A stretch of 64,000 nt of DNA from the IMG/VR virus record IMGVR_UViG_2885593961_000002, positions 14,432-78,431 of that record. One strand, written 5' to 3'. Both the position numbers and the translations under genes were made by a program. Source of the stretch: a virus (lineage: Duplodnaviria; Caudoviricetes). Positions within the stretch are counted from its first letter, which is position 1. Each line of letters starts with the position of its first letter. Shown here one piece after another: positions 1-64,000 of the stretch. The notes under the pieces were generated by a model, which saw only the letters and a list, made by a program, of their open reading frames with translations, was not told the origin of the DNA and did no database searches.

Positions 1-348
1 AGAGTCCGGTCGGCGGGCGTCGAGAATCTGGCGCGCGACCTCCCAGGGCACACGGTTCTCGGTATCGGCGTGCGCGAGGTTGACGTAATAGCCGAGATGG
101 TTGCCGTCCGGGTAGACCGAAAATCCGCACACGGTCGTTCGGTTGGTGTCGAAGATGAGCTTCTTGTTCGTCCCCCTGCCCTCGTCGTCGACCTTCATGA
201 TCTCGGCGAGGCCTGCATGCCTGCGCGAGTCTTCGGTCTCGATGTCGAAACCGATGAATCCGGCCGACGCTACTTCCGCGATGATCTGCGGCAGGAGAGC
301 GTCGATGTTGCGCGCATCGACAAGGACTTTGCGATCCTTGTCCATCGC

Positions 349-537
349 TTACCCCGCCGCTTTGTCGGCAGCTTCAGCGCCGACCAGCGCGAGCGCCATC
401 ATCGCGTGAGCCGGTTCCGCTTCGAGCATCGCCCGGAACTGGACGACGATGCTGTCGATCTTCGTGCGATCGTCTTCGGGGAGTTTCGAGATCTCATCCT
501 GAATGATGAGAAGCTGAATGCGTTCAGCAGAGGCCAT
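349..537 (-). CDS. hypothetical protein (62 aa)
   Basis: Leftward ORF preceded by ACCACCACCACAAGGATCAAAAC-ATG, a leader shared with other genes here. Confidence 0.7.
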   Translation of the reverse strand: MASAERIQLLIIQDEISKLPEDDRTKIDSIVVQFRAMLEAEPAHAMMALALVGAEAADKAAG

Positions 538-559
538 GTTTTGATCCTTGTGGTGGTGG

Positions 560-1354
560 TCACATCATGAAATCTGAAAGAATGTGGTTGATCGCCTTGT
601 CGTCATGCTGGCCAACAACCAGATGCTTCGCGATCAGTTCCGGGTCAACGTCATAGAAGCCCGTGATCTCCCACATACCCTTCAGTGCAGCTTCGTTTTC
701 CTTAACCCATGCCAACGGCTTCTTGCCGAGGTGGAAGGAACCGGCTTCGCTATCCCAACAGGGCACGTAGCCCTCGGTGAAAAACTGCATCCAGCGTTCG
801 CGGTCGCAGTGCTCCCACGCCACGTCGCCGAAACCGGGGATGCCGGTAATCTTGTCGGACTTGTCACCGACGAGCGTCTTGTACAGACGCACTTCGGTGA
901 AGTCGGTGTTGTCGTATTCGACCTTGTCGCGCCCTTCGAGCTTCGTGTGCTTGCCATCGCACAGCGCGAGGTAATCGCCATCAGTCGAATGGATGGTGAT
1001 CGAGTCCGTCTGGTCCTTGTAGAGACGATGCAGTGTGGCGATGACGTCGTCTGCCTCCCATGTCGGGATCTCAAGCGACATGCAGCGCGTGAACCGCAGC
1101 ACTTGCTTGAACAGGTCCATCGTCTTGTAGAACTCGTCTACGGCGCTTTGCCGGCCGACCTTGTATCCGGGATAGAGCGCTCGGCGTCGGTCCTTCGCGC
1201 CGTGTCCATCCCAAACCCAAATGATGGTGTCGAACATCGGCAGCATCTTCATGTCGACCAGCACGTTGCGAATCGAGCCGCTGGTTTCGAAGATGGTGCG
1301 GAAACGGTTGTTTCCGTCGATGAAATGCAAACCCATGATGACCTCGCAGGACAT
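560..1354 (-). CDS. 5'-3' exonuclease / flap endonuclease (Pol I N-terminal, T5 D15 / T4 RNase H family)
   Basis: Motifs FIDGNN, WVWDG, RRALYPGYK, EADDVIATL, STDGDY and the helix-hairpin LVGDKSDKITGIPGFG. Confidence 0.92.
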   Translation of the reverse strand: MSCEVIMGLHFIDGNNRFRTIFETSGSIRNVLVDMKMLPMFDTIIWVWDGHGAKDRRRALYPGYKVGRQSAVDEFYKTMDLFKQVLRFTRCMSLEIPTWEADDVIATLHRLYKDQTDSITIHSTDGDYLALCDGKHTKLEGRDKVEYDNTDFTEVRLYKTLVGDKSDKITGIPGFGDVAWEHCDRERWMQFFTEGYVPCWDSEAGSFHLGKKPLAWVKENEAALKGMWEITGFYDVDPELIAKHLVVGQHDDKAINHILSDFMM

Positions 1355-1387
1355 GAAAAAAGCCGCGAGCTTTTGACTCGCGGCTTT
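1355..1387 (-). terminator. intrinsic terminator
   Basis: 11-bp stem AAAGCCGCGAG/CTCGCGGCTTT (1359-1387) followed by a T run on the minus strand. Confidence 0.75.
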
Positions 1388-1403
1388 CCGTACAGCTTGT
1401 GGC

Positions 1404-2117
1404 TTACGCCGGCTCGGCTTCCGCTTCGATGCCCTGGTATTCCCAGGTCATGATGCCCCACGCGTTGTTGTTCTTGTTGGTCATCCGGAGGAAGCCAACC
1501 TTCACGTCCACGCGCTGGCCACCAGCGTTCGCTTCCATGACCTTCTGGTAGAAGTCCTGCCACGCACGCCAGTTCGTGGTCGACGTCGCGTAACCGACAC
1601 GCTGACCAGCCTTCGCCAGCACTTCACCGTCCGCGGAGACGATGTCGGCCGTCAGGATCATCGGCACGTCAGCACTGCGGTACGCGCGGGCCTTCGCGTC
1701 GAGGGCGATGGCCTTGGCTTGCGCTTCGGACCAGGGGATGCCCTTGTCGCTCGTGACGCCGTCGTACGTCGACCAGTATTGCGCCGGGTTGCCGGCTTTG
1801 ATCGACATCTTGACCATGAAGCCCGTGCCTTCCGTCATGTCGATAACCGCTTCGAACGACTGCACGAGCTTGGCGCTTGCGCCGACCTGGAGACCGAATT
1901 CCTTCGGCTTGATCCACAGATCGACGGCCATGCCCGCCGACATCAGTTGCTCCATCGAGAGCTTCTGGCCGGGAACTGCAACCGCACCGCCAGCCGCACC
2001 TACTGCTGCGACTGCCGTGCCGGTCGTCGGCGCGGCGGCTGCGCCGGCTGCTGCGTTTGCGATTGCGCCAGCTGCTGCGTCTTTGGCGCGCTGCATTGCT
2101 GCTTGGATCGGGTCCAT
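1404..2117 (-). CDS. hypothetical replication protein, possibly ssDNA-binding
   Basis: 237 aa between helicase and exonuclease; Ala-rich N-terminus and acidic tail (EAEAEPA); the SSB role is inferred from context only. Confidence 0.55.
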   Translation of the reverse strand: MDPIQAAMQRAKDAAAGAIANAAAGAAAAPTTGTAVAAVGAAGGAVAVPGQKLSMEQLMSAGMAVDLWIKPKEFGLQVGASAKLVQSFEAVIDMTEGTGFMVKMSIKAGNPAQYWSTYDGVTSDKGIPWSEAQAKAIALDAKARAYRSADVPMILTADIVSADGEVLAKAGQRVGYATSTTNWRAWQDFYQKVMEANAGGQRVDVKVGFLRMTNKNNNAWGIMTWEYQGIEAEAEPA

Positions 2118-2201
2118 ACGTTTCCTTCAAATGTTAGCTGTTTATGCGTCTGTTTCTGCTTCTGTTCTCTCGCCGTGGTGGTGGACACGTCGAGGAATAT
2201 G

Positions 2202-2230
2202 ATCGTACCTTCGTTCTACTAACTACACAA
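2202..2230 (-). promoter_or_regulatory. sigma70-like promoter for the putative SSB gene
   Basis: Minus strand TTGTGT-17 bp-TACGAT. Confidence 0.55.
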
Positions 2231-2260
2231 TGCTGCTCTATACGATATATCGCGCCCTCC

Positions 2261-3745
2261 TTACGCGAATTCGGCCATCGATATCTTCCGATCGGTAGCC
2301 TTCGATGAATCGAACATCTCTTCCTCTTGCTGACGGCGTTGCTCCGACAACCGGAAGACCTCCTTCGTCGGATCGACGAGGTTCGCGTCACGCGACTTGT
2401 TCTCGATAATCTGCATGATGCGTTGATCGATGGAGTCGCGATACTCCAGCACGTAGATCCGCAGCGGTCGCGCGCGCTTGCCACGGATGCCTCGCCGATA
2501 CGCCTGCACGAATGAGTCGTCCATATAGTTCAGTGAAGTGAAGACCATCGTTTCAAGGTGGTGCCAGTTGAAGCCGACACCGGCCGTATCCGGCGATGCA
2601 ACCACGCAGTCGAGATCACCGCGGCGAAATGCCTCGTCGATGCGTGCGCGCTGCGTGGACGACACGTGCCCGTTGATCAGCGCCGTGCGCAGGCCCATCG
2701 ACTTCGCGATGGCGACGATGCGTTCTTGCTCAGGGACGAGCGCGGCGAACACCGCGATCGGTTCCCCGGACACAACCGCGTCCGCAAAGTGGATCTTCAG
2801 GCGTTCATCCTTTCCGGTTGTCTCGCCTTTGGCCAGCCCGAAGGTCTCCGGATGGGCCATGATCTGCCGACAACGCATCGCGTTGACTGCCGGCGACTGG
2901 CCTTCAAGGAACTCGTCTTCCAGCTCGACGAGCGCCATTTCCTCCATTTCCTCGTATGCCTTCCGCTGCTTGGGCGACATGTCGCACAGCTCAGTGACGA
3001 TGACCTTCGCTTCCGGACCATGAACCTCTTCGAACGTGTGGCGAACGGCTACGTGCTGAAGGATCTGGCCCAGCCGCTGGTGGTTGTGCCACCCGATTGT
3101 CGTGCCATATTCGTCCTGAAGCCGGTGCTGGGCCAGGAACGCGCCGTACGTGCCGTAGAAGCGCGGCTCAATTACCTGAAGAGCCGGATACGCGCTCGCG
3201 AGCGTGCCCTTGATGATCGTGCCCGTCATGGCCATGAAGCGCTCGATGCTACGCATCGCGATGTACATGTTCTGCGTGCGGCCGGAATCATGTCCCGAAT
3301 AGCCAAGGTGCCACTCATCGAAGATCGCGGCATTGAGCTGAGGATGCCACTGCTTCAAACGCTGCCAGTCGTCTGAAAAGCGTTGGAACCCCATGATGAA
3401 CACCTTCGCGTTCTCGTTACGCATCTGACGCTCGCGTCGCTTGGCCTCGCCGTCGACGATCTGTATCTCGCTCGGATGGAAGTTCGTGAACTCCAACAAC
3501 TCATCCTTGTTCTTTCGCAGCAGCGACATCGGCATGACGAAGTACGACTTGCATCCCAGGTCGTCCCAGAGGTACTGCGTGTACATGCAGGCCGAGCCAG
3601 TCTTTTGCGTCGCAGGGTCCGACAAGTTCATACAACGCGGCGTCATGATGTAGAAAGCGAGATCCGCGATCTGGTGCTCGCGCGGCACTTTCTTCTCGAT
3701 TGTCACTTGTTCCTGCTCCCGTCTCGAAAATCCCACCGCTGCCAT
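2261..3745 (-). CDS. SF2 (SNF2-like) helicase
   Basis: Motif I variant SDPATQKT, motif II IFDEWH, MTGT (III), HelicC with ASPDTAGVGFN and QAYRRGIR. Confidence 0.88.
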   Translation of the reverse strand: MAAVGFSRREQEQVTIEKKVPREHQIADLAFYIMTPRCMNLSDPATQKTGSACMYTQYLWDDLGCKSYFVMPMSLLRKNKDELLEFTNFHPSEIQIVDGEAKRRERQMRNENAKVFIMGFQRFSDDWQRLKQWHPQLNAAIFDEWHLGYSGHDSGRTQNMYIAMRSIERFMAMTGTIIKGTLASAYPALQVIEPRFYGTYGAFLAQHRLQDEYGTTIGWHNHQRLGQILQHVAVRHTFEEVHGPEAKVIVTELCDMSPKQRKAYEEMEEMALVELEDEFLEGQSPAVNAMRCRQIMAHPETFGLAKGETTGKDERLKIHFADAVVSGEPIAVFAALVPEQERIVAIAKSMGLRTALINGHVSSTQRARIDEAFRRGDLDCVVASPDTAGVGFNWHHLETMVFTSLNYMDDSFVQAYRRGIRGKRARPLRIYVLEYRDSIDQRIMQIIENKSRDANLVDPTKEVFRLSEQRRQQEEEMFDSSKATDRKISMAEFA

Positions 3746-3990
3746 TCGTCCTCCGGCAGCTCACTCTTGACCTGTCTGCCTGCCCACTTTTCGAACGTCT
3801 CACGGGTCACGACCGGATAACGTCGTCCGATCCCGACAGCGGGACCGTCGTAGGTGATCGCACCGAGAAAGTTGATGTGGATGATCACCCGGTCGTTCAC
3901 GAACCCGTTGGCGTTCGAAGGGCGCTTTCCACGCCACACCTGCCCCACGTGGAATGCCTTGCTTTCTTCGGGTGTTGTTCTATCGTTCAT
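3703..3990 (-). CDS. hypothetical protein
   Basis: Start trimmed to MNDRTTPEE so it abuts the upstream gene; no recognisable motif. Confidence 0.65.
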   Translation of the reverse strand: MNDRTTPEESKAFHVGQVWRGKRPSNANGFVNDRVIIHINFLGAITYDGPAVGIGRRYPVVTRETFEKWAGRQVKSELPEDEWQRWDFRDGSRNK

Positions 3991-4174
3991 TTCGATTCTT
4001 CGCTCCGAATAGGAGGTCGTCATGAATTGGCTTTGCATCAAGTGCCACCTTGAATTCCCGTTCGATGCCGAAAAAGTCGGAATCGACTCGTTCGGCATCT
4101 ACGTGTTCTGCCCACACTGCGGCCGGCGCAACAAGCTCATCAACATCGGAAAGCGCGGCCGCATCGTTCTCCAA
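3980..4174 (-). CDS. hypothetical acidic protein (64 aa)
   Basis: Fills the gap in the leftward gene run. Confidence 0.5.
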   Translation of the reverse strand: MENDAAALSDVDELVAPAAVWAEHVDAERVDSDFFGIEREFKVALDAKPIHDDLLFGAKNRNER

Positions 4175-4193
4175 CAGACAGGCACGTGACGAA

Positions 4194-4544
4194 TCAGGTC
4201 AGCAAAGCCGACACGTTCGAGAAGTAGCTGTACATCTGACGCAGCAGACGCAACTGTTCACTGGTCAACACACGCTTCGACAGTTCATGACCGAGCTGAT
4301 AGACGGCCTGGACCATGTACTCTCGGGTGTACGACGGCCCAAAGCTGTAGAGACGGACATTGAAACCAACGCGGTAGTATTCCGGCACCATGTTGTTCCA
4401 GATCATCTTCAAGGTATTGAAGACGTGCCGCGTATCCATCTTCGCCGGGTCGTGCTTGATACCGTGTCGGTCGCGCCATCTAAAGCAGGCGTCGACGTGC
4501 GTACGGCGCTCGATCTGCGCACGCAGTTCGATTGCCGTGCTCAT
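4194..4544 (-). CDS. hypothetical protein (116 aa)
   Basis: 4-bp overlap with the upstream gene; protein-like composition. Confidence 0.7.
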   Translation of the reverse strand: MSTAIELRAQIERRTHVDACFRWRDRHGIKHDPAKMDTRHVFNTLKMIWNNMVPEYYRVGFNVRLYSFGPSYTREYMVQAVYQLGHELSKRVLTSEQLRLLRQMYSYFSNVSALLT

Positions 4545-5269
4545 GCTCCCCTCCCTCGGGCGATGGGAAGATCGGAAAGCATGTCCTCGCGGCGCGCGTA
4601 GCGCCGCAAGACAGCCACACCGAGGCTTTCCAAGGGCAACGACACTATCAGCCCCTCCTCACCGGCAAGCAGCGCCGTCTTGAGCCGCTGCGCAGGCTTA
4701 CGAGCCACTACGTCGTACGTGCCGGTGATGATCACCCGGCGTGGCATGTACACCGATTGGTCGATGATCGTGTCGACGACCCGCTGGTGCTTCGGGTTCG
4801 CCTGCGTCAGCACCAGCGGCTGGACGTTGGTGCGTTCCAGTTCCGCGGCGATGTCGTTCGGCGAGAAGTGCCAGATTGGCCTCACGATCGGCTGGATCGG
4901 GCTGCTCATGCGCGAGAGCGTGAGCAGCGTCAGCGTCATCTCGTCGTTCGTGTCCTCCATCACGAATACCCCGGCCTCACCATCTGCCTTCGGAATCGGC
5001 AGCATGACCTTGACCAACGGGTCCCTTGCCAGCGCCTGAAATTGCCTCCAATGCGTTGGGTCCGGAACTGCCGCGCTCACGGGGAAAAGGTGGTTGCAAG
5101 CAAGCCTGCGCGCCGGCACCACCGCAAAGGGTGATGGTGCCTTCAGCGACAGGAAGTTCGATGCGTTGCGCCCTTGGTGCAGGTACGCAACGCCTTCAGC
5201 GTTCCAGTGAATTCCGTACGTCCGTACTTCGATCTTGTGGTCGCCTTCCTCGTAATGGTGATCCTTCAT
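4541..5269 (-). CDS. hypothetical protein (242 aa)
   Basis: 4-bp overlaps at both ends (translational coupling). Confidence 0.7.
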   Translation of the reverse strand: MKDHHYEEGDHKIEVRTYGIHWNAEGVAYLHQGRNASNFLSLKAPSPFAVVPARRLACNHLFPVSAAVPDPTHWRQFQALARDPLVKVMLPIPKADGEAGVFVMEDTNDEMTLTLLTLSRMSSPIQPIVRPIWHFSPNDIAAELERTNVQPLVLTQANPKHQRVVDTIIDQSVYMPRRVIITGTYDVVARKPAQRLKTALLAGEEGLIVSLPLESLGVAVLRRYARREDMLSDLPIARGRGA

Positions 5270-5670
5270 AGCCTTATCAATTCACCCACGTGCTTCTTCG
5301 TATACCCCGAGAGATCCATGAGATCGGTGAGCGTCACTTCGTAACGCCCTGTCTCGACGGCAGCGACCTTGTGCACGGTCCAACCGAGCCGTTCGGAAGC
5401 TTCCTTTCGGGTATGTTTGAGTTCGATCGCTCTGCTGAACGCGAGAGTTTCCCCAAGCCGCTCATGAGTGCGGCCAAGCGTACGTCTCACGGGTTGCCCC
5501 GGATGTTCAGCGTTCTCTACCTTCTTCCGCTGAGACGCCTTGACTCCTTTTGCCGCGATGATTGCCCTGATCGACGGAACCGACAGGGCGAAATCACGCG
5601 CGAGAGCCGAGGCTGACTTGCCGTCGACGTAGAGATCCGCGATCTGTTGATCGCGTTCCTCCTTCGTCAT
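5266..5670 (-). CDS. helix-turn-helix DNA-binding protein (two HTH-like units, C-terminal XRE-like)
   Basis: GKSASALARDFALSVPSIRAII and TRKEASERLGWTVHKVAAVETGRYEVTLTDL. Confidence 0.75.
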   Translation of the reverse strand: MTKEERDQQIADLYVDGKSASALARDFALSVPSIRAIIAAKGVKASQRKKVENAEHPGQPVRRTLGRTHERLGETLAFSRAIELKHTRKEASERLGWTVHKVAAVETGRYEVTLTDLMDLSGYTKKHVGELIRL

Positions 5671-5678
5671 CGCAAGGC

Positions 5679-5906
5679 TCAGACTTTCGTGTAGGGGAAA
5701 CGAGTGGGATGCTTCTTGATGAGGCCGCTGAAGGCCGAGCCAAACGAATCGGCCGCGACCAGCTGGCCGACGAGTTCTTTCGGGACGTTGCTGTACTGAT
5801 ACTCCTCACCGTTCTTGACGAAAACGATGTTGAGCTGCTGATTTTTTTCGTTATAGGCAAATGCGGAGATCTGCGACGAGGTCACAGACGTGTAGCCAGA
5901 TTTCAT
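5679..5906 (-). CDS. KTSC-domain protein
   Basis: VTSSQISAFAYN...LNIVFVKNGEEYQYSNVP..LV..L..ADSFGSAF matches the KTSC pattern. Confidence 0.85.
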   Translation of the reverse strand: MKSGYTSVTSSQISAFAYNEKNQQLNIVFVKNGEEYQYSNVPKELVGQLVAADSFGSAFSGLIKKHPTRFPYTKV

Positions 5907-6021
5907 GTTTCGATCTCTTATAGATTGAAGGTTGCTGTTCAGGTGGTGGTGGCACCCGCTCTACTACGAAGAGCCTTTACGGGACGCGTGGTGGTGACAC
6001 GCTTACCGTGCGGCTTTACTA

Positions 6022-6285
6022 CTAACCTGCGTACAACACGACTTCTTCAGGCACTTCGATCGCGACCGGGGGTTGGCCGATGCCGAACACCGTCAGCTTG
6101 ATCATCGCGCCGTTGCGCAGCTTCTCGACATCTTGCTGACTCGGTTGCCAATATGACATCCAGACGTTCTGCTCGTTATCGCGGACGACCGGAAGTGATA
6201 TGCACTTTCCGTCGCGTTCCTCGTTCCAGTTCGCGGGCCGGCCTAGATCGTGAGTCGTGCGGGCTGTCTTGACCGGAATCATCAC
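6022..6285 (-). CDS. hypothetical phage protein (87 aa)
   Basis: LGRPANW...CISLPV...SYWQPS...QPPVAIEV; overlaps its neighbour. Confidence 0.7.
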   Translation of the reverse strand: MMIPVKTARTTHDLGRPANWNEERDGKCISLPVVRDNEQNVWMSYWQPSQQDVEKLRNGAMIKLTVFGIGQPPVAIEVPEEVVLYAG

Positions 6286-6491
6286 GTTGCAGCCCTCCAG
6301 CCGTCACGCCAAAAGGTCCAGTAGCGGTGAACTTCCGAGTTGAGATAGCCATCGTCCTGCGGATCACGTTCGAGCGACAGTCCTTCGAGCCATTCGTGCT
6401 GCTCGAACTCACGGCGCATCCGGTCGTTCTCAGCGGCCTCGTGTGCAGCAGCGGCAATCGCGAGATTGCGTGCCAGCGGTGATTGACTCAT
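6282..6491 (-). CDS. hypothetical protein (69 aa)
   Basis: Coupled to both neighbours by 4-bp overlaps. Confidence 0.7.
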   Translation of the reverse strand: MSQSPLARNLAIAAAAHEAAENDRMRREFEQHEWLEGLSLERDPQDDGYLNSEVHRYWTFWRDGWRAAT

Positions 6492-6757
6492 GCCGTCACC
6501 TTCGTGCGTCGGAGTTCATCACGCAGACGCTTCAGGCGTGCAATCTGCTGCTTGCTCAAGAGACCTGAGCTGATTGTGTTTTTGACTGCCGAGAACCACG
6601 TGTCGCGAGAAATCGGCGACTCGTTCCCTTGACTGTCGGCGACGTTGACGTTTGCGAATTTCCGGAGAGCTTCCCCGGTCTTGATCAGGGCGTCGACTGC
6701 TTTCGGTACATCGGCCAGTGGGTGCGGTCTTGCCTCAGTGGTGGTGGTGAGGTTCAT
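6488..6757 (-). CDS. hypothetical protein
   Basis: Start trimmed to MNLTTTTE, overlapping the upstream stop. Confidence 0.65.
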   Translation of the reverse strand: MNLTTTTEARPHPLADVPKAVDALIKTGEALRKFANVNVADSQGNESPISRDTWFSAVKNTISSGLLSKQQIARLKRLRDELRRTKVTA

Positions 6758-7053
6758 TCTGATTCCGTACGGAAGATTCCAACTACAGCGGGCGACTCCA
6801 TCGATTGCCCGAACCAGTATCCGAGATCGAGACGTGCGTTGACAAGGGCTTTTATCTCCTCCCACATCTCCAATCCCTCGTTCTGCCAAAACGGGTGATC
6901 CTGCATGCGTATCGCCTGCTTCAGCCCGTGTGGCAGGTACTTCTCCTTCAGGTCGACAAAGGCGTTGATATCGACCTTCAGGAGCACAACAAGCGCGACG
7001 TCAACGACATCGCGCATCTTGCCGCTCTCGGCGCGATAGGCGATGACTTCCAT
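6754..7053 (-). CDS. hypothetical protein (99 aa)
   Basis: Abuts neighbours in the leftward operon. Confidence 0.65.
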   Translation of the reverse strand: MEVIAYRAESGKMRDVVDVALVVLLKVDINAFVDLKEKYLPHGLKQAIRMQDHPFWQNEGLEMWEEIKALVNARLDLGYWFGQSMESPAVVGIFRTESE

Positions 7054-7269
7054 CTATCGCATCTCGATCTTCGCGCCGTCCGGTATGTAGCCCACCGGCA
7101 GGACAAAGTAGCCCTTGATGACACGAAGCTTTTCCAGCGTCTTCATGGTCCGAACCCAAGCGTCAAGCACACGCTCGTGGGTGAAATACTTCGGCTCCAT
7201 GTGGTTATCCAGGTGGTGGACCTGGATCACCTGCGGCGGATTCAACAAGGTGCCCTTTTCCGATGTCAC
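7054..7269 (-). CDS. hypothetical protein (48-71 aa)
   Basis: GTG at 7269 with a GGAGG RBS; alternative ATG at 7200. Confidence 0.55.
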   Translation of the reverse strand: MTSEKGTLLNPPQVIQVHHLDNHMEPKYFTHERVLDAWVRTMKTLEKLRVIKGYFVLPVGYIPDGAKIEMR

Positions 7270-7804
7270 GTAGAACCTCCTTTATCAGATCGGGTTGAAA
7301 ATCGACCATGTACGGGTGATTCATCACGTCCGCAAGGGATCGTGGCTGCGTTACCGCGAGCATGGACTCCAGCAGCTCGACACATGCCTGCTTCAGTACC
7401 GCCATCGCATCGGGATTGCCGCCTTCACTTTCTGTAAGCGTCGGCGGCCCGTTGTCGATGAAGCGCCAATGTGTGTAGTTGCAACAAAGCGTGTTGCCGC
7501 ACTCGTTCACGAGCCTGTATCGGTCGGACTTAGAGACTTCCGGCGTCGCCCACTCGTAGACGATCTTGTGCACGACTTTCCGCTTCCCTTTACCAACCTT
7601 CACAAGCCCGTACGAGGTCACGACCGTGGGCTGGTAGAAAGGAACCATATCGCTTGTTCGAACCATCTTCAAGCGCGGACCAGCTTTTGTTTTCGCCCCC
7701 TTCCACGGCCAGCAGACGTCGAGCTGGCCGAAGTTGTCGATGCGGTCCTTGATACGTGCAACCAGCACCGCCAGATCGGCCTTACTATCGACGGCCTCAG
7801 TCAT
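7205..7804 (-). CDS. HNH-like (His-Me finger) protein, apparently degenerate
   Basis: CWPWKGAKT...YG..KVG...VVHKIVYEW...RLVNECGNTLCCNYTHW resembles the HNH_3 pattern, with N where the catalytic H is expected. Confidence 0.6.
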   Translation of the reverse strand: MTEAVDSKADLAVLVARIKDRIDNFGQLDVCWPWKGAKTKAGPRLKMVRTSDMVPFYQPTVVTSYGLVKVGKGKRKVVHKIVYEWATPEVSKSDRYRLVNECGNTLCCNYTHWRFIDNGPPTLTESEGGNPDAMAVLKQACVELLESMLAVTQPRSLADVMNHPYMVDFQPDLIKEVLRDIGKGHLVESAAGDPGPPPG

Positions 7805-8699
7805 AGTCAGGGCAACCGTCAGCGATGTATATCGATGCCTTGCCGATCATCTTCTTCGCGTCGCTGATGATCTGCTTGTTCACACTCCACGCACCGTGAT
7901 CGATAACAGCATCGATATGTGACGACACGAGCTGGTCAAGATACTGCGGTGGCAAAGCATCAAGTTCCCAGCTGGATTCGCCGTACTGGTCGAGATAGGA
8001 CTTGAACCGAGCATCCGTGGACTTCGCCGGGTTCTCGGGCGGGTTCAGTTCCTCGACTTGAGCCATATTGAGCGCGATGCGCTTCAGCTCAAACGAGTGC
8101 CCGCCGAACATCCGGAGGCGTTCGAGCAAATCGCGCGTCATATCGATCCCACTCGGGTCGTGATCGCCGAGATGCAGAATGAGACCGCGTTGACCTTCAC
8201 GCATACTTGGGATGATGTCGCTCAACGCGAACTCGCGCAACACCGTCGACGACGGGTAGCCACGCGCGGCGAGCAGCGGGGTATCGTAACGATGGCACAC
8301 ACGTTCGAGCACCCCGACGAGAGCTTCTTTCTCGACGATGACGAATACGCGGCGAGATTGACCGATCCAGAGGTCCTGATGGTACTGGTCCGCGCATGCG
8401 TCGATGATCGACGTCGGGGACGTCCAGCGCGAACGGCGAATGAACGCACGCGTTCGATCTTCGAGCATGTCCCAGTCGATCAGGCCCGCGAGCTTTCCGT
8501 CGTTGATGATTGACGCCGCGCGCTTGTACTCCTGCAAATTGTTGGGAATGATGTCGCGAGCGACGAGCTGGTAATACAGCTGACGCGTGGTCAAGACGTA
8601 CCCTTGGTTCTGATATTCGCGAACGATGTCGTTGATGATTCCGATCAGTTCGAGGGTAGACGGTTTAAACCGCTTCTCCTCATACTTTTGAGTGGCCAT
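7797..8699 (-). CDS. Topo VI-A / Spo11-like Toprim protein
   Basis: Winged-helix TTRQLYY (putative catalytic Tyr), Toprim VIVEKEAL and LGDHDPSG (DxD); start trimmed to MATQKYE. Confidence 0.75.
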   Translation of the reverse strand: MATQKYEEKRFKPSTLELIGIINDIVREYQNQGYVLTTRQLYYQLVARDIIPNNLQEYKRAASIINDGKLAGLIDWDMLEDRTRAFIRRSRWTSPTSIIDACADQYHQDLWIGQSRRVFVIVEKEALVGVLERVCHRYDTPLLAARGYPSSTVLREFALSDIIPSMREGQRGLILHLGDHDPSGIDMTRDLLERLRMFGGHSFELKRIALNMAQVEELNPPENPAKSTDARFKSYLDQYGESSWELDALPPQYLDQLVSSHIDAVIDHGAWSVNKQIISDAKKMIGKASIYIADGCPDYD

Positions 8700-8721
8700 G
8701 CTTTCTCTCGAAAATGTCGAA

Positions 8722-8753
8722 ATAAAAGCCGCATGGCTCAAACCATGCGGCTT
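8722..8753 (-). terminator. intrinsic terminator
   Basis: 11-bp stem AAGCCGCATGG/CCATGCGGCTT followed by TTATT on the minus strand. Confidence 0.7.
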
Positions 8754-8782
8754 CAGTTCGATGAACTACTACGCTTCAGCGA

Positions 8783-9193
8783 TTACTGCGACTTCAGCAG
8801 CGTCGGTTGGAGCTTGTAGTGCTTCGAGAGGTACGTCAGGATCGCGTCGCCGTGCTCCGCGAGGTTGGCCAGCAGCTGCTCTTCGGTCGCTGCGACCGGC
8901 AGAGCGTAACCTTCGGTGATCACGGTGCCGTCCGCGCCCTTCACCGCCTCGATGTGAACCGGCTTCACGCCGTGCAGCATGAGGCCAGCGATCTTCTTCA
9001 GCGACGTGGTACGCTCGGCGACGAACGCTTCACGGGCCTTCTGCTGCTCCTGGAAACGGGCTTCGTCCGCGGCCGACCAGTTCGATGCAGCCTTCGGAGC
9101 GCCGCGCAGAGCGCGCGGGGACTTGCCGTCGTTGCCGCCCTTGTTCTTCTTCGGAGCAGCGGAGTTCTTGGTCGTGGTGGTGGTGGGTTCCAT
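8783..9193 (-). CDS. hypothetical protein
   Basis: AAGGA RBS 7 nt before MEPTTTTT. Confidence 0.7.
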   Translation of the reverse strand: MEPTTTTTKNSAAPKKNKGGNDGKSPRALRGAPKAASNWSAADEARFQEQQKAREAFVAERTTSLKKIAGLMLHGVKPVHIEAVKGADGTVITEGYALPVAATEEQLLANLAEHGDAILTYLSKHYKLQPTLLKSQ

Positions 9194-9254
9194 CTTCAAT
9201 TCCTTCAGGGTTTGTTTTGGTTGAGAGAAGTGATCAGCCTGCCAGGTCGGCCAA

Positions 9255-9635
9255 TCAGGTACGGCCTCTCATCGACACGGGTAGCAATCCCGCAGCAATG
9301 AGATGGTTCAGGACGACAGCCGGCGTGGAGACCGGGAACGTCCTGACACATTCGCTGAGACCCAGTGCGATGGCATCGATGGCCTTTTTACGCACGGTCG
9401 CAGCTTCAGCTTCGCTGGGTCGCGGGAGGTAAGGCACGAGCGCGCGGCAGATCTGCTCGGCCCGCTCAATCAGCCCGTCCGTGATGTCGGTCTCGCTGAT
9501 GTCGCGATAAGCAAACGTGCTCACGACGGCTTCGACAGACGCCCGCTGATGGGCCTCTACTTCTTCCTTGCGCGATGCCAGTTCGCGCAGCAGACGCTCG
9601 TCGTCGTCCGTCCAGGTTGTGGTGGTGGTGGTCAT
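9255..9635 (-). CDS. hypothetical protein (126 aa)
   Basis: Starts MTTTTTTW. Confidence 0.7.
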   Translation of the reverse strand: MTTTTTTWTDDDERLLRELASRKEEVEAHQRASVEAVVSTFAYRDISETDITDGLIERAEQICRALVPYLPRPSEAEAATVRKKAIDAIALGLSECVRTFPVSTPAVVLNHLIAAGLLPVSMRGRT

Positions 9636-9694
9636 GTCTCAATCCGCGACACAACGACAAGGGCCAGCTTATCGGTGCATCGGTGTACTTGTCT

Positions 9695-9928
9695 TTACAG
9701 GTGACGGTTGTCCGAGATCTCGTTGTTGAAGGCGCGGCCTCGCGCGGTGTTGCCACGCAATGCGAAGGCATCCTTCTCGTTCTCGAACTTCTTACCGATG
9801 TACTGGCGCAGCTCGACGCCATCCCAATCGGCCGGCATGTGCTCGATGCGCTTCATCACGTCATCCTGCACATTCTTGATGAGGTCTTTCACGAACTTTC
9901 GTTTCTGTGCTGCCGTTTGCAATGCCAT
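9695..9928 (-). CDS. hypothetical protein (77 aa)
   Basis: AAAGGTGA RBS; helical, charged protein. Confidence 0.7.
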   Translation of the reverse strand: MALQTAAQKRKFVKDLIKNVQDDVMKRIEHMPADWDGVELRQYIGKKFENEKDAFALRGNTARGRAFNNEISDNRHL

Positions 9929-10090
9929 CTTGCTATCACCTTTGGATCGCTAGATCATACATTAGATGATCGTCATTTTGTTGAAATATTAACCGTGCAG
10001 TTTGCTAAAACCGGTCATCCCGGCATTACCTACTGTGTCGGCTGATGGAGATGCCATTCTATTGAAGAAACGCGCCTCGTTCCATCTTGA

Positions 10091-10801
10091 CTATACGATA
10101 GTCGGCACATCCCGTTCGGCCCAATGCCGACGCTCGACCTCCTCCCTTCTATTCGCTTCTTGTGAAGTTTTCACCTGAAAAATCAGGCTTTTTGCGCATT
10201 CGAGAGCGACTGTCACGTGGTAGTTCTTGTACGATTCGACGCCACCGACGCTGTCGCTGAAGCGCTCATCTTCAACGAGTTCCCCTTCATCGTTTTGACG
10301 GAGGAGAACCACCTTGACCCACGTGTATTCCCATTGGTCATTACACCATTGGCGCAGGAATTCGAAATCGCGGCGAACGGCTTCTGCGCGAATTTCACCA
10401 CTCGTTAAACGTTTGCTGGGATCTCTTCCAGGCGTTTCCACTGTTTCCCACTCAAGGCGAGGTACGCGCAGACCATTGACGACGTGATATTGGGCACGCT
10501 TTACACGACGCACGCGTTTTCCAGATAGCCGTTTGATCAATTCGGCTTGGTCTTCCTCGCTCAAACCCCATCCTTCATCCTTGGCGATCTGGTTGGATGC
10601 CGAGATGTCGTAATAGCGTCGCGAGGCACGATCGGATGCCAGCAAGACTTCGCCGGGCCGCTTGTCACGACGCGTCCAGTCCGACACCACGCCGTGGCCG
10701 TCATGGTGACTCCACGGCTCGCCGATATCGTCGTCTCGTTCGAACTGAGCCTTGAAGCTATATCCTTCAAGCTCGAAAGTTTCCCCGTTGTACAGGTGCA
10801 T
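10091..10801 (-). CDS. hypothetical phage early protein (236 aa)
   Basis: Long ORF in the early run; no assignable function. Confidence 0.75.
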   Translation of the reverse strand: MHLYNGETFELEGYSFKAQFERDDDIGEPWSHHDGHGVVSDWTRRDKRPGEVLLASDRASRRYYDISASNQIAKDEGWGLSEEDQAELIKRLSGKRVRRVKRAQYHVVNGLRVPRLEWETVETPGRDPSKRLTSGEIRAEAVRRDFEFLRQWCNDQWEYTWVKVVLLRQNDEGELVEDERFSDSVGGVESYKNYHVTVALECAKSLIFQVKTSQEANRREEVERRHWAERDVPTIV

Positions 10802-10808
10802 GGTGTAC

Positions 10809-11123
10809 CTACTTTGTGATCCCTGTTGCCTTTAACGCCTTCGGCCACCAGCGGCGCGCTCGGTCGTTAGCAGGATGCAGGGAGATGTTGCGGAAGGAGC
10901 CGTCGCGAAGATCGCGCTCCCCGTGAGAAGTGATCCAACCTGGGTTCGATGACGGGTAGTCGCTCGGTTCAGCCCCCGCATATTCGAAGCAGAGTAGGCG
11001 AACCAGCTCCTTGAACGTGTATGAAACGTCCTGCCAGTCGAAGCCCGTCTCGTCGACATCGCCCTGTTCAGCACTCTCGTCCGTGATGACCGCATAGGTC
11101 TGGTGGAATTTCATTGGTGTCAT
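10809..11123 (-). CDS. hypothetical protein (104 aa)
   Basis: Coupled to the upstream small gene. Confidence 0.7.
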   Translation of the reverse strand: MTPMKFHQTYAVITDESAEQGDVDETGFDWQDVSYTFKELVRLLCFEYAGAEPSDYPSSNPGWITSHGERDLRDGSFRNISLHPANDRARRWWPKALKATGITK

Positions 11124-11284
11124 ACGATGATCCTTGCCATTGCGCGGACGTCTGCATCCGACATGTCATGAAGCTGCTGCGTGACGAGGGAACGAAACGA
11201 TTCCTCGAAACCCACCTTGCGTGCACGCTCAACGGTCGCCGCTACGAGGTACGTCCGCAAAACTTGCGTATCAGACATGAACAT
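11120..11284 (-). CDS. small hypothetical protein (54 aa, absent from ORF track)
   Basis: Translated by hand: MFMSDTQVLRTYLVAATVERARKVGFEESFRSLVTQQLHDMSDADVRAMARIIV; AAGGATC RBS; ATGA overlap with the next gene. Confidence 0.65.
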   Translation of the reverse strand: MFMSDTQVLRTYLVAATVERARKVGFEESFRSLVTQQLHDMSDADVRAMARIIV

Positions 11285-11314
11285 GTACAGATCCTTTTGT
11301 GCTGAATTGAGAAA

Positions 11315-11343
11315 ATAAAAAAGCCCACCGAGTGGCGGGCTTT
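11315..11343 (-). terminator. intrinsic terminator after the lipoprotein gene
   Basis: Minus strand AAAGCCCGCCACTCGGTGGGCTTTTTTATTTT. Confidence 0.75.
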
Positions 11344-11370
11344 GAACATGGTTTCGCGACTAGACGTCGC

Positions 11371-11784
11371 TCATTCAAGGGCAGGTTGCAACAACACCCC
11401 GCTCGCAGAATCGAGGCGGTATGTTCTGTATCGACTTGGAACGTTGATCAGGATGGACTGTGGCTCAACACTTGTCCACACGCCATTACGCGCCGAAAGC
11501 ATGTGCTCGCCAGTGGGGAGGAATAGATCGACGCGCTCATCGGTCGCCATTGATGCGATCTTCACACCATCGGCCAACAGTTCGTAGCGCGCACCCCCAC
11601 CCGAGATAAACGAGCCCCCAGTGCGTATAACCGTGATCTTCTGCGCACCTTCCACCGGTTGCGCATACTTCGTCGAATAGATCCTGTCCGCAGGAACGTC
11701 CTTTGCCTGCTCAAATGGAAGAGTTCTAGACGCACACGCCGTCAAACACCCCGTAAGAGCCATGCAGAGAATCACCTTGTTCAC
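11371..11784 (-). CDS. lipoprotein (moron-like, possible superinfection exclusion)
   Basis: Signal peptide with lipobox LTAC; own terminator; exclusion role is inference. Confidence 0.75.
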   Translation of the reverse strand: MNKVILCMALTGCLTACASRTLPFEQAKDVPADRIYSTKYAQPVEGAQKITVIRTGGSFISGGGARYELLADGVKIASMATDERVDLFLPTGEHMLSARNGVWTSVEPQSILINVPSRYRTYRLDSASGVLLQPALE

Positions 11785-11828
11785 TTCCGCCCTCTTTGTC
11801 TATAAAAGGACTAGAAGTATGCCCTACC

Positions 11829-12587
11829 TCAGTCGAGGAGGTCGCGCGCAATCTGGTGGATGACGCCATCCATGTAGATGACTTGCCCGGTTGTGCAGCG
11901 TCCCCAAACGATCAGACCGCAAATATCGCGATTGACCATCTCACCCTGCTCTTCGAGTTTGCTCGCCAGCCAACCGGAGACGATCCAGTGCTCGTAGGCT
12001 TCGCGTGTGTGCGGGCTGATACTGTTCGATTCGCATGCCGCGCGCCACGCTTCTTGTTCGTCGTTGTACCAGTCGTCGACGTAGTGCTTATTGAGGTAGG
12101 AGGTCAATACCGCATGTTCGGTATCTGCCTCGAAGAACATGCCATCGGTCTCACCGCCGTCGTCGCGAGCCTTCGCGGTCGCGATGATTGCGCTGATCTT
12201 CGCCTGATCGGGCGCATCCAGTTCTTTGATCTCGTCGACCGCTTCTTCCGGAAGGACATAGAACTTCCCGGCGTGTTCGAAGTAACCGAGGTTGTCGAGA
12301 GTGAGATTCCCCTTCACATCGTCTTCCGGCTGAAGTGCGACGTACTCTCCATATTCGTTCTCGAACAGCACGTAGTCTTCGTCTTCAGCTGCGGACTTAT
12401 AGTCGTCCTGCACGCAGATGCCGATCAGTTCATCTTGATCGATACTTACCTCACGCAGTAGGCCGGGGTCGGCACCAGCGACGAGCGTGCTGAGGTCGCT
12501 GATTAACATGCTGACACACGCATGCACTTCTTCGCGGACGAGCTGGCGCGCGCGCTCGTCGAGCGCGGACTTGTCAATATTGGTCAT
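11829..12587 (-). CDS. hypothetical acidic protein (252 aa)
   Basis: C-terminal EHWIVSGWLASKLEEQGE...WGRCTTGQ looks like a recurring phage early-protein motif. Confidence 0.75.
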   Translation of the reverse strand: MTNIDKSALDERARQLVREEVHACVSMLISDLSTLVAGADPGLLREVSIDQDELIGICVQDDYKSAAEDEDYVLFENEYGEYVALQPEDDVKGNLTLDNLGYFEHAGKFYVLPEEAVDEIKELDAPDQAKISAIIATAKARDDGGETDGMFFEADTEHAVLTSYLNKHYVDDWYNDEQEAWRAACESNSISPHTREAYEHWIVSGWLASKLEEQGEMVNRDICGLIVWGRCTTGQVIYMDGVIHQIARDLLD

Positions 12588-12661
12588 CGTTGTGGTGGTG
12601 GATTGTTAGCGTTTCGGTGAACGAGGGTCGTGGCCAGACGCGCCTCGTTCAACTTGAACTT

Positions 12662-12892
12662 TCAAATGGCAGCTGCCATCGACGCTTGCGCTTCGCGCTG
12701 GTATTGGCGATCGTCCTCAGAGACATGTGCCGCCAAGCGTGTTTCGCGTGCTTCGAGCTTCGCGACTTCCGCCTGGAAATGTTCCAGTGCGCCGCGCGCT
12801 TCGAGCAGCGCGAGGCGCGTCATGCGCAATTGGTTCTTCGCTTCCTTAGCAGGCGACTTTCCCGTGAACATCGTGATGATTGCACTCAACAT
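12662..12892 (-). CDS. small coiled-coil protein
   Basis: GAGGT RBS before MLSAII; heptad-like LEARGALEHFQAEVAKLEARE. Confidence 0.7.
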   Translation of the reverse strand: MLSAIITMFTGKSPAKEAKNQLRMTRLALLEARGALEHFQAEVAKLEARETRLAAHVSEDDRQYQREAQASMAAAI

Positions 12893-12914
12893 GGTGGTTA
12901 CCTCGGTGTGGTGG

Positions 12915-13187
12915 TTATGCTTTCCGCTCGATACAGAGGAGGTAGCGAATCTCCCCAACGCGCGTTGCCATAACTGCTGTGAAAAGGTTTGTACTGAACT
13001 TCGAGTCGCGCATTTCCGCCGGCCTGCGGCTGGCAGGGGTATTGATGGTCCGCATCAACTGCGGATAGCCCTCAACAGTCGTCTCTATGTAGTGCCGTTC
13101 GCCTACTTCCATCATGGATAGCATTTCGTTCCATGATCCGGCTCTTACTCCGTAGGACTTTCGAGGACTAACGTCCGTCTTTTTCAT
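12915..13187 (-). CDS. hypothetical protein (90 aa)
   Basis: Abuts neighbours. Confidence 0.65.
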   Translation of the reverse strand: MKKTDVSPRKSYGVRAGSWNEMLSMMEVGERHYIETTVEGYPQLMRTINTPASRRPAEMRDSKFSTNLFTAVMATRVGEIRYLLCIERKA

Positions 13188-13190
13188 CTT

Positions 13191-13868
13191 CTACCCCTGG
13201 TGAATCAATCCGTCGTCACCGATGTATAGCTCTCGGCTTCCCGCCTGACGTGCTGCGTCGGATAGCTGGTCACGCAAGTCGCGCGGTAGTTGGCGGCGAT
13301 CCCAATAGCCAGCACCGTGGCCAGCTCGCGTGAGCCAGAAATCATGCCCCGCCTCGACCGCCTTGTAGCCGTTGCAATCAATTGCACGACGCAACTGCGG
13401 CTCGGCGAAGTCACAGAAATTCTTGCAGTCTTCGCGGAACTTCGTTTTCGCCTCTTCGTGCAGTTCGTAGCCATCGTCGAGATGCACCGTCTCCTCCTCC
13501 CCCTCTTCGTTCTTAATCGTGTCGATGCTCGACCACAGTGCGGCTTCTTCGTAGCCTGCCAAGAATTCTTCAAACCAGCGTTCGCGCGGTGTTTCGATGA
13601 TTTCCGCGTTTGGATACAGCTCACGAACGTCTTCCAGTACCTCCCAGCGGTCTTTGCTGCGCAGGAAGAATTCCACATCCCCATCGGGTTCGATAGCCCG
13701 CCACAGCGGCTCCCCCGCTCCCCAGTACGCCCCACCTTCGTCGTAGGCGCCGTCGACAAAGGGACAGTGGTGGACGACAAGTTTTATGGCAGCATCGTGG
13801 TCACCGTGGTGCGCGAGCCGGCCCATTGGAGCGCCGCGCGAGCCGTCCAGTTGCGACAGTGGTCTCAT
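13191..13868 (-). CDS. hypothetical two-domain phage protein
   Basis: N-half GAPMGR...YDEGGAYWG; C-half AGHDFWLTRAGHGAGYWDR. Confidence 0.75.
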   Translation of the reverse strand: MRPLSQLDGSRGAPMGRLAHHGDHDAAIKLVVHHCPFVDGAYDEGGAYWGAGEPLWRAIEPDGDVEFFLRSKDRWEVLEDVRELYPNAEIIETPRERWFEEFLAGYEEAALWSSIDTIKNEEGEEETVHLDDGYELHEEAKTKFREDCKNFCDFAEPQLRRAIDCNGYKAVEAGHDFWLTRAGHGAGYWDRRQLPRDLRDQLSDAARQAGSRELYIGDDGLIHQG

Positions 13869-14050
13869 ATTGGCTTCGTCCCCAGTTCGCGCTTACAGAG
13901 GCGCGTCATTGCGTTCATGAAGTCGGTCACCGAGTCCCGCTCCGTGACCTCTTTCGCGATCTCCGTGACGACGCCAAGTTCGACAGCGCGGTGCATGGCG
14001 TCACGTAGTTCGATCAGCGAGGTGAACTGGGCCGCAGTTAGCATCTTCAT
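13865..14050 (-). CDS. hypothetical protein (61 aa)
   Basis: 4-bp overlaps on both sides. Confidence 0.65.
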   Translation of the reverse strand: MKMLTAAQFTSLIELRDAMHRAVELGVVTEIAKEVTERDSVTDFMNAMTRLCKRELGTKPI

Positions 14051-14541
14051 ACGGCCTCCGCGAGTTCATCTGGCAGTTCGATCTCGGCCCCGCAGATCTC
14101 GGCCACGTAGCAGCGCATCGCGGCGATGAGCGCGGTCGGGCCGTACGTCAGGCTTGCCACGTAAAACTGATACATTGCGTCATGCTGCTGATGCTCGGTC
14201 GATTCTGACCAGGTTTGCTGTCCGCGCTCGGCGCACCATACCGGGATACGGACATTGTTGGTGTAGCCTTGCGCATCCCTGCCCCAGTCGTCATCGCTGC
14301 GAATGATGCTGATACCCTCGCGCTCAACGATCTCGAACCCTTGGACGCGATCGGTCGACGGGCTGAAGCGGTGGTAATGCGGAGCCGAGCCAGGGGAATT
14401 CTCGCGCTCGATCCACGCGGGAGTTGTCGCCTCCATGCGGCAGATCTTCACCACGCGGGCTTCCTTGAACTGCGTCTCGAGCGCCGCGGAGACTGCCCAG
14501 TCGAGCGCCGCGCCCTTGAGTTCTTTTGTTTTGATCTTCAT
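14047..14541 (-). CDS. NinX / DUF2591 family protein
   Basis: ELKGAALDWAV...FSPSTD..QG..IVEREGISI...GPTALIAAMRCYV. Confidence 0.85.
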   Translation of the reverse strand: MKIKTKELKGAALDWAVSAALETQFKEARVVKICRMEATTPAWIERENSPGSAPHYHRFSPSTDRVQGFEIVEREGISIIRSDDDWGRDAQGYTNNVRIPVWCAERGQQTWSESTEHQQHDAMYQFYVASLTYGPTALIAAMRCYVAEICGAEIELPDELAEAV

Positions 14542-14544
14542 GGG

Positions 14545-15126
14545 TTATCCGATATCCTTCACTCGTGCGATAACGTGATTGCGGACGGCGTCCGGAAGAT
14601 CGACGAATCGAATCAACTTTCCCAGGTACGCCCCCGGTTGCTGGCCCTTCGGCAACTCTCCCCACATGCTGACGCCAGTATTCGGCGAGGATGGGGAAAT
14701 GTTGAAGCCGAGATACGCGCGTCGAGTGGCATCGTCTTTGTCGTCACTCATCCAGTACGGGAACACGGTGTATCGGTCGTTGTCCTGCGGCCCAGAGTCG
14801 TACGTCAACCAGCTCTCCTGCTCGACGGCGAGCAGCGCTTCGTTGATCGTGGGTAAGGTGTGTGCGTCACCGAATCCGCTTGCCTTGGAGACCTCCTCGA
14901 CGAAACCCTGCGCCGTTCGCAATGCCTCGACCAGCTTCTGGTGGGTGTTGACTGCAACGGTGATCGCATGCGCGTCGAGAAACGGCATCGCGAAAAAGCC
15001 GCTCTCGGTGTAGCAAACCGTGTCGCCTTCAGCGTCAACAACACGCTCAACTCGATCGGCAAAGTCCGCTCGATCCTCTTGCGACAAGTATTCGCTTGCC
15101 ATTTCAATGCGAATCGGAAGCTTCAC
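14545..15126 (-). CDS. hypothetical protein (193 aa)
   Basis: Packed leftward ORF. Confidence 0.7.
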   Translation of the reverse strand: MKLPIRIEMASEYLSQEDRADFADRVERVVDAEGDTVCYTESGFFAMPFLDAHAITVAVNTHQKLVEALRTAQGFVEEVSKASGFGDAHTLPTINEALLAVEQESWLTYDSGPQDNDRYTVFPYWMSDDKDDATRRAYLGFNISPSSPNTGVSMWGELPKGQQPGAYLGKLIRFVDLPDAVRNHVIARVKDIG

Positions 15127-15473
15127 GATTTGCCCCCCCGCAGAACTGCCAGCGCCTCGTTGTAGCGCTTACGCTCGGGGGCATACTCCTCGTATGGTCC
15201 CTCGTAGCGTTCCTTGATCTCCGACATCGCCCAGGTGAATTGCTGCTCCAGTTGCCAGACGCGGTAGCGCAGTTGCTCCTTGTCGGCTTCTTCACGCGTC
15301 AGCGTGTGCAGCAGCAACTCAGCCTCTTCCTTCTTCAGCAGTTCGTCGCTGTAGCGGCCACCGACCTTCGCGCGGGAGATGACGTAACGCGGCGGCTCGT
15401 CGACACGTTGCAGGGTCTCGATCGTGAACGGGTACGGGGTGAAGTAACGGACGGGTTCTTTCATGATCACCAC
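15123..15473 (-). CDS. hypothetical protein (116 aa)
   Basis: Overlaps neighbours. Confidence 0.7.
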   Translation of the reverse strand: MVIMKEPVRYFTPYPFTIETLQRVDEPPRYVISRAKVGGRYSDELLKKEEAELLLHTLTREEADKEQLRYRVWQLEQQFTWAMSEIKERYEGPYEEYAPERKRYNEALAVLRGGKS

Positions 15474-16132
15474 CGTTGAATGTCAGCGCCGCTCAAACCG
15501 AGCGCGTTGCACTTCTCTCGGATGAACGAGAGGACATCGTTCAGGGTCTTCATTGCAGGCATGGTCTCGCGGCAGAAGTCAGTGCCGTCACTACCCTTGA
15601 AGACGATCTGCCACTTCACACCAACGTAGTGGAAGGTGTTCTCGGCGAGCGCACGGTTGTAGCTATGCGTGACCTTGATCGGTCTCGGCGGAGGCGGCTC
15701 AGGACGCTTCACGGAATCGATCAGCTCAGCGATTTTCCGATTCGCGAACTCGTCGACATCACCGATGTAGTTTTGCTTTTCGTCCTCGCTGCGGGATTCC
15801 CATTCGACGTCGAATTCGTCGGCCCATGCCTTCACGAGATCGCACAAACCGCGCGAACCGTCATGGTGGTCCATGATGTCGCCAGTGAGCTGGTCGGAGA
15901 ACGTGTGCCAGCGGTTGCCCAGCGTGAACGAAAGGTCGAAGAGGATCTCCTGCTTGCGGAGGAGCGCCGGATGTTCGTTCACCGCGTCACGGATGTAGAT
16001 GGCATGCTCCTGCGTCTGCGGTGTCTTATCGAACTCACAGATCACCTGCTCACCCACTTCTTTCAGCAGCAACCCGACGCCTTTATGATCGGACTCGGAC
16101 AGGATTAGAGAGGTTTTGAACGGGCTGCTCAT
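15467..16132 (-). CDS. hypothetical protein (221 aa)
   Basis: Overlaps neighbours. Confidence 0.7.
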   Translation of the reverse strand: MSSPFKTSLILSESDHKGVGLLLKEVGEQVICEFDKTPQTQEHAIYIRDAVNEHPALLRKQEILFDLSFTLGNRWHTFSDQLTGDIMDHHDGSRGLCDLVKAWADEFDVEWESRSEDEKQNYIGDVDEFANRKIAELIDSVKRPEPPPPRPIKVTHSYNRALAENTFHYVGVKWQIVFKGSDGTDFCRETMPAMKTLNDVLSFIREKCNALGLSGADIQRW

Positions 16133-16593
16133 TTCAGCGCCTCCCGCCCCAGTGCCAGGACCGCTTGAGCGTTCGCGATCATCTGCGGATTCGCAAGCCA
16201 GTCGTCCTGCCAGTCGTCGATCGAGAGCATGCTTTCAAGCGCGTCGACCAGTTGCTTGGTGAGCGCGAGATTGTCTGCTGGCGCGATTCCCCCGAATTGG
16301 TTCAGGTTGAACCATTCGACGCGGCCCGCCTTGGTGACGATCGCCATCTTGTCTTCCTTGATGACGATCTTGCCTGCTTCAGTTGCCCCCTGCTCAGCCA
16401 GCTGGGCCATCTTTTTGCCCAGGATCGATTCGCGTTCTTTTCTGAAGTGGTCATTGATCTGATCCACCTTCTTGGCGAGGCTGAACAGCTCCGCTTCAGC
16501 GTGCTTCTTGCCTTCTTCGGTGCCATCGCGCAACGAGGCGACGAGCACGCCCATGACGCCCGACCAAGCCGGGGTCAATACGATAGTTTTCAT
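16129..16593 (-). CDS. hypothetical protein
   Basis: Start trimmed to MKTIVL, preceded by CACCACCACAC. Confidence 0.65.
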   Translation of the reverse strand: MKTIVLTPAWSGVMGVLVASLRDGTEEGKKHAEAELFSLAKKVDQINDHFRKERESILGKKMAQLAEQGATEAGKIVIKEDKMAIVTKAGRVEWFNLNQFGGIAPADNLALTKQLVDALESMLSIDDWQDDWLANPQMIANAQAVLALGREALK

Positions 16594-16616
16594 GATGTGT
16601 GGTGGTGATGGGGGTA

Positions 16617-16649
16617 TAAAAAGAGCGCACTGGCCAGAGCGCACTCTTC
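16617..16649 (-). terminator. intrinsic terminator after the DUF1640-like gene
   Basis: Minus strand AAGAGTGCGC-TCTGGCCA-GTGCGCTCTT (10 bp including GU pairs) followed by TTT. Confidence 0.6.
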
Positions 16650-16667
16650 CTTACTCAACCGGCTGAA

Positions 16668-17030
16668 TCAGTGCAGAAACGCCCTCGAAGCGATCTGTGC
16701 AGCGGTAGCGAGAACCGTCAATGTCACGAGCCACGTGATCATGGAGGTTTTCGCTTTCTCGATTTCGACACGAAACTCCCCACGCGTCTCCGTGAGGCCG
16801 AGCTTCATGTCTGCGCGGACGTTGTCGATTTCACGACGCAGATCGGTACGCGTCGCGTCGACCTTCTGCTCAACCGCCGTCTGCGTGTTGAGTAGATCCT
16901 GCTTTGTCGCCAGGGTCTGGTCGATCGCATCAGCCAGCGCCTCGGCCTGCATCACCGCGGTCTCGCGCGGGACCCCGCCTTGTTCGAGGCGCTTGACGTA
17001 AGCCAAGGTGTCGAAAGCGACAGACATCAT
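16668..17030 (-). CDS. CCDC90 / DUF1640 family membrane-anchored coiled-coil protein
   Basis: FDTLAYVKRLEQGGVPRETAVMQAEALA, ATKQDL, coiled coil, C-terminal TM segment; AAGGAG RBS. Confidence 0.85.
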   Translation of the reverse strand: MMSVAFDTLAYVKRLEQGGVPRETAVMQAEALADAIDQTLATKQDLLNTQTAVEQKVDATRTDLRREIDNVRADMKLGLTETRGEFRVEIEKAKTSMITWLVTLTVLATAAQIASRAFLH

Positions 17031-17064
17031 GATTTCTCCTTGTACTTTGTAAGTTGATTCTACG

Positions 17065-17280
17065 CTATGCGGCAGTGGTTTCGGGAGCGCATCGACCCCA
17101 ATTGCTGACGACCTTGTGACTGGTCGCCGTCGTGCGCTCGACATAGCCATACGCGCCCTCGTTGGCAAGCTGCTTGGCATGGGTTTCTGCATTCTTCTGC
17201 GAGCGGAATTCCCGGACGCGGTACTTGCCGCCTTGCGTCGTGAAGCGGGTGCGATAGATCGGCTTGCTCATATTTTTCAC
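17065..17280 (-). CDS. hypothetical basic protein (71 aa)
   Basis: Overlaps neighbour. Confidence 0.65.
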   Translation of the reverse strand: MKNMSKPIYRTRFTTQGGKYRVREFRSQKNAETHAKQLANEGAYGYVERTTATSHKVVSNWGRCAPETTAA

Positions 17281-17483
17281 AATGTGAAATTAGGATCGTG
17301 CAGGGTGCGCCACGCGGCGTCGCGAGCCTTCCGGCCCGACAACCCCTGCCGCTTGAACTGCTCGGTCAGCTGCCGGCGCGCGCGCCGGTCGGCCATGTCC
17401 GGGTTTGTGTACAGGTCCAGCTCAAGCTCGGCGACGCGCGCTTCCAGGCGCTGGATGCACTCCAGCAGTTGCTCCGGGTTCAT
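17277..17483 (-). CDS. hypothetical protein (68 aa)
   Basis: 4-bp overlaps. Confidence 0.65.
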   Translation of the reverse strand: MNPEQLLECIQRLEARVAELELDLYTNPDMADRRARRQLTEQFKRQGLSGRKARDAAWRTLHDPNFTL

Positions 17484-17809
17484 CCGTGTTGCTCAGCCAG
17501 CTGATTGGCCAGTTCGGTCGCCCCCTTGAGGACGTCGTCCAGGCACAAGTGATGGTCACAAACAACATCCCAACCATCGTTACCGTAGACGAGGTACACA
17601 GAGCCGACGTGGTTGTCGTCTTTCCAGAAGCGCAGATACTCCTCATCGCAGGCAAACAGCTCTGCGAGGATCTTGTCCTTATCCGTGCTCTTCGAAATGG
17701 CCGTCTGCTCACCATCAAAGACGCTCAGCTTGAAACCTGCGGCGAGCGCGTCGACGACAATCTTTTCGACGATCTGCTTCTCGATCGCAATGCGTTGTTC
17801 GATATTCAT
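17480..17809 (-). CDS. hypothetical phage protein (109 aa)
   Basis: VYLVYGNDGWDVVCDH motif; AAGGATCAACAC-ATG leader. Confidence 0.75.
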   Translation of the reverse strand: MNIEQRIAIEKQIVEKIVVDALAAGFKLSVFDGEQTAISKSTDKDKILAELFACDEEYLRFWKDDNHVGSVYLVYGNDGWDVVCDHHLCLDDVLKGATELANQLAEQHG

Positions 17810-17841
17810 GTGTTGATCCTTGGTTCAACTTGAACTTGTGA

Positions 17842-18198
17842 TCATTCGTCGACGGGAAACTGCACGCCGAGCGTCTTCGCCAGACGTGTGGCTTTCTCAC
17901 GGATTTCGGCTGTTCCAAGAGGCGCTGAGAAAGAGTTGAACTCCCCCTCCACGCTGTAGCAGTCGACCAGCTCTGCGAGAAAGTCCGCCACGTTCGAGAC
18001 AACATCTTTGGTGAGCGGATCTCTCGGTGTATCTCCTTCGTGAGCGGTAGCAGTTCCGCTACTCTCGCAGTCAAAGGCTTCGGAGCCATGCTGTGCGTAT
18101 GCCTCCAACGCTGCCTTCTTCGCTTCTTCCGAGTTGGACGCTTCGAAGTCGTGCGTGTAGTACGTTGGCCGCGCGACAGTGATGGTGAATCTAGCCAT
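17842..18198 (-). CDS. hypothetical protein
   Basis: Start trimmed to MARFTI. Confidence 0.65.
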   Translation of the reverse strand: MARFTITVARPTYYTHDFEASNSEEAKKAALEAYAQHGSEAFDCESSGTATAHEGDTPRDPLTKDVVSNVADFLAELVDCYSVEGEFNSFSAPLGTAEIREKATRLAKTLGVQFPVDE

Positions 18199-18625
18199 GA
18201 GTGCCCTCCCCACGAATCACCGCCTCGATGCGTTCGACGACATCTGAAGGGGGTGTTGCACGCCCCACTTCGTATTCATGGTGCGAGAACAGGTAATCAG
18301 CGGTAGGCCGATCGATTTCGAAGAAGGCACACACTGCCTCCCACGACTCCTTGCCGTCAAAGGTGGGGCTGAGTGCCGAGCTGTAGCAGACCTCATCCCA
18401 CTTGTAGCTGAGACCTTGGGCCTGGAACTCGGGCGTCGTGCAGGCCCAACCAACTGCGCACGCGGTCGTGCCGCACTCCACGATGCGCTGAGGGAGACCG
18501 CTGCTGGGGATGGCCAGTGCTTCTCGCGTCGACCAAGGGCTATCGACCCAGTCGCCGAGATCGAAGTGGTTCGGATTGACGGTCCTGAGCATATTGCTCA
18601 GCATCTTGAGACGTTCGATGTGCAT
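18191..18625 (-). CDS. hypothetical phage protein
   Basis: Start MHIERLK; HFDLGDW...CGTTACAVGWAC motif. Confidence 0.75.
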   Translation of the reverse strand: MHIERLKMLSNMLRTVNPNHFDLGDWVDSPWSTREALAIPSSGLPQRIVECGTTACAVGWACTTPEFQAQGLSYKWDEVCYSSALSPTFDGKESWEAVCAFFEIDRPTADYLFSHHEYEVGRATPPSDVVERIEAVIRGEGTHG

Positions 18626-18626
18626 G

Positions 18627-18902
18627 TCAGTGCTCCCCGTATGCCGATTCGATCGACTTCCCCGAGTGAACACAAACCATGTTCGCGTCTTCCCAGTTGA
18701 TATCCATCGCGATCACCTTCCAGCCACCGTGCTTGTCATTTGCGATGATCGCGTCGCGGACAAGACCTGCGTTTTCTTTTGCGGCCTCGAACGACAGCGT
18801 TTCGCAATCGGATGTGATGAAGTAACACGGATAGCCGCCCGGCCAAGTGTAGGGACCGTGGTCCAGCGCCTTGTTGAAGTCGAATACGTGCTTGATGTTC
18901 AT
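18627..18902 (-). CDS. hypothetical phage protein (91 aa)
   Basis: YTWPGGYPCYFITSDCETLS...INWEDANMVC..SG..IESAYGE. Confidence 0.75.
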   Translation of the reverse strand: MNIKHVFDFNKALDHGPYTWPGGYPCYFITSDCETLSFEAAKENAGLVRDAIIANDKHGGWKVIAMDINWEDANMVCVHSGKSIESAYGEH

Positions 18903-18912
18903 CGCATCCGCC

Positions 18913-19218
18913 TCAGAAGACGTACTCGTCGTTGTGGTAGACGGTCAGCACCACCGGGGTGTCGGCCGTCATGTACGGGTTGTAGGCGATACCCGTAACC
19001 TTTGCTCCGGTCTCGCGTTCGAATCGAGCGATCGTCTTTCTGATGTGGTCGCTCAACTGAAACTGGAGAATGTCACGAGCGAACTTCACTTCTCGCTTCG
19101 TGTAAGGGGTAGGTTCAGGTTGAATCGTTGCGTTGGCGATCAGCTTGTCGATAGCGACAACGGCAGCGGTGTTTGCGTCATCGTCCTTCGTGATCGGGGC
19201 CAGTTCTTGCGTGCTCAT
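18913..19218 (-). CDS. hypothetical protein
   Basis: Leader CACCACCACCACGCAGGATCAAAAC-ATG. Confidence 0.7.
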   Translation of the reverse strand: MSTQELAPITKDDDANTAAVVAIDKLIANATIQPEPTPYTKREVKFARDILQFQLSDHIRKTIARFERETGAKVTGIAYNPYMTADTPVVLTVYHNDEYVF

Positions 19219-19243
19219 GTTTTGATCCTGCGTGGTGGTGGTG

Positions 19244-19420
19244 TTAGCTTGCCCGGTACTCCGGGTACATCTGAGCAATTTCGGATCGACTCGTGACCGT
19301 GTAGTCGTCGTGCATCCAACGGCCGATAAAGCTCTGCGCGTCGGCTGCGGAGTCGAAACCCGCGACGATGAATTTCGTCTTGCGGTTGATCACGTAATAC
19401 GGGAAGTTGGGGTTGGTCAC
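19244..19420 (-). CDS. small hypothetical protein (58 aa, absent from ORF track)
   Basis: Translated by hand: MTNPNFPYYVINRKTKFIVAGFDSAADAQSFIGRWMHDDYTVTSRSEIAQMYPEYRAS; GTGA overlap with the upstream stop. Confidence 0.65.
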   Translation of the reverse strand: MTNPNFPYYVINRKTKFIVAGFDSAADAQSFIGRWMHDDYTVTSRSEIAQMYPEYRAS

Positions 19421-20061
19421 GCCGGCACTCCCTCGCGCTCCTCTCGCACTCTGTCGTAGCTCGGGTCGCTGTACTTCGCGAAGAGATGCGGAAACGCTTC
19501 TTCGATCCGTCGACAGTTCGACATGTCAGCGTTGATCCATGCGTGGGCCAGTTTCCGAGCAAACTCGCCGGCGAAGTCGCGCATGTTGAATGCCATGCGC
19601 TGCCGCTCAGCGTAGGACCGCGACGAGATCGGATGCGGGCGTTGCTTCAGGCACATGCGACCGTGCTGTGCGTACATGGCAGCAAGACGCTGCTCGTGTG
19701 TCTCCTGCATGCCAGCAAAATGCTCGAGCATCGCCGTCAGGTGGAGAATCACGTCACGCTCGTTGAGCGATTCAGCTCGATCAGTCACGGTGCGTTGATC
19801 CTCCAGCTCGTAATACCAAGCCTTGCGTAGATGCGGGCCGTCTTGATGGTTCTTGATCACCATGCCGCACTGCTTGGCCATGTTGTCGATGAGCACGTCG
19901 AGCGGCAGGTTCACGTCGCGTTGTTCATCGTTCAGCTGCTCGAACACGCTTGCAGTAAGCACAATCTGCATCGCTCGTTCGACGTATGGTGCGCGCTGGC
20001 CAGCGTCGCTCATCATCTCTTCGAAACTTTCAAACGGGCCGTAGGTGGTGGTGTTGCCCAT
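19417..20061 (-). CDS. hypothetical protein (214 aa)
   Basis: C-terminal AGEFARKLAHAWINADMSNCRRIEEAFP motif. Confidence 0.75.
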   Translation of the reverse strand: MGNTTTYGPFESFEEMMSDAGQRAPYVERAMQIVLTASVFEQLNDEQRDVNLPLDVLIDNMAKQCGMVIKNHQDGPHLRKAWYYELEDQRTVTDRAESLNERDVILHLTAMLEHFAGMQETHEQRLAAMYAQHGRMCLKQRPHPISSRSYAERQRMAFNMRDFAGEFARKLAHAWINADMSNCRRIEEAFPHLFAKYSDPSYDRVREEREGVPA

Positions 20062-20078
20062 GATGTTTGATCCTTGGT

Positions 20079-20357
20079 TCAGGTTGAACCAATCAGAGCG
20101 TCGAACTCTTCTTGGTCAAGGTGGTAGTTGCGTTGGGATTGCGCGTCCTCCGTTACGAGGCGTGCCGCGACGTCCCAGGTCTCAGCCGTATTGCGCTGGC
20201 AACCGTAGACAAAGTAGTCCCAATGCCCGTCGTCACGCGGCACGATGAAGACCGGAAGGCCCTTCACCAGCGCGCAATCAACGATCGGCTTGCCCGCGAT
20301 ACTCGGGCACCGACCTTTTCTCCATTCGACGGGATTGGGCCGACGTGAGAACAACAT
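20079..20357 (-). CDS. hypothetical protein (92 aa)
   Basis: GGAGG RBS; stop codon lies inside a palindromic motif copy. Confidence 0.65.
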   Translation of the reverse strand: MLFSRRPNPVEWRKGRCPSIAGKPIVDCALVKGLPVFIVPRDDGHWDYFVYGCQRNTAETWDVAARLVTEDAQSQRNYHLDQEEFDALIGST

Positions 20358-20378
20358 GGCCCCTCCTAGAAAATCCGC

Positions 20379-20669
20379 TCAGCTGTAGACCGGCTCCAGC
20401 GGCAGATGCGTAGCCGCGTTGCTGAACTCCTGCAACACGTCACGGATGACTCTTGCGTTGCGTCGATTGAGAACCAGCGTTGCGCACATGCGATCGAACG
20501 TTGCCTGCTCGATCTTGCTCGTGATCGCGCCGTGCTCTTCCTGATAGAACTTCAACAGGCGCTGCCTCAATTTCGCCGGCACCGTGGTCGAGCATTCGTG
20601 TTCGGCACATTCGCGCTGCGTGGCGAACTCCCTGCCGTCCGAACTGGTGTACTTGCGGATCTCACGCAT
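20379..20669 (-). CDS. hypothetical protein (96 aa)
   Basis: Y.SSDGREF.TQREC..HE; N-terminus resembles that of the next gene. Confidence 0.7.
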   Translation of the reverse strand: MREIRKYTSSDGREFATQRECAEHECSTTVPAKLRQRLLKFYQEEHGAITSKIEQATFDRMCATLVLNRRNARVIRDVLQEFSNAATHLPLEPVYS

Positions 20670-20672
20670 GGC

Positions 20673-20987
20673 TCACCCCAGGATCGATTGCGACTGGGAA
20701 CGCTCGGTGGCCTGCTGCACGAGTTCCAACCCGTCGAGTTCGAGCCTGCCACTCTTGATCTGCTCAAGAATCTTCTCGACTTGCTGGAGGTTGTTGATGA
20801 CCCCGTCGACGATCTTCATCAGCGGCTCGTCCTGCAACGCAACGCCGCACGACGCCTTCGCGTACTCATCGTTGATGATCTGCGCGAGGTTGTCGGGTAA
20901 TACCACGGTCACTTCGTGGCGCAATGCCTCGACGTAATTGGTGAACTGCCGGCCATCGGCCGTCACATATGTCTCGATAGTCTTCAT
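20673..20987 (-). CDS. hypothetical protein (104 aa)
   Basis: YVTADGRQFTNYVEALRHE; preceded by CCCACCACC. Confidence 0.7.
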   Translation of the reverse strand: MKTIETYVTADGRQFTNYVEALRHEVTVVLPDNLAQIINDEYAKASCGVALQDEPLMKIVDGVINNLQQVEKILEQIKSGRLELDGLELVQQATERSQSQSILG

Positions 20988-21026
20988 GGTGGTGGGTTCT
21001 CTTCAGGGAATGCAGGCCGATCTCTG

Positions 21027-21143
21027 TCAGCTCGTGAACACGGTCAAGATCGGTCGAATGTCCTGCTCACTGTCTTCACGCGACTTGAACAGCTCGTCGA
21101 TTGCGTCAAACAGTTGGGGAGCCTCGGAATAGATAGAGTTCAT
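21027..21143 (-). CDS. possible 38-aa protein
   Basis: MNSIYSEAPQLFDAIDELFKSREDSEQDIRPILTVFTS fills the gap in the run. Confidence 0.4.
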   Translation of the reverse strand: MNSIYSEAPQLFDAIDELFKSREDSEQDIRPILTVFTS

Positions 21144-21183
21144 GGTCTACGTTGATTCTTCTTGTTAGGTCTCAGGCGATGGT

Positions 21184-21591
21184 TCAAGTTGAACCTATCG
21201 GGTGTGGGTCGACGCCTTGAAACAACGCGTGATGAAAGACGTCGTGCAGGTAATCCTTGATGCTGTTCCGGTTTCGGCCAGTGATCCGGATAACAGCCCC
21301 CGTTTCCAGCGATGGCGTGACGATCACGTGGTGTTCCGACCATCCGTCGTACATCCCGTGTCCGTTCATGTGGTGAAAATCAGCTTGAAATACCAGCTTG
21401 TTGCTCTTGCATTCGCCTTCGAGCAGTTGCGTGCCCGAGTCAAGGCCCGAGCCTGAAGGAAGCATGTCGAGCAGCTTTCGGAGGTGCGCTTCGTGGTTTG
21501 GCAGGAAGGAGCTGCGTGCGGACTTGCAGCGCTCGATAGTCGCGAGCGTGGACGCAATCGCGGCATAAAGCGGCATGGTGGTGGTGTGCAT
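21184..21591 (-). CDS. hypothetical phage protein (135 aa)
   Basis: LPSGSGLDSG...FHHMNGHGMYDGWSEH.V.VTPSL motif. Confidence 0.75.
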   Translation of the reverse strand: MHTTTMPLYAAIASTLATIERCKSARSSFLPNHEAHLRKLLDMLPSGSGLDSGTQLLEGECKSNKLVFQADFHHMNGHGMYDGWSEHHVIVTPSLETGAVIRITGRNRNSIKDYLHDVFHHALFQGVDPHPIGST

Positions 21592-21715
21592 GATTCCTAG
21601 CGGAATGGTTTTGCCAGAGGCTCTATATGCCGCTGGCGTTGTTTTAGGCTAGGTGGGTATACGGGAGATCCCGCAGTGCCCGCCTGGGCCTGGGAAAACG
21701 GTCTGGCCCGGAGAT

Positions 21716-22111
21716 TCAGCCGAAGATGTGCGCCCACACTCCGATCACGGCCAGTATCACGGTCGCGAGAGCGCACAGTCTGCCGATGGTGCGATCGGCG
21801 GAATCAGCGGAAGCCAGCTCGCGAGCGGTGAGTTCCACCCGGACGTTCCAGCCGCGGATGGTTCGAGTCGTCGAGACCGTGGTCGTCCGCACATAGGCTC
21901 GGGCGTCATACAGCGAAGGTGCAAGTTGCACGTTTCGCGGAGCACGAGCTGGAGCGAGGACGACGAGCGCGCGGCCTGCTACTGGAGCACGAGCTAGAGC
22001 ACGAGCTGGAGCGGTAGCGAGCAACGCGTTTCTTTGAGCGGTCTCGATTACTTGCTGCGAGGGGGACAAGCATATCCGGTTTACAGGTGTAATTTTCATT
22101 GTCTTTGGCAT
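21716..22111 (-). CDS. possible membrane-anchored protein
   Basis: C-terminal hydrophobic helix; Ala/Pro/Arg repeats; start uncertain. Confidence 0.35.
   Translation of the reverse strand: MPKTMKITPVNRICLSPSQQVIETAQRNALLATAPARALARAPVAGRALVVLAPARAPRNVQLAPSLYDARAYVRTTTVSTTRTIRGWNVRVELTARELASADSADRTIGRLCALATVILAVIGVWAHIFG
21940..22013. repeat. three copies of GAGCACGAGCT
   Basis: At 21940, 21985 and 21997; the first and third extend to 17 bp. Confidence 0.85.
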
Positions 22112-22162
22112 TTATCGTATAGACGCGACAGAAACGCGATTCGGTAGCGCGTCGCAAATTCA

Positions 22163-22269
22163 GAGGGGACAAGGATGGAGGTCTGATTCGTTTCTTATAT
22201 AAAACTAGAACTATCAGATAGATGCGATCTCGCAATGAAGTCGACTTTGGCGCTCATCCTTGTCCCCTC
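22163..22269. repeat. 15-bp perfect inverted repeat around an AT-rich 77-bp spacer
   Basis: GAGGGGACAAGGATG (22163-22177) and CATCCTTGTCCCCTC (22255-22269). Confidence 0.9.
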
Positions 22270-22550
22270 CCTTTTCTTCTTCGGAACGGAAAGAGAAAGA
22301 GAAAAAGAAGAGAAGTTAAATAGCTAAGTCATTGATTACAGACGACAAACCAACACAACTATCAGATAGTTGCCGCTGCGCTTTGCACCCCTCCTGGCCA
22401 TTGACCGGAGCTGGAGTTGGAGGGGGCGTGGTAGCGGACTAGGGACAAGGAAAATTATGTTGTATAGAAACAACATAGTTTCAGGTGCCGGGTTACGCTC
22501 CGCACATTCGCTACCGCTCCCACAAAATCTCCCGGTCCAACTATCAGATA
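22209..22550 (+). repeat. three direct copies of AACTATCAGATA
   Basis: 22209-22220, 22357-22368, 22539-22550. Confidence 0.9.
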
Positions 22551-22702
22551 TATGTGCGCGTTTCGCGTAACGCGGAATACCGCACGATTAACCATTTCGG
22601 TTCAAGTTGAACGTTTGCACTCGCTTTATTTCCCACTTATCGAATGCGCCCCATACCAATAACGACACGATCGCCAATGCCGCTACCGCTCCCGCGACCA
22701 TG

Positions 22703-23083
22703 TCAGCGCCCTCCGCGCAGCGCGCGCAACGTTGCCCCGTCGCGGACGGTCGCGCCCCATGCGTCGACCAGCCGGCCGAGATCGCACCGGACCTCCTGGA
22801 CCTGCACTTCGCGCCTGTATCGCGCCTCTGCCGCCCGCTGCCGCTTCCGCGTCATGGGTTGTGCTACCGCTTCTGCCGCAGGAGCGGTAGCGGCTTCGCG
22901 GGCGAACTCGGGCCATTCGTCTTCCGGGAGGTTGGCCCGGATCATCGCGATGCACGCCAGCCGCTCGGCGCGCTCGCCGTGCTGCTGATCAAACCGGAAC
23001 GCGCGCTGATACTGGCGCTGCGCGTCAAGGCCGCTGGAAATCGCTTTCGAATAGTTGCTGATCGTCGGATCAAGGTAGCGCAT
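22703..23083 (-). CDS. hypothetical early protein (126 aa)
   Basis: GGAG RBS; palindrome copy directly upstream. Confidence 0.6.
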   Translation of the reverse strand: MRYLDPTISNYSKAISSGLDAQRQYQRAFRFDQQHGERAERLACIAMIRANLPEDEWPEFAREAATAPAAEAVAQPMTRKRQRAAEARYRREVQVQEVRCDLGRLVDAWGATVRDGATLRALRGGR

Positions 23084-23322
23084 CGGAATTCTCCGGATAG
23101 TTCAACTTGCACTTTTCATCCAGTTTCCCGATCAAGCCGCCTACTGGGCGCTACTATGCCTGCCGCAGAGGCATGACCGGATTCATGGATGTGAAGGTGC
23201 CCTTGCGACCGGCGCGTAAGCGGTAGCGCCGGCCCCCTATAGGGCGAAGAAAAAGGAACGACTCACGCCACCACGCGCGAGCCGTTCAAACCTGCCCAGT
23301 CTGGCAACTGGGCGGGGTTGAC

Positions 23323-24081
23323 TTACGCTGCTACCGTTTCAGTCTCAGCGACTGCGATATTCAGGGCTGCTGCTGCCTGAACGTCAGCGAGAATCGTTTG
23401 TGCAAAGAACTGCCGATCCGAATCGGACATGCCAGCCATGACCGCACGCACGGATTCAGCGAAACGCGCCGCGTTTTCGCGCGATACGTCCGCAACGCTG
23501 CGGTTATCGGCTTCTTTCACCTCTGCGGCCGGCGCTTGTGCGGGTTGTGCATCGCTCGCGGGCACTTCAGGCGTGCTGCTCGTCACTTCAGACGGAGTCT
23601 TTGCGGTTGCGCCTTTCGGCTCGCGCTTGCCGGCCGCTTTTGCGAACCCGAACGCGGCAAACAACGCGTCTTGCGATGTGCAGCCCATGCCGAGAAGCCA
23701 CGCGCGCACGATACCGGCCGCGTCTTCGTCTTTCTCTGCGTTCGCGATTTCCGTCACGGGCGCACCCTTGTCGGCTGCTTGCTTCGCGATGCCAACCGAT
23801 TTTTCCGCGTAACGCTTCGCGGTCGGAAACGCGGCGCGCGTGGCGCTAACACGATCGGCCGCGCCCATCTCCGCCCACTTTTTACCGGCGCGTTGCTCGG
23901 CGATTTGCTCGCTCAACACGTCAATCAAACGAGCCGCGTAGCCGCGCGCGCCGTGATTGTCGTCGCGAAGGCACAAGGCAACGATTGCCGAGTAAGCGCG
24001 CGTGATTGCGCTGCGTTCCGTGCCGATGATTTCCTTCGCGGCATAGGTTGCCGCGCCCGATGCAATTTGAAACTCAGCCAT
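23323..24081 (-). CDS. hypothetical Ala-rich early protein (252 aa), first gene of the leftward arm
   Basis: Long ORF with two palindrome copies upstream. Confidence 0.75.
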   Translation of the reverse strand: MAEFQIASGAATYAAKEIIGTERSAITRAYSAIVALCLRDDNHGARGYAARLIDVLSEQIAEQRAGKKWAEMGAADRVSATRAAFPTAKRYAEKSVGIAKQAADKGAPVTEIANAEKDEDAAGIVRAWLLGMGCTSQDALFAAFGFAKAAGKREPKGATAKTPSEVTSSTPEVPASDAQPAQAPAAEVKEADNRSVADVSRENAARFAESVRAVMAGMSDSDRQFFAQTILADVQAAAALNIAVAETETVAA

Positions 24082-24546
24082 GTTAGTACCCCTAAGCGTA
24101 GGTTGCGAATGGCGCGGGATTGCGCCGTTTGCTTTGGTTCAACTTGCACCTTTCATCTACTGCGCTGCGAAAGGTTCAACGTTGCACCTTTGGGACTGAC
24201 CCGTGCGCAAGGCGCACGTCTCCCCCAGCGCGCACGGGGCGCATGCCCCGCGGTCGCTGCGTTACTGCATTTACCACGGTTATAAGGATACTATGATTTA
24301 GCGCGAAGGGGTTGCGCTGCGGTTTCGACTATGGTAGGCACACTGTTTTTGAATTTTTCGATTTTCCAACCATAGTATGTTTTATACTGATTGCGCTACC
24401 GCCCCAGCCCCTAGCCGTGCGGCCGGCAAGCGTCGACGCAACCGAAACATCTGGTAACAACATTTTGGGGACGGATATTGCGGCATAGGCCGCTTGGACT
24501 CCGAATGTTCTGGCCCCCGCTCTCAGCACGACCCCATGAAGCAGAG

Positions 24547-25122
24547 ATGACAATGGAGAAAGAGAAACTAAAGCGCCAAGACTTTACAGTTGAGATGGCG
24601 CGTGAGCACTTTGGCTACGATCCGGTAGTCGGTCGCGTTATTCGTCTGACAAACAGCCCAAGAGGACCTAAGTCTGCCGGAAAAGTCGCCAGCTCCTTAC
24701 ATAAGGCGTCAGGTTTTCGGCAGATAGTTTTCAAAGGGCTTGTCATCTATGAGCATCATCTCGTATGGGCACTAGCTTATGGATACTGGCCTACAGGGTC
24801 GATTCGACATCGCGACAATGACAAGCAAAACAACCAGGTAGAGAACCTGTTTGACCCCGCTCAAGTTGTAACCGTAAGTAACCTTGCAGACACGAAAGAC
24901 GCCTTCCCTGGCGTCATCGTTACTAACTCCGGGAACTATCGAGCGACAATTTATCGAGATAAGGCAATCCACCTTGGTACGTTCGCAAGCCCTGTAGAAG
25001 CGCATGAGATGTACCTTGCTGCCAAAGTCGTTCTTCATAGTCCTCTTAACAGAGGAGTAAGTACCGATGAACTCTTAAAACCTCTTTTGATAAGCCGAAA
25101 GGGACTTGCAAAGGTAGGATGA
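24547..25122 (+). CDS. HNH endonuclease with C-terminal AP2-like DNA-binding domain
   Basis: HHLVWALAYGYWP..SIRHRDNDKQNNQVENL followed by GV...GNYRATI...IHLGTF.SP.EAH..Y. Confidence 0.88.
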   Translation: MTMEKEKLKRQDFTVEMAREHFGYDPVVGRVIRLTNSPRGPKSAGKVASSLHKASGFRQIVFKGLVIYEHHLVWALAYGYWPTGSIRHRDNDKQNNQVENLFDPAQVVTVSNLADTKDAFPGVIVTNSGNYRATIYRDKAIHLGTFASPVEAHEMYLAAKVVLHSPLNRGVSTDELLKPLLISRKGLAKVG

Positions 25123-25306
25123 GACAGGTACAGTTAACAAAGTGCTTGATGATCTGTGGTGGTGAGTCAAGCATGACAGGTTGAGAGACTTGTCTCAGAC
25201 AGTCGAGGTGGCCAGCCTCACTGTCAGCCCTCTTCAGGGGCATGTTTTGATCAATGTTAGCTGTTAGGTCGCCCCGAGGATTAGCTACCCTCGGGGCGAT
25301 TTTTTT
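25123..25306 (+). ncRNA. candidate structured RNA (3' UTR-derived) with a GUGGUGGUGAG loop
   Basis: Hairpins at 25143-25173 and 25198-25225, ending in a strong terminator; expression not shown. Confidence 0.3.
25269..25306 (+). terminator. intrinsic terminator
   Basis: TCGCCCCGAGG/CCTCGGGGCGA stem followed by T7. Confidence 0.85.
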
Positions 25307-25354
25307 CGTACTCGCGTTTTTAATAGTTCTCTTCGCGGTTGTACATGCTCAACA

Positions 25355-27874
25355 TCAAGCGGCGATGGGCTTCACGCCAGAAGGGGCCGTCGACGTACTC
25401 TGCGAACCCGACGATCCCACAAGTGTGAGGTTTTCGTACTGAATCTCCTGCCCACCCAGCTCCGTGTTTCTGATCGTAAGCTTGAATCCGAACTCGGTAG
25501 CCAATTCCCGCATCTTGGCTCTGAACTGCGTCGATCCAACAGGCTTGGCACTTCCCGGCCCTACGCAGAAGGACCAGTATGTCTGATAGAGCTTCGTTTC
25601 CACCACCGAGATGGGGGCTGAACTCCTCGACCCAGCGGATGCCTCCTGTTGGAGAGCGCCCATCCGCACCTTGCCACTCTCCGTGAGAAAAAACCGGACA
25701 CTGTTGTTGAGGTTGGCTACTTCCCGCATGGTCTGCTTATGCGAGTCGGGCAACGTGAACTCGTTGTGCGCCTTCAACCGGCTCATCGACTGCACGGCCC
25801 ACGCGACGATAGCTTCACGCTCTTCGACGACAATCACATCACCGAGGTCCAGGCGGCGCTCGGAGGCCTTCACGGGCCGGTTGAACTGAAGCACGAGCCA
25901 TCGACGGTTAAACCCCTCGGACGTATCTTCCGTGCGCGGGTAGTGATTCGAGGCGAACCAGTGCGTGCAGATCGGCCGGAATCGGAAGATCTGCCCTCCC
26001 TTCAGCTGCCCCGACATCTCCGCGCCATCGATAATGTCCTTGAAGCGCTGGCCATCAACCAGTTTCTTCTCGCTCAGCTCGCCCGCGACATTGATGATCT
26101 TCTCGAACATCTGAGTCGGCAGGAACTTGTCGGCCCACTCGTTCGGCGGCACCGCAGCGCGCGCGTTGTCGGGCACAAGCGATTGCGCGATCTTCAACAA
26201 CTGGCTCTTCCCGGACTTCGGCGCACCCTGGAGCAGCACAGCACGCTGGAAGCGCGGGCCGAGACCGAACAACGTGACGGCCAGCGCCTCTTGAATAGCG
26301 TCGAGCTTCTGCTGGTAGTCCTCGTCCTCACCCCAGCTCTTCTTCAGGAATTCGAAGAACATCGGGCAATTTCCCGAGATTTCCGGCAGGTAACGAAACG
26401 GCAACGTATAGATCATGCCGTAGCCGGGGTCGTGATTCAGCAGTTTCAGGTCTTCCGTGAGGAAGCCGTTCGCGAAGTTCACGCCGCGCACGTCGAGTGT
26501 GCGGATACCCTGCGGCAAGATGGTCTTCATCAGGTTGTGAATGCCACGGATGTCGTTGAACTTCTTGCACGCCGTCAGATGTCCATAGTCGGCCGAGATC
26601 TTCGACAGCACGTAGTTGTCGTCGAGCTTTTCCCAGTGCGAACCGGCCCACTTCCAGAGAAAGCCGTTGTGCGCGCGCACGGGAAACATCTGCTCAAGGT
26701 CCTTGATGACGGCCCGTGCTACTTCCGACTGGTCTTGACCCTTGATCTCACCCATACGCAGCTCTTTGATGCGCGCCTTGAGCGAAGAAAGCTTCAGACC
26801 CATGCCACCCGACGTCGAAATGAAGTCGAGAATGCGGTCCTCTTCGAGCTTGTTGAGGCTCGACGTCGTGGCCACCTTGTGCAACGCCTTGTCGATTGAC
26901 TGGCTGCGCTGCGGTGAATCCTTCGGAAACCGCTCGAATTCATCCAGGAGGAACTGCTTGAGGTCGTCGAAACCCCACTCTTCCTGCTCTTTCGTGAATT
27001 CAAGGCTGTACGCCTGCTTCTCTTCATCGGTCAGACCATCGTCCCAACCGCTCGGCAGCACCTTCTGCTTATCGTAGACGTCACGGTGCAGGAACTTGAT
27101 CATGTTCTTGACATGCTTGTCGACGTCGATCGGATCGCCGGCAACGTTCTCGACGAAATCAGCGGCGTACGCCTGAAGCATGCCAATCGCCTCCTTCAAC
27201 GACCGGTCGCCTCGCATAACTGCATACGCGAAAAGGCCAGCGCGCTCCGTCAGCGATGTGTCGCGAGAGCCGGCCGATGCAAAGTCGACCACGCGCGTCC
27301 AACCCGAGTGCGACAGCTCGACGCCAGCCTCCTGCAACGCAGCGCGTAGCATCGACTCGATCTGCTGGTCGAGCGCCGGCAACATGTGGACGACGTCAAC
27401 CAGATCGCAGTTCGCCTCGTACGGGCGCTTCGTGTCCGGGTGGATCGACGGCGGCAGTACGGATTGGGTACGAGCCGACAGCATTTCGCAGATCGTCTCG
27501 CCCGACGTGTTCTTGATACGGAACGTCTTCAGGCCAGTGTACTTGAAGGCCAGCATCATCCCCTTCTTACCGATACGACACCAAGGCGACGTTGGCAGCA
27601 AGCTCTGAATGATAGACGTCAGCCGCTGGTCGACCGTGTCGATGTCCATCATGACGATGCCCGACTGCGGGCCGAGCACGATGCCGATGTTTGACGTCGG
27701 ACACTGCTCAATCCACGCTTGCTGCTGCTCGGGCTCGACCGGATGATCGAAGTAGCGCGACCAATCGTTCGGGATCGGCTTCTTCTCTTCGGGGTACAGC
27801 GGGATAACAGGCAGGCCCTTTGCGTAGTACCTCGGTGCAGTCTGCGCGAAGATCGGTTGACGTTCAGTTCTCAT
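25355..27874 (-). CDS. bifunctional primase-polymerase fused to D5/P4-family SF3 helicase
   Basis: Prim-Pol GLPVIPL..EEKKP, SNIGIVLG, MDID; D5_N region; Walker A QGAPKSGKS; WFASNHYP; start trimmed to MRTERQ. Confidence 0.9.
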   Translation of the reverse strand: MRTERQPIFAQTAPRYYAKGLPVIPLYPEEKKPIPNDWSRYFDHPVEPEQQQAWIEQCPTSNIGIVLGPQSGIVMMDIDTVDQRLTSIIQSLLPTSPWCRIGKKGMMLAFKYTGLKTFRIKNTSGETICEMLSARTQSVLPPSIHPDTKRPYEANCDLVDVVHMLPALDQQIESMLRAALQEAGVELSHSGWTRVVDFASAGSRDTSLTERAGLFAYAVMRGDRSLKEAIGMLQAYAADFVENVAGDPIDVDKHVKNMIKFLHRDVYDKQKVLPSGWDDGLTDEEKQAYSLEFTKEQEEWGFDDLKQFLLDEFERFPKDSPQRSQSIDKALHKVATTSSLNKLEEDRILDFISTSGGMGLKLSSLKARIKELRMGEIKGQDQSEVARAVIKDLEQMFPVRAHNGFLWKWAGSHWEKLDDNYVLSKISADYGHLTACKKFNDIRGIHNLMKTILPQGIRTLDVRGVNFANGFLTEDLKLLNHDPGYGMIYTLPFRYLPEISGNCPMFFEFLKKSWGEDEDYQQKLDAIQEALAVTLFGLGPRFQRAVLLQGAPKSGKSQLLKIAQSLVPDNARAAVPPNEWADKFLPTQMFEKIINVAGELSEKKLVDGQRFKDIIDGAEMSGQLKGGQIFRFRPICTHWFASNHYPRTEDTSEGFNRRWLVLQFNRPVKASERRLDLGDVIVVEEREAIVAWAVQSMSRLKAHNEFTLPDSHKQTMREVANLNNSVRFFLTESGKVRMGALQQEASAGSRSSAPISVVETKLYQTYWSFCVGPGSAKPVGSTQFRAKMRELATEFGFKLTIRNTELGGQEIQYENLTLVGSSGSQSTSTAPSGVKPIAA

Positions 27875-28415
27875 TCGAAGACTCTTGTGTGGTGGTGGGC
27901 GTAGCGTCATCATCCGAACGACGAGTGGTGATTGCGCTGCGCAAGCGCTCCATGACCTCGGTACGCTGATCCGGCGACATGCACTCTTCCATGATGCTCA
28001 GTACCGTGTCCTGGAAGTCCCGGATCTGCTTGATCCCCAGTGCGCGCTCCCGAGCTGTCACCAAACGTTCGAGAAGACTGGTCGCCGTGCGGAAATAAGC
28101 CATGCGCTCCGTCTGGTCGGATTGAGGGATGGTCTTTCCGTAGTTCTTGAGGTCGGTGAAGACTCGATACAAGTCGATGTCGAGACTCGAATCGATCTGG
28201 TCTTCGGTGATCTCGAAATCCGCTATGTCAACCTTCTTCTGCTCAGGTTGAATCTGACGACGGATCAAGTTCGAGATCACTTTCTTGAATTCAGCACCGT
28301 AAGGGCATGCTTCATCGTCGAGGTAGGCCGCGTTCTCCGTGGCCAGGGTAAGGATCATCTTGATCGACCACTCCACGTGATCGGTGATGACCGGATAGTG
28401 AAAGTCGTTGCTCAT
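27864..28415 (-). CDS. putative terminase small subunit (inverted orientation)
   Basis: 183 aa, helical; C-terminal IRDFQDTVLSIMEECMSPDQRTEVMERLR resembles TerS tails; adjacent to terL. Confidence 0.4.
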   Translation of the reverse strand: MSNDFHYPVITDHVEWSIKMILTLATENAAYLDDEACPYGAEFKKVISNLIRRQIQPEQKKVDIADFEITEDQIDSSLDIDLYRVFTDLKNYGKTIPQSDQTERMAYFRTATSLLERLVTARERALGIKQIRDFQDTVLSIMEECMSPDQRTEVMERLRSAITTRRSDDDATPTTTQESSNEN

Positions 28416-28620
28416 AGGGTTCTCGCTGAAGAGGAGTGCAAGAATACCGGCCGGCCTCTCCGCGAAGAATGGAAATCACGACGTCTATCTGATAAATCCT
28501 CGCCTCTATCATCTGATGCCCATGGGAGGGACAACAACTGCCCCGTGCATCAGATTTTCTTTGTACTCCGATGACCGGCCGCGTAAAAATAGCGCCTGCT
28601 TAGATGGCCGAATCATCTCC

Positions 28621-30405
28621 ATGTCCAACCAGTATCTCCAACAGCTCTACGAACGCGCAGCGAACCGCTGGTCGAAAGACCGCGCGTCAATGACCTATGG
28701 CGACTGGATCTGCGAGAACACCACGCACAACGACAGAGCTTTCTCGTTCAAGCGTTATCCCTTCCAGAAGCAGATCGCGGACGACATGCACGACAACCTC
28801 GACTGCATTAAGCCGTCTCAGGTTGGCCTGACCGAAGTGCAGATCCGGAAGGTGCTCGCGTTCATTGCTCGCAACCGCGGTGTAAATGTCATCTACACGC
28901 TGCCCGACGAGGCCATGATGGAGCGGATCTCTGTCGGCCGCGTTCGCCCACTCGTCGACGAGGAGCACGCATTCAACCTCGAATCACTCGGCGGCAAGAA
29001 GCCGACGCGCACGAAGGAGATCATTCAAGTCGGCAAAAGCTTCCTCTACCTCACCGCTGCCGGCGAAGGTGCGGCGACGTCCATCTCCGCAGACATGGTC
29101 GTCAACGACGAAGTGGATTTGACTGATCAGTCGATGCTTGCCCTCTTCAACTCGCGACTTCAAGGCTCAGACTGGAAGCTGAATCACCGCTTTTCGACGC
29201 CAACCTTCCAGGACTACGGCATCGACCAGACGTTCAAGGTCAGCGACCAGCACGAGTACATGTTGAAGTGCGCCTGCTGCAACCACTGGCAGGTGCCCGA
29301 CTTCGAGCGCCCGTTCGTACGAATCCCTGGCCTTCCCGACAGTCTGGATTTCGAGGAGATCGAAGAGGCGATGATCGACGCCGGCACGATCGACCTCGAC
29401 GCCGTCTCCATCCACTGCGAGCATTGTGGCGCGCCGCTGAACCTTGGTGACCATGAGCGCCGCGCATGGGTGCCGAAGTACCCGCAGCGCAAGCATGCGC
29501 GCGGCTATCGCGTGCGCGCCTTCTCTACCGAACGCCTACCGCCGAAGTACATCCTGCGTCAGCTCTTCATCTACAAGCGCAAGGACTTCATCCGCGGCTG
29601 GTACAACACCGTGCTCGGTCGCTCCCACACGGGGGGCGACCAGCGCCTGAATGACGCGGACATCAACGCGGCGTTCACCGAGTTTCAACTGGTCCGCCCG
29701 TCGAACAATGCGATGCCGGCGTGGCTTGGCATAGACATTGGTCAGACCTGCCACATCGTCGTCGGCGAAGGCTATGACGTGTCTTCGATTCATGTGGTCG
29801 AGTTCCTAACCGTTCCTGTCGGCCGCTTGCTTGAGGAGATCGCGCGCATCCTGACGACCTACCGCCTCGTTGCCGGTGGCTGTGACCGTCACCCGTACAC
29901 GCCTACCGCTGAGGCAGTGCGCGACGCGTCCCATCGCCGCGTCCTGCCGAACGAGTACCGCGGCTCCAAGGAAATCAATCTCGTGAAGGACCCCGCCGGC
30001 GAGATCACACACATGCAATCCAACCGGACGCTCCTCCTCGACGAAGTGGCCCGAGCCATCCGGCTGCGCAAGATCAAGTTCTCCGGTTACGGGACGCACC
30101 GCTCGGCGATCGTTGAGCACCTGAAAGACATGGTTCGCAACGAAGAACCAGAGAAAGAAGCGGAATGGAAGAAGCTGAACGGTAACGATCACTTCTTCCA
30201 TGCCTTGGGCTTCATGTTGTCTGCCGTGAAGCTACACACCACCAACGCATCCGCCCTCTTCAACACGGAAACGCGCAGTGTCATCCAGATCGTCGGCGCG
30301 ACCGTGGGCATCAACGAGACCAGTCAACTCACGCTGGCCAATACCAAACACACCACTGGCAACTTGATCTATGGCAACGACCACCACCCGCAACTCTTCT
30401 TCTAA
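28621..30405 (+). CDS. terL: terminase large subunit, lambda gpA type
   Basis: KPSQVGLTE, VIYTLP, NDEVD, FSTPT, CACCNHWQ and CEHCGAP Zn motifs, GIDIG nuclease, NDHFFHA. Confidence 0.92.
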   Translation: MSNQYLQQLYERAANRWSKDRASMTYGDWICENTTHNDRAFSFKRYPFQKQIADDMHDNLDCIKPSQVGLTEVQIRKVLAFIARNRGVNVIYTLPDEAMMERISVGRVRPLVDEEHAFNLESLGGKKPTRTKEIIQVGKSFLYLTAAGEGAATSISADMVVNDEVDLTDQSMLALFNSRLQGSDWKLNHRFSTPTFQDYGIDQTFKVSDQHEYMLKCACCNHWQVPDFERPFVRIPGLPDSLDFEEIEEAMIDAGTIDLDAVSIHCEHCGAPLNLGDHERRAWVPKYPQRKHARGYRVRAFSTERLPPKYILRQLFIYKRKDFIRGWYNTVLGRSHTGGDQRLNDADINAAFTEFQLVRPSNNAMPAWLGIDIGQTCHIVVGEGYDVSSIHVVEFLTVPVGRLLEEIARILTTYRLVAGGCDRHPYTPTAEAVRDASHRRVLPNEYRGSKEINLVKDPAGEITHMQSNRTLLLDEVARAIRLRKIKFSGYGTHRSAIVEHLKDMVRNEEPEKEAEWKKLNGNDHFFHALGFMLSAVKLHTTNASALFNTETRSVIQIVGATVGINETSQLTLANTKHTTGNLIYGNDHHPQLFF

Positions 30406-31954
30406 GGGAATCGGCGGGGCGCTCGGCGCGGCGCTCTCCATTATCCTGCCGCGTCGTTCCGCGAAGGGCGGCATGTCGATGCCTGGCACTTATAACCCGA
30501 GCGCGCCAACTCAGCTGCTCACGATGCCGACGTATCGCGAGCATTTGACCGACATCTTCAGTTCGCGCACGGCGAACGACTCGCGCGCCCTGATCAAGAC
30601 CCTACTCGTCCAGGACCCGGACGTGTCGGCCGCAGCTAACGCGTACCTGACCGTGGCCAACACCGACCTGATGGCCGTCGTCTACGACGTGAACGGGATG
30701 ATCGACCGCGACGGACAGAAAATCCTCAACGCAGTGATGCAAGGTTACGAGGTCCGCAACGACTACTCTAAGGGCTTCGACTTCAGGCCGTCGTTCAAGG
30801 AGCTGGCCGAGAACTTCCGGTACATGATCCTCGCGGGCGGCTCGCTGCCATGCGAAATGGTGCTCGACAAGACCTTCGTGCCGACCGAATTCCGCATGCT
30901 CGACCCGAAGACCCTCTGGTGGATCGAACCTCAACCGGGCGTCTTCACGCCTGAGCAACGCACGTCGGCCGGCGACACCATCGACCTGACGATCCCGACG
31001 TTCTTCTGCAAATTCTTCCGGCGTGACCCGACGACGATCTACACCTACTCGCCGTTTGTGTCCGCCATCAACACAATCGCCGGCCGGCAACAGGTGATCA
31101 ACGACCTGTACCGGATCATGCAGTTGACCGGTTACCCTCGTCTCGAAGTGAAGGTGCTGGAAGACGTCATCACGCGCAATGCGCCGCTCGACACGAAAGC
31201 CAACCCCGTCAAGTTGCAGCAGTACGTCGCGAGCGTGATCAACGGGATCAGCGGTCAGATCGCGAACATTCGGCCGGATCAGGCGTTCGTCCATACGGAC
31301 TCGTCGGAGGTCAAGATGATCAATGACAAGGCACCGGGGATGGGCATCGACATCTCGTCGATCATCGAGACGCTGAACGCGCAGAACCAAGCTGGCCTGC
31401 GCACGATGGGGACGATTCTCGGCAGGGGCAACGCTGGCGTGAACACAGCCTCGGTCGAAGCGCGCCTCTTCAGCATGACGGCCGAAGAGATCAACCAGCC
31501 GATCGCTGACCTGTTCTCAGACATGTTGACGCTCGCGATTCGTCTGCAAGGCTCGCAGTCCCGCGTGGTATGCAAATTCCGCCCCGCCGAGATGCGCCCG
31601 CTTACCGAGCTGGAACCGCAGCTCACGATGCGCGCGTCGCGCCTGAAGGCTGACCTGTCGCTGGGCATCATCGACGACGACGAGTACCACCTTGAGATGT
31701 ACGGACGAATTCGACCCGACTCGGCTCCGATCCTCAGTGGCACGAACTTCATGCCGGGTACAAACGTCCAGGTCTTGACCGCTCAAGATAACCTTGACCA
31801 GCCGAACTCAGGTGGTTCTGGAGGAGACTCGGGAAAGACGAATGGCCCGCACGGCCCGGACGTCAGCAAGGTCAGCCCCAACTCCGACCCACTCGGCCGG
31901 TCGCTTTCCTCAAAAGGTTCGAAGTCCGCCGCGAGTAACGCGGTGAAGCCCTAA
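30371..31954 (+). CDS. portal protein
   Basis: 527 aa directly after terL and before the protease; helical composition. Confidence 0.8.
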   Translation: MATTTTRNSSSKGIGGALGAALSIILPRRSAKGGMSMPGTYNPSAPTQLLTMPTYREHLTDIFSSRTANDSRALIKTLLVQDPDVSAAANAYLTVANTDLMAVVYDVNGMIDRDGQKILNAVMQGYEVRNDYSKGFDFRPSFKELAENFRYMILAGGSLPCEMVLDKTFVPTEFRMLDPKTLWWIEPQPGVFTPEQRTSAGDTIDLTIPTFFCKFFRRDPTTIYTYSPFVSAINTIAGRQQVINDLYRIMQLTGYPRLEVKVLEDVITRNAPLDTKANPVKLQQYVASVINGISGQIANIRPDQAFVHTDSSEVKMINDKAPGMGIDISSIIETLNAQNQAGLRTMGTILGRGNAGVNTASVEARLFSMTAEEINQPIADLFSDMLTLAIRLQGSQSRVVCKFRPAEMRPLTELEPQLTMRASRLKADLSLGIIDDDEYHLEMYGRIRPDSAPILSGTNFMPGTNVQVLTAQDNLDQPNSGGSGGDSGKTNGPHGPDVSKVSPNSDPLGRSLSSKGSKSAASNAVKP

Positions 31955-31961
31955 AAACTCT

Positions 31962-31990
31962 TTGACTCTCATTTAGCTGGTCGAAATAAT
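31962..31990 (+). promoter_or_regulatory. late sigma70-like promoter
   Basis: TTGACT-17-AATAAT preceded by AAAAACTC. Confidence 0.6.
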
Positions 31991-32033
31991 ACGGGCTACA
32001 TTCACCGGGCAGCATGAAAAGCACCACACTGGC

Positions 32034-33161
32034 ATGGCTAAGAGCGTTCCGATCACACCGAGAATTCAGAATCTGATCACCCGCAACAACGGGGGTGATC
32101 AGGTCGACTTCAACGCGATCGTCGTATTCGAAGCCTCGGTCACTAACACGCGCCCGCTGACGAAGCCCGGTTCGATTTTCGACAAAGGCCAGATCCAGGT
32201 TGACACGCTCAACCAGATGGCCAGCTATCTGAATAGCGGCGGCTTTGTCCCCCTCCAGACCCTTCACCCGAACGGAGACGAACTCCCCCTCGGTCGATTC
32301 TTCTACGGCGAAGTCCTCCCGTCGACGCTCGGCGACGGATCGAGCGAACTGGTCTGCCTCTTTTACCTGCCGAAAGACGATCCGAATGTCGCGAAGCTCG
32401 ACAACGGGATCATCGACGAGGTCAGCGTAGGGTTTGTCGGCCAACAGCTGCTCTGTTCGAAGTGCAGTTGGGACTGGCGTGGCCCCGACGCCAGCTTCTC
32501 GAACTTCTACGACCGCGTGTGCGGCAATGATCACGTGCTCGGCGAAGACGGCGCGTATCTGAAGATCAACGGGCTGGATCGATGGACTGAAACGTCGCTC
32601 GTGTCGAAAGGCGCAGCGAACAACGCGAAGATTTTGGGCCGCACGAAGCAGCGGCTCGGCCAAGAGCAGTATGACCGCTTGGCAGCTTCGGGCGTCGCAC
32701 CCGAGCATTTGATGCTGATTGCCACCACCACCACATCCCCTCGGAGTACGACGAAGATGGATAAGGAACTGATCGAAGAGCTGGCCAACCTGAAGGCGGG
32801 CCAGAAGATTCACGAACACACGATTTCGCTGAAAGAAGCGGAAATCGCGGCGCTCAAGACGACCAACGAGGCGTTGAGCACCGAGAACAAGACGCTGAAG
32901 GAAGGTACGGAGCTGAAGGCAGCGCAAACCTCGCTGGCCGAGTCGCAAGCGAAGGTGACGGAGCTGGAAGCTTCGGCAAAGACTGCTGAAACCGAGGTCG
33001 CCGATCTGAAGGCGAAGCTCGCGACCGCAGAAGCGCAGGTTGAAGTCCTGAAAGCGGGTGCCGGCAACGGTGGCCGCTCGCAAGGGTCCGATACCGGCAC
33101 TGGTGCAACGAAGGGGACGACGCTTCACGCGTCGAGCGCGTTCAAGTCCGCGCCGCGTTAA
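32034..33161 (+). CDS. prohead protease-scaffold protein
   Basis: DEVSVGF and ETSLVSKGA protease motifs; C-terminal coiled coil. Confidence 0.8.
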   Translation: MAKSVPITPRIQNLITRNNGGDQVDFNAIVVFEASVTNTRPLTKPGSIFDKGQIQVDTLNQMASYLNSGGFVPLQTLHPNGDELPLGRFFYGEVLPSTLGDGSSELVCLFYLPKDDPNVAKLDNGIIDEVSVGFVGQQLLCSKCSWDWRGPDASFSNFYDRVCGNDHVLGEDGAYLKINGLDRWTETSLVSKGAANNAKILGRTKQRLGQEQYDRLAASGVAPEHLMLIATTTTSPRSTTKMDKELIEELANLKAGQKIHEHTISLKEAEIAALKTTNEALSTENKTLKEGTELKAAQTSLAESQAKVTELEASAKTAETEVADLKAKLATAEAQVEVLKAGAGNGGRSQGSDTGTGATKGTTLHASSAFKSAPR

Positions 33162-33188
33162 GCGAACCCGCAACACGAGAGGTAATTC

Positions 33189-33611
33189 ATGAGCAACGCT
33201 ATCGGTAACGGCGTCTCCCTTCGTGGTCTCTACGATGAGGATTCGCAGTATCCGTTCAACCTGGCCGCGGGCATCAAGAAAGGTCAGGACGAAGGCAAGG
33301 CAGTGTCGATCGACCCGACCGCGCCCAATACGGTGAAGCTGGCCGGCGACGGTGATCTGCTCGCCGGCCGACTCGAAACGATCGAAAACCGCGTGACCGA
33401 AGGCCTGAACGTCGGCACCGTCTCGCTGGAAGGTGGCCTCGACTTCCTGGTCAAAGCGGGCTACGCCGCGACGCCGGGTGACCGCCTCGTCGGCGGTGGC
33501 GGCGGCACGGTTCGCAAGGCCGACCCTGCGAAGGACGCATTCGGTGGTTACTCGCCGTGGTGCGTCGTCGAAGTGCTGGCCAGCGGCAACGTGGTCGCGA
33601 TCGAGCTGTAA
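33189..33611 (+). CDS. head decoration / cement protein
   Basis: 140 aa, Gly-rich beta-type sequence, between protease and capsid; GAGAGG RBS. Confidence 0.65.
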   Translation: MSNAIGNGVSLRGLYDEDSQYPFNLAAGIKKGQDEGKAVSIDPTAPNTVKLAGDGDLLAGRLETIENRVTEGLNVGTVSLEGGLDFLVKAGYAATPGDRLVGGGGGTVRKADPAKDAFGGYSPWCVVEVLASGNVVAIEL

Positions 33612-33736
33612 AGAATGGCGGCAGATGACCTCGCCCACCACCGGGTTCATCTGCTGGAAGAGCTGCAAAACCCTCGTCAATTCCGACCACCACCGGGCTG
33701 ACGAAGGTTCAAAAACAACTGACAACGGATCAAAAC

Positions 33737-34930
33737 ATGGCAGATCTGATCGACATCGAACGCCGCGCACCTGCGGAAGTTCTCGCCGGCCTCAAACCGG
33801 ACGACACCACCGACGTCCAGCGCTCGATCAACGCTGGCCAGCGCCTCGTGCGCCTCGCCGCAGACTCGGGCCTCAACCTGCGTGACTATCTCACGCTCGC
33901 GATCGACCCGCGCCGTGCCGACGACGCAGGCCGCTACGATGGCCTGAACGGCTACGAAGCTGCGCTCGCCTACCTCAACCTGCCCGTCCGCCAGGATCTC
34001 TCGCAAGGCGTCCTGCTGCAAGCTGCATCGGAAACGTTCCAGACGTATCCGGGCACCCGCGCGATGTTCCCGGAAGTCATGGACGACATCCTGCGCTGGA
34101 AGAACCGCCAGGACCAGATCGAACAGGTCGCTCCGCTCGTCGCGCAGTCGCGCACGATCAACGGCACCGAGATGATCTCGACGTTCGTCGAAGACGACTC
34201 GAACGAGCGCACGACGCATACGATCCCGGAACTGGGCCGCATCCCGGTTCGCACGATCCGCACGTCGCAGCAGACGGTCGGCATCTTCAAGCACGGCTCG
34301 GGCTATCGTACCTCGTACGAATTCAACCGCCGTGCTTCGCTCGACATCATGACGCCGTTTGCAGCGCGCGTCGGCCGCGAGCTGGAGATCTCGAAGGTGC
34401 GCGCCGCGACGGCCATCCTGATCAACGGCGACGGCGTCAATGGTGCAGCTGGCGTGGTCAAGGTATCGGACTTCGGCGGCGATGCCACCAAGGCATTCTC
34501 GTCGAACTACAAGGCGCTCGCGAAGTGGCTCATGGCCCGCGCGAAGGCTGGCTACCCGATCGACACGATTATCGGCAACTACGACATGTTCGTAGAGCTG
34601 CTGTTCATGTTCCAGCCGGTGACGGGCATCTCGGGCGCGCATGCGACCGATATCGAAGCGCTGGTTGCGCAAGGTACGCCGAAGATCAACACCCAGGTCC
34701 CGATCCTCAACCAGTCGGTGAACTTCCACCTGTCGTCGGCGGTGCCGGAAGGAAAGCTGGTCGGCTTCACGAAGGCTGAAACGCTGGAAGAGCTGATCGA
34801 AGCCGGCTCGAACATCTCGGAAAACGAGCGTTCGATCCTGAACCAGTCGATCACCTACGTGCGTACGGAAAACACCGGCTACAAGCTGGCGTTCCCGGAC
34901 ACGCGCCAAGTCCTCGACGTGACCGCGTAA
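33737..34930 (+). CDS. major capsid protein (HK97 fold expected)
   Basis: 397 aa in canonical position, strongly biased codons, followed by a terminator. Confidence 0.88.
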   Translation: MADLIDIERRAPAEVLAGLKPDDTTDVQRSINAGQRLVRLAADSGLNLRDYLTLAIDPRRADDAGRYDGLNGYEAALAYLNLPVRQDLSQGVLLQAASETFQTYPGTRAMFPEVMDDILRWKNRQDQIEQVAPLVAQSRTINGTEMISTFVEDDSNERTTHTIPELGRIPVRTIRTSQQTVGIFKHGSGYRTSYEFNRRASLDIMTPFAARVGRELEISKVRAATAILINGDGVNGAAGVVKVSDFGGDATKAFSSNYKALAKWLMARAKAGYPIDTIIGNYDMFVELLFMFQPVTGISGAHATDIEALVAQGTPKINTQVPILNQSVNFHLSSAVPEGKLVGFTKAETLEELIEAGSNISENERSILNQSITYVRTENTGYKLAFPDTRQVLDVTA

Positions 34931-34948
34931 ACCTCCGGTCGAGAGCCT

Positions 34949-34980
34949 GAAAGCCCGCCCCTCTCGGGCGGGCTTTTTTA
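34949..34980 (+). terminator. intrinsic terminator
   Basis: AAAGCCCGCCC-CTCTC-GGGCGGGCTTTTTT. Confidence 0.9.
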
Positions 34981-34997
34981 TGTCCTTTTATGGATAG

Positions 34998-35333
34998 ATG
35001 ATGAAGATGAAGAAGATCCTCGCACACACCACTGGCAAGTTCATGTTGCTCGACGGCATGAGCGGCGACGAGCTGGACGCTTTCCGCCCCTCGGTCGTTC
35101 GTCAAACCCCGTTCATCAACACTCGTGTCGGTCTGAATCAGGTTGAGATCGTCGCGGAGTTGAAGCCCGACGCCACGGACGCCGAATACGTCCGCTTCTT
35201 GAAGGAAGCAGATGGCGACTTCGACGTGGCCAACGAGTCGTTCCTCGCTCGATATGGCATCGACGCCGAGCCGACCGAGGCCGGTGAAGATGCCGAAGCC
35301 GCCCCGGCAACGTCCCGCCGTCGCCGCTCGTAA
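34998..35333 (+). CDS. hypothetical head-associated protein
   Basis: Follows the capsid gene; acidic and Arg-rich tail. Confidence 0.65.
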   Translation: MMKMKKILAHTTGKFMLLDGMSGDELDAFRPSVVRQTPFINTRVGLNQVEIVAELKPDATDAEYVRFLKEADGDFDVANESFLARYGIDAEPTEAGEDAEAAPATSRRRRS

Positions 35334-35344
35334 GGAGACGCGCC

Positions 35345-36073
35345 ATGCAGTGGTTCCAGGCTGGTGAAGACCTGACCTTCGAAGTCGAGCTAATGGCCGG
35401 TGGCGTGCAAGCCCAACCTGATGCCGGTTCCGTGACGTACACCGTGCGTGACCAGAGCGGCGCTGTCCTGGCCGGCCTGGACCACGCTGCGCTCGATGTA
35501 CCGGGCACGACCGCCCAAATCCTGCTGCCAGCTCACGTGAACGGCATCACCGCGGGAAACGACACCGAGACCCGATTCGTCTTCCTCGCCTTCAAAACGT
35601 CCGGGCAGAGCCGCCAGCAGCAGGTGGCCTATGGTCTACACCCCTTCATACCGATGAGCGCCGATGCGGACGCCGTGCGCGGTCTGATGGGGGTTTCCGT
35701 CGACGAGCTGCCAGACGAAGCGATCGACCTGATCCCGGCGTACTACTCGCTGCGCGCCGACTATGGTACGGACTTCACAAACGCCCTCGTGGTCGGGGAC
35801 AGCCGTACGCGCTCGGCCGCGAATCGCGCTCTCGCCGCGCGCGCCGCGATCGACGCATTGCCCTCCTTCCAGTTGCGGCTCGTGCAGTCGAAACAAGTTG
35901 AGAACTCGAACTTCTCACGCTGGGACTGGGTCGACCTAGACAAGCTGAAGGAAGACCTGACAACTCAACTCGGCGCGAGCCTCGCGCAGCTGAGCGACAC
36001 ACTGGCCCGATCCGTCGCCGTGACGCCGACGATCTTCGTGGTCTCCTCCCCAACTGACCCGGTGACAGGCTAG
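35345..36073 (+). CDS. putative head-tail adaptor
   Basis: Position; AAGGAG RBS. Confidence 0.55.
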   Translation: MQWFQAGEDLTFEVELMAGGVQAQPDAGSVTYTVRDQSGAVLAGLDHAALDVPGTTAQILLPAHVNGITAGNDTETRFVFLAFKTSGQSRQQQVAYGLHPFIPMSADADAVRGLMGVSVDELPDEAIDLIPAYYSLRADYGTDFTNALVVGDSRTRSAANRALAARAAIDALPSFQLRLVQSKQVENSNFSRWDWVDLDKLKEDLTTQLGASLAQLSDTLARSVAVTPTIFVVSSPTDPVTG

Positions 36074-36075
36074 TC

Positions 36076-36594
36076 ATGACCACTCTACCTCAGCTCACCC
36101 GAATCCTCGTGAACGTATCACGAGGCAACGCCAAGGTGTACGGCATCGTCTCCTCACCGTCCGCGAAGTCGTCGTCCGAGCAGTTCACGACGCCCCAACG
36201 CATGCTTCATGTGCGCCGTGGCTCTGTCGCAAACCCCGGCGACACGGTCAACGACCTCGGGTTCTACTACGTCCTCGGGGATTTCAGCCGGACGGCAAAC
36301 GATGCGATCTTCCGTATGTTCCATCTCCCGTTCAACGGGGATGTTCAACGTATCTCGCGCCAGACCGACCCCGTGTCCGGCTTCGCACGTAACGAGGCGA
36401 TGTCGATGATCGGTAAGACGTGGTACGACGTACGCCCGCTCGGCCAGACCACTGACGTCAGTAACTCTAAGCGTCAGCGCTATCGAGTCATCACCGGGTT
36501 CCCGTTGCAAGAGGGTGACCTGATCGGGCCGAACAACTATCGCGTCTCGAATGTGAAGTTCGAGCTGGGCGTCACCGTGGCCGAGGCTGAGTAA
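36076..36594 (+). CDS. putative head closure (stopper) protein
   Basis: Position; beta-rich C-terminus. Confidence 0.5.
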   Translation: MTTLPQLTRILVNVSRGNAKVYGIVSSPSAKSSSEQFTTPQRMLHVRRGSVANPGDTVNDLGFYYVLGDFSRTANDAIFRMFHLPFNGDVQRISRQTDPVSGFARNEAMSMIGKTWYDVRPLGQTTDVSNSKRQRYRVITGFPLQEGDLIGPNNYRVSNVKFELGVTVAEAE

Positions 36595-37355
36595 TGGCAG
36601 ACGTCAAGGCTGTTCAAGACAGCGTGATGCAGTTCGTCCAGAACTTTATCTTTCAGAACGTCACGAACAGCCTTGCCGATTACGCCGACAAGGTTTCGGT
36701 GAAAATCAAGGATGAGATAACGAAGAAGCTGGACTCTTTCTTCACCGACCTTGTCGGGACCGGTTCGATCGGCTCGTCCGACCCACCCATGTGGCTCGGT
36801 CAAGTAGGCGCTCACTGGAACGAACTGACGTACTTCTATCTCCATTACGAGAAGAATGATCACGTCAACTATTTCCAGTACAGCACCCTCCCGCGCCGGG
36901 TGAAGAACAGTCCTGAGTCACGTCGTATGCGCCGCAAGCACATCGGTGATGCCAAGCAGATAAAGAACTCGCTGCGTAACGAGTTGATGCGTCTCGGCAA
37001 CCCGTCGCAGTATTTCGGCGAGGTAAAGGTGACAATCGACGCGACTCGCATGCAGGGCCTTGGCCGCTACCCTGCTGGGACGATGCGCAATGGGGTCAAG
37101 GTCGGTGGACGATACTACAGCCGTCCGTCCGATACCGTTCGCATCGTAGTCGACTGGCTACCGAAGCTCAATAACATGAACGTGATGGTCGCCAACATGG
37201 TGGAGCAGTATCTGCCTGAGACAAACAACCTCGCCGCAAAGCTGACGAACAACCGGCGCGGTGCATACCGCCCGCTGGTGAGCGCATACATCCTCTGGTA
37301 TCAGCAGAACATGATCTTTCCGATCATCAACCGAGCAGTCAAACCATACCTATGA
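36594..37355 (+). CDS. putative neck / tail completion protein
   Basis: Position; TAATG coupling. Confidence 0.5.
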   Translation: MADVKAVQDSVMQFVQNFIFQNVTNSLADYADKVSVKIKDEITKKLDSFFTDLVGTGSIGSSDPPMWLGQVGAHWNELTYFYLHYEKNDHVNYFQYSTLPRRVKNSPESRRMRRKHIGDAKQIKNSLRNELMRLGNPSQYFGEVKVTIDATRMQGLGRYPAGTMRNGVKVGGRYYSRPSDTVRIVVDWLPKLNNMNVMVANMVEQYLPETNNLAAKLTNNRRGAYRPLVSAYILWYQQNMIFPIINRAVKPYL

Positions 37356-37813
37356 AAAGCGAAAACCTCTATGGCGATCATCTGTCGAGTCTCCTGCGAT
37401 TCTGCGCAGACCAGGCGACAAGCCTTCAGGCCTCGACGGGCATCGCGCTTCAACCCGTCTTCTTCGACTCTTACAACGACTACGACAAGCTACCGTCCGG
37501 TAATCTGATTGGAGTCGCACAGTATTCGCTCGACTTCGACGAACATCTGACGACGGTGTCAGCTGTCGTTGGTGTCGCGACCGAGAACGATACAAACGAC
37601 TTTGATCTCACGCGAGTGATGAGCGCACTGGTTCAGCGGCTGCTACCGACGAAGTCGATCGACGTGCTCGATGCGTTGAAGGGGGAAAAGCTGGGGACGA
37701 TGGTGGTGCAAAACGGCGTTCGCGTCTTGCCCGTAGGCGGTGGGCTGGGACGATCCATGAAGTGGGTCGCGTTCATGGCATCGTCCACGGTTACTGCGGA
37801 TCTTTCTTCGTAA
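37352..37813 (+). CDS. putative tail terminator protein
   Basis: 153 aa, last gene before the major tail protein. Confidence 0.5.
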   Translation: MKSENLYGDHLSSLLRFCADQATSLQASTGIALQPVFFDSYNDYDKLPSGNLIGVAQYSLDFDEHLTTVSAVVGVATENDTNDFDLTRVMSALVQRLLPTKSIDVLDALKGEKLGTMVVQNGVRVLPVGGGLGRSMKWVAFMASSTVTADLSS

Positions 37814-37985
37814 TGCTGCTGATGAGCTTTTGATCGGCGCTCGTAGCATTGTCGATCGCAGTTTCAAGCAGATGGATGATCTCTGCATTCCGCGTTCGAC
37901 GGTTAACTCTCGCACGCTGCTTGATCTGAACGTCGAGCGTGACGGGGATGCGTACCGTAAAGGCTTCGCGCTCTTCCAACTCCAT
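37791..37985 (-). CDS. Arc/Mnt-like ribbon-helix-helix DNA-binding protein
   Basis: FTVRIPVTLDVQIKQRARVNRRTRNAEIIHLLE; GGAGG RBS. Confidence 0.88.
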   Translation of the reverse strand: MELEEREAFTVRIPVTLDVQIKQRARVNRRTRNAEIIHLLETAIDNATSADQKLISSITKKDPQ

Positions 37986-38017
37986 TGCGTGGTTCCTCCA
38001 TATACCAATAAAAACCT

Positions 38018-38046
38018 TTGATTCGGGAAGGTATCACACGTAGGAT
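38018..38046 (+). promoter_or_regulatory. sigma70-like promoter for the major tail gene
   Basis: TTGATT-17-TAGGAT preceded by AAAAACC. Confidence 0.65.
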
Positions 38047-38080
38047 CGCCCCACCAGAATTTTAAACCGGAGAACTAACG

Positions 38081-38872
38081 ATGGCTGGTGAAGCAAAGTC
38101 CGAAAAGTTCATGCTGGGGTCGGCCACCGTGATGATCGGCCCCCAAGCTGACCTGTTCAACCTCAATCCCGACGAGCACTCGATCGGTCTCGTGAAAAAC
38201 TTCACGATCAGCGGCCAGCCGGCATACACCGAGCTGACGCAGGGTGTGAAGAACAGCGTCGTTTACTCGGTGATGACCGGCAACCCCGTGACCGCCACGA
38301 TGGAAGTGTTCGAGCACACGTCGAAGAACCTCGCGTACGGCTTGGGCCTCGACGGTTCGGCACTGACCCCGTCCACAGTCAAGACCACGCTGAACGCCGA
38401 CGTGCCCGCGAACGCTGCCGGCGCGGACACGCTGCCGGTCACATCGGCCACCGGCTTCGCGGTCGGCGACTGGATTCAGGCGGTTGTGCCGGGTTACAGC
38501 GACCGGATGCTCGTCGCCAAGGTCAAGACGATCGACTCGACGGCGAAGACGCTGCAAGTCGTCAGCTCGCAGAAGTTCGACTACCAGCTGCCGATCGGCA
38601 CGGTGGTCCAGAAGGTCAACGTCGTGGGCATCGGCTCGAAGGCCAACCAGCCGTTCCTCGCCGCGAAGGTGGTCGGCAACCTGGCCGACAACACGCCGGT
38701 CGCACTGCTGATCCCGAAGATCCGAATCACGGGCGGCTTCACGCTGGCGTTCAAGACCGACGCATTCGGCAACCTGCCGTACAAGTTCCAGCCGTACGAT
38801 CTGGTTTCGACGGACCCGTTCTACGACGACTTCCTGCCGTTCGGGCAAGCGATGCTGGCGTCGGCAAACTAA
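38081..38872 (+). CDS. major tail tube protein
   Basis: 263 aa before the chaperone and tape measure genes; IGLVKN and FKTDAFGNLP..F.PY motifs; probable Ig-like insertion. Confidence 0.8.
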   Translation: MAGEAKSEKFMLGSATVMIGPQADLFNLNPDEHSIGLVKNFTISGQPAYTELTQGVKNSVVYSVMTGNPVTATMEVFEHTSKNLAYGLGLDGSALTPSTVKTTLNADVPANAAGADTLPVTSATGFAVGDWIQAVVPGYSDRMLVAKVKTIDSTAKTLQVVSSQKFDYQLPIGTVVQKVNVVGIGSKANQPFLAAKVVGNLADNTPVALLIPKIRITGGFTLAFKTDAFGNLPYKFQPYDLVSTDPFYDDFLPFGQAMLASAN

Positions 38873-38898
38873 GGTTCACTCCGGTACGGAGAAAAACC

Positions 38899-38940
38899 TT
38901 GAAGCACCAATCCCCGCGACTCATAATCGTGGGGATTTTT
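38899..38940 (+). promoter_or_regulatory. overlapping terminator hairpin and promoter
   Basis: TTGAAG-17-CATAAT overlapping the stem AATCCCCGCG/CGTGGGGATT-TTT. Confidence 0.6.
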
Positions 38941-38957
38941 CATTAGGGAACCAAAAC

Positions 38958-39359
38958 ATGTCGACCACCACCACGCGACAAGCCCCGCCCGCAAAACTCG
39001 AAATCACCCTGGCCGGCGCGAAGAAGATCTTGTTCATGTCCTTTGGCTTGCTCAATGAACTGTGCCGAGGTATTGGAGATGCTCAAGGCGCGTTGCAAGT
39101 CACCGCGAACTCTCAACTTCGCGATTTTGTACTGATGGTTGTGCTTTCCGATCGAGACGAAGAAGGTAACGTCGTCAAGCCGATCAACGTCAATCGCATC
39201 GAGATGTCCATCGAAGACGGTGAACGCCTGCTCGACTGGGTATCGCAGCACGCGACAGATTTTTTCGTCCGGACGATGGAGAGAATCGTCACGGGGCACA
39301 AGGACAAGGAAAGCCGGTTGAAGGCCCTGAAAGAGCTGGCCGAAAACCCGGCAAGCTAA
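38958..39359 (+). CDS. tail assembly chaperone (gpG-like)
   Basis: Between major tail and tape measure genes; slippery AAACCCG near its end. Confidence 0.8.
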   Translation: MSTTTTRQAPPAKLEITLAGAKKILFMSFGLLNELCRGIGDAQGALQVTANSQLRDFVLMVVLSDRDEEGNVVKPINVNRIEMSIEDGERLLDWVSQHATDFFVRTMERIVTGHKDKESRLKALKELAENPAS

Positions 39360-39670
39360 CCGCATACACGGACTGGTTCCGCGACCTCACTTTCAGCGAG
39401 GCAGTGTGCTGGGCATTCGATACAGTTCCTTCTGCACTGCCTATTATTTTCTGGAAGTACAGTCGCGAGGACATTAAAATCCGCACACGGTTGAAGCTCG
39501 GCGAATGCCAAGCAAACCACGTGCAACAGTTCCAGACGTTGGCGATCCTTCTCTCCGAAGTCCTCGGCACAGGGACTGCTTCGAGCACATCCGAATCCTC
39601 CCAAGAAGACGTGCCCAAAGACTTCGCGGACGCCCAACGCCGGTTGGCAGCAGTCTTCGGGAAACGATAA
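39344..39670 (+). CDS. tail assembly chaperone -1 frameshift extension (gpT-like)
   Basis: The -1 frame is open from the slip site (KPGKLTAYTDWFRDLTFSEAVCWAF...) to the stop at 39670. Confidence 0.7.
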   Translation, partial: KPGKLTAYTDWFRDLTFSEAVCWAFDTVPSALPIIFWKYSREDIKIRTRLKLGECQANHVQQFQTLAILLSEVLGTGTASSTSESSQEDVPKDFADAQRRLAAVFGKR

Positions 39671-42600
39671 ATGGCGGGCGAGAATCAAGTACAACAGGGG
39701 CAACTGGACCTATCCCTTGGTCCGAAGATCTTTCAGGACGCGCAGTCCCTCTCGACCCTCCTCACCGAGATCTTCAAGCGCCTCAACGACATCAGCGGGA
39801 TCGCGAAGCAGATCTCGATCCCCGGCGTCTCTTCCACCGATCCAAGTCAATCCAACATCCTGGCCGCGATCGGTGGTCTTCAGCGCGACATGCGAACCAT
39901 GCTCGCGACGGTGCGTACGGGCGGGCCGCAGGCGCAGATCAACCAAGCCCTGGTGCAAGGCACGCGCTCGCAAGCACTGTTCGGCTCCGACAATCGTGCG
40001 CAGCTCGAACAGCTAACCGCACTCAATGCCGCCGCGGAACGCCGCGTGCTCCTCGAGCGGCAACTTCAGGTCGCACAAGAGGCGAACCGCGAATACTCGA
40101 CGGCGCAGATGAGTGCCGCGACGCGGATCTACGAGATCACGGCGCGGATCACCGACGCCCAGCAGCGGTACAAGCAAGCGATCATCGACAGCGACACCGC
40201 GACTCAGGCAGCGGCGAAGCGTGACATGCGCGATGGCCAGCAGCGTCTCGACCAATTGAAGCAGGAAATCGATCTGCGCGAGCGCGGGGCACGCGTGCGC
40301 CTCGGCCGCGCGCTCGACAGCGGCCAGAACGTTGATGTCGCGCAGGCCCAACTAGCCATCGTGAACGCCGACAAGGCGGATCTCTCGACGTCGCTGCGCA
40401 CTACGGTCGGTGCTCAGCAGCGCGCCGAGCGTGAAGCGGCGAAAGCCCTGAGTAATGAGCGCAAGCAACTCGAAAAGGACTGGACCGCAGCACTCACTGA
40501 GGAACGTAGCCGCCAAGCCGCGATCGAAAAGGCATGGAATCAAGCCATTGTCGAAGACCGTCAGCGTACACAACGCGCCGACGCCACGTTCGAAAGACAA
40601 CTGCGGGCCGCGCAGGTTGAAGACCACAAGCGCGCGCGTGATGCCGAGGCGTCGTTTGACAAGACCTGGAATTCAGCGCATCTCGAAAACCTCAAGCGCG
40701 ACAAGGCTACGGAACGAAAATTCCTGGCTGACTGGGATGCCGCAATCCTTGAGGACCATAGACGGTCGAAGACAGCACAGAAGAAGCTCGAAGACGATTG
40801 GGATAGTGCCATTCGAGAGAATCGTCGCCGGCAGCAGCAGGCTGACGAGGCAGCGGCACGCGCCGCTGCTCAGTTTGGTCCCGATCGCGCGACGCTTATG
40901 CGCCTGCGTGACGCACACGCCGAGAACAACCGTCGCAACAGTCCGGAATTCCTGGATGAGCAGGACGCAGCCACGCGTGCTCGTCGCTATCGCCAGACAT
41001 TTGGCGATGGTGGAGCATCAGTCGCGCTGACGCAGACCGCCCTCCTCGCCAACTACAGCGTGACCCGTGGAGTGCAGACTGCATTCACGTCCGCGTTGCA
41101 AAATACGATCCAGTACGAAGAAGCGCTGGCGCACCTCAAGACGATCACTTCCGCGACCGATCTTCAGCTCGCCTCGCTCGCTTCAACCATCGAGACTGTC
41201 TCGAATGCGACACGCTACAGCGCCACGGATCTGACCAAGGCAGCTGCCGCCTTGTCGGAGACTGGTGTGACCACCAATCAGCTCGGTGTAGCACTGCGCG
41301 GCGTCGCTGACCTCGCCACCGCAACGGGCGAAGACTTCAACAAGACGGTTGACACCGTTACCGGCTCGCTCGGCGCATTCAAGATCTCCGCGAGCGATAC
41401 GGTTCAGGTGACGAACATGATCGCACAAGCGGTCAATTCTTCGCGCTTGACGATGGACAAGCTCAAGACGTCTATCGAAACCGCTGGTGAAACCGCGAGT
41501 GAAGCCGGCGTCTCATTCAAGGAAATGCTGTCGGCGACTGTGTCGATTACGAACACTGGTACTGCCTCGGGTGCGACACTTGGTGGCGGGCTGCGTCAGC
41601 TCTTGATCGACCTCGAAAAGCCGAGCCAGAAGTTCAAGGCGACGCTGGATCAGCTGGGTCTCACGCAGGAGGATATCAACGTCAAGTCCCAAGGCTTGTA
41701 CGGTGCGCTGAAGAACCTCAAGGATGCGGGCTTTACTGCCGCCGACGCCATGCAGGCATTCGAGGCGCGCAGTGCATCGGCCTTCACGGCGCTCTCGGGC
41801 AACCTGTCCGAGATGAACGACTTTTCGTCGACACTCAACCACACCGACGCCGCAGTGCGCGCGAACGCCGAGCAGATGGAAACGCTCGGCGCGCAGTATG
41901 ACCGCTTCAAGAACCAGACGTCGCTGCTGGTCGGCGAAGGATTCACGCCTTTGCTCGATGGCCTGAAGCACCTGCTCGACCTTACGTCGAGTGCCGAAAC
42001 CGCGCTGAAGAACTACGCAGGTGTCACGGAGACAGTTGGCACGTTGATCGGAACCGGAGCACTCGCAGTCGGCCTAAAGTACGTTGGGGGTCTGCTTGGC
42101 GGCATCGCAGGCATGACGTTTGGTGGCTTCGAAGCTGCGGCTGGTCTCGCTGCAATGGGTGGTCAAGTCGGCCTCGTGGTCGGAGCCATTGCGGGCCTGA
42201 CGGCTGGCGTCGTCTATCTCGTCAACAAGCTGAATGATTCGAAGCAGGCATTCGAGGACCAGCGCACTGCTGTCAACGCGGCTAAGGATGCCGTGACCTC
42301 TTCGAAGCAGTCGTTCGACAGCATCGGCAAGCAGATCGACACCCTGCGCTACAAGATGGCCGCGCTCAACGAGCACCCTGAACAGCTCAAGCGCGAGATC
42401 GACGACGTCAGCATGCAGTTCGAGAAGTATGGGGTGACGCTAGACAAGAGTGCTATCAGCAAGACCGAAGACCTGATCGATAGCCTGCAACGGCTGCAAG
42501 TTGAGCTTGGCAAGCGCTACGAGATGAACACGAGCGTGCTTGGCGCGCAACTCGATGTCATGGTTGAGCGTGCGAAAGAAGCCGCTGGCCAAGCCGCTGG

Positions 42601-45529
42601 AGATTTCCAGAAGGGGGCATTCTCCGGGCCACGCGACAAGCTCGAACGCGCGCCGGGTATGAGCACTCCCGGCGTCGGCATGATGGACGAGACCGCATTG
42701 TCCGGGTATGAGCCGAGCCGCTTCAACGCCCTGCCGGGAGGCAAGCAGTCAACCGGATATCTGCCCATCGACGAGGGGGTGAACAAGGACACCATTCCGG
42801 CAATCATCCAGTACCTGAAGGATGCCGGCGCGGACGTGTCTGGCAAGGTCCAAGCGGGCTTGGTGGACGCGGCCGGCATCAACGGCCAACCGCGCGACTT
42901 GGACGCCCAATCGGCCTTCGCAACGGCCGTGAACGCAGCAATCGCGAAGGCAATTCAGGCACGGGCCACGCCGGGGATCTCGGACGCCGAAAAGGCAAAC
43001 TCGTATGCCGAGGAGCAGGCGCTATCCAACCTCCTGACGAATCTCCAGAAGGTTACGAACGGCCTGCAAACGGCACAGGGTTACCAGCACGAACTGGATC
43101 GAACGAACACGTCTCTAGCGAGCCAGCGCTATGCCAACTCAAATCCCGTCGCGCAGGAAATCATCACCGCAGTCACCGCGGCGGTCACGCGTACGAGGGG
43201 CGCACTCGGCTCGCCGGAATCGCGCCTAGACGCCCTCTGGACCGCCCTCAAGACGCAGGAGAGCGGCAACCGGCAGTTCGACGCCAACGGGCTTCCGGTC
43301 ACGTCGAGCAAGGGCGCGATCGGCATCGCCCAGGTGATGCCAGACACTGCCCCCGAAGCTGCACGGCTGGCCGGCCTGCCGTGGGACGACAAGCGCTACC
43401 GGAACGACGCCGCTTACAACGAGGCGATCGGCCGCGCATACCTCAACGCGCAACTGAAGAAGTACGGCAACAACTCGACGCTCGCGCTCGCGGCCTACAA
43501 CGGTGGCCCCGGCTATGTCGACAAACTGCTGGCCACTACAAGCGCAGACGGGCGGTCGATGGACTTCCGCAATCCAACCGGCGTCACCGAGACCGAGTTC
43601 GTCAGCGCGCTCAAGCCTGAGACGCGCAACTACGTGCAGCGCATCGGCAGCGGCGCTGGTGCGTTCGGCCGCTACCAGAGCCTCCTGAACAACCCGGATC
43701 TGGCGAGTCAAGGCGCGGCCAACAGCCAGCTTATGCGCCAACTTCAGACCCAGCTGGAAGCGTCCGACGACGACATCCAGAAGGCATTCCTACGCGCACA
43801 GATCGACCGGTTGAAGGTTGCGCAAAACGATATCCAGCGCAAGATCGAAAACGCACGCGTCGAGGCTGCACCGTCGTTGAAAGCGACAAACTCGGCCGCG
43901 CAGCGCGCGCTTCAAGCACAACTGGCCGAAGTCGAGACCCAAGCCGGGATTACCCGCGACCCAGACAAGGCACGGCAGCTTGGCGACGTCGCCGTCGAGC
44001 TGATCAAGAACCAGTACAACCGCACGATCGACACGCTGAAGAGGACCAGCCCGACGCTTCAGGTTGGCGACCACCGCGACTACGCTGACGACGTGAAGCA
44101 GCAGCTTCAGTCGTTGCAAGACGAGATGGACGCGAAGGTACGTTCGCAGATCGACAAGAACACAGAACGCGTTCGCAAGCTCAACGAGCAGATTAAGGCT
44201 GCGCAGTTCAAGGAGGACGAGGATCGGGCGCGAATGGCGTTCAACGCCTTCATGACCACTCTCAAGGGCGATGAGAAAACTCGTTCGAACAATCAAGCGA
44301 TCGAACTGAAGCGAAACTCGTACCCCGTGGTTGCCGATCAGGCCGCGTCGGCATACATGAGTGATCCACGCTACTCAGCCCAGTTCAGCCAGGTTCAACG
44401 TCAATCGCTCAGCATGAAGGCAGCGGCGGATCAGGACGTCGTAGACGCGCGGAACCTCGTCACATATCAGGCGAACATCGCCCAACTGCGCGGCGAAATC
44501 GAGCAGTTGGGGAAACAAGTCAACGCCCGGACGGCGATGCTTGGCGAGGAAGCTGACGGCGCTGGTTCACCCGCAACAGGCCTGTACGCGCAGCTCGCCG
44601 CGGCGAAGGCTGATCCTGCGAAGCGGGAGGAACAAGCACGTCTCGAAGCGACGATCGTGCGCCTCACCACGGAACGCACCGCGCAGCAGGGGGAACTCAA
44701 CGCGCTGCAAGATAAATCTAACGCACTTGTCGAGAGTCAGGAGCGTTTGCAGGAGAAGCTGGCGGCGAAGACCACCACGGGTTCATTCTCACTGATGCAG
44801 GGCATCAACGAAGCAAACAAAAACTTCCTCGACACGCACAACGCAACTTCAATGGCGATCGACGGATACGCCAACATGCTGAACGGCACCGACAACGCGT
44901 TGATCCAGTTCTTCGATGACTTGACCACCCACTCGAAGACCGCTGGTCAGGCCGTTAGGGATTTCGGCGTGTCGTTCCTGAAGATGGTCTTGCAGATCCT
45001 CGAACAGCAGGCCGCGCTCATGCTTATCAAGGGCGTCCTCAGCATGTTCGGGACTGCTGCTTCTGCTTCCGCCGCTCCCGCGGCTACGGGTGGCTTCGAT
45101 ATGCCCTCGACCGGCACTGCGTTAGCTGTCCAGGGTGGTTCTGTCAGCAACGGCCTAGTCTCTCGCTCGGCCGGCGTGAAGCGTTTCGTGTCGGGTGGCA
45201 GCGTGACGGGCGGGATGCCCGGTCGTGACTCCGTACATGCTCTTTTGAAAGAAGGCGAGTATGTGCTAAACGATGGGGCCGTGTCGACGGTAGGCACGGA
45301 CTTCCTCGACAACCTCAACGCACACGGCAACCGCGTCATCTCGAAGAGCACGCCGGCCCCCAAGCCTGAACGTGAGAAGCAGCCACAGCACGTCAATGTG
45401 TGGGTCGTCGCTCCGGATCAGAAGCCACAGATGGGGCCGAATGACGTCGTCGCCGCGATTAGCAACGACATCGTCACGGGCGGTTCTACGAAGAAACTGA
45501 TCAAGCAAGTTGCACTGGGTCAAATGTAA
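39671..45529 (+). CDS. tape measure protein with lytic transglycosylase domain
   Basis: 1952 aa, Ala/Gln-rich; TP901-like core (TRYSATDL, LADLATATGED); SLT motifs QESGN, GAIGIAQVMPDTA, LALAAYNGGPG. Confidence 0.93.
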   Translation: MAGENQVQQGQLDLSLGPKIFQDAQSLSTLLTEIFKRLNDISGIAKQISIPGVSSTDPSQSNILAAIGGLQRDMRTMLATVRTGGPQAQINQALVQGTRSQALFGSDNRAQLEQLTALNAAAERRVLLERQLQVAQEANREYSTAQMSAATRIYEITARITDAQQRYKQAIIDSDTATQAAAKRDMRDGQQRLDQLKQEIDLRERGARVRLGRALDSGQNVDVAQAQLAIVNADKADLSTSLRTTVGAQQRAEREAAKALSNERKQLEKDWTAALTEERSRQAAIEKAWNQAIVEDRQRTQRADATFERQLRAAQVEDHKRARDAEASFDKTWNSAHLENLKRDKATERKFLADWDAAILEDHRRSKTAQKKLEDDWDSAIRENRRRQQQADEAAARAAAQFGPDRATLMRLRDAHAENNRRNSPEFLDEQDAATRARRYRQTFGDGGASVALTQTALLANYSVTRGVQTAFTSALQNTIQYEEALAHLKTITSATDLQLASLASTIETVSNATRYSATDLTKAAAALSETGVTTNQLGVALRGVADLATATGEDFNKTVDTVTGSLGAFKISASDTVQVTNMIAQAVNSSRLTMDKLKTSIETAGETASEAGVSFKEMLSATVSITNTGTASGATLGGGLRQLLIDLEKPSQKFKATLDQLGLTQEDINVKSQGLYGALKNLKDAGFTAADAMQAFEARSASAFTALSGNLSEMNDFSSTLNHTDAAVRANAEQMETLGAQYDRFKNQTSLLVGEGFTPLLDGLKHLLDLTSSAETALKNYAGVTETVGTLIGTGALAVGLKYVGGLLGGIAGMTFGGFEAAAGLAAMGGQVGLVVGAIAGLTAGVVYLVNKLNDSKQAFEDQRTAVNAAKDAVTSSKQSFDSIGKQIDTLRYKMAALNEHPEQLKREIDDVSMQFEKYGVTLDKSAISKTEDLIDSLQRLQVELGKRYEMNTSVLGAQLDVMVERAKEAAGQAAGDFQKGAFSGPRDKLERAPGMSTPGVGMMDETALSGYEPSRFNALPGGKQSTGYLPIDEGVNKDTIPAIIQYLKDAGADVSGKVQAGLVDAAGINGQPRDLDAQSAFATAVNAAIAKAIQARATPGISDAEKANSYAEEQALSNLLTNLQKVTNGLQTAQGYQHELDRTNTSLASQRYANSNPVAQEIITAVTAAVTRTRGALGSPESRLDALWTALKTQESGNRQFDANGLPVTSSKGAIGIAQVMPDTAPEAARLAGLPWDDKRYRNDAAYNEAIGRAYLNAQLKKYGNNSTLALAAYNGGPGYVDKLLATTSADGRSMDFRNPTGVTETEFVSALKPETRNYVQRIGSGAGAFGRYQSLLNNPDLASQGAANSQLMRQLQTQLEASDDDIQKAFLRAQIDRLKVAQNDIQRKIENARVEAAPSLKATNSAAQRALQAQLAEVETQAGITRDPDKARQLGDVAVELIKNQYNRTIDTLKRTSPTLQVGDHRDYADDVKQQLQSLQDEMDAKVRSQIDKNTERVRKLNEQIKAAQFKEDEDRARMAFNAFMTTLKGDEKTRSNNQAIELKRNSYPVVADQAASAYMSDPRYSAQFSQVQRQSLSMKAAADQDVVDARNLVTYQANIAQLRGEIEQLGKQVNARTAMLGEEADGAGSPATGLYAQLAAAKADPAKREEQARLEATIVRLTTERTAQQGELNALQDKSNALVESQERLQEKLAAKTTTGSFSLMQGINEANKNFLDTHNATSMAIDGYANMLNGTDNALIQFFDDLTTHSKTAGQAVRDFGVSFLKMVLQILEQQAALMLIKGVLSMFGTAASASAAPAATGGFDMPSTGTALAVQGGSVSNGLVSRSAGVKRFVSGGSVTGGMPGRDSVHALLKEGEYVLNDGAVSTVGTDFLDNLNAHGNRVISKSTPAPKPEREKQPQHVNVWVVAPDQKPQMGPNDVVAAISNDIVTGGSTKKLIKQVALGQM

Positions 45530-45922
45530 ATGGCAACGTCACTCACTTTCGATTTCCCGAATCATCTGGTCGAAGAAAAGTACCCCGAGTCTGGCACGCG
45601 TATCCAGCTCGGGAATTCGTATGTCTTCGCAACACCCCCCACCGCTCCGGAACAACGCACGTTCGTTCTCTCCTTTGAAACGATGTGGCGCGGTATCAAC
45701 GCGGACGGCACCGTGGACACCACCACGAATCCGCTCAACAACATGGGTCTTCTGAAAGAGTTCTACGAAACGTACAGACTCTACAAGACATTTCAGTATA
45801 AGCACCCCTGGCTGGGGATCTTGAATGTCCGTTTCAGCAAGCCTCTCGAAATGCCGAAGGGTAAGAAAGGGGCCGACGGGTGGTCTGAGTCATTCAGCAT
45901 CGAGTTTGTGGAGATGCCGTGA
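45530..45922 (+). CDS. distal tail protein (lambda gpM-like)
   Basis: 130 aa after the tape measure gene. Confidence 0.7.
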   Translation: MATSLTFDFPNHLVEEKYPESGTRIQLGNSYVFATPPTAPEQRTFVLSFETMWRGINADGTVDTTTNPLNNMGLLKEFYETYRLYKTFQYKHPWLGILNVRFSKPLEMPKGKKGADGWSESFSIEFVEMP

Positions 45923-46413
45923 GAGCCGATCTTCCTGATACCCATGTCTCCCAATCCTTCGAGTTGTCAGCCGATGGATTGGTCGACCTATTCAAGCTCG
46001 AACTCAACAGCATCTCAGGCGGTACGGTTCTTTGTATGACGGCCAAGAATCAAGTCACCTGGCAAGGCATGGTATTCGAGTCCATTCCGATCACCCTCGC
46101 CGGCGAGGGTGTTCGCACGGACGGCCAGTGGAATCGACCGAAGCTTACAGTTGCCAACCCTGACGGCATTTTCTCGGCGTTCATTGCACAGGGCAAGACC
46201 GACAGCGCAACAGTGACACGCTACCGCTGCCATCTTGAGGACGTAAAAAACAATGTCGGCCGATATCAAATCAACATCTGGCGTGTTTCGAAGACTTTGA
46301 GCATGAGCAATTCAATGGCGACGTTCGAACTGCGCACCCCACTCGACGGACAGATGTTCTATCTGCCGGCGCGTGCCTTCTACCCCCCGGAGTTCCCACA
46401 TGTCTCTCTATGA
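45919..46413 (+). CDS. minor tail protein (lambda gpL-like, short)
   Basis: LVDLFKL, F.SIPI...G, PKLTVANPDG, ATVTR, FELRTPLD. Confidence 0.8.
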   Translation: MRADLPDTHVSQSFELSADGLVDLFKLELNSISGGTVLCMTAKNQVTWQGMVFESIPITLAGEGVRTDGQWNRPKLTVANPDGIFSAFIAQGKTDSATVTRYRCHLEDVKNNVGRYQINIWRVSKTLSMSNSMATFELRTPLDGQMFYLPARAFYPPEFPHVSL

Positions 46414-46942
46414 AAAATACATTGAAGGGTTCGAGGGAATCCCATATGTGGAAGGCCGCGATGATTGCTACGGCCTCGTGCGCAGATGGCTGAACAAGAC
46501 ATATGGAATGAAGCTGACGAACTACGCTCGGCCGTGTGCCTGGGAAAACGATGGCTTCAATTTGCTTGGTGACTACTTCAACCGTGAGGGGTTCGTACTC
46601 GTCAACACGCCGTTGAATCGCTTGCAGATCGGCGACCTGTTGATGATGCACGTCGCCAGCAGGACAGGCATCTCGAACCACATCGGCGTCTACGTCGGCA
46701 ACCAGTACGTATTGCATCACCTGTATGGACAGGTATCGAAAGCCGACCCTCTGAACGATCGATGGAAGAACCGCATCCTCGATGTCATCCGGCATCCGGA
46801 CATCGCAGCCAAGAATCAGGAGCAAACAGAGTCCGTCGACTTCATGACCCTGTTGCCACCCCACTTGAGAGAGAAGTATGAACGACGACTTGTTGAGACT
46901 CTGGACTCCCCTGACCGAACGGTGCGGCTTCCTCCTAAATGA
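46400..46942 (+). CDS. NlpC/P60 tail-tip protein (gpK C-terminal half)
   Basis: PYVEGRDDCYGLVRRW, GDLLMM, NHIGVYVGNQYVLHH. Confidence 0.88.
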   Translation: MSLYEKYIEGFEGIPYVEGRDDCYGLVRRWLNKTYGMKLTNYARPCAWENDGFNLLGDYFNREGFVLVNTPLNRLQIGDLLMMHVASRTGISNHIGVYVGNQYVLHHLYGQVSKADPLNDRWKNRILDVIRHPDIAAKNQEQTESVDFMTLLPPHLREKYERRLVETLDSPDRTVRLPPK

Positions 46943-47246
46943 CGGGTCGATCGTCGAGTGCCAAAACGTCCATGAGCAACCCGAAATAGGCTTTGAAATT
47001 ACCCCCGCGTCTATCCGACAATACGAGGATCAAATTGCTGCCACATGGCACACGCATCCGCGCACGGGGCCTAACCTATCTGCTGAGGACTACCGTGCAT
47101 TTCAGGCGTGGCCAAGGTGGTTCCACTACATCATTGGCGAGCACGATGTTTGGTGCTACTACGTCAGAAACAACGCGGTGATTCTGCTCGATGAAGACGA
47201 TCTATCTGCATGGCTCCCTGAAGGAACTGCACCCGGAACCGATTAA
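46878..47246 (+). CDS. JAB/MPN domain protein (gpK N-terminal half)
   Basis: ERCGFLL...WHTHP..GPNLSAED. Confidence 0.88.
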   Translation: MNDDLLRLWTPLTERCGFLLNDGSIVECQNVHEQPEIGFEITPASIRQYEDQIAATWHTHPRTGPNLSAEDYRAFQAWPRWFHYIIGEHDVWCYYVRNNAVILLDEDDLSAWLPEGTAPGTD

Positions 47247-47820
47247 AGTTCATGCCACCACTGCTGCTGAAGCGCTGACGGTGCTGAAGCAGCTCCCCGG
47301 CTTTGATGCGGAGAACCCCATCGACGTGCGCGTCGACGGCTTCGATTGCCGTGACGCGCTATTCGTCCAGACCGAGAAGACGGAGCTGCACGTCTACCCT
47401 GCCCTGCGTGGCGCGGGCGGCAACGGCGGCTTCCTACAGATCCTGATTGGGGCCGTCATGGTCGTGGTCGGCGCGGTCCTATGGTGGACCGGTCCAGCAG
47501 GGGCCACGATGGCTCAGGTAGGCATCGGCATGATGATGGGGGGCGCGATGATGATGCTTGGCGGGATCATTTCAATGCTCGCCCCACAACCTAAGCTGGG
47601 AACAGGTTCAGCGACGAACTCTAGCTTGATTATCCCTGCCAGCCAGAACACCGTGAAAATCGGAACTCGACTACCCCTCCTGTTCGGCCGCGTGAAACAT
47701 TTCGGGCACTACCTGTCGTTCAACGTCGACGCGAAGCGGTACGACGATTCCAACATGGTCCTTGGTGGCTACTGCAACCAGAACGGGGACGGTCAGGCAC
47801 TCCACTGCGTGCTCGCATAA
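47191..47820 (+). CDS. tail assembly protein (lambda gpI-like)
   Basis: IYLHGSL..., TAAEAL, LHVYPALRGAGG, hydrophobic Gly-rich segment, LPLLFGR. Confidence 0.85.
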   Translation: MKTIYLHGSLKELHPEPIKVHATTAAEALTVLKQLPGFDAENPIDVRVDGFDCRDALFVQTEKTELHVYPALRGAGGNGGFLQILIGAVMVVVGAVLWWTGPAGATMAQVGIGMMMGGAMMMLGGIISMLAPQPKLGTGSATNSSLIIPASQNTVKIGTRLPLLFGRVKHFGHYLSFNVDAKRYDDSNMVLGGYCNQNGDGQALHCVLA

Positions 47821-47832
47821 CGAAACCAAATA

Positions 47833-50800
47833 ATGATTGTCGAAGAAGAACGCCCTATCCAGAGCATCCGTGGCGCGAGCGGCGGTGGCTCCAGCTCGCC
47901 CACGCGAACGGACGACAACCTGTTTTCCCGAGACGTCGTCGAGATCGTCCTTGGACTTTCTCAAGGCCCGATTCGAGGACTGGTCGACGGCATGAAGACC
48001 TTCTACGTCGGCGGGACGCCTCTCATGTCGCAGGACGGATCGCTGAACTTCAGCTCGTTCAATCTCGGCGTCAAGCTCGGCACCGCGCACGACTCTCCGG
48101 TCAACTACGTCCTTGGGGGCGAAAGCTCGAACACCCAGGTCGGCACGCGGCTATTTCAAGGGACGTGGGTCAACCGACAGACCGACCAGTCGTTGAAAGG
48201 CGTGATCGACCAACTGCAAGTACGAATGCAGTTCAATGTCCTCTACGTTCAGAACAACGACGGCTCCTTCAACAACACGGCGCGCTTCCGAATCCAGTAT
48301 CGTCCAGCGTCCAGCTACGCCGCGTGGTCAGAGGTTCAGGGCGGATTGATCAAGGTTACCGGCAAGACCACGAGCGGCTACATGGTCGACTACTCGTGGG
48401 ACGTACCTCGTATCAACGACAACTGGGTAATTCGGGTACTGAAGGAGAATCCGGACGCCAGTACGACGGAGTTCTGCGACCTGACCTGGGAAAGCTTCCA
48501 GATGGTCACGAAAGGGAACCGCTCGTACAACCAAGTCGCGCTCCTGCATCTGGTCGCCAAGGCGACGAGCCAGTTCAGCTCGATCCCCGACTTCGCTGGC
48601 ATCTACGACGGGCTGGAAATCCTCGTGCCGACGAACTACAACGGCGACATGCACTCGTACGACGCGAGCGGCCCGTGGAACGGGACATTCAAGCTCGCGT
48701 GGACGAACAACCCGGCGTGGATTCTGTACAACCTCATCATGAACCCCACATGGGGTCTCGCGAAATATTACCCGTGGATCACCTGCAACCGCTTCGATTT
48801 CTATGATGCGGGGCGCTGGTGTGACGAGATGGTCCCTGACGGTCGCGGTGGCTGGCAACCGCGCTACACTTTCAACCTCGCTCTGACCGACCAGCAGACC
48901 GGCCTTGACATGCTGCGATACGTCGCCGGCAGCTTTGGTGCGGTCATCTTCGACGACGCAACAGGCATGGTTCACCTCCGCGTCGACAAGTGGGAAGAAC
49001 CTACCTTGATGTTCACGCCCGAGAACGTGACGCCGGAAGGCTTCAGCTACACGTTCACGGACATGTCGACACGCTACAACGACTACGAGGTCCAGTTCGT
49101 CAACCCTGACATTGACTGGAACGTCGACCATCGGCGTGTCCCATATGACGAGCACATCGCGCTCAACGGCAGCATTCCCTATCAGTTTCAGGCGATCGGC
49201 TGCACGAACGAGCACGAAGCCGTTCGCCGCGCCACTTATCAGCTGATCACGTCGACCACTGAGTGTGCGACCGTATCGTTCATGACCGCGCGCCTTGGCC
49301 GCGTCATCGACCCTTACAAGCCGATCTACGTCGCCGACCCGATCACCGGCTGGTCGTCGGGCGGTCGCATTAAGTCCATCTTCAACAACAAGATCTATCT
49401 GCGCGACCCGGTCTACTTTACGATCAACCAAAACTACAACCTTCGGCTTCAGTCTGTCGACGGATTGTGGAACCTCGTCGTGAACCCCGGCAAGACCGGG
49501 GCCGTGACTGAGTTGACGATCGTGAGCGGCGTCATTCCGCCGAACATTCCGGATCGCACGGTTTTCACGATCGAGGACAACGGTGGATTTGGGATTGCGA
49601 AACCCTTTCGTACGATCGCGATCGAGCCAGTTGACAATCAACCTGACACCTACAAGGTTACGGCTGTCGAGGTCAACGTCAACAAGCAAGCAGCAGCGGA
49701 CAACTGCGTGCCGATCGGCAGCAAGCAGTATTCGTTCAAAAACCCGCTGATCCCACCCCCGCCGACGAACATGGTCATGGCCTCCGGGACGGAGCAACTG
49801 ATCATCGGTCAGGACGGCTCGATTCAAGCGCGCATCCTCGTATCGTGGGACCCACCTGCAAACGCGATCGTCAAGCGCTACGACGTGCAGTGGAAAGAGA
49901 GTTCTCAGTCGACATGGCTCACTGCGAGCACGACGGGTGAAAGCATTTTCCTCGGCCCTTGCAAGAGCGGCGTCGACTACGACATCACGGTGTGGGCAAT
50001 TAGCACGTTCGACTACCGCAGCTCGCAACTGTCCGCGTGGAACTATCGATGCGTCGGTAAGGATGATCCGCCGAGCAACGTGACGAACTTCAACGTGATC
50101 CGTCGTCAGAACGACATTCTGCTGAAGTGGGACCCCATCCCTGATCTCGACCGCGCTGGTTATGAGATCCGCCTTGGCACATCGTGGGAGACCGGAACTG
50201 TTCTCGTGACCGACTACGCAGCGACGCAGTTCGCATGGACGACGGATACAGGGGGGGCATACTCCTTCATGATCCGAGCCATCGACACGAGCCACAACTT
50301 CTCGCCGATTCCGACGATCCAGACCATCGCGTTGTATGGTCCCTCCTCCGTGCGCGGCGTCATCGCTGTTCAGTCGGCGAACCGGATTGAGATGAGCTGG
50401 AAGCCGAACCCGGAAGACAACATCCTCGACTACGAGATCCGTGAAGGCGACACCTGGGCCACTGCGGTGTTCGTAGCGAAGACGAAATCTACAAGCTTTG
50501 GTCTTACAGCCGGCGCAGGTGGTACGCGCAAGTTCTGGCTGAAGTCGATCGCCGCGCCGGGCATCTATTCGGACAAGGCAACGTTCGTCACGACCGACGT
50601 CGCGCAACTCGACAACACAAACATTGTGTACGAGTCGGACGAACTGTCGAAAGGTTTCACCGGCATGCGGTACAACATGGTGGTCTACGGCGACTCTCTG
50701 CGGATGGACGACGGCAAAGCGAAGGCTGAGTACATTTTCAGCGTGTCGCTTCCGACGAGCTTCCGCGCGCAGAATACGCTCTTCATCGGTCTCGATGCGA

Positions 50801-51438
50801 TTGTCGACTTCACTATGCGCTGGAAGGATGCAACCTTCCCGTGGGACGACGCCAAGGCACAGATGCCGTGGGCTGCGGAGGGCGACATCTCGTCGATCAA
50901 CTACCGCGCCGAGATTGCAACACTCTCGGCTCTACCCGCCGACGTTCTTTATGCGATCAAGCTCGACAACACACTGGGTTTCTCCGGCCCCGGTGAGGAT
51001 GGGGCGGTCTCCGAGCAACAGACGGTTAGCTACCGCGCTGGGAAGTACGGGTCGGGCCTTTTCGTGCAAACCGCACCGCTCCAACCGGTCCCGACTCGCG
51101 TCACCTTCGACGTCAATGTCCCGAACGTGTTCTCGACGAGCTTTTGGGTCATCCCGTACGACAACAACGACGACACATGGTCTAGCTTCTGCGGGAGAAA
51201 TGGCGCGCAAATCACGATCGGCTATCAAGCATCGACGATGAGTGTCTACGCGATCGACAACAACGGCAAAAAGATCTCCATCCCGATCGATCTTGAAATA
51301 GGCGAACGCTATTTCGTCGCGATTTCGCAGGACACGAACACGCGCACATTGTATGTCGGCCGCGAAGGTGGATCGATATTCCGTGGGACCCTCAACGTCC
51401 AGGGTATCGGCCAAACTATCAACTACAGTCTGTACTGA
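47833..51438 (+). CDS. central tail tip / host-specificity protein (lambda gpJ-like) with Fn3 and C-terminal LamG-like domains
   Basis: LSQGPIRGL, WTNNPAWILY, PRYTFN, IGCTNEHEAVR, Fn3 repeats LKWDP / MSWKPN. Confidence 0.9.
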   Translation: MIVEEERPIQSIRGASGGGSSSPTRTDDNLFSRDVVEIVLGLSQGPIRGLVDGMKTFYVGGTPLMSQDGSLNFSSFNLGVKLGTAHDSPVNYVLGGESSNTQVGTRLFQGTWVNRQTDQSLKGVIDQLQVRMQFNVLYVQNNDGSFNNTARFRIQYRPASSYAAWSEVQGGLIKVTGKTTSGYMVDYSWDVPRINDNWVIRVLKENPDASTTEFCDLTWESFQMVTKGNRSYNQVALLHLVAKATSQFSSIPDFAGIYDGLEILVPTNYNGDMHSYDASGPWNGTFKLAWTNNPAWILYNLIMNPTWGLAKYYPWITCNRFDFYDAGRWCDEMVPDGRGGWQPRYTFNLALTDQQTGLDMLRYVAGSFGAVIFDDATGMVHLRVDKWEEPTLMFTPENVTPEGFSYTFTDMSTRYNDYEVQFVNPDIDWNVDHRRVPYDEHIALNGSIPYQFQAIGCTNEHEAVRRATYQLITSTTECATVSFMTARLGRVIDPYKPIYVADPITGWSSGGRIKSIFNNKIYLRDPVYFTINQNYNLRLQSVDGLWNLVVNPGKTGAVTELTIVSGVIPPNIPDRTVFTIEDNGGFGIAKPFRTIAIEPVDNQPDTYKVTAVEVNVNKQAAADNCVPIGSKQYSFKNPLIPPPPTNMVMASGTEQLIIGQDGSIQARILVSWDPPANAIVKRYDVQWKESSQSTWLTASTTGESIFLGPCKSGVDYDITVWAISTFDYRSSQLSAWNYRCVGKDDPPSNVTNFNVIRRQNDILLKWDPIPDLDRAGYEIRLGTSWETGTVLVTDYAATQFAWTTDTGGAYSFMIRAIDTSHNFSPIPTIQTIALYGPSSVRGVIAVQSANRIEMSWKPNPEDNILDYEIREGDTWATAVFVAKTKSTSFGLTAGAGGTRKFWLKSIAAPGIYSDKATFVTTDVAQLDNTNIVYESDELSKGFTGMRYNMVVYGDSLRMDDGKAKAEYIFSVSLPTSFRAQNTLFIGLDAIVDFTMRWKDATFPWDDAKAQMPWAAEGDISSINYRAEIATLSALPADVLYAIKLDNTLGFSGPGEDGAVSEQQTVSYRAGKYGSGLFVQTAPLQPVPTRVTFDVNVPNVFSTSFWVIPYDNNDDTWSSFCGRNGAQITIGYQASTMSVYAIDNNGKKISIPIDLEIGERYFVAISQDTNTRTLYVGREGGSIFRGTLNVQGIGQTINYSLY

Positions 51439-51439
51439 C

Positions 51440-51901
51440 ATGGCACACGTAATTTCCGATATCACCATCTCAAAGAAGGTGCTCGACGACGATGGCTTCC
51501 TCACGCTTCTGACTTCGGACAGCCCTACCGGCTATGCACCATTTCAACCGTTTGTGCAGGGTGACTACGAGTATCAAACTGCCCTCTTCCGCATCTCGAT
51601 GAACTCGACTTCCGGCGACCGGGGTGTGATCAACAAGCTTAGCGTTGTCGTCGACGTTCCGGATATGTTTGACAGCGGTGACAACATCATCGACGGTACG
51701 ACACCGACACGCATATTCTTCTCGCGACCGTTCCACGTACCACCGAAAGTGACGTTGACCGTACAGAGCGCGAGCGACCCATGCACCGCGAAGCTGGTTT
51801 CAGGTTCGATCACACGTACGTATTTCGACTGCTTCCTGGAGCGAGTCTCGGATAAGGCGAAGATCGATGGCGCTTTGACTTGGGCAGCACACGCGTACTG
51901 A
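51440..51901 (+). CDS. tail-tip accessory protein resembling a gpJ C-terminal segment
   Basis: GDYEYQ..LFR, VDVPD, FSRPFHVPPKV, W.AHAY. Confidence 0.7.
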   Translation: MAHVISDITISKKVLDDDGFLTLLTSDSPTGYAPFQPFVQGDYEYQTALFRISMNSTSGDRGVINKLSVVVDVPDMFDSGDNIIDGTTPTRIFFSRPFHVPPKVTLTVQSASDPCTAKLVSGSITRTYFDCFLERVSDKAKIDGALTWAAHAY

Positions 51902-51907
51902 AATCCC

Positions 51908-51936
51908 TTGGGCGCTCTGGCCAGCGCTCGTAAAAT
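51908..51936 (+). promoter_or_regulatory. sigma70-like promoter for the fibre-radical SAM unit
   Basis: TTGGGC-17-TAAAAT. Confidence 0.55.
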
Positions 51937-51962
51937 TCGGTTTGCTAACGGACACCACCACG

Positions 51963-53441
51963 ATGCAGAACTACACACAGATTCCGGAAAGTCAGCGAGT
52001 CTCCGACTCGCTGGCTCCGCTGCTCAACAACGACCTCACAGCGATCTCGCGCAACGCTGGCGACTCATTTCCGATCAACGGTCTTCAGATCGGCATGCCG
52101 TACCTGAGCACGTCGCAGAACAAGCTTTTCCGCCTTGCGAGCCTGACTCCGGTCACGTGGGTGGTCGAGATCGACTACAACCGTACGATCGCCTACCAAG
52201 ATTCGATCGACGCGCTCTCAGCAGCAATTGGCACGCGCGTCTTGAAGAGCGGCGACAACATGACTGGTCCGCTCACCCTCTCCGGAGACCCATCCCAGGC
52301 GTTGCATGCCGCGCCAAAGCGGTACGTTGACGCGCAGGCGCAGGCAGCGACTACCGCAGCGAACAACCGCGTGTTGCGCTCGGGCGACCAGATGAACGGC
52401 CCCCTGACGCTTTCGGGCGACCCGTCACAGCCCTACCACGCCGCGACGAAAAACTACGCCGACTACCTCTACAACTCGCTGAATAACGCCAAGCTCGGCC
52501 GCAACGGCGACACGGTGGCCGAGCTGTATAACAACGGCTGGTTCCGTTCGAACGGTCAGGTAGGCTGGTACAACCAGACGTACGGCGGCGGCATCCACAT
52601 GACTGACAGCAGCTACGTGCGGGTGTATGGAGGCAAAGGGTTCGCGACCGACACACACACGCTCGAACAAGGCACGGGTGGAATCTGGACCTCGCGCTAC
52701 GGGTGGCTGGAAAACTGCTTTGCCGGCAAAGGTGCAGAAGATCGACTCAATTCGGTCGGCACGCTCGACGGTGGCGACGGATGGCGCCCCGGTGGCTGGC
52801 CGTGGGTGCCCAACGGCGTGATCGCGCCTCAGTCCTTCTACCTCCAGCGATCCGGCAATCAGGTCCAGCTCGTCCGTGTTTGGGGCAACTGCAACTGCAA
52901 CTGTGCATGCACGTGCTTCCCAGCCGGCACTCGAATCATGATGGCTGACCGGAGTTGGAAGTACGTCGAACAGATCGAGATTGGCGACATTGTCATGACG
53001 CCGCTTGGGCCGGAAGCCGTGCTCGACGTCGAGACGCCGCTGCTGGGCGATCGAAAGATGATCTCGTTCGAGGATCGTTCATTCTTCTGGACCGACGATC
53101 ACGCGTTTTGGACGCGCCGCGACGGCGTGCAGGCGTTTGGCGTGGTAGACAAACAGTCGTGGTTGCGAGGCGTCGAGACGGGTGTAGTGAAAGGCCTGCC
53201 GAACAATGACGACGTTCGCGTTCTGGATGACCGATGGGATGAGTTCGCCCACATCAACGGCTGGCAACGCAAGCGAGTGGTCGAACACGACATGAATCCC
53301 AACACGAAGGTCTATCTGCCAATCGTCGGCGGATGCCACATGATCATCGCCGAAGGATACGTCGTCTCGGCCGGCGCAAACGGATTCGACTTCGATTACA
53401 ACACTTTCGAATGGAAAGGACTCAGCCATGTTGGTGCATAA
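51963..53441 (+). CDS. tail fibre with Cys-rich NCNCNCACT segment and C-terminal Hint (intein-like) domain
   Basis: Two GDxMxGPLTLSGDP...HAAxKxYxD repeats; WFRS.G..GWY..TYGGGI.M.D...VR fibre segment; CFPAGTRIMMAD...VEQIEIGDIV...TDDHAFW...VYLPIVGGCHMIIAEGYVV. Confidence 0.85.
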   Translation: MQNYTQIPESQRVSDSLAPLLNNDLTAISRNAGDSFPINGLQIGMPYLSTSQNKLFRLASLTPVTWVVEIDYNRTIAYQDSIDALSAAIGTRVLKSGDNMTGPLTLSGDPSQALHAAPKRYVDAQAQAATTAANNRVLRSGDQMNGPLTLSGDPSQPYHAATKNYADYLYNSLNNAKLGRNGDTVAELYNNGWFRSNGQVGWYNQTYGGGIHMTDSSYVRVYGGKGFATDTHTLEQGTGGIWTSRYGWLENCFAGKGAEDRLNSVGTLDGGDGWRPGGWPWVPNGVIAPQSFYLQRSGNQVQLVRVWGNCNCNCACTCFPAGTRIMMADRSWKYVEQIEIGDIVMTPLGPEAVLDVETPLLGDRKMISFEDRSFFWTDDHAFWTRRDGVQAFGVVDKQSWLRGVETGVVKGLPNNDDVRVLDDRWDEFAHINGWQRKRVVEHDMNPNTKVYLPIVGGCHMIIAEGYVVSAGANGFDFDYNTFEWKGLSHVGA

Positions 53442-54138
53442 GGTACTCATCCCCGACGATCTGACGGATGAGCAGCGCGCCCAAGCGTACGGCATCGTCA
53501 CTGTCATCCCAACACCTACCGGTTTCACTATGCAGTCGACGGACCTGAGCCTCTACTGGCAGTTCGACTTGAACAAAGTGGAGCACGGTAATGACGTCCT
53601 GCATCTCGTGCGTGCTCGCAACGGACAGTACGTAGTCGTGTGGGGCAGCGACATCCACGAGTCAAAGGACAGCCTGTCGTCCGCTCTTCTTCGAAAGAAC
53701 ATTGATTCTTTTATGCCGCTCGTTCTCGTCGGTATCAACGAAGAGATGAACGCCTACACGGCGGTATTCTTTTGCCACACTGTCGAGCCGGCCAATTCAG
53801 CGCCAACCGTGGATCTGTCGGATGAAAGCGGCGACATGGTCCTAAAGCGGCTCATGCCGGCAATTGCGCCCGTTATCGACCGCTGGCATGCGAAACACAA
53901 GCTGCTGAAAGACATCAAGACAAACGACGCGCTTGCCGCACTGGAAGCGCAGGTGGATCTGCTCACCGAGTTGCTATTTTCGATCCTGCCGGCCGACGCA
54001 TTTCCATCTGATAAACGACAGAAACTCCTTGACGCTGGTGTGCTGAAAATGAAGGATGGGGACCTCGCTTTCAACGACATGGTCGCCTTCAAGACGACGC
54101 TCCGCGCGCGGCAGGCGACGTACCTAGCCACCAGATGA
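53428..54138 (+). CDS. accessory protein, possible fibre chaperone or maturase partner
   Basis: Overlaps both neighbours; C-terminal NDALAALEAQVDLLTELL helix. Confidence 0.7.
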   Translation: MLVHKVLIPDDLTDEQRAQAYGIVTVIPTPTGFTMQSTDLSLYWQFDLNKVEHGNDVLHLVRARNGQYVVVWGSDIHESKDSLSSALLRKNIDSFMPLVLVGINEEMNAYTAVFFCHTVEPANSAPTVDLSDESGDMVLKRLMPAIAPVIDRWHAKHKLLKDIKTNDALAALEAQVDLLTELLFSILPADAFPSDKRQKLLDAGVLKMKDGDLAFNDMVAFKTTLRARQATYLATR

Positions 54139-55487
54139 CCACCTTCCGCCTGAAGACGGTCGACGCCTCCGGAGTCGGCCGTGACTTTTTCTACAACAAC
54201 CAACGAAGCACCCTCACCGACCAGCGTGGTTGCGACGTCGTGTCCGAGCGTCCGAGCGAGCCGCGCGCGCCGGCCGCGCCCCCTGGGCGTAAAGACCGCG
54301 TTGTTCGCACGCTGAAGATCCAGCTCGGCCTGTCGTGCAACTACAGCTGCGAATACTGCTCGCAACGATTCGTGCCGCACGCGGACCAAGCCAACCCCGG
54401 CGACGTCGACGTGTTCATGTCCCATCTCACGGCAAACTGCTATCTCACCGAGGACGCGACGGTCGAGTTTTGGGGTGGCGAGCCAATGGTGTACTGGAAG
54501 ACGCTGAAACCGCTCGCTGAGCGGCTGCGGATGCGTTACCCAGGCGTCACCCTTCGGATGATCACGAACGGCTCTCTGATCGATCACATGAAGGCTGGAT
54601 GGCTCATTTCGATGGGGTTCACGGTCGGCATCTCGCACGACGGGCCGGGGCAGAAGGCACGAGGTCAAGACCCCCTCGATAACCCCTTGACGCGGGAAGC
54701 GATCCTGATGCTGTACCAGCGCCTGCGCCCGCTGAACCGGATCTCCTTCAACGCGATGCTGCACAAGGAAAGCACGTCGCGACTCGCGGTGCGCGACTAC
54801 TTCATCAAGCTGACGGGCGACACCGAAGTACCGATCGGAGAAGGCATGTTCGTCGACGCGTACGACGAAGGTGGCCGCTCGATGTCGTTTCACGACACGC
54901 ACGAGCACGTCCGCTACCGCGCTCGCGCCTTCGACGAGCTGAAGAGCGGCAACGCACTCAATTTCGACAGCGTCACGCAGAAAATCGTGGACTTCGGCGA
55001 GTCCGTGGTCACTCGGCGCGAAGCACGCACGCTCGGCCAGAAGTGCGGAAGCGACCGCGCTGACACCCTGACGATGGACCTAAAGGGCAACGTGCTGACG
55101 TGTCAGAACGTGTCGGCGGTAGCGGTTGCGCCGAACGGCCAGCCTCATCTCGCCGGCAACGTTCAGGACATGGACGCAGTCCAGCTCAAGTCCTCGCGCC
55201 ACTGGTCGACCCGCGAACACTGCAACTCGTGCCCCGTGCTTCAGCTCTGCAAAGGTAGCTGCATGTTCCTCGAAGGCGACTTGTGGGATGTCACCTGCGA
55301 GAGCGCGTACAGCGATAACGTCGTATTTATGGCCACGGCTCTCTACGAGCTGACCGGCTGCACACTTCAGCGTATCGAGCCGCTAACCGGCACGCTGCCT
55401 GAGCATCGCCAGATCGTCTTCGGACCTCTGGCCAACAAGCGGACCACCACCCGCAAAATCATTCAGATCAAAACGGAAACACCATGA
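54135..55487 (+). CDS. radical SAM enzyme with SPASM domain
   Basis: CNYSCEYC, EFWGGEP, MITNGSL, ISHDG; SPASM KCG...DLKGNVLTCQN...CNSCPVLQLCKGSC...C. Confidence 0.95.
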   Translation: MTTFRLKTVDASGVGRDFFYNNQRSTLTDQRGCDVVSERPSEPRAPAAPPGRKDRVVRTLKIQLGLSCNYSCEYCSQRFVPHADQANPGDVDVFMSHLTANCYLTEDATVEFWGGEPMVYWKTLKPLAERLRMRYPGVTLRMITNGSLIDHMKAGWLISMGFTVGISHDGPGQKARGQDPLDNPLTREAILMLYQRLRPLNRISFNAMLHKESTSRLAVRDYFIKLTGDTEVPIGEGMFVDAYDEGGRSMSFHDTHEHVRYRARAFDELKSGNALNFDSVTQKIVDFGESVVTRREARTLGQKCGSDRADTLTMDLKGNVLTCQNVSAVAVAPNGQPHLAGNVQDMDAVQLKSSRHWSTREHCNSCPVLQLCKGSCMFLEGDLWDVTCESAYSDNVVFMATALYELTGCTLQRIEPLTGTLPEHRQIVFGPLANKRTTTRKIIQIKTETP

Positions 55488-55825
55488 GCGATCAACAAGC
55501 TACCCCCCTGATGAACGAAGGCCAGATGATGCACCACGTGCTGACGCAACAGCGCAATGAGCTGGCGGATCGCCTCGCTCACGCGAGCGTTGCAGCGGGT
55601 CAAGCCGAACAGCAATTGCAAGCTCTGGCTTCGGCAAACGCAACTCTGCAATCTGTGCTCGACGAGGCGAATGCCGCGCTCGAAGCGACGAAGAGCGCGC
55701 TGGTCGAGAGCCAATCGCGCGCCCATCGGCTTCAAATGAGCCTCGACGACGCCAACCGGAAGCTTTCCGCGCAGCCGCGTTCGGTTGAAGCCGCCCCCTC
55801 GTCGGTTGATCCGATACCCGCGTAA
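55484..55825 (+). CDS. coiled-coil protein (113 aa)
   Basis: Heptad-rich; 4-bp overlap with the radical SAM gene. Confidence 0.75.
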   Translation: MSDQQATPLMNEGQMMHHVLTQQRNELADRLAHASVAAGQAEQQLQALASANATLQSVLDEANAALEATKSALVESQSRAHRLQMSLDDANRKLSAQPRSVEAAPSSVDPIPA

Positions 55826-55839
55826 CTACATGAAGTTGG

Positions 55840-55873
55840 TGCTAAGTGAACCACTTAGGTTCACTTAGCATTT
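55840..55873 (+). terminator. 13-bp perfect hairpin closing the fibre unit
   Basis: TGCTAAGTGAACC-ACTTA-GGTTCACTTAGCA followed by TTT; short U tract. Confidence 0.55.
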
Positions 55874-55888
55874 CGAGTGCAAAACTCT

Positions 55889-55918
55889 TTGTGTCTGCGT
55901 AAACCCCAACCTTAAAAT
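55889..55918 (+). promoter_or_regulatory. sigma70-like lysis promoter
   Basis: TTGTGT-18-TAAAAT preceded by AAAACTC. Confidence 0.5.
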
Positions 55919-55951
55919 TCTCGGCACTCACCACCACCACACGAGTCCGAG

Positions 55952-56485
55952 ATGTCTATTACGTCCGACCAGCTTCGGAAGCTCTGGACGCACGCACCGA
56001 TCGACAGATGCGCCACGTACGCGCCCCTGCTCTCGGACGCGATGGCGAAGTTCGAGATCGATACCCCGGAAGAGATCGTCGAGTTCCTGGCTCAGATCTC
56101 GCATGAGTCAGCCGAGGGGCGCTACACGCTGGAGATCGCCAGCGGACAAGCATACGAGGGACGCAAGGACCTCGGCAACACGCAACCGGGCGACGGCGTT
56201 CGCTACAAGGGCCGCGGCCTGATCCAATGTACCGGTCGGATCAACTACCTGCTGATGGGCATGCTGCTTGACCTCGACCTGATCGCGCACCCGGAACTGC
56301 TGGAGCAACCGCAGTACGCGTGCCTCAGTGCTGCTGCCTTCTGGTGGAACCACAAGCTCGACAACCTCGCGTTGAAGAGGAACTTCATCGCGGTCACGAA
56401 GGTGATCAACGGCGGCACGAACGGTCTCGCGGATCGTCAAGCGTATCTCGCGCTCGCACGAAAGGTCATTCCGGGAGCCGCCTAA
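55952..56485 (+). CDS. endolysin, glycoside hydrolase family 19
   Basis: FLAQISHES, YEGRKDLGNTQPGDG.RYKGRGLIQ.TGR.NY, SAAAFWW, TKVINGGTNG..DR. Confidence 0.95.
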   Translation: MSITSDQLRKLWTHAPIDRCATYAPLLSDAMAKFEIDTPEEIVEFLAQISHESAEGRYTLEIASGQAYEGRKDLGNTQPGDGVRYKGRGLIQCTGRINYLLMGMLLDLDLIAHPELLEQPQYACLSAAAFWWNHKLDNLALKRNFIAVTKVINGGTNGLADRQAYLALARKVIPGAA

Positions 56486-56898
56486 TGACGACTCGCAACG
56501 GTGACTTCTTCGCCCGCCTCGGCTTCACGACATGGGTGCTTGTTGTCGTCGTGCTTTCGAGGTGCCACGCAAGTTCGATCCCCGCCGCGACGATGCAACA
56601 CGGCGGCTGGTTCTTTACTGTCTTGCTGCTCGTTGCCGGCGCACTGCTTCTGGTCGACATCGTGGTCAATGACTTGATGCCCGACCGATACGTTTTCACG
56701 TGGGGGTTGAAGTGGCGTCATTGGGTTTATCCGATGGCGTCGTTCTCCTTTGCGTCTCATCTGTTCGTTGCTGAGCAGGCTTACAAGAGTGTGCAGATAA
56801 GCGCCCTCGTTCTCTATGGCTCGATGGCTGTGTTTGGCCTGACGCTGAGTTTTCGCAATCTTTTTCACGTACGGGGTCGAGCGTGCAGCGAACGATAA
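56485..56898 (+). CDS. membrane protein, holin or antiholin candidate
   Basis: About 4 hydrophobic segments; TAATG coupling to the endolysin gene. Confidence 0.65.
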   Translation: MTTRNGDFFARLGFTTWVLVVVVLSRCHASSIPAATMQHGGWFFTVLLLVAGALLLVDIVVNDLMPDRYVFTWGLKWRHWVYPMASFSFASHLFVAEQAYKSVQISALVLYGSMAVFGLTLSFRNLFHVRGRACSER

Positions 56899-57278
56899 AG
56901 GTATGGGCGATGTTCCTCGCTCTCACGTGGTCTCTCGTCACCTACGCGGCAACGCGTAGCGACGTATCTTTCGGGCGGGATCTGGCCAGTATCCCCGTCA
57001 TCGCGTACGTGATCACGGTCATCCTCAGCAGCATCGGCGGCGCTGCGTCGACGCTGCAAAAGCTGTCGAACGCCGAAGATCTGTCGCGCTGGAAGCTGCA
57101 CGTCGCGCGAGACATGGTCTCCTCGATCGCAGCCGGCTTGCTTATGTTCTTCATCGCCGAATCGTTCCGCTGGGATTCCGCTCAGGAGGCCGCGGCCATC
57201 ACAGTCGCCGGGTACGGCAGCTCGAAGCTGTTCGACGCGGTCATGACCCGCATTCTGCAAAAGGTGGATACCGCATGA
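56883..57278 (+). CDS. holin candidate
   Basis: 3-4 TM helices; SIGGAAS and AGYGSSKL motifs. Confidence 0.7.
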   Translation: MQRTIKVWAMFLALTWSLVTYAATRSDVSFGRDLASIPVIAYVITVILSSIGGAASTLQKLSNAEDLSRWKLHVARDMVSSIAAGLLMFFIAESFRWDSAQEAAAITVAGYGSSKLFDAVMTRILQKVDTA

Positions 57279-57790
57279 AATTGACCACCATTGCCGCGCT
57301 CTGCGCCGCTCTCCTGAGCGGTGCTGGCGCTTTCTACTTCACCCGCGACCACTACGTTGCGCTCATGGCCGAGAACGACGATCGGCAGCAGAAAGCCGTG
57401 CGTGCCGCTCAAGAGCGGGCGGACGCGGTAGCGGCATTCGCTACCACAACGTCGAACCTGCTGGTCACGCGGATCTCGACCGATTACGAAAGGAAGCTCA
57501 ACGATGCGAAGTCTCAAGCCGACCGCGACATTGCTGCTGCCCGCGCTGGTGCTCTGCGCCTGCGCGACCGAGCCGCAACCTGTGGCAATCAATCGACCCA
57601 AGGTACAGCTGGCCCCGGTGCCGGCATATCTGCTGACACCGGAGGAGCCGAACTTTCGCTGCCGGCTACTGAGTTTCTTCTCAGCGAAGCCGGCCGAGCA
57701 GACGGAATCGTGCTCAAGCTCAACGCCTGCGAAGCGGTCGTCCGGAGCGACCGAGACGTTCTCGATCGTTTGAATGCAGGTGCGCAATGA
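57275..57790 (+). CDS. Rz: inner-membrane spanin
   Basis: N-terminal TM helix, coiled coil, GALRLR, ADGIV..L.ACEA. Confidence 0.88.
   Translation: MKLTTIAALCAALLSGAGAFYFTRDHYVALMAENDDRQQKAVRAAQERADAVAAFATTTSNLLVTRISTDYERKLNDAKSQADRDIAAARAGALRLRDRAATCGNQSTQGTAGPGAGISADTGGAELSLPATEFLLSEAGRADGIVLKLNACEAVVRSDRDVLDRLNAGAQ
57504..57773 (+). CDS. Rz1: outer-membrane spanin lipoprotein embedded in Rz
   Basis: Lipobox LCAC, Pro-rich (P.PAYLLTP), lies fully inside Rz in another frame. Confidence 0.85.
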   Translation: MRSLKPTATLLLPALVLCACATEPQPVAINRPKVQLAPVPAYLLTPEEPNFRCRLLSFFSAKPAEQTESCSSSTPAKRSSGATETFSIV

Positions 57791-58404
57791 TCGCCGCCCC
57801 TCTCCCGCTCGCCCCGACCAATCCTGACGGTCAGCCGCTCGTCTTGATGATGAGTCCGGTCTACAACAATCTCGGACAGCTTACCCCGATGAAACTGCTC
57901 TACGGCCGCGGAGCGCCGGCCAATAACGTCGGTAACGACGGCGACTCGTACATCAACCTGGACAACAGCTTCATGTTCGGCCCGAAGACGGGCGGTGTCT
58001 GGCCGAGCGGCTACAGCATCAAAGGCGACAAGGGCGACAAAGGCGATACCGGCGACGTCAACAAGACGCCGATCGCGCGCATGAACGTGACCGGCAACGG
58101 TCTCGACCTGGACCTGTCGACCGGCATCGGCTGTTTCAACGCGACGATCAACTCCCCGCAGACGGCTATCACGATCAGCAACCCGGCCACCGATGCGAAC
58201 TTCGTCCGCTCGTTCTCGCTCGTGCTCAAGCAGGGCACCGGCTCGAACAAGGTCAGCACTTGGCCGGCGATTATCAAATGGAACGGTGGCGTCGCACCCG
58301 TCCTGTCGTACGCACAAGGTGTGAGCGACGCCTTCATGTTTGAAACCTACGACGGTGGCAAGTCGTACGTCGGCTACTTCGTCGGCAACAACATTCCTGC
58401 GTAA
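57787..58404 (+). CDS. virion fibre-type protein with short collagen-like stretch
   Basis: G.GAP...GNDGD.YI, KGDKGDKGD, C-terminal LVLKQG.G...TWP..IKW.GG.AP.LS. Confidence 0.75.
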   Translation: MIAAPLPLAPTNPDGQPLVLMMSPVYNNLGQLTPMKLLYGRGAPANNVGNDGDSYINLDNSFMFGPKTGGVWPSGYSIKGDKGDKGDTGDVNKTPIARMNVTGNGLDLDLSTGIGCFNATINSPQTAITISNPATDANFVRSFSLVLKQGTGSNKVSTWPAIIKWNGGVAPVLSYAQGVSDAFMFETYDGGKSYVGYFVGNNIPA

Positions 58405-61218
58405 ATGAACCGGCTCTACCTGTCCCGTCAGTCCCTCAACCAGCTCGCCGCGAATGCGAACTCGATGCTGGATGGCCTCATGCAGTTCGTGGATCGTCAC
58501 ACGAAAGACGACCCTGACACGGGTCAGGACTACATGATCGTCAACAGCAAGAGCGTGCTTTGCAACAACATGCACTACGAGACGGGGAGCGTCTGGTACA
58601 CCCCGAATGGCACGGCCACGACCGAAGGTCAGGCCCTGTACATCCTCGGCCTCTACTACGCATGGAAGGGCACCGGCAAGCGCTCCTACCTCGACCGCGC
58701 CGTGCGCGCCATCGACGCGTACCTCGATCTGTTCTATGCCGGCCAGTCGACACCGACCACGCCGCAGATCTACCGTGCGAACTGGATCATCAACGGCAAG
58801 CGCCCGTTCCAGGCCTTCGGCCCGCTGGACCCGAACAACCCGGATAGCCCCGGTGGCAAGGGTGTCCAGGTTCAGTTCACGAACGGGGTGGGCCAGATCC
58901 CGACCGGCGATCCGTATAACGGCCAGCTCATCACGCGACTCTACTCCGTCTACAACGGAAAGCTCTCGTACGACTCAGTGCGCTCGGGGGTCAATGCTGG
59001 CGGCACGGTCTACCCGTTCGCTTCGTACGTAACGTACGACGGCGTACGGCACAACGCCGATCAGGATCCGATCGACCCGAACGGCGACGCGCCGGGGACG
59101 ATTCGCCTCGTCGACGCGACGTTCACGGGCACGGCACTGGTCAACTACGCGAACATGACCGGCCCGATGATCGGTCGCAACCAACCGTTCGACGTCTGGC
59201 CGATCTGGATGGCGCTGACGCCCGACCAGTGGGGCAATTCAATCGACTCGGAGCAGTGGTTTGCCGAAGCCTGCTACTTGATGTTCCAGGAGACTGGCAA
59301 TCCCCGCTACTTCAACGCATTCAACGCGTCGATCTATACGATCAACGACGCGACGGACCTTCAAGCTGACGGATTCTATTTCCGCCAGGATTCGAGGGCA
59401 GCGGACCCGTTTAACGTGGGCATCGCGTACGACTGGGAATACCTCGGCGACGCGAAGGCGACGGTCAATCGCGACAGCAGCGGTTACATCCACGTGTCGA
59501 AGACCGCTGAATCGAATGTGAACAAGGAGAGCACGGTCGCGCTCGAACAGATCGCCGTCTACACGCGCATCGACTCCAGCAAGACGGCGATGGTCAACAC
59601 CATCGGCATCAACACGCCGAAGGCGCGCATCGAGTTCCTGACGCGGATGAAGACCGACCTCCTGAGCGCCGGCCGGCAGTATCGCTTTGCCCTGCCCTCG
59701 AACGGTAGCGTGACGCCGACGCCGATGGTGGTTCCGTTCGGCCAGATGGTCACGGCCACGCAATCGGACGGCCAGCAGCACGCCATGCTCGACGGTTCGA
59801 GCTTCGTGCCGTACGGCAACGCCGGCTACACCACCACGTACGAGGGCGGCATCCTCGGCGACGCTGGCCGCGCTGACTGGATCGGCACGGCCAACATCAA
59901 TGACGGCACTTCCGGTGTCGTCGCCGGCTTCTGGCTCGCAACACCGACCACCCGCGCCCTCACGTCGTTGACGTACCGGGTGAACAGCGGCGAGATCTGG
60001 TTGAAGGTCACGGACGCGCTTGGCAATAAGTATCAGCGCGTGCTGCCCTCCGGTGGCTGGACCACACTGCCGCTGAGTTGGTCAGACTTCACGCTCGTGC
60101 CGAATCAGGCGGCAGGCACACCGGCCGCACCGACGCCGAATGGTGCGATGACGCAGATCGAATTCATCACGAACAACGGCCAAGGCGGCTCGATCTCGAC
60201 GTACTGCTGGGGCGAGATCCCGCAGAAGCTCGTGTCGGTCAACGACTACTCGACCGAGTGGTTCATCCATGTGAAATGCCAGCCGGCGATGGAGATGGCA
60301 GTGGGAGACGTGTATGCGTCCAATCCCGCCCCCCTCGCGCTGAAATACACACCTGGAGTGCTTCCATTCACGACGAAGTATTCAGTCTCTCGCGCGCGGA
60401 AGGATTACTGGCGAGGCACACCGTACACCGGCTACCAGTATGGGCCGATGTGGGTGCTCTCGGGCAAGACCCAGTATTACACCAACTGCATCGCCTTCTA
60501 CTACGACGCTCAGGAAGCGTACGCGAAGAAGATCGGCGTCATGGGTCCGGTTGCGCCGCTATATGTATGGCCACGCTATGACCAGCTCGATCAAGGCCCC
60601 ATCGACACGTTCGCATGGGGTACGGACAAGCCGTACCCGTGGGCGGGATACAACGCGCGCGCGTTCTTTGCAGGTTGCCGGATGTGGCAGTTGCTCGTGC
60701 AGCAAGGTTTCCCTGTCGATACCCGACTCATCACGTTTTGTGAGCGCTACGCGAAGTATCTGGCTGACTTCCAGGATGCAAACGACAACCTGACGCCAAC
60801 TGAATTTCCACCCGACAAGCCGGCGTTCAACGATGACTACGACCACACCGGCCATATGACGGCGCTGTACATGGCAGGTGCTGTCTGTATGAAGTTCGCC
60901 GGCTCGAAGTCGGCCTACGTCGATCGTGTGATCAACGGCTGCATGGTCGAATTTACACGCACGCAGGTGATCGAAGACCCGACTGGTCCCTACTCCGACA
61001 TGAGCGGTGCCTATTCAAGCTGGTCACACGGACACTACTTCTACGGGTTTTGGGCGGGCGAAATCATGCGCGCGCTAGGTCTTTTAATGATGTGGAACCT
61101 ACGCAACCAACAAGGTGCAGGCATCCAAATCGAAGAATCGAACATCCTGCTTGAAAACGCATCTGGCCATATCGCCGCAGAAGACGGCACCTTGATCAAA
61201 ACAGAGACCTCCCTATGA
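58405..61218 (+). CDS. putative polysaccharide depolymerase, GH8-like (alpha/alpha)6 barrel with inserted beta/CBM domains
   Basis: TTEGQALYILG (compare GH8 SEGQGY), NSIDSEQWFA (compare ATDGD..IA), CBM11-like W.T..L.WSDF segment. Confidence 0.6.
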   Translation: MNRLYLSRQSLNQLAANANSMLDGLMQFVDRHTKDDPDTGQDYMIVNSKSVLCNNMHYETGSVWYTPNGTATTEGQALYILGLYYAWKGTGKRSYLDRAVRAIDAYLDLFYAGQSTPTTPQIYRANWIINGKRPFQAFGPLDPNNPDSPGGKGVQVQFTNGVGQIPTGDPYNGQLITRLYSVYNGKLSYDSVRSGVNAGGTVYPFASYVTYDGVRHNADQDPIDPNGDAPGTIRLVDATFTGTALVNYANMTGPMIGRNQPFDVWPIWMALTPDQWGNSIDSEQWFAEACYLMFQETGNPRYFNAFNASIYTINDATDLQADGFYFRQDSRAADPFNVGIAYDWEYLGDAKATVNRDSSGYIHVSKTAESNVNKESTVALEQIAVYTRIDSSKTAMVNTIGINTPKARIEFLTRMKTDLLSAGRQYRFALPSNGSVTPTPMVVPFGQMVTATQSDGQQHAMLDGSSFVPYGNAGYTTTYEGGILGDAGRADWIGTANINDGTSGVVAGFWLATPTTRALTSLTYRVNSGEIWLKVTDALGNKYQRVLPSGGWTTLPLSWSDFTLVPNQAAGTPAAPTPNGAMTQIEFITNNGQGGSISTYCWGEIPQKLVSVNDYSTEWFIHVKCQPAMEMAVGDVYASNPAPLALKYTPGVLPFTTKYSVSRARKDYWRGTPYTGYQYGPMWVLSGKTQYYTNCIAFYYDAQEAYAKKIGVMGPVAPLYVWPRYDQLDQGPIDTFAWGTDKPYPWAGYNARAFFAGCRMWQLLVQQGFPVDTRLITFCERYAKYLADFQDANDNLTPTEFPPDKPAFNDDYDHTGHMTALYMAGAVCMKFAGSKSAYVDRVINGCMVEFTRTQVIEDPTGPYSDMSGAYSSWSHGHYFYGFWAGEIMRALGLLMMWNLRNQQGAGIQIEESNILLENASGHIAAEDGTLIKTETSL

Positions 61219-62333
61219 GCGACATGAAAATCTCGGAGTTCAACGAACTCCAGAATCCAGTTGATGATGCAATGCTCGCGGGGGCATACGGCGGCAACAA
61301 CTTCAAGTTGAAGCTCTCGACACTGCGCGCGTGGTTCGGAGTGGTGACGCAGAAAGCAGCCGGCTTCATGAGCGCTGACGATAAGACCAAGCTCGACGGT
61401 ATTGCATCACAAGCGACAAAGAACAGCGCGGATTCGACGCTTCTGAACCGACAGAACCACACCGGCCAGCAAGACGCGAGCACCGTGACCGGTCTCGCGA
61501 AAGTGGCAACGAGTGGTAGCTATAAGGACCTGAAAGATGCCCCGTCCACGGGCATCCCGGTCGCAACGAACACGCAGCTTGGTGGCGTGAAGCTCGGTCC
61601 CGGCCAGACAACCGATGGGGATGGCACGTTGCGGATCTCGCGCTTCGCCGAGCGTGCAGCATTCGATCCGGTAATGAAGGCCGGCACGGTAGCGCTCTCG
61701 AACAACAACCTGACCGCTACCGTCCCTGGCGGTAAGCAAGTCGTAGCGCTCGGAACGACCGGCATGAAGGCCGGCAAGTGGTACTTCGAGACCACGTTCG
61801 TCTCGGGCACGTCGAGCGGGAACGCCTCCGTTGGCGTGTGCCCGCGCAACGAGGCGATGGACGCTCAGGTCGGATATGACGACGGCCAGGGGACGATCGG
61901 GAAGTTCCAGTCGAGCGGCAACGTGTATCGAGACGGCGGCACGAACTCCGGGTCCGGCGCGGCATTCAACGTCGCAGGGGACACGGTCGGCGTAGCGATC
62001 GACGCGTCGTCGCGCACGGCATGGTTCCGAGTCAACGGCGGCGTCTGGAACGGTAGCGCCACAAATAACCCGGCGACGGGTGTCGGTGGCTACCCGATTG
62101 GCGGCACGTTCCCCCTTTTCCCTGCCGTCTGCTCGGACGTCGCGTCAGTGTGGACCGTGAATTTCAGCGGACCTTTCGCAGCCGCGGCACCTGATGGCTT
62201 CATCCCGTGGTCGCAAGGCAGCTTGCAGCTCTCACTTGGGGATTGCGCTGACGTCGATCTGACCGGAGCAAAAACCGGCGACATGCTGAAGCTCTCAGCA
62301 AATGGGGTTTGGAAACCATCCTCGGTTGTGTGA
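61215..62333 (+). CDS. fibre-like protein with SPRY/B30.2 domain
   Basis: MKISEF N-terminus; AGFMSADDKTKLDGIA, LLNRQNHTG and VATSGSY.DL fibre motifs; SPRY GKWYFE...GDTVGVAID...WFRVNG. Confidence 0.8.
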   Translation: MSDMKISEFNELQNPVDDAMLAGAYGGNNFKLKLSTLRAWFGVVTQKAAGFMSADDKTKLDGIASQATKNSADSTLLNRQNHTGQQDASTVTGLAKVATSGSYKDLKDAPSTGIPVATNTQLGGVKLGPGQTTDGDGTLRISRFAERAAFDPVMKAGTVALSNNNLTATVPGGKQVVALGTTGMKAGKWYFETTFVSGTSSGNASVGVCPRNEAMDAQVGYDDGQGTIGKFQSSGNVYRDGGTNSGSGAAFNVAGDTVGVAIDASSRTAWFRVNGGVWNGSATNNPATGVGGYPIGGTFPLFPAVCSDVASVWTVNFSGPFAAAAPDGFIPWSQGSLQLSLGDCADVDLTGAKTGDMLKLSANGVWKPSSVV

Positions 62334-62457
62334 GCCTCAAGGTTTCCGTCGTGTGATCAACTACTCATTGAAGAGGACGATATAGCGCCCCTCGGGAATA
62401 TTGAGATAAATTACGCAGCCACGCGACTAAGATCGTGGATTCTGAGAGGGCCAAACA

Positions 62458-63030
62458 ATGCAAAGAAGAATCGCGTCTGTAGGGGATGTTCTATCTAGTG
62501 GCGGCACCGTTCTACCTGCGGCGGGGCCGCCGATGACCTTCATGGGCCACCAAGTTGCCCTGATTGGCGGACAAGCCTTTTGCACAGCATGTAAGAGCAA
62601 CGGCGTCATTGCTAAGTCCGGGGGACCCTACCGCATACAGTTCGTAGCGGAGATTGCCCTGGACGGCGACATCGTCATGTGTAAATGCCCGCGACCTCCA
62701 CGGATTATTGCGGCGCTTAGCGGCGAGTCGTGGTGCGATGACAACTTAGGCGGTAGCGGTCAGCACACCTCTTCCGGTTTCGCCGCTGCGGGCGTCGCCG
62801 CTGCTGGCGCTGTTGCGTCCAACCTGGTCGAGCCGTACGACGAACAAGTGAAAGTGACGGCTGATGGTCCGGAGGGCTACCCCTACTACATCGAGACTAC
62901 GGATGGTCGTGTCTTCCAAGGGCGTCTCGATGCAAGCGGCATGTTACCGCGCGTCCATACGGGCCACAGTGCAGACGACTACACGGTCTACTGGGGTGAC
63001 GATGCAATCGCTAAGCAGAATGAGGCTTAA
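62458..63030 (+). CDS. PAAR-domain protein with C-terminal extension
   Basis: VGD..SSGG.V, VA..G....CTACKS.G.I, ALDGD...CKCP.PPR.IA. Confidence 0.88.
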   Translation: MQRRIASVGDVLSSGGTVLPAAGPPMTFMGHQVALIGGQAFCTACKSNGVIAKSGGPYRIQFVAEIALDGDIVMCKCPRPPRIIAALSGESWCDDNLGGSGQHTSSGFAAAGVAAAGAVASNLVEPYDEQVKVTADGPEGYPYYIETTDGRVFQGRLDASGMLPRVHTGHSADDYTVYWGDDAIAKQNEA

Positions 63031-63032
63031 CC

Positions 63033-63668
63033 ATGCCGAACAAACCGTTGAAGGTACGCTCGAACAGTACGCGTGACTCGGTCAAGCCAACTCAACTGAA
63101 GTCAATTACGTTTCAAGAGCTTTGGAACGCCTACCCGAGCAAAGACCCGTACGACGATAAGACAGGTCAATACGAGAACCAGTGTGCCATCCGCATGAGC
63201 GTCACCTTTCACAACATCGGAAGCGATATGAAGTCGTTTTCGCAGAAGGTCGTGAAGCCCATGCCTGGAAAGAAGGAGCTGGGCCGTCTCATGCTAAACG
63301 ACAAGCCTACGGCAACTCGTGCTTATGAACTTGCCGAGTGGTTGAAGCTGCAACCTTTCTTGGGACTCGGCAAACCGGAAAACATCACTGGCGCGGATTG
63401 GCAGAGCAAGGTAAAAGGGCGAACGGGCATCATCTACTTTTTCGGATATTGGCGACAAGAAGGTGACTCGGGCGATAGCACTCTTACCGGTGGACACATC
63501 GACTTGTGGAACAAGGATACGCTGACCCCCAACTGGGCGTCGTTTCTGCGATTCCGAGTTGGCATGTCTTCAATGCCGAACCCGTTGTCGTGGCTTCGAG
63601 GTCGAAGAGACAACGCGTTCTCCGATCTGGCCAACTCGAAAGAAATCCTTTTTTGGGAAGTGAAATGA
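63033..63668 (+). CDS. Tae4-family T6SS peptidoglycan amidase effector
   Basis: F..LW.AYP, YENQCAIRMS (catalytic Cys), GRTGIIYF..YW, GGHIDLWN (His). Confidence 0.85.
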   Translation: MPNKPLKVRSNSTRDSVKPTQLKSITFQELWNAYPSKDPYDDKTGQYENQCAIRMSVTFHNIGSDMKSFSQKVVKPMPGKKELGRLMLNDKPTATRAYELAEWLKLQPFLGLGKPENITGADWQSKVKGRTGIIYFFGYWRQEGDSGDSTLTGGHIDLWNKDTLTPNWASFLRFRVGMSSMPNPLSWLRGRRDNAFSDLANSKEILFWEVK

Positions 63669-64000
63669 AGCGTACAGGGCTTGCGTTGTTGGGGTTCGTG
63701 TGGGGTTTGCTGGTCACCTGGGCATCAGGCTACACATTCAGCCACATTCACTGGCCCACGCCTCCCTCACACTCGACGGGCTGCAACGACCTGGAGCATT
63801 GCGGCTCTCATGCCGCTTTTTTCCTGGTGACACTGGGATTACTAATTTGGCCTGCCATTGTGTTCTGCGTGTTGAATGCAGTCGCTTATAAGCGATGGTC
63901 GAATCGGAAATGGGGCACCGTGTTTGCCGTTGTGACGCTATTCGTCGTGTTGTTCTATCTCGCCACCTACGCCGTACCTGCGTTGGGCCCCTTCGGCTGA
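63665..64000 (+). CDS. membrane protein, putative immunity protein
   Basis: ATGA overlap with the effector gene; 3 TM helices and a loop containing CNDLEHC. Confidence 0.65.
   Translation: MKRTGLALLGFVWGLLVTWASGYTFSHIHWPTPPSHSTGCNDLEHCGSHAAFFLVTLGLLIWPAIVFCVLNAVAYKRWSNRKWGTVFAVVTLFVVLFYLATYAVPALGPFG

Follow-up and report, generated by a model that had tools for sequence, protein, structure and literature searches.

The word CCACCAC and its longer (ACC)n forms look like a private, undescribed translation-start signal of a group of Burkholderia phages: the word is found on the mRNA strand beside approximately one quarter of start codons, and it takes on the look of a start signal because most of these have weak ribosome-binding sites. 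The tracts follow gene direction, cluster at the ribosome footprint, are predicted to be single-stranded and are retained in orthologs, and as a start feature they are absent from Achromobacter phage JWF and from a Burkholderia host sample. Together these properties point to an RNA-level, phage-clade-specific, start-associated signal, in agreement with the RNA-level function supposed in the initial annotation. The tracts are also inversely related to Shine-Dalgarno strength and to coupling.

The 78,431-bp phage genome contains 37 perfect ACC-periodic tracts of at least 8 nt, 31 of these inside the window (the whole 64,000-nt stretch of DNA that was analysed). All but two are in the sense of local genes (35/37), and 22/37 lie at -55 to +15 of a predicted same-strand start, where ∼1.5 would be expected from area. 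Start codons are predictions from coding potential and Shine-Dalgarno score, and the motif was never used for calling. Across 200 shuffles, in which synonymous codons were swapped within each gene and intergenic sequence was dinucleotide-shuffled so that proteins, codon usage and intergenic dinucleotides were kept, tracts numbered 11.1 on average (maximum 19) and those near starts 3.7 (maximum 7); the proposed enrichment by distance to the start thus holds over codon-shuffled controls. When every 7-mer was scanned in -40 to +20 windows, ACCACCA, CACCACC and CCACCAC were top-ranked, above Shine-Dalgarno-like words, and occurred in 18-20 of 91 start windows, where 1.6-1.8 would be expected (P 1e-13 to 1e-15). 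Over five genomes, 134/279 CCACCAC copies (48%) lie near starts against 4.5% expected; the one-letter variant CCATCAC is barely enriched there (5/59, 8% against 4.5% expected). Tract starts peak at -21 to -30, -6 to -15 and +3 to +9, that is within the 30S footprint or immediately 5′ of it, and those of the hairpin class at -46 to -55. Approximately two thirds of start-linked tracts are non-coding, and many tracts fill short stop-to-ATG gaps.

All 21 positions listed in the initial annotation lie 0-4 nt from a sense-strand ACC-periodic tract of 8-14 nt. Their description as lying at starts suits most of these sites, but not 32722, where no start is annotated, nor 2178 and 5991, which are 67-90 nt upstream of starts. 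Orientation tracks gene direction as claimed, including at a plus-strand gene that lies at the far-left end of the otherwise minus-strand arm. Coordinates are collected in Table 1.

Table 1. Tracts, hairpins and clade-restricted small genes in the window
Feature	Position	Strand	Context
ACCACCACCAC	550..560	-	Starts 23 nt before ATG 537, immediately 5′ of AAGGATCAAAAC
CCACCACCAC in CGTG/CACG hairpin	2175..2184	-	67 nt before ATG 2117
Two tracts (5942-5952, 5988-5996), each in short hairpin	5942..5996	-	KTSC-domain gene leader
CACCACCACCAC	6738..6749	-	Codons 3-6, Thr frame, of gene 6488-6757
CCACCACCACCAC	9174..9186	-	Codons 3-7 of gene 8783-9193
ACCACCACCACCAC	9619..9632	-	Codons 2-6 of gene 9255-9635
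CCACCACCAC	12592..12601	-	Replaces Shine-Dalgarno site; starts 14 nt before ATG 12587
ACCACCAC (12908-12915) and ACCACCA	12893..12915	-	ACCACCA abuts ATG 12892
CACCACCAC	16599..16607	-	Starts 14 nt before ATG 16593; no Shine-Dalgarno site
Clade-restricted small gene	17065-17271	-	68 aa, pI 10.1
CACCACCACCAC	19232..19243	-	Directly 3′ of upstream stop; starts 25 nt before ATG 19218
CACCACCACC	20044..20053	-	Codons 3-6 of gene 19417-20061
Clade-restricted small gene	20379-20669	-	96 aa
CCACCACCA	20987..20995	-	Runs into ATG 20987; no Shine-Dalgarno site
CACCACCACCA	21576..21586	-	Between in-frame ATGs 21591 and 21576
CCACCACCAC	27889..27898	-	Starts 24 nt before primase ATG 27874
ACCACCACC	30380..30388	+	Codons 4-6 of portal gene (ATG 30371)
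CCACCACCACCAC	32722..32734	+	Within gene 32034-33161, 35 nt before in-frame internal ATG 32757
Capsid-gene leader hairpin 1	33621..33655	+	8-nt loop CCCACCAC
Capsid-gene leader hairpin 2	33673..33707	+	Loop ACCACCAC, 51 nt before ATG 33737
ACCACCACCAC	38964..38974	+	Codons 3-6 of ORF 38958-39359
CACCACCAC	51953..51961	+	Ends 2 nt before ATG 51963
GCGG-ACCACCAC-CCGC hairpin	55439..55454	+	41 nt before ATG 55484
CACCACCACCAC	55929..55940	+	Starts 23 nt before ATG 55952, 11 nt after TAAAAT

The expected conservation in related phages was found: in six relatives, at ∼60-65% protein identity, the word is kept at orthologous starts with diverged flanks, while tract length and exact place drift. The tract before ATG 537 is kept at 12-14 nt in G002-G004; orthologs of the 12893..12915 site have tracts of 11-16 nt, and G011 has a 48-nt (CAC)16. 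The primase tract is kept in G002, G004 and G005 and absent in JWF, and the fibre-gene tract is kept in G002-G005; ATG 51963 of the window is the probable true start of the fibre gene. Orthologs of gene 19417-20061 in G003 and G005 have their tracts at codons 2-5, and at ORF 38958-39359, itself the orthologue of JWF tape-measure chaperone gp019, relatives have tracts on one side or both sides of the ATG. The internal ATG 32757 is conserved and begins a coiled-coil tail (MDKE...). The ATG of gene 6488-6757 overlaps the end of the upstream gene, and the gene at ATG 55952 is Glyco_hydro_19 endolysin-like.

Beyond these phages the start-linked word was absent from JWF (1/15 tracts near starts), from the more distant relative G012 (2/10) and from a 400-kb Burkholderia genome sample (2/31). 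In the host sample tracts occur at 0.78 per 10 kb, 6-fold rarer than in the phage, and show no strand bias (14 antisense, 11 sense). Runs of at least 8 nt containing only A and C are as common near starts in JWF as here (41 each), and in the host sample their enrichment near starts is ∼3-fold, so a C/A-rich leader is general background. The ACC-periodic share of such near-start runs is 24/41 here, against 3/41 in JWF and 3/45 in the host sample.

Weak or absent anti-Shine-Dalgarno pairing was found at 76/105 tract-bearing starts against 136/408 other starts (odds ratio for pairing 0.19, P=6e-13); the trend is the same in every genome, although the compared genomes are related and pooled P values therefore overstate independence. 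The median upstream gap is 68 nt at tract-bearing starts and 10 nt at others, and gaps of 5 nt or less precede 15/105 of the former and 187/407 of the latter. Predicted unpaired probability averages 0.81 for tracts against 0.68 for composition-matched 7-mers near starts. A Shine-Dalgarno-like element that pairs with rRNA was rejected, since Burkholderia 16S rRNA has no complement of at least 7 nt (GGUGGUG, GUGGUGG and UGGUGGU are absent), only 5-mers.

A minority of tracts is presented in hairpin loops. Stems closing a tract are 2-4 times commoner than with shuffled flanks, and a structure model finds only ∼3-5 tract hairpins per genome; the initial annotation, which placed the motif 'often' in a loop, had overstated this. 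Of the five hairpins that it named, two (33683 and 55439) are conserved and their stems carry compensatory changes or are extended, but that at 38959 is not conserved. The 8-nt loop word is invariant in 19/19 hairpins with covarying stems. For the stems around NCCACCAC loops 88.7% of cells are paired, 6/7 pairs have changed on both sides, and 0/500 shuffles scored as high. The capsid gene, presumably the most expressed, combines a weak site (ACGGATC) with two CCACCAC hairpins; its leader has an extra linear tract in G005 and a shorter CACCAC-type run in G002. The 55439 hairpin is kept in 6/6 genomes, with a 5-bp stem in G005. The 2174 hairpin matches the structure model at E ∼0.01; its 16-nt string is retained in the 95% relative G001. 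In G002 and G004 this string turns up at other loci and reads there as a GTG start with GGATCAAAAC before it. A hairpin with a CCACCAC loop but other stems is retained in G002 and G004 upstream of the KTSC-domain gene (5679-5906, minus strand). A standby role is not obvious for hairpins that lie 50-100 nt upstream.

On balance we favour the reading that the tracts are a cis-acting mRNA element promoting Shine-Dalgarno-independent initiation, a natural C/A-repeat standby or enhancer fixed as one word. The element would be a G- and U-free single-stranded word built on CCACCAC, as a rule 8-15 nt of ACC repeats. It would lie close to the start codon on its 5′ or 3′ side or take its place, and at some sites occupy the 8-nt loop of an upstream hairpin. 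Most likely it would help 30S loading and initiation at uncoupled genes with little or no Shine-Dalgarno pairing; candidate readers are ribosomal protein S1, the 30S subunit itself or a clade-specific factor. One exact word is more than a purely 'unstructured' role would require, and the invariance of the loop word on covarying stems points to a sequence-specific reader. The association with weak Shine-Dalgarno sites, with uncoupled genes and with the capsid gene suits a positive signal that acts constitutively in initiation better than a target of GcvB- or RegA-type repression. What stands of the proposed regulon read by a protein or an RNA is the RNA-level start signal; regulation is not supported, and no reader was found in this analysis.

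The closest known system is the SAS/ESAS of Cluster K mycobacteriophages, a short asymmetric word with 11-19 copies per genome, in one orientation beside starts (PMC3203893). Conservation of SAS extends across subclusters and to genes of different families, and the host is almost devoid of the word; Pope et al. 2011 proposed a role in translation initiation (PMC3203893). The phage word is likewise repeated in one orientation at many starts and rare as a start feature in the host sample, JWF and G012. SAS, however, is 13 bp including the AGGAG Shine-Dalgarno core, precedes the start by 3-7 bp and is restricted to the non-structural genome half (PMC3203893), whereas the word described here lacks G, is unable to pair with the anti-Shine-Dalgarno, anticorrelates with Shine-Dalgarno strength and ranges from -55 to +15 in both gene arms, first codons and hairpin loops included. 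In enterobacteria, CA-repeat tails at the 5′ end serve as single-stranded standby sites for the ribosome and strongly raise initiation, with a maximum effect at 16-18 nt (PMC5934652); ACA motifs that precede the Shine-Dalgarno site enhance translation too, and their spacing is flexible (PMC3879156). The phage tracts resemble both in being G-poor, predicted single-stranded, near the ribosome-binding site and of similar length. They differ from the standby tails, which are engineered, and from the ACA motifs, which are heterogeneous and single-gene, in that the phage word is an exact triplet repeat at about a quarter of genes, also found inside codons and hairpin loops, with a putative enhancer activity. 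The TMV omega poly(CAA) leader, in work by Gallie and Kado in 1989 and Tzareva et al. in 1994, reportedly substitutes for Shine-Dalgarno in Escherichia coli via S1. It too is a G-free C/A triplet repeat, but CAA rather than ACC, and a single 5′ leader of a plant virus tested heterologously rather than a genome-wide word. T4 RegA acts at start regions, and CsrA at GGA in hairpin loops and Shine-Dalgarno sites; such regulons likewise join many mRNAs by a common short single-stranded start-region word, sometimes in hairpin loops. They are governed by known repressor proteins, whereas the phage gene set and its weak Shine-Dalgarno sites suggest activation.

A possible but less probable explanation is that a dedicated trans-acting protein, phage-encoded or Burkholderia-specific, binds the word and sets translation or mRNA stability. 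It would account for a single exact word where JWF has heterogeneous A/C runs, for invariant NCCACCAC loops on covarying stems, for the 55439 hairpin in all six genomes and for a clade-specific word that is no start feature in the host sample. Two small genes (Table 1) occur in 7/7 motif-bearing genomes and in neither JWF nor G012, a phyletic pattern of nine genomes only that is confounded with host range. No RNA-binding family was recognised in any candidate, and neither a family nor a fold match was found for the two small genes; the 68-aa protein was modelled with confidence (pLDDT 82), and no significant structural neighbour of the model was found. A repressor, moreover, does not predict weak Shine-Dalgarno sites or sites at the capsid gene. 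The KTSC gene, with its two upstream hairpins, is also present in motif-less JWF, and KTSC is called DNA-binding in the one paper found on its function (PMC9503650).

We consider it very unlikely that a G/U-rich small RNA, from phage or host, pairs with the tracts through the GcvB-like seed GGUGGUGG. GcvB in enteric bacteria does target C/A-rich enhancer elements (PMC3879156), and in G000 and G001 a terminator-like hairpin with a GUGGUGG loop lies on a minus-strand transcript (window ∼23250-23295), but this is absent from G002-G005. Only 2/37 tracts are antisense; no conserved GGT-periodic element of at least 7 nt and no conserved GGUGGUGG-type RNA was found in the six phage genomes searched, nor any Rfam match in the window. 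The seed could not hide by wobble, because the only partners of C and A are G and U, respectively.

A DNA-level polar signal (promoter element, Chi-like recombination signal, or replication or packaging polarity motif) is disfavoured and appears highly improbable. In the case of Chi, GGTGGTGG does resemble GCTGGTGG; orientation flips at the meeting point of the two divergent gene arms, and ∼10/76 upstream tracts stand 5-17 nt after a TATAAT-like hexamer. Against this, about half of CCACCAC copies fall in the 4.5% of sequence adjoining start codons, tracts fill stop-to-ATG gaps and share one frame within first codons, the plus-strand gene at the far-left end of the minus-strand arm has the motif in its own sense, and stem covariation fits RNA hairpins. 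A Chi-like signal was rejected, since tracts so rare and without strand bias in the host sample are not a frequent host word as Chi would be.

Equally improbable is that the tracts have no function of their own, being either ACC microsatellites prone to slippage and drifting in A/C-rich leaders, or selected N-terminal poly-Thr: tract length is indeed labile (8-16 nt among orthologs, besides the repeat in G011) and Thr is enriched in codons 2-8 of JWF too, but orthologous tracts persist at ∼60-65% protein identity and are missing from JWF and G012, stems covary around an unchanging loop, orientation is near-exclusively sense and most start-linked tracts are non-coding. Tracts starting at +3 to +15, pooled over five genomes, are in the ACC (Thr) frame in 22/22 cases. 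The suggested preference of N-terminal Thr runs for ACC was also confirmed: ACG is the commonest Thr codon genome-wide, yet ACC makes up 53% of Thr codons at positions 2-8 against 32% elsewhere (P=2e-4).

A clade-specific, conserved, start-associated RNA word is real in these phages; we infer that it would help initiation without a Shine-Dalgarno site. Every coordinate at which the initial annotation placed an ACC repeat is a perfect ACC-periodic tract of 8–14 nt on the sense strand. The whole genome has 37 such tracts (31 inside the window), two of them antisense to the local gene. Genes were called with a self-trained hexamer model, and starts were picked on coding score and Shine-Dalgarno score, ignoring the motif. 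With starts so defined, 22 of the 37 tracts have their first base at −55 to +15 relative to a start on the same strand, where ∼1.5 are expected by area. The proposed concentration at starts also withstands shuffles in which protein sequences, per-gene codon usage and intergenic dinucleotides are all preserved: 200 of these gave on average 11.1 tracts (maximum 19), with 3.7 near starts (maximum 7), and the same picture was obtained for the relative G002. Several more sites enter the start class after hand curation (see table).

The word also emerges when all 7-mers are scanned in windows from −40 to +20. ACCACCA, CACCACC and CCACCAC rank first, in 18–20 of 91 windows each versus ∼1.7 expected, and outrank the Shine-Dalgarno-like AAGGATC (7 windows versus 0.44 expected). 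Of 279 CCACCAC occurrences across five genomes, 134 lie near a start. One-letter variants are clearly enriched only when the CACCAC core is intact or when the altered letter is one of the final three (CCACAAC, CCACCAT) or the second (CTACCAC); CCATCAC is barely enriched, being near starts in 8% of occurrences (4.5% expected), compared with 48% for CCACCAC. Scanning IMG/VR for CCGNCCACCACCGGG returned more than 114 single, unrelated matches and was uninformative.

The record (78,431 bp, 58% G+C, of which the window is bases 14,432–78,431) encodes a large terminase, portal, major head protein, 1,952-aa tape measure, central tail fibre, P4-type primase and helicase, with genes on the minus strand up to window position ∼28,400 and on the plus strand beyond. 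The head protein is 75% identical to its counterpart in the Achromobacter siphophage JWF. The host is very probably Burkholderia, because a 95% relative sits in a contig of Burkholderia paludis MSh1. Neither Rfam nor tRNA scanning of the window gave a hit, and a near-identity DNA search of public phage records gave no match. Relatives were obtained by protein search and from IMG/VR, which gives a graded series. Six were compared whole: G001, with 95% head-protein identity to the genome under study, and G002–G005 and G011, with 79–84% (median protein identity ∼60–65% for G002–G005).

The motif is conserved in related phages, a check that the initial annotation had suggested: the tract persists at orthologous starts while its flanks, length and exact position vary. 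In G001–G005, 15–24 of 34–41 tracts are near starts; G011, where start calls are poorer, is clearly positive by eye. Only 1 of 15 tracts is near a start in JWF, whose orthologs of tract-bearing starts have none, and 2 of 10 in the more distant relative G012. Upstream of the G011 orthologue of window gene 12662–12892 there is a 48-nt (CAC)16 microsatellite (G011:C1:69464–69511, minus strand, L196); the remaining genomes have an 8–16 nt tract at this site, and slippage thus alters tract length. In two stretches, each longer than 1 kb (window 21592–22702 and 24082–25354), no gene passes the coding model. The tract at 25156, on the minus strand, is followed by ATC where G011 has ATG, and a start may have been lost there.

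Tract starts form four position groups. The main peak, at −21 to −30, is just 5′ of the Shine-Dalgarno place; tracts at −6 to −15 replace the Shine-Dalgarno site or run into the ATG; a third group lies at +3 to +9; and the fourth, at −46 to −55, is mostly in hairpin loops. Pairing to the 16S 3′ end is weak or absent at 76 of 105 tract starts versus 136 of 408 tract-free starts (odds ratio 0.19), a trend present in every genome. Tract starts are rarely coupled to the preceding gene (median upstream gap 68 nt, versus 10 nt for other starts). The predicted unpaired value of the word is 0.81, versus 0.68 for composition-matched 7-mers near starts. Runs of at least 8 nt of A and C alone are equally numerous near starts here and in JWF (41 each), and the host sample shows mild start enrichment of them; the ACC-periodic share is 24/41 here, 3/41 in JWF and 3/45 in the host. 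This clade has therefore sharpened a generic C/A-rich leader into a single word.

A second start-linked word, (A)AGGATCAAAAC, directly precedes the ATG of at least seven genes including the capsid gene, and is kept as GGATCRAAAC in relatives. It looks like the preferred ribosome-binding site of the clade, and often comes after an ACC tract. In the early arm of G002–G005, AAC and then a GTGCR-N-YGCAC palindrome with a U-run come after CACCACCAC, with GGATC and ATG further downstream; the palindrome may be a small RNA hairpin. Some tracts have TATAAT-like −10 boxes 5–11 nt upstream (genome 10371–10420, minus strand, L056:10383–10420; also in relatives G002–G004), and mRNAs from these would have their 5′ end at the ACC tract or slightly ahead of it.

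Coordinates of curated tract sites, reader candidates and second-word sites in the window
Feature	Window position	Strand	Related start	Basis
ACC tract	38964		after ATG 38958	hand curation
ACC tract	55443		before ATG 55484	hand curation
ACC tract	51953		abuts ATG 51963	hand curation
ACC tract	32722		35 nt before conserved internal in-frame ATG (32757)	hand curation
68-aa basic protein, pI 10.1	17065–17271	minus		phyletic pattern
96-aa protein	20379–20669	minus		phyletic pattern
(A)AGGATCAAAAC sites	526–540, 19207–19221, 33726–33740, others		directly before ATG	

Where the tract lies inside the first codons (beginning at +3 to +15), it is in the ACC (Thr) frame in 22 of 22 cases from five genomes; the two remaining frames, giving Pro or His runs, are presumably not tolerated. 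The suspected codon preference is borne out: ACC makes up 53% of Thr codons at positions 2–8 and 32% elsewhere, and the commonest Thr codon genome-wide is ACG. Since the frame is constant and ACC is preferred despite the abundance of ACG, the N-terminal Thr runs are the coding imprint of a nucleotide word.

The motif had also been described as often sitting in hairpin loops. Display in hairpins is real, but confined to a minority of sites: with a covariance model each genome yields only 3–5, JWF gives marginal matches only, and the host sample gives none. The interval from gene 33189–33611 to the capsid gene contains two strong hairpins, at −17 to −29 kcal/mol. Across relatives the stems of these capsid-leader hairpins are completely different, while the 8-nt loop is always NCCACCAC, closed by G-C. 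When the orthologous hairpin that precedes a DNA-metabolism gene beyond the window is added to this set, 88.7% of cells pair and six of seven pairs have changed on both sides; no shuffle or slid register reaches this level. As for the individual hairpins named earlier, the short one at 55439 is kept in six of six genomes, and that at 38959 is not conserved. Unlike the ordinary terminators of these phages, the capsid-leader hairpins, the one pooled with them and that at 55439 have no U-run.

Most likely the word would act in cis as a positive initiation element, a reading based on its position, strand, single-strandedness, replacement of Shine-Dalgarno sites, association with uncoupled genes and presence in several copies ahead of the capsid gene. 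The omega leader of TMV, a G-free poly(CAA), can substitute for a Shine-Dalgarno site in Escherichia coli via protein S1. The nearest mechanism is a C/A-rich standby or enhancer element: CA-repeat tails serve as single-stranded ribosome standby sites, with maximal effect at 16–18 nt (PMC5934652), and ACA motifs 5′ of Shine-Dalgarno sites act as enhancers of initiation whose spacing is flexible (PMC3879156). A standby mechanism does not explain the exactness of the word or its invariant display in loops, and these argue for a sequence-specific reader.

Such a reader could make the word the target of a regulon controlled by a RegA- or CsrA-like protein, the main rival, which overlaps the initiation-element reading. 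Among 25 small or clade-restricted proteins, Pfam and PHROGs searches identified no RNA-binding family. The KTSC gene is not supported as reader: JWF carries it without the motif, and the sole functional comment found calls KTSC DNA-binding. Only two genes (see table) are shared by all seven motif-bearing genomes and missing from both JWF and G012. As host range divides along the same line, they can serve only as leads. The 68-aa protein gives a confident beta-beta-alpha-beta-beta model, for which Foldseek found no PDB match at E 0.001 or better and only sub-threshold leads in the protein atlas. We consider it possible, if rather unlikely, that a clade-specific factor, with these two proteins as candidates, binds single-stranded CCACCAC, linear or in the 8-nt loop, and delivers ribosomes to Shine-Dalgarno-less phage mRNAs as a private start code. 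Such a code would let the phage translate through a route that does not depend on host-type ribosome-binding sites.

Reading by RNA complementarity fares less well. Pairing of the word with 16S rRNA over a complement of 7 nt or more was excluded, using 16S from a genus-mate (the draft B. paludis assembly has none). A regulon of small-RNA targets is disfavoured, no complementary RNA being conserved among the phage genomes. A terminator-like hairpin with U-run on the minus-strand transcript at window ∼23250–23295, in this genome and G001 only, carries GUGGUGG in its loop, which is exactly complementary to CCACCAC. A polar signal acting in DNA is likewise disfavoured: in a 400-kb Burkholderia chromosome sample tracts are 6-fold fewer, strand bias is absent and 2 of 31 are near starts. 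A Chi-like or general host signal was rejected on the same sample. A neutral microsatellite or a poly-Thr peptide is also disfavoured.

For JWF-like or Burkholderia phages, our literature search found no description of the word. Among published phenomena, the closest is the start-associated sequence of Cluster K mycobacteriophages (PMC3203893), which shares orientation, start linkage, conservation across lineages and host absence with the ACC word, but alone has a Shine-Dalgarno core, fixed spacing and confinement to one genome half. Start-linked private phage words (mycobacteriophage SAS) have stood without explanation since 2011. The ACC word is an unusually clean case, unable to pair with the anti-Shine-Dalgarno and taking the place of weak Shine-Dalgarno sites. 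Sister lineages without it (JWF, G012), two clade-restricted candidate genes and the coexistence of linear and hairpin-loop forms are further assets. It could reveal the genome-wide organisation of Shine-Dalgarno-independent initiation in a proteobacterial phage, and could yield a compact translation element of use for expression in Burkholderia.

Annotation of start codons and nested genes would improve as well, for example at the internal start 32757. In plus-strand gene 32034–33161 the C-terminal third is coiled-coil and scaffold-like, and in-frame ATGs precede it at 32712 and 32757 (region of interest, window 32712–33161). All relatives, and JWF too, conserve the one at 32757 (MDKE), which has GGAG and the ACC tract upstream; together these features suggest a nested scaffold gene like lambda C/Nu3.

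Follow-up and report, generated by a model that had tools for sequence, protein, structure and literature searches.

The window analysed here is a 64,000-nucleotide stretch of virus DNA, and the fibre and enzyme genes described below come from a Burkholderia prophage. Four genes on the plus strand, translationally coupled by overlaps of 14, 4, and 4 nt, were confirmed at 51942-53441, 53428-54138, 54135-55487, and 55484-55825, as the original prediction had reported. In order, they were assigned as a tail fibre with a fused Hint domain, an accessory protein of 236 aa, a radical SAM/SPASM enzyme, and a 113-aa helical protein; a 14-bp hairpin lies behind the last gene.

The first ORF comprises 499 aa when counted from the TTG at 51942, but homologues of the fibre begin at the ATG at 51963. 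Residues 8-315 (51963-52886) form the fibre body, which starts with an N-terminal attachment region and continues through two fibre repeats to a Shufflon_N-like tip region. The fibre matched the tail fiber family phrog_16641 (1.7e-9) and Shufflon_N (30.3 bits), and annotated tail fibres were hit in tblastn. It is the second gene after a gpJ homologue, in the same synteny as in phage JWF. By its fibre-type repeats and its position in the tail module, the product meets the criteria of a phage tail fibre, while its incorporation into virions and its binding to a receptor are inferred.

The fibre body is followed by an Asn-Cys ladder, N-C-N-C-N-C-A-C-T (residues 316-324, 52887-52913), which is the predicted substrate of the enzyme and the predicted mature C-terminus. 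With Cys325 it makes up the segment NCNCNCACT-C at 52887-52916, exactly where the original prediction had placed its Cys segment. Three Cys of the tail were invariant in the alignment. Among the tails of the surveyed loci, the residue between the Cys was N in 69%, A in 12%, D in 10%, and Q in 2%, and the motif was repeated back to back 3-11 times. In the AF2 model, the ladder region had pLDDT below 50.

A putative promoter was located at 51908-51936 (+); it reads TTGGGC-N17-TAAAAT, and its spacer contains a small inverted repeat. The hexamers that the original prediction had read as the unit's own promoter are present, but they scored below the threshold of the sigma-70 consensus scan (8/12), and promoter function is unproven. 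In nine relatives, including JWF, TAAAAT was invariant and CCTTGGG largely conserved, and compensatory changes were seen in the spacer hairpin. At the other end, the hairpin at 55839-55871 (+) is the probable terminator of the fibre operon. It had been described as a 13-bp hairpin at 55840, and it proved stronger than claimed, with a 14-bp stem, a folding energy of -25.1 kcal/mol, and z = -5.8 (0/200 shuffles as good). Because its T run is only short, it is missing from the output of the terminator scan; phage JWF carries an annotated terminator at the matching position.

The 236-aa accessory protein (53428-54138, +) consists of a beta domain at its N-terminus and a helical domain at its C-terminus, and it carries a conserved ALExQVDLLT motif. 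It could be placed in no family of Pfam, PHROG, or NCBIfam, and its AF2 model (pLDDT 55) gave no fold match. Homologues formed 17 clusters only, from Burkholderia prophages and JWF-like phages, and distant ones immediately precede the enzyme gene in two Hint-less loci, L016 and L020. This protein may help its lineage's enzyme or the folding of the fibre. The 113-aa helical or coiled-coil protein (55484-55825, +), the last gene before the terminator, showed weak coiled-coil matches only, and its homologues were detectable only in the JWF-like group. Accessory genes differ in other lineages, and some related loci also carry 2OG-Fe(II)-oxygenase-like genes, even a second radical SAM gene. Judged by this distribution, the 236-aa and coiled-coil proteins are outside the conserved core. 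The four genes are real, but to call them a self-contained unit was an overstatement, as these two are lineage-specific (JWF/Burkholderia only).

The enzyme and its linkage to Cys-ladder tails

The third gene (54135-55487, +) encodes a 450-aa protein that matched phrog_1802 (2.1e-60), the SPASM model TIGR04085 (32 bits, cut-off 27), and, above its cut-off, Fer4_12. The radical SAM model PF04055 was slightly under cut-off (24.9 vs 29.5). The CX3CX2C motif (C68/C72/C75) and a seven-Cys SPASM motif, i.e., C304-x13-G318-x4-C323, C363xxC366x5C372x3C376, and C388, were invariant in 15 diverse homologues. The latter fits the pattern CX9-15GX4C ... CX2CX5CX3C ... C, which defines SPASM proteins with two auxiliary clusters. 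By these motifs and profiles, the protein meets the criteria of the radical SAM superfamily and the SPASM subfamily, and its earlier description as a complete radical SAM/SPASM enzyme was borne out. The aerobic lifestyle of the hosts is compatible with cytoplasmic radical SAM enzymes but is still a constraint.

In a profile search of the PDB, the best matches were TvgB (8vpo, 2.7e-22), CteB (5wgg, 2.6e-16), and anSME (3.8e-15). The enzyme aligned at full length with the CteB and PapB family profiles (PapB family model 58-377, covering the SAM core and SPASM). No thioether-synthase equivalog cut-off was passed, i.e., 49.9 vs 340 bits for PapB, 24.6 vs 425 for the SCIFF maturase model, and 30.6 vs 525 for TIGR04463, with TIGR03906 also far under its cut-off. 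In a sequence-only search, no RRE (PqqD-like) or leader-binding domain was detected, and the N-terminal extension of about 55 aa had no Pfam match. The similarity at the level of TvgB is not taken to predict the reaction. Homology as judged from these profiles does not fix the chemistry, because TvgB, the best solved relative, is a cyclopropylglycine synthase.

Two surveys were performed on the linkage between enzyme and tail. The first was anchored on the enzyme, used IMG/VR and bacterial-genome loci with enough upstream flank, and counted same-strand proteins with an (xC)n tail of n ≥ 3. Of the viral (IMG/VR) loci, 33 of about 35 had such a protein, as did 54 of 55 loci from bacterial genomes, i.e., 87 of about 90 together. 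In the sole bacterial-genome exception (L094), residues 1-300 were 100% identical to the tail protein of L091 and the sequence then diverged, which looks like a frameshift. The second survey was anchored on the pattern NCNCNCxC. Of 60 C-terminal tails, 46 had the enzyme family in the same locus, always on the same strand, and the count was 24/24 where at least 4.5 kb of downstream sequence was available. Non-terminal matches had the enzyme in only 2 of 23 cases (terminal vs non-terminal, Fisher p = 1.5e-8). The enzyme lay a median of 1.3 kb downstream of the tail gene.

The linkage is thus near-obligate in both directions and far beyond chance, and well over a hundred further phage loci carry the pair. 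Enzyme homologues without linked Cys-rich fibres would have refuted the original prediction, and this test did not refute it; the co-occurrence search that it proposed for Cys tails and SPASM genes was strongly positive in both directions. A Cys-rich substrate-like gene beside the enzyme, as in thioether RiPP maturases, is likewise a criterion that these loci meet. From gene content, the core is a conserved two-part system, i.e., a fibre or fibre-tip protein ending in (Asn-Cys)n and, as the tail's conserved partner, a dedicated radical SAM/SPASM enzyme.

The Hint domain and the predicted mature end of the fibre

From Cys325 to its end (52914-53441, +), the fibre ORF encodes a C-terminal Hint domain of the BIL/hedgehog type, assigned by invariant residues, profile, and fold. 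In the alignment, Cys1, F, T..H, D, and several G were invariant, and Cys1 and TxxH were invariant across three lineages; here, the nucleophile at position 1 is C325 and block B is T-D-D-H. The PDB profile search hit 8w20 (2.6e-9) and PI-SceI (7.6e-7). Pfam Hom_end_hint was sub-threshold here (24.5 vs 32.1 bits) but above cut-off in a homologue (34.5, L037). The AF2 model had core pLDDT of 80-93, and its best Foldseek matches were BIL2 (6tmm, 9.5e-7), the gp41-1 intein, a BIL domain (2lwy), and hedgehog (1at0), with probability 1.00. The 20-25 residues after the core were unmodelled.

A splicing intein was rejected, as the domain ends the protein, with no conserved terminal Asn and no C-extein. 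The alignment showed no C-terminal His-Asn plus nucleophile. The modelled fold, Cys1, and T-x-x-H meet the criteria of the hedgehog/BIL-type Hint superfamily, with N-terminal cleavage only predicted.

The homologous fibre of locus L018 (314 aa) has no Hint domain. It aligns with residues 8-323 of the present fibre and stops at ...NCNCACDCC, so that its end coincides exactly with the start of Hint here. The tail is the genetic C-terminus in 79 loci, and Hint is present in 12-15, spread over at least three separate enzyme clades. The tails predicted after cleavage at Hint loci (…NCACT, …NCNCS, …NCGTC, …NCSSS) resemble the encoded ends of tails that lack Hint (…NCTCK, …NCACK, …NCGNG). Since a Hint-less homologue ends where Hint starts here, the predicted self-cleavage that exposes the ladder as the C-terminus is well supported. 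The original prediction of cleavage right behind the Cys segment fits these comparative data, including the invariant cleavage residues and the absent splicing residues; cleavage itself has not been observed in any member.

Hedgehog Hog and BIL domains share the C-terminal Hint fold, Cys1, and T-x-x-H, and cleave the bond ahead of them without splicing. Unlike them, the phage domain sits behind the Cys ladder of a fibre and is linked to a radical SAM enzyme. The Peptidase_S74 chaperone of tail fibres and tailspikes is also a C-terminal fibre domain that removes itself after its job, but its fold and mechanism are unrelated (Ser-Lys dyad vs the Cys thioester of Hint). In related loci, fibres with Peptidase_S74 directly precede a small (NC)n protein.

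Possible chemistry and role of the fibre tip

It is proposed that the dedicated enzyme cross-links the ladder through thioethers and that Hint is then released, leaving the ladder C-terminal. This is considered probable rather than secure, with the modification, bond type, and order of steps inferred. In the host cytoplasm, the enzyme would bind the tail, probably with one of the tail Cys as a ligand at the open site of an auxiliary Fe-S cluster. The 5'-deoxyadenosyl radical would take an H atom from the neighbouring Asn (or Ala or Asp), and Cys-S-to-carbon thioether bridges would form. Hint, using Cys325 and T-x-x-H, would perform an N-to-S acyl shift at T324|C325. Resolution of the thioester would release the 175-aa Hint, and the C-terminal end of the fibre, presumably its distal one, would then be the ladder. 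Action of the enzyme on the tail is inferred from linkage, motifs, and genes, and there are no modification, cleavage, or virion data for any member. By analogy, Cys-Asn thioethers are the most likely bond type because NCNC contains an NxxC motif; no such modification has been observed.

This motif is known from streptococcal RaS-RiPP peptides. NxxcB joins a Cys thiol to the beta-carbon of the Asn three residues upstream and accepts or tolerates Asn, Ala, Gln, and Asp (PMC9389541). The NCNC ladder reads as an overlapping NxxC array, and the N, A, D, and Q of the phage tails mirror the NxxcB acceptors; this likeness is one of motif alone. NxxcA, however, is a short leader-containing peptide from a quorum-sensing-regulated cluster, whereas in the phage the predicted substrate is the C-terminal end of a structural protein longer than 300 aa, its motif is repeated, and no leader or RRE was found for the phage enzyme.

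A precedent for protein rather than peptide substrates is given by CrpC/CrpA of Methanococcus voltae and QhpD/QhpC, in which SPASM enzymes put ranthionine thioethers on a Cys-rich repeat protein of the adjacent gene (PMC13692751). In contrast to the virion fibre with C-terminal (NC)n and optional Hint described here, those are cellular archaeal or bacterial proteins whose motifs are of the C-x-x-Q/D type; CrpC also carries an RRE. PapB (freyrasin) and CteB (SCIFF), the families aligned at full length above, put multiple thioethers on Cys-rich C-terminal cores, but they have the N-terminal RRE undetected in the phage enzyme, and they act on peptides of 40-50 aa. TvgB, whose match (PDB 8VPO) spans the whole enzyme, also acts on a tandem short motif, but its C-C bonds form inside Val residues, without any need for Cys.

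The enzyme could act on the ladder by other chemistry, i.e., conversion of Cys to formylglycine, C-C or cyclopropane-type cross-links, epimerisation, or Asn modification. This alternative is considered unlikely. TvgB is the best solved sequence relative with anSME close behind, and the JWF homologue is annotated in GenBank as an anaerobic sulfatase-maturating enzyme. The oxygenase-like genes and second radical SAM gene in related loci suggest that more than one reaction occurs on these tails. The anSME-type formylglycine reaction is the less likely on sequence evidence, with TIGR03942 at 41.2 bits against a cut-off of 349 and the substrate motif C/S-x-P/A-x-R absent from the fibre. Moreover, the strict alternation of Cys with N, A, D, and Q fits known thioether acceptors, and seven, not eight, invariant SPASM Cys fit an open site for a substrate thiol. 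CteB has such an open auxiliary cluster site, taking the substrate thiol.

Alternatively, the ladder might mainly be a metal- or Fe-S-binding element of a trimeric fibre tip, with the enzyme assembly- or chaperone-like or directed to another target. Alternating beta-strand residues would put all Cys on one face, suited to coordination on the trimer axis, and the tip of T4 gp37 has His-x-His iron sites. CrpA was likewise proposed to bind metals, and covalent modification is unshown. But metal binding requires no dedicated radical SAM enzyme, whereas the linkage is near-obligate both ways and the catalytic motifs are all invariant. As the main role it is highly doubtful; metal binding and cross-linking are not mutually exclusive.

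Transfer of the fibre C-terminus by the Hint thioester to another nucleophile, i.e., a neighbouring subunit, a small molecule, or its own tail thiol to give a cycle, much as hedgehog transfers cholesterol or BIL domains mediate conjugation, is very improbable: the closest structures are BIL2 of the Tetrahymena BUBL locus and other BIL/hedgehog domains, not splicing inteins, and C-terminal splicing residues are absent, but most members (79 loci vs 12-15) lack Hint and end after the tail, therefore its contribution is dispensable for the system, and no sterol-recognition-like or acceptor domain was evident (the residues after the core being unmodelled).

Thioether cross-linking of the ladder thus remains the preferred reading. 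In a literature search, no paper was found describing a Cys-ladder fibre with a radical SAM module, or a Hint domain fused behind the Cys ladder of a phage fibre. Because the tail-enzyme pair recurs in more than a hundred loci, chemical modification of fibre tips by phages is considered probable. The benefit, also inferred, would be a tip that is rigid, resists proteases, or binds metals or a receptor. In a bolder form, which we hold to be quite unlikely, thioether bridges would form not only within each of the three fibre chains but also between them, giving a covalent knot at the distal tip. Hint would keep the tails in register and depart after cross-linking, and the knot would be needed for adsorption in hundreds of phages of aerobic proteobacteria. 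If this inter-chain reading is true, a virion organelle would be covalently stapled by an enzyme in the manner of RiPPs.

Layout of the fibre operon

The window belongs to an IMG/VR provirus record of 78 kb. At the enzyme, it shares 95% identity with a region of Burkholderia paludis MSh1, and the siphovirus Achromobacter phage JWF was syntenic with the window. Four translationally coupled genes form the fibre operon, i.e., the fibre, a 236-aa protein (53428-54138), a 450-aa radical SAM/SPASM enzyme (54135-55487), and a 113-aa helical protein. The fibre has 499 aa from the TTG at 51942; the 492-aa form from the ATG at 51963 is more likely, because homologues begin there. The coordinates of the original prediction were all right, including NCNCNCACT-C at 52887-52916.

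Upstream of the operon lie a gpJ homologue (47833-51438) and a small gene. The small gene was called at 51353-51901, with a probable true start at 51440; homologues begin at ORF residue 30. Its end weakly resembled an H-type lectin (22 bits, below cut-off). In three loci fetched for comparison (L012, L018, and L019), the same lectin-like domain forms the C-terminal end of a 396-455-aa protein encoded immediately before the Cys-tailed fibre.

The operon had been predicted to have its own promoter. A sigma-70 consensus scan of 51300-56100 recognized none, and the proposed hexamers failed it, whereas TAAAAT was invariant in nine relatives. A small inverted repeat, GGGCGCT...AGCGCTC (51911-51931), lies in the spacer that separates the -35-like hexamer from the -10-like one, and relatives keep it via compensatory changes (closing pair UA in three, GC in three, and AU in one). 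It may serve as a regulator site or form an RNA hairpin.

The group ends with a 14-bp hairpin (55839-55871; -25.1 kcal/mol; z = -5.8), and the annotated JWF terminator is at the same place. The terminator rule skips this hairpin because of its short T run. Lysis genes and then a second fibre module follow on its 3' side (55952-61218), in the same order as in JWF. The lysis cassette, placed between the two fibre modules, encodes a GH19-type endolysin (55952-56485), a spanin-like protein (57275-57790), and membrane proteins. The second module encodes a 205-aa tail-fibre protein (57787-58404) and a 937-aa tail protein of phrog_2871 (58405-61218).

Linkage of the Asn-Cys tail and the enzyme

The enzyme-anchored survey of viruses covered 42 IMG/VR loci, about 35 of them with enough upstream sequence. 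A same-strand protein with an Asn-Cys-rich (x-Cys)n run of n >= 3 was found in 33 of these about 35 loci. Bacterial genomes and MAGs yielded 220 enzyme relatives, mostly of Burkholderiales such as Limnohabitans. Eighty genome loci were fetched, and the tail was present in 54 of the 55 with at least 3 kb upstream. The sole tail-less locus (L094:5735-6775) was 100% identical over residues 1-300 to the tail protein of another locus, L091, beyond which it continued in another frame, probably through a frameshift or a MAG assembly error.

The reverse survey, anchored on the tail by a DNA pattern for NCNCNCxC, gave at least 120 loci. Among the matches listed, the motif was placed 12 residues or fewer from the protein C-terminus in 60 loci, and 46 of these carried the enzyme family, always on the same strand and at a median of 1.3 kb downstream. 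All 14 enzyme-less C-terminal-tail loci among these matches had less than 3.6 kb of downstream sequence, and the enzyme was found in 24/24 of those listed with at least 4.5 kb. Non-terminal in-frame matches listed were accompanied by the enzyme in only 2/23 (terminal vs non-terminal, Fisher p = 1.5e-8). The pairing was also found in the cultivated phages JWF, 2-1, and Ralstonia RSP15. Radical SAM genes unlinked to Cys-rich fibres would have refuted the original prediction; the linkage held in both directions.

Seven unrelated viral contigs (L136, L137, L138, L145, L161, L200, and L235) carried 60-90-aa ORFs with an internal ...KCKNCNCNCHC... and no nearby radical SAM gene. These ORFs appear to be a different small Cys-rich family.

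The four genes had been proposed as a self-contained unit. The tail and enzyme pairing is kept across lineages, but the 236-aa and coiled-coil proteins are lineage-limited and not core. Relatives of the 236-aa protein were only 17 clusters, from Burkholderia prophages and JWF-like phages, and distant homologues were encoded immediately before the enzyme in two loci without Hint. No family was found for it in Pfam, PHROGs, or NCBIfam. Its AF2 model had low confidence (pLDDT 55), no viral model matched it in Foldseek with E below 0.04, and the ESM Atlas gave no usable match. The 113-aa coiled-coil protein was detectable in the JWF-like group only.

In other lineages, the position between tail protein and enzyme is taken by genes for an approximately 300-aa family, an approximately 288-aa family, approximately 205-aa proteins, or a second radical SAM enzyme (L015:2439-3329, L015:3326-4192, L012:6321-6947, L016:4517-5149, and L024:5963-6979). 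The first family is unnamed and ends in ...GLxxGDxxxVKxG...; profile-profile comparison of the 236-aa protein with it was negative (probability 0.1%). The second, also unnamed, is like RSP15 ORF046. The approximately 205-aa proteins gave weak 2OG-Fe(II) oxygenase matches, and the second radical SAM enzyme was found in L024.

The tail protein itself also varies. On several large phage contigs, it is a separate protein of 113-133 aa (L027:5243-5617, L029:5302-5670, and L015:2089-2430), in some cases with a second internal Cys-rich block. Its gene directly follows a fibre with a Peptidase_S74 self-cleaving chaperone domain. A further variant has many spaced Asn-Cys pairs (L107:3004-3927, L108, L163:44-943 on the minus strand, and L103:6464-6931). 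Its ladder is followed by an approximately 170-190-aa extension, which begins ...SKIICAKLY... and has no Pfam match, except that L103 has an acidic Gly-Asp tail instead.

Enzyme family and likely chemistry

The enzyme has the CX3CX2C motif (C68/C72/C75) and the full seven-Cys SPASM motif, and these cysteines were invariant in 15 homologues with identity down to 33%. It exceeded the cut-off of the SPASM model TIGR04085 and belongs to phrog_1802 (2e-60). No curated equivalog model was passed; the best were geopeptide, PapB-family, and QhpD models at approximately 50 bits against cut-offs of 340-450. The closest solved relatives by profile were TvgB (8VPO), CteB, and anSME. TvgB is a cyclopropylglycine synthase, whereas CteB is the SCIFF thioether synthase. 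As the solved relatives are mixed and no equivalog was passed, the enzyme is assigned by sequence to a SPASM clade of its own, and its chemistry cannot be read from homology. Sequence analysis revealed no RRE in the enzyme.

GenBank names these genes "radical SAM domain-containing protein", and the JWF copy "anaerobic sulfatase-maturating enzyme". For the window enzyme, an anSME identity was rejected: TIGR03942 scored 41.2 bits against 349, and the fibre has no C/S-x-P/A-x-R motif.

In 62 distinct tails, the non-Cys positions were N (69%), A (12%), D (10%), Q (2%), and T (2%). If the tail is the enzyme substrate, the predicted substrate end in the window is ...VRVWGNCNCNCACT. CteB has an open cluster site for the substrate thiol. 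By this parallel, with seven invariant SPASM cysteines, one cluster site would be free to take up a substrate thiol. The NxxC motif, within which NxxcB joins Cys to the Asn beta-carbon (PMC9389541), is present in NCNC. Protein-sized substrates are already known, i.e., QhpD/QhpC and CrpC/CrpA (PMC13692751). The most likely reaction on the tail is inferred to be thioether formation.

Hint domain and proposed fibre maturation

Pfam matched Hint only below threshold and only in the first 31 residues of the domain, which begins at C325. The PDB profile search supported it (8w20 Hint, 2.6e-9; PI-SceI, 7.6e-7). The core of its AF2 model had pLDDT 80-93, and the best structural matches, at probability 1.00, were BIL2, the gp41-1 intein, a Clostridium BIL domain, and hedgehog. 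Across three lineages, the aligned homologues all kept Cys1 (C325), Phe, T-x-x-H, Asp, and several Gly. The domain is the end of the protein, without terminal Asn or downstream nucleophile, so only N-terminal cleavage or transfer is possible and not splicing. A homing intein was rejected, as there was no C-extein, endonuclease-sized insert, or splicing residues.

The ladder was the genetic C-terminus in 79 loci, with 0-11 residues beyond it, and was followed by Hint in 12 loci, plus L037-L039. Hint-bearing loci were spread over three or more separate enzyme clades in a tree that was made by FastTree only and has uncertain deep branches. The 314-aa fibre of the Hint-less locus L018 aligned with residues 8-323 of the window fibre and stopped at ...NCNCACDCC, which indicates that Hint is an extra domain on a homologous fibre. 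The tails predicted after Hint cleavage look like natural termini. This resemblance gives good, though indirect, support to putative self-cleavage between T324 and C325, and the proposal that cleavage leaves the ladder at the mature C-terminus gains indirect support only, from the 79 loci and the L018 end point.

Cross-linking by radical SAM/SPASM enzymes is known for small antibiotic-like peptides and two cellular proteins. The literature searched held no account that links a radical SAM enzyme to a phage fibre or a Hint-ended fibre, and none of such cross-linking in viruses. Papers by Aravind 2010 (dioxygenases), on conflict systems (2020), on cyanophage S-SCSM2R, and on phiCbK concern other subjects. 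The system is classed as radical SAM maturation of the RiPP type with a virion protein as substrate, the modification being inferred, and the Hint fusion is a further new feature.

The compact, genetically linked enzyme-substrate pair has a simple repeat substrate and, in the window, a built-in self-cleaving Hint tag, which gives it appeal for enzymology and protein engineering. Fibre-tip modification is open to direct test in the cultivable Achromobacter phage JWF and Ralstonia phage RSP15. If true, its use by phages would add a new type of post-translational modification of virions, and without enzyme co-expression a required maturation step would be missing from fibre structure predictions, recombinant receptor-binding proteins, and engineered fibres.

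Follow-up and report, generated by a model that had tools for sequence, protein, structure and literature searches.

The tail-fibre gene described here lies in a window of 64,000 nucleotides, the whole stretch of DNA analysed, which covers most of a 78.4-kb record of a JWF-like Burkholderia provirus. The proteins encoded by this element are about 50% identical to those of Achromobacter phage JWF and phage 2-1, and nearly identical ones have been annotated in Burkholderia territorii and B. ubonensis. A gene for a J-like central fibre (47833-51438) and then a small lectin-like gene precede the fibre gene; the genes for a 236-aa accessory protein and a radical-SAM/SPASM enzyme follow it (Table 1). 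The genes for the fibre, the accessory protein and the radical-SAM enzyme overlap in the window, and their translation appears to be coupled. The start codon of the fibre gene could be fixed because its homologues begin MQNYTQIP, and the stop codon occupies 53439-53441. The N-terminal two thirds of the 492-aa protein are typical fibre material, with two GDxMTGPLTLSGDPSQ repeats that match a tail-fibre PHROG and a Shufflon_N-like GWYNQTYGGG module at residues 175-231. Five residues of the Cys-Asn ladder that comes later in the protein (C310, N311, C312, C314 and C316) are invariant among 25 homologues, and the C-terminal 175 aa (52914-53441) make up the Hint domain. The positions and motifs quoted in the earlier note on this DNA proved exact: 52914-52916 is the Cys codon of CFPAGT, TDDH lies at 53091-53102 and EGYVVSA at 53352-53372.

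Table 1. The fibre gene, its parts and the two genes that follow it, in window coordinates
Feature	Coordinates	Strand	Content or basis
Tail-fibre gene, 492 aa, 54.3 kDa	51963-53441	+	N-terminal anchor, GDxMTGPLTLSGDPSQ repeats, Shufflon_N-like module, tip region, Cys-Asn ladder, Hint
Predicted mature fibre, residues 1-317, 34.4 kDa	51963-52913	+	Suggested by P0025 and P0027, orthologues that lack the Hint
Cys-Asn ladder NCNCNCACT, residues 309-317, directly before the Hint	52887-52913	+	Invariant Cys/Asn in homologues
Predicted scissile bond between Thr317 and Cys318	52911-52916	+	Cys1 in 120/120; intein residue 1 aligns with Cys318
Hint core, domain residues 1-153, with family-specific insertion (helix and EFAHxxGW motif)	52914-53372	+	Model, alignment
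Block B, TDDH (family consensus S-E-E-H)	53091-53102	+	S/T in 117/120, H in 119/120
Block-G equivalent EGYVVSA, with Ser-Ala at the intein His-Asn position	53352-53372	+	Structural and family alignment
Conserved 22-residue C-terminal extension of the Hint domain, GANGFDFDYNTFEW...	53373-53438	+	Conservation, pLDDT
236-aa accessory protein; start overlaps the fibre stop codon	53428-54138	+	
Radical-SAM/SPASM enzyme, 450 aa, CNYSCEYC cluster motif	54135-55487	+	Context for the fibre tip, outside the Hint

Searches of the fibre against Pfam, PHROGs and NCBIfam returned no Hint model above threshold, only sub-threshold matches to block A. Hom_end_hint of Pfam scored 24.5-26.4 bits against a cut-off of 32.1 and was aligned over residues 1-32 only; Vint and Hint_2 scored below it. 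Pfam by itself would not have decided whether the domain is a Hint, as no more than the first 31 residues were matched, and these below threshold. Because the library searches went no further than this, a prediction of the fold was needed. An AF2 model of the segment 52875-53438, for which 50 relatives were aligned (alignment A3), has a pLDDT of 92.7 and a pTM of 0.89. Foldseek gave 49 matches to this model in the PDB at E <= 1e-3, and all the matches listed are Hint domains. The best was BIL2 of Tetrahymena BUBL1 (6y75; E 1e-8), followed by the gp41-1 intein, the DnaB and RecA inteins, Hedgehog 1at0, the BIL of C. thermocellum and Vint. VIA superposition on BIL2 (6y75) gave a Z score of 18.5 with an rmsd of 2.0 Å over 139 residues, and Z scores of 12-15 were found for about 50 others, including inteins, Hedgehog 1at0 and the C. 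thermocellum BIL (2lwy). Block A of the PI-SceI intein is likewise found by the family profile (E 5e-10). The match is far beyond chance, and the sequence comparisons together with the predicted structure confirm that the C-terminal 175 aa of the fibre form a true Hint fold. A structure prediction with some other fold had been named as an outcome that would speak against the Hint claim; the structure predicted, at this pLDDT and with this similarity to BIL2, is that of a Hint.

Relatives of the 175-aa domain were sought among 1.84 billion representatives. The family comprises 757 clusters (50% identity) at E <= 1e-3 and 217 at E <= 1e-10. Among the 150 best representatives, the proteins range from 179 to 2584 aa, and nearly all of them have the domain as their very last part; a median of 10 residues follows the end of the alignment. 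Their N-terminal parts are diverse and include many tail-fibre, tail-collar and tail PHROGs together with Collar, Collagen, Phage_Tail_Tip and GpJ domains. Among 50,697 records, the only cultured phages with the domain were JWF, phage 2-1 and the T7-like Providencia phage PSTNGR1, and the JWF gene is annotated as 'Hom_end-associated Hint family protein'. The family is widespread in metagenomes, almost absent from cultured phages and above threshold in no Pfam model. A minority of the matches differ in being giant proteins with tandem Hint units that end in His-Asn followed by Cys.

Conservation was counted over 119 C-terminal domains of the family and the query, 120 sequences in all. Cys1 is present in every one of them and Phe2 in 116; in block B, position 60 is Ser or Thr in 117, His63 is kept in 119 and Trp66 in 117. 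The near-invariance of Cys1, S/T60 and His63 implies that the apparatus for the N-S acyl shift is under strong selection. Of 119 representatives, 110 (92%) have Thr, Ser or Cys just before Cys1. At the other end of the domain, position 152, the site of the intein His, is Gly, Ser, Thr or Ala across the family, and position 153, the site of the intein Asn, is Ala, Gly, Ser or Thr in 118/120 and Asn in none. These assignments agree with the structural alignments, many of which pair intein residue 1 with model residue 14 (Cys318), and which pair the last intein residue, Asn, with model residue 166 (domain Ala153). By motif alignment, rather than by a structural residue map, the F-block Asp is replaced by Leu135 within VYLP (in the family, L65, F10, S8 and H7); His142 is not conserved in the family. 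Position 154 is mostly Gly, and there is no C-extein with an initial Cys, Ser or Thr. With Asn absent throughout from the intein Asn site, and with no F-block Asp, the N-terminal acyl shift appears to be the only step open to the domain. N-terminal cleavage only, as the earlier note had read the domain, is therefore supported as far as sequence and model can support it, with Cys1 and the TxxH motif kept and Ser-Ala standing where splicing inteins have their terminal His-Asn. The same note had about 20 more residues following the domain. Indeed, 18 residues follow VVSAGANG, but they are no C-extein: in the 22-residue tail (domain residues 154-175, model residues 167-188), D161, Y162 and W167 are conserved (100/120, 108/120 and 111/120), and pLDDT averages 97 for model residues 161-180 and 80 for 181-188. 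Being conserved and confidently modelled, the tail is best taken as part of the domain.

Fibres closely related to this one exist without the domain. Two orthologues from Cupriavidus prophages (P0025 and P0027; 305 aa, 48% identical) match it over the full length of the fibre part and lack the Hint. Their ends, NCNCNCNCANN and NCNCNCNCSNN, lie three residues past the last ladder Cys, where Cys318 aligns, and the two share the tail and lysis context and are found upstream of an orthologous radical-SAM gene (50% identity). We fetched 42 viral loci through this downstream radical-SAM gene (35-96% identity) and scanned all their ORFs for (Cys-x)3Cys. Such runs occurred in 40 of 3108 ORFs, compared with 2 of 550 in the window. 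In 27 of the 40 the run lies no more than 6 residues from the stop codon, in 12 it leads directly into a Hint, and one is a minus-strand chance match. The Hints that follow ladders fall into three lineages: the JWF type, that of loci L039-41, and a divergent Hint_2-like domain in L014, which likewise has no His-Asn. The ladder is therefore either the genetic C-terminus or is capped by a Hint that would be able to cut there. Moreover, the same GWYNQTYGGG module is followed by a C-terminal Peptidase_S74 in P0061, P0090, P0103, P0107 and P0114, and an S74 fibre and a Hint fibre adjoin in a jumbo-phage locus (L057). Compared at the level of sequence, these loci show that, in evolution, the Hint has been an optional extra placed after the functional C-terminus. 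The proposal in the earlier note that the Hint is a removable module comparable to the S74 chaperones thus gains comparative support from the orthologues without a Hint, from ladders that are either C-terminal or Hint-capped, and from S74 domains placed after the same module.

The radical-SAM/SPASM gene appears to track the ladder and not the Hint. Every radical-SAM locus that extends 3.4 kb or more upstream has an ORF with a full (Cys-x)3Cys ladder, except L016, L017 and L045, and L017 has a shorter C-terminal Cys run. Where fibres with ladder and Hint occur on unrelated backbones (P0170 and P0142), radical-SAM orthologues follow them (47% identity in L055; E 4e-64 in L049). In L058, a ladder-less Hint fibre is followed by a separate 67-aa ORF ending in CNCNCNCNC and by a radical-SAM orthologue, and for the ladder-less Hint fibres of L053 and L057 no radical-SAM gene was found within 5-8 kb. 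The association between Hint and ladder was tested from the radical-SAM side and at single loci, the contigs of L048, L051, L052 and L054 being too short to inform. Dependence of the radical-SAM gene on the Hint was considered and rejected, as ladder loci without a Hint keep the gene. Within the Hint family, an upstream ladder, counted as even a (Cys-x)2Cys run within 25 residues, is found in 30 of 119 representatives (25%) and is absent from 89; in the members that bear one, the last ladder Cys lies at -2 to -5 relative to Cys1, and the JWF group has Cys at -2. A role of the ladder in the Hint mechanism was likewise rejected, since 75% of the 119 members have none.

The radical-SAM enzyme carries a CxxxCxxC motif, and the SPASM domain model matches it above the NCBIfam cut-off. 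Its other NCBIfam scores are far below the cut-off, the best being those for the thioether-forming maturases PapB, QhpD, the geopeptide maturase and anSME, and PapB is the only one aligned over nearly the full length. NxxcB forms Cys-to-Asn beta-thioethers and accepts Ala, Gln and Asp as well (PMC9389541); the residues between the ladder Cys are those that NxxcB accepts (Asn, Ala, Gln and Asp). Probably, the exposed ladder is the substrate of the SPASM radical-SAM enzyme encoded two genes downstream, and this link belongs to the ladder, not to the Hint. The ladder locus resembles the NxxcB/NxxcA and PapB RiPP systems in having a SPASM radical-SAM enzyme beside a Cys/Asn-rich candidate substrate; it differs in that the putative substrate is a virion fibre and not a small peptide. 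The 236-aa accessory protein also seems to go with the ladder rather than with the Hint, having homologues in the Hint-less ladder loci L018 and L022. It has no family match in Pfam, PHROGs or NCBIfam and no Atlas match, and its model (pLDDT 85) has no meaningful fold match in the PDB or BFVD. In the Hint-less Cupriavidus locus, two extra genes (272 aa and 279 aa) stand in place of the one accessory gene; they are unrelated to the accessory protein and without a family match. Because of these two genes, the forms with and without a Hint may not be fully equivalent.

On balance, we think it somewhat probable that the fibre ends in a Hint pro-domain of 175 residues that removes itself by cutting between Thr317 and Cys318, as sequence and model suggest. 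Once the fibre has folded, Cys318 would attack the carbonyl of Thr317, assisted by Thr377 and His380 of block B, and the peptide bond would become a thioester (N-to-S shift). The elements required for later splicing are absent (terminal Asn, penultimate His, F-block Asp and C-extein nucleophile), and water would resolve the thioester between Thr317 and Cys318; E62, R47, D54 and E86 of the Hint are possible water-activating residues. The 19.9-kDa Hint would then leave, and a 34.4-kDa fibre ending in ...CNCNCACT would remain. Its exposed tip would be a free Cys-Asn C-terminus of the sort that the genes of most related phages specify directly, and the comparisons above suggest that what the removed cap exposes is a Cys-Asn fibre tip that travels with the radical-SAM enzyme. 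The Hint would thus serve as a temporary C-terminal cap, or as a folding or solubility aid, discarded before or during assembly. Since cleavage would leave a C-terminus of the encoded type, the Hint would stand in the role of a Peptidase_S74 chaperone, but as a chaperone by analogy only, because Hint domains are normally monomeric and S74 chaperones trimeric. As to the final step, BIL2, the closest structural relative, hands its thioester to a lysine and not to water (PMC8616854). The preference for Thr, Ser or Cys at -1 (110/119) is also not explained by simple hydrolysis.

These last points bear on an alternative in which the thioester is captured: as a ligase, the Hint would link the C-terminus of the fibre to a lysine in a neighbouring fibre chain or another tail protein, to some small nucleophile or, as a thiolactone, to a thiol of the ladder, much as Hedgehog does with cholesterol and BIL2 with lysine. 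The best structural match makes an isopeptide from its N-extein (PMC8616854), the residues favoured at -1 in 92% of the family hint at specific chemistry at the acyl carbon, and a Cys stands at -2 in the JWF group. However, the Hint-less orthologues and most of the fibres linked to a radical-SAM gene have a plain, genetically encoded C-terminus, so that ligation is not needed for a working ladder tip; no region resembling a sterol-recognition region and no acceptor domain are evident after the Hint, where only the 22-residue tail follows; and three quarters of the family have no Cys nearby, the spacing between ladder and Cys1 varying in the rest. We therefore regard capture as unlikely, if still deserving some weight. 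Attack of neighbouring Cys residues on the thioester and conjugation of a small molecule, both raised in the earlier note, are conceivable but gained no support; the scarcity of ladders in the family and the variable spacing speak against a mechanism that depends on the ladder. It seems less likely still that the Hint stays on the virion as a distal knob, a binding or latch domain that cleaves on a trigger such as metal, redox or receptor, or never. Both the family-specific insertion (helix and EFAHxxGW) and the conserved tail are additions to the minimal Hint that might provide a surface for binding; Zn gates BIL2 activity (PMC8616854), and the Cys ladder beside Cys1 could bind metal. Nevertheless, insertion and tail are kept across unrelated N-terminal parts and presumably different hosts, whereas receptor-binding tips diversify; the catalytic residues are nearly invariant, and the orthologues lacking the Hint work without it.

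The overlap and apparent translational coupling of the fibre, accessory and radical-SAM genes would fit yet another role, that of a self-removing follower peptide, a recognition handle by which the ladder is offered to the radical-SAM enzyme or accessory protein, and whose self-excision replaces a RiPP leader protease. That the ladder-and-Hint fibres with unrelated backbones (P0170, P0142) also precede radical-SAM orthologues agrees with this. We nonetheless consider it improbable: 27 of 39 ladders linked to a radical-SAM gene have no Hint, 89 of 119 Hint fibres have no ladder, L053 and L057 lack the radical-SAM gene within 5-8 kb, and the accessory protein is found in Hint-less loci as well. 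As for a decayed intein or remnant of a selfish element without function for the phage, the similarity of block A to Hints associated with homing endonucleases is what this idea would account for. It is very hard to reconcile with a domain that is always C-terminal, has no endonuclease, C-extein or splice junction, and conserves blocks A and B and its family-specific motifs strongly across 757 clusters, and we give it hardly any credence.

The closest likenesses to the fibre Hint among known systems are BIL2 (6y75/6tmm) and the C. thermocellum BIL (2lwy), the best structural matches (Z 18.5 and 15.3), which share Cys1 and the block-B His with it, serve in the autoprocessing of a host protein, as is predicted for the fibre Hint, and are not mobile inteins. 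BIL2 keeps its terminal Asn (it was crystallised as N143A), lies between two ubiquitin-like domains and transfers its N-extein to lysine (PMC8616854). In contrast, the fibre Hint has no Asn and nothing downstream, is only 18% identical, carries a family-specific insertion and the 22-residue tail, and is found in the setting of a phage fibre. Splicing inteins (PI-SceI/VMA, gp41-1 and DnaB) share the fold and blocks A and B, but the fibre Hint lacks their His-Asn, F-block Asp, +1 nucleophile, C-extein and endonuclease. Hedgehog HhC is a C-terminal Hint that performs the N-S acyl shift only and is discarded. Hedgehog has Gly at -1 and a sterol-recognition region after its Hint, with an Asp that activates cholesterol. 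Hedgehog 1at0 matches the fibre Hint in structure (Z 13.6), but neither the Gly at -1 nor a sterol-recognition region is evident in the fibre, where 22 residues follow the core, and a search of the fibre with PF01079 (Pfam Hint) gave no match above threshold. Peptidase_S74 (PF13884) resembles the fibre Hint, for which cleavage is predicted, as a discarded C-terminal module placed after the same GWYNQTYGGG module. It works through a Ser-Lys dyad and is a trimeric chaperone; fold and chemistry are unrelated to those of the Hint, and no match to PF13884 was found in the fibre. The two are analogues, not homologues.

A literature search turned up no account of tail fibres with Hint or BIL domains or of fibres modified by radical-SAM enzymes, and no description of the alternation of fibre Hints with S74 modules and free Cys-Asn ends. 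Two candidate precedents were rejected: the phiCbK 'Hint' is an ordinary TerL intein, and the 'cysteine-rich' regions of Pam3 are disulfide anchors. The Hint fold, its chemistry and the Hint match made by the annotators of JWF were known before; what appears new, judging by alignment and model, is a large family of Hints at tail-fibre C-termini that are apparently fit for N-terminal cleavage only. To our knowledge, the self-cleaving modules known so far at the C-termini of phage fibres are Peptidase_S74 chaperones, apart from a few special cases. The family points to a second, unrelated solution for a self-cleaving cap, an intein-type Hint. A direct and cheap experimental handle is offered by a C-to-A mutant and the predicted shift from 54 to 34 + 20 kDa. 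Annotation and engineering of such fibres would change, because the mature receptor-binding protein would be about 175 residues shorter than its gene implies. Cleavage at Thr317 would also define the true C-terminus of a Cys-Asn ladder that is accompanied by a dedicated radical-SAM enzyme, which matters for testing whether phages chemically staple their fibre tips. It is even conceivable, although rather unlikely, that the Hint thioester is used at the tip, or that its firing is coupled to maturation of the ladder by the radical-SAM enzyme, as a self-timed checkpoint in the stapling of the fibre. In that case, Cys1 could be kept inactive by free ladder thiols or a bound metal as long as the ladder is not cross-linked; alternatively, a thiol of the ladder or a lysine could trap the activated carboxyl of the Thr, Ser or Cys at -1, locking the trimer.

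Of the 119 representatives of the family, 110 have Thr, Ser or Cys directly before the catalytic Cys1 of the Hint domain, and this preference is seen both in members with the Cys ladder and in members without it. To our knowledge no such constraint at position −1 has been described for any Hint family, and it may therefore bear on the route by which the thioester is resolved.

In three mutually unrelated metagenomic phage loci (L049, L055 and L057), a small PanD-like gene lies directly after the Hint-bearing fibre gene. One of the three has neither a ladder nor a radical-SAM gene. The window itself contains no PanD-like gene.

The same type of Hint (31% identity) forms the end of a 317-residue protein of the cultured, T7-like Providencia phage PSTNGR1. 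Its gene lies in the late-gene block, directly behind an unannotated gene of 631 codons; the protein has no ladder, and the junction reads SWSVS|CF. PSTNGR1 is a convenient model for experiments.

Related Hint units, three to five in tandem, were also seen within giant proteins of up to 4119 residues. These units keep the terminal His-Asn, which is followed by Cys (e.g., ..LVHNKGGGS|CF); the arrays are a repeated, different use of a related Hint.

Features discussed in the text, with their positions
Feature	Locus or protein	Coordinates	Remark
Residue −1 to Cys1	window	52911-52913	
Accessory protein	window	53428-54138	236 residues
5' flank of fibre ATG	window	51951-51962	ACCACCAC
Hint protein	PSTNGR1 (L003)	4563-5516	
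PanD-like gene	L049	2946-3425	Pfam Asp_decarbox, E 3e-30
PanD-like gene	L055	3234-3602	Pfam Asp_decarbox, E 4e-23
PanD-like gene	L057	9605-9982	Pfam Asp_decarbox, not marked weak
Ladder-Hint fibre with MFS-like and radical-SAM genes	L050	5939-11946	fibre P0241
67-residue ORF	L058	9395-9598	ends CNCNCNCNC
Three radical-SAM genes	L058	10524-16537	
Orthologue of window enzyme	L058	15188-16534	one of the three
Tandem-Hint giant proteins	P0124-P0126, P0179, P0185, P0249, P0258, P0265, P0267		

At L050, an MFS-transporter-like gene and a row of four radical-SAM genes come after an 812-residue fibre with ladder and Hint; at L058, the short ORF lies downstream of a Hint fibre without a ladder and precedes the radical-SAM genes.

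The accessory protein of the window gave a confident predicted model (pLDDT 85), in which the N-terminal domain is beta-rich and the C-terminal domain helical; neither PDB nor BFVD yielded a match to its fold. Its homologues are found both in ladder loci that have a Hint and in ladder loci that lack one. The tabulated flank stands immediately 5' of the fibre start codon (GGACACCACCACGATG).
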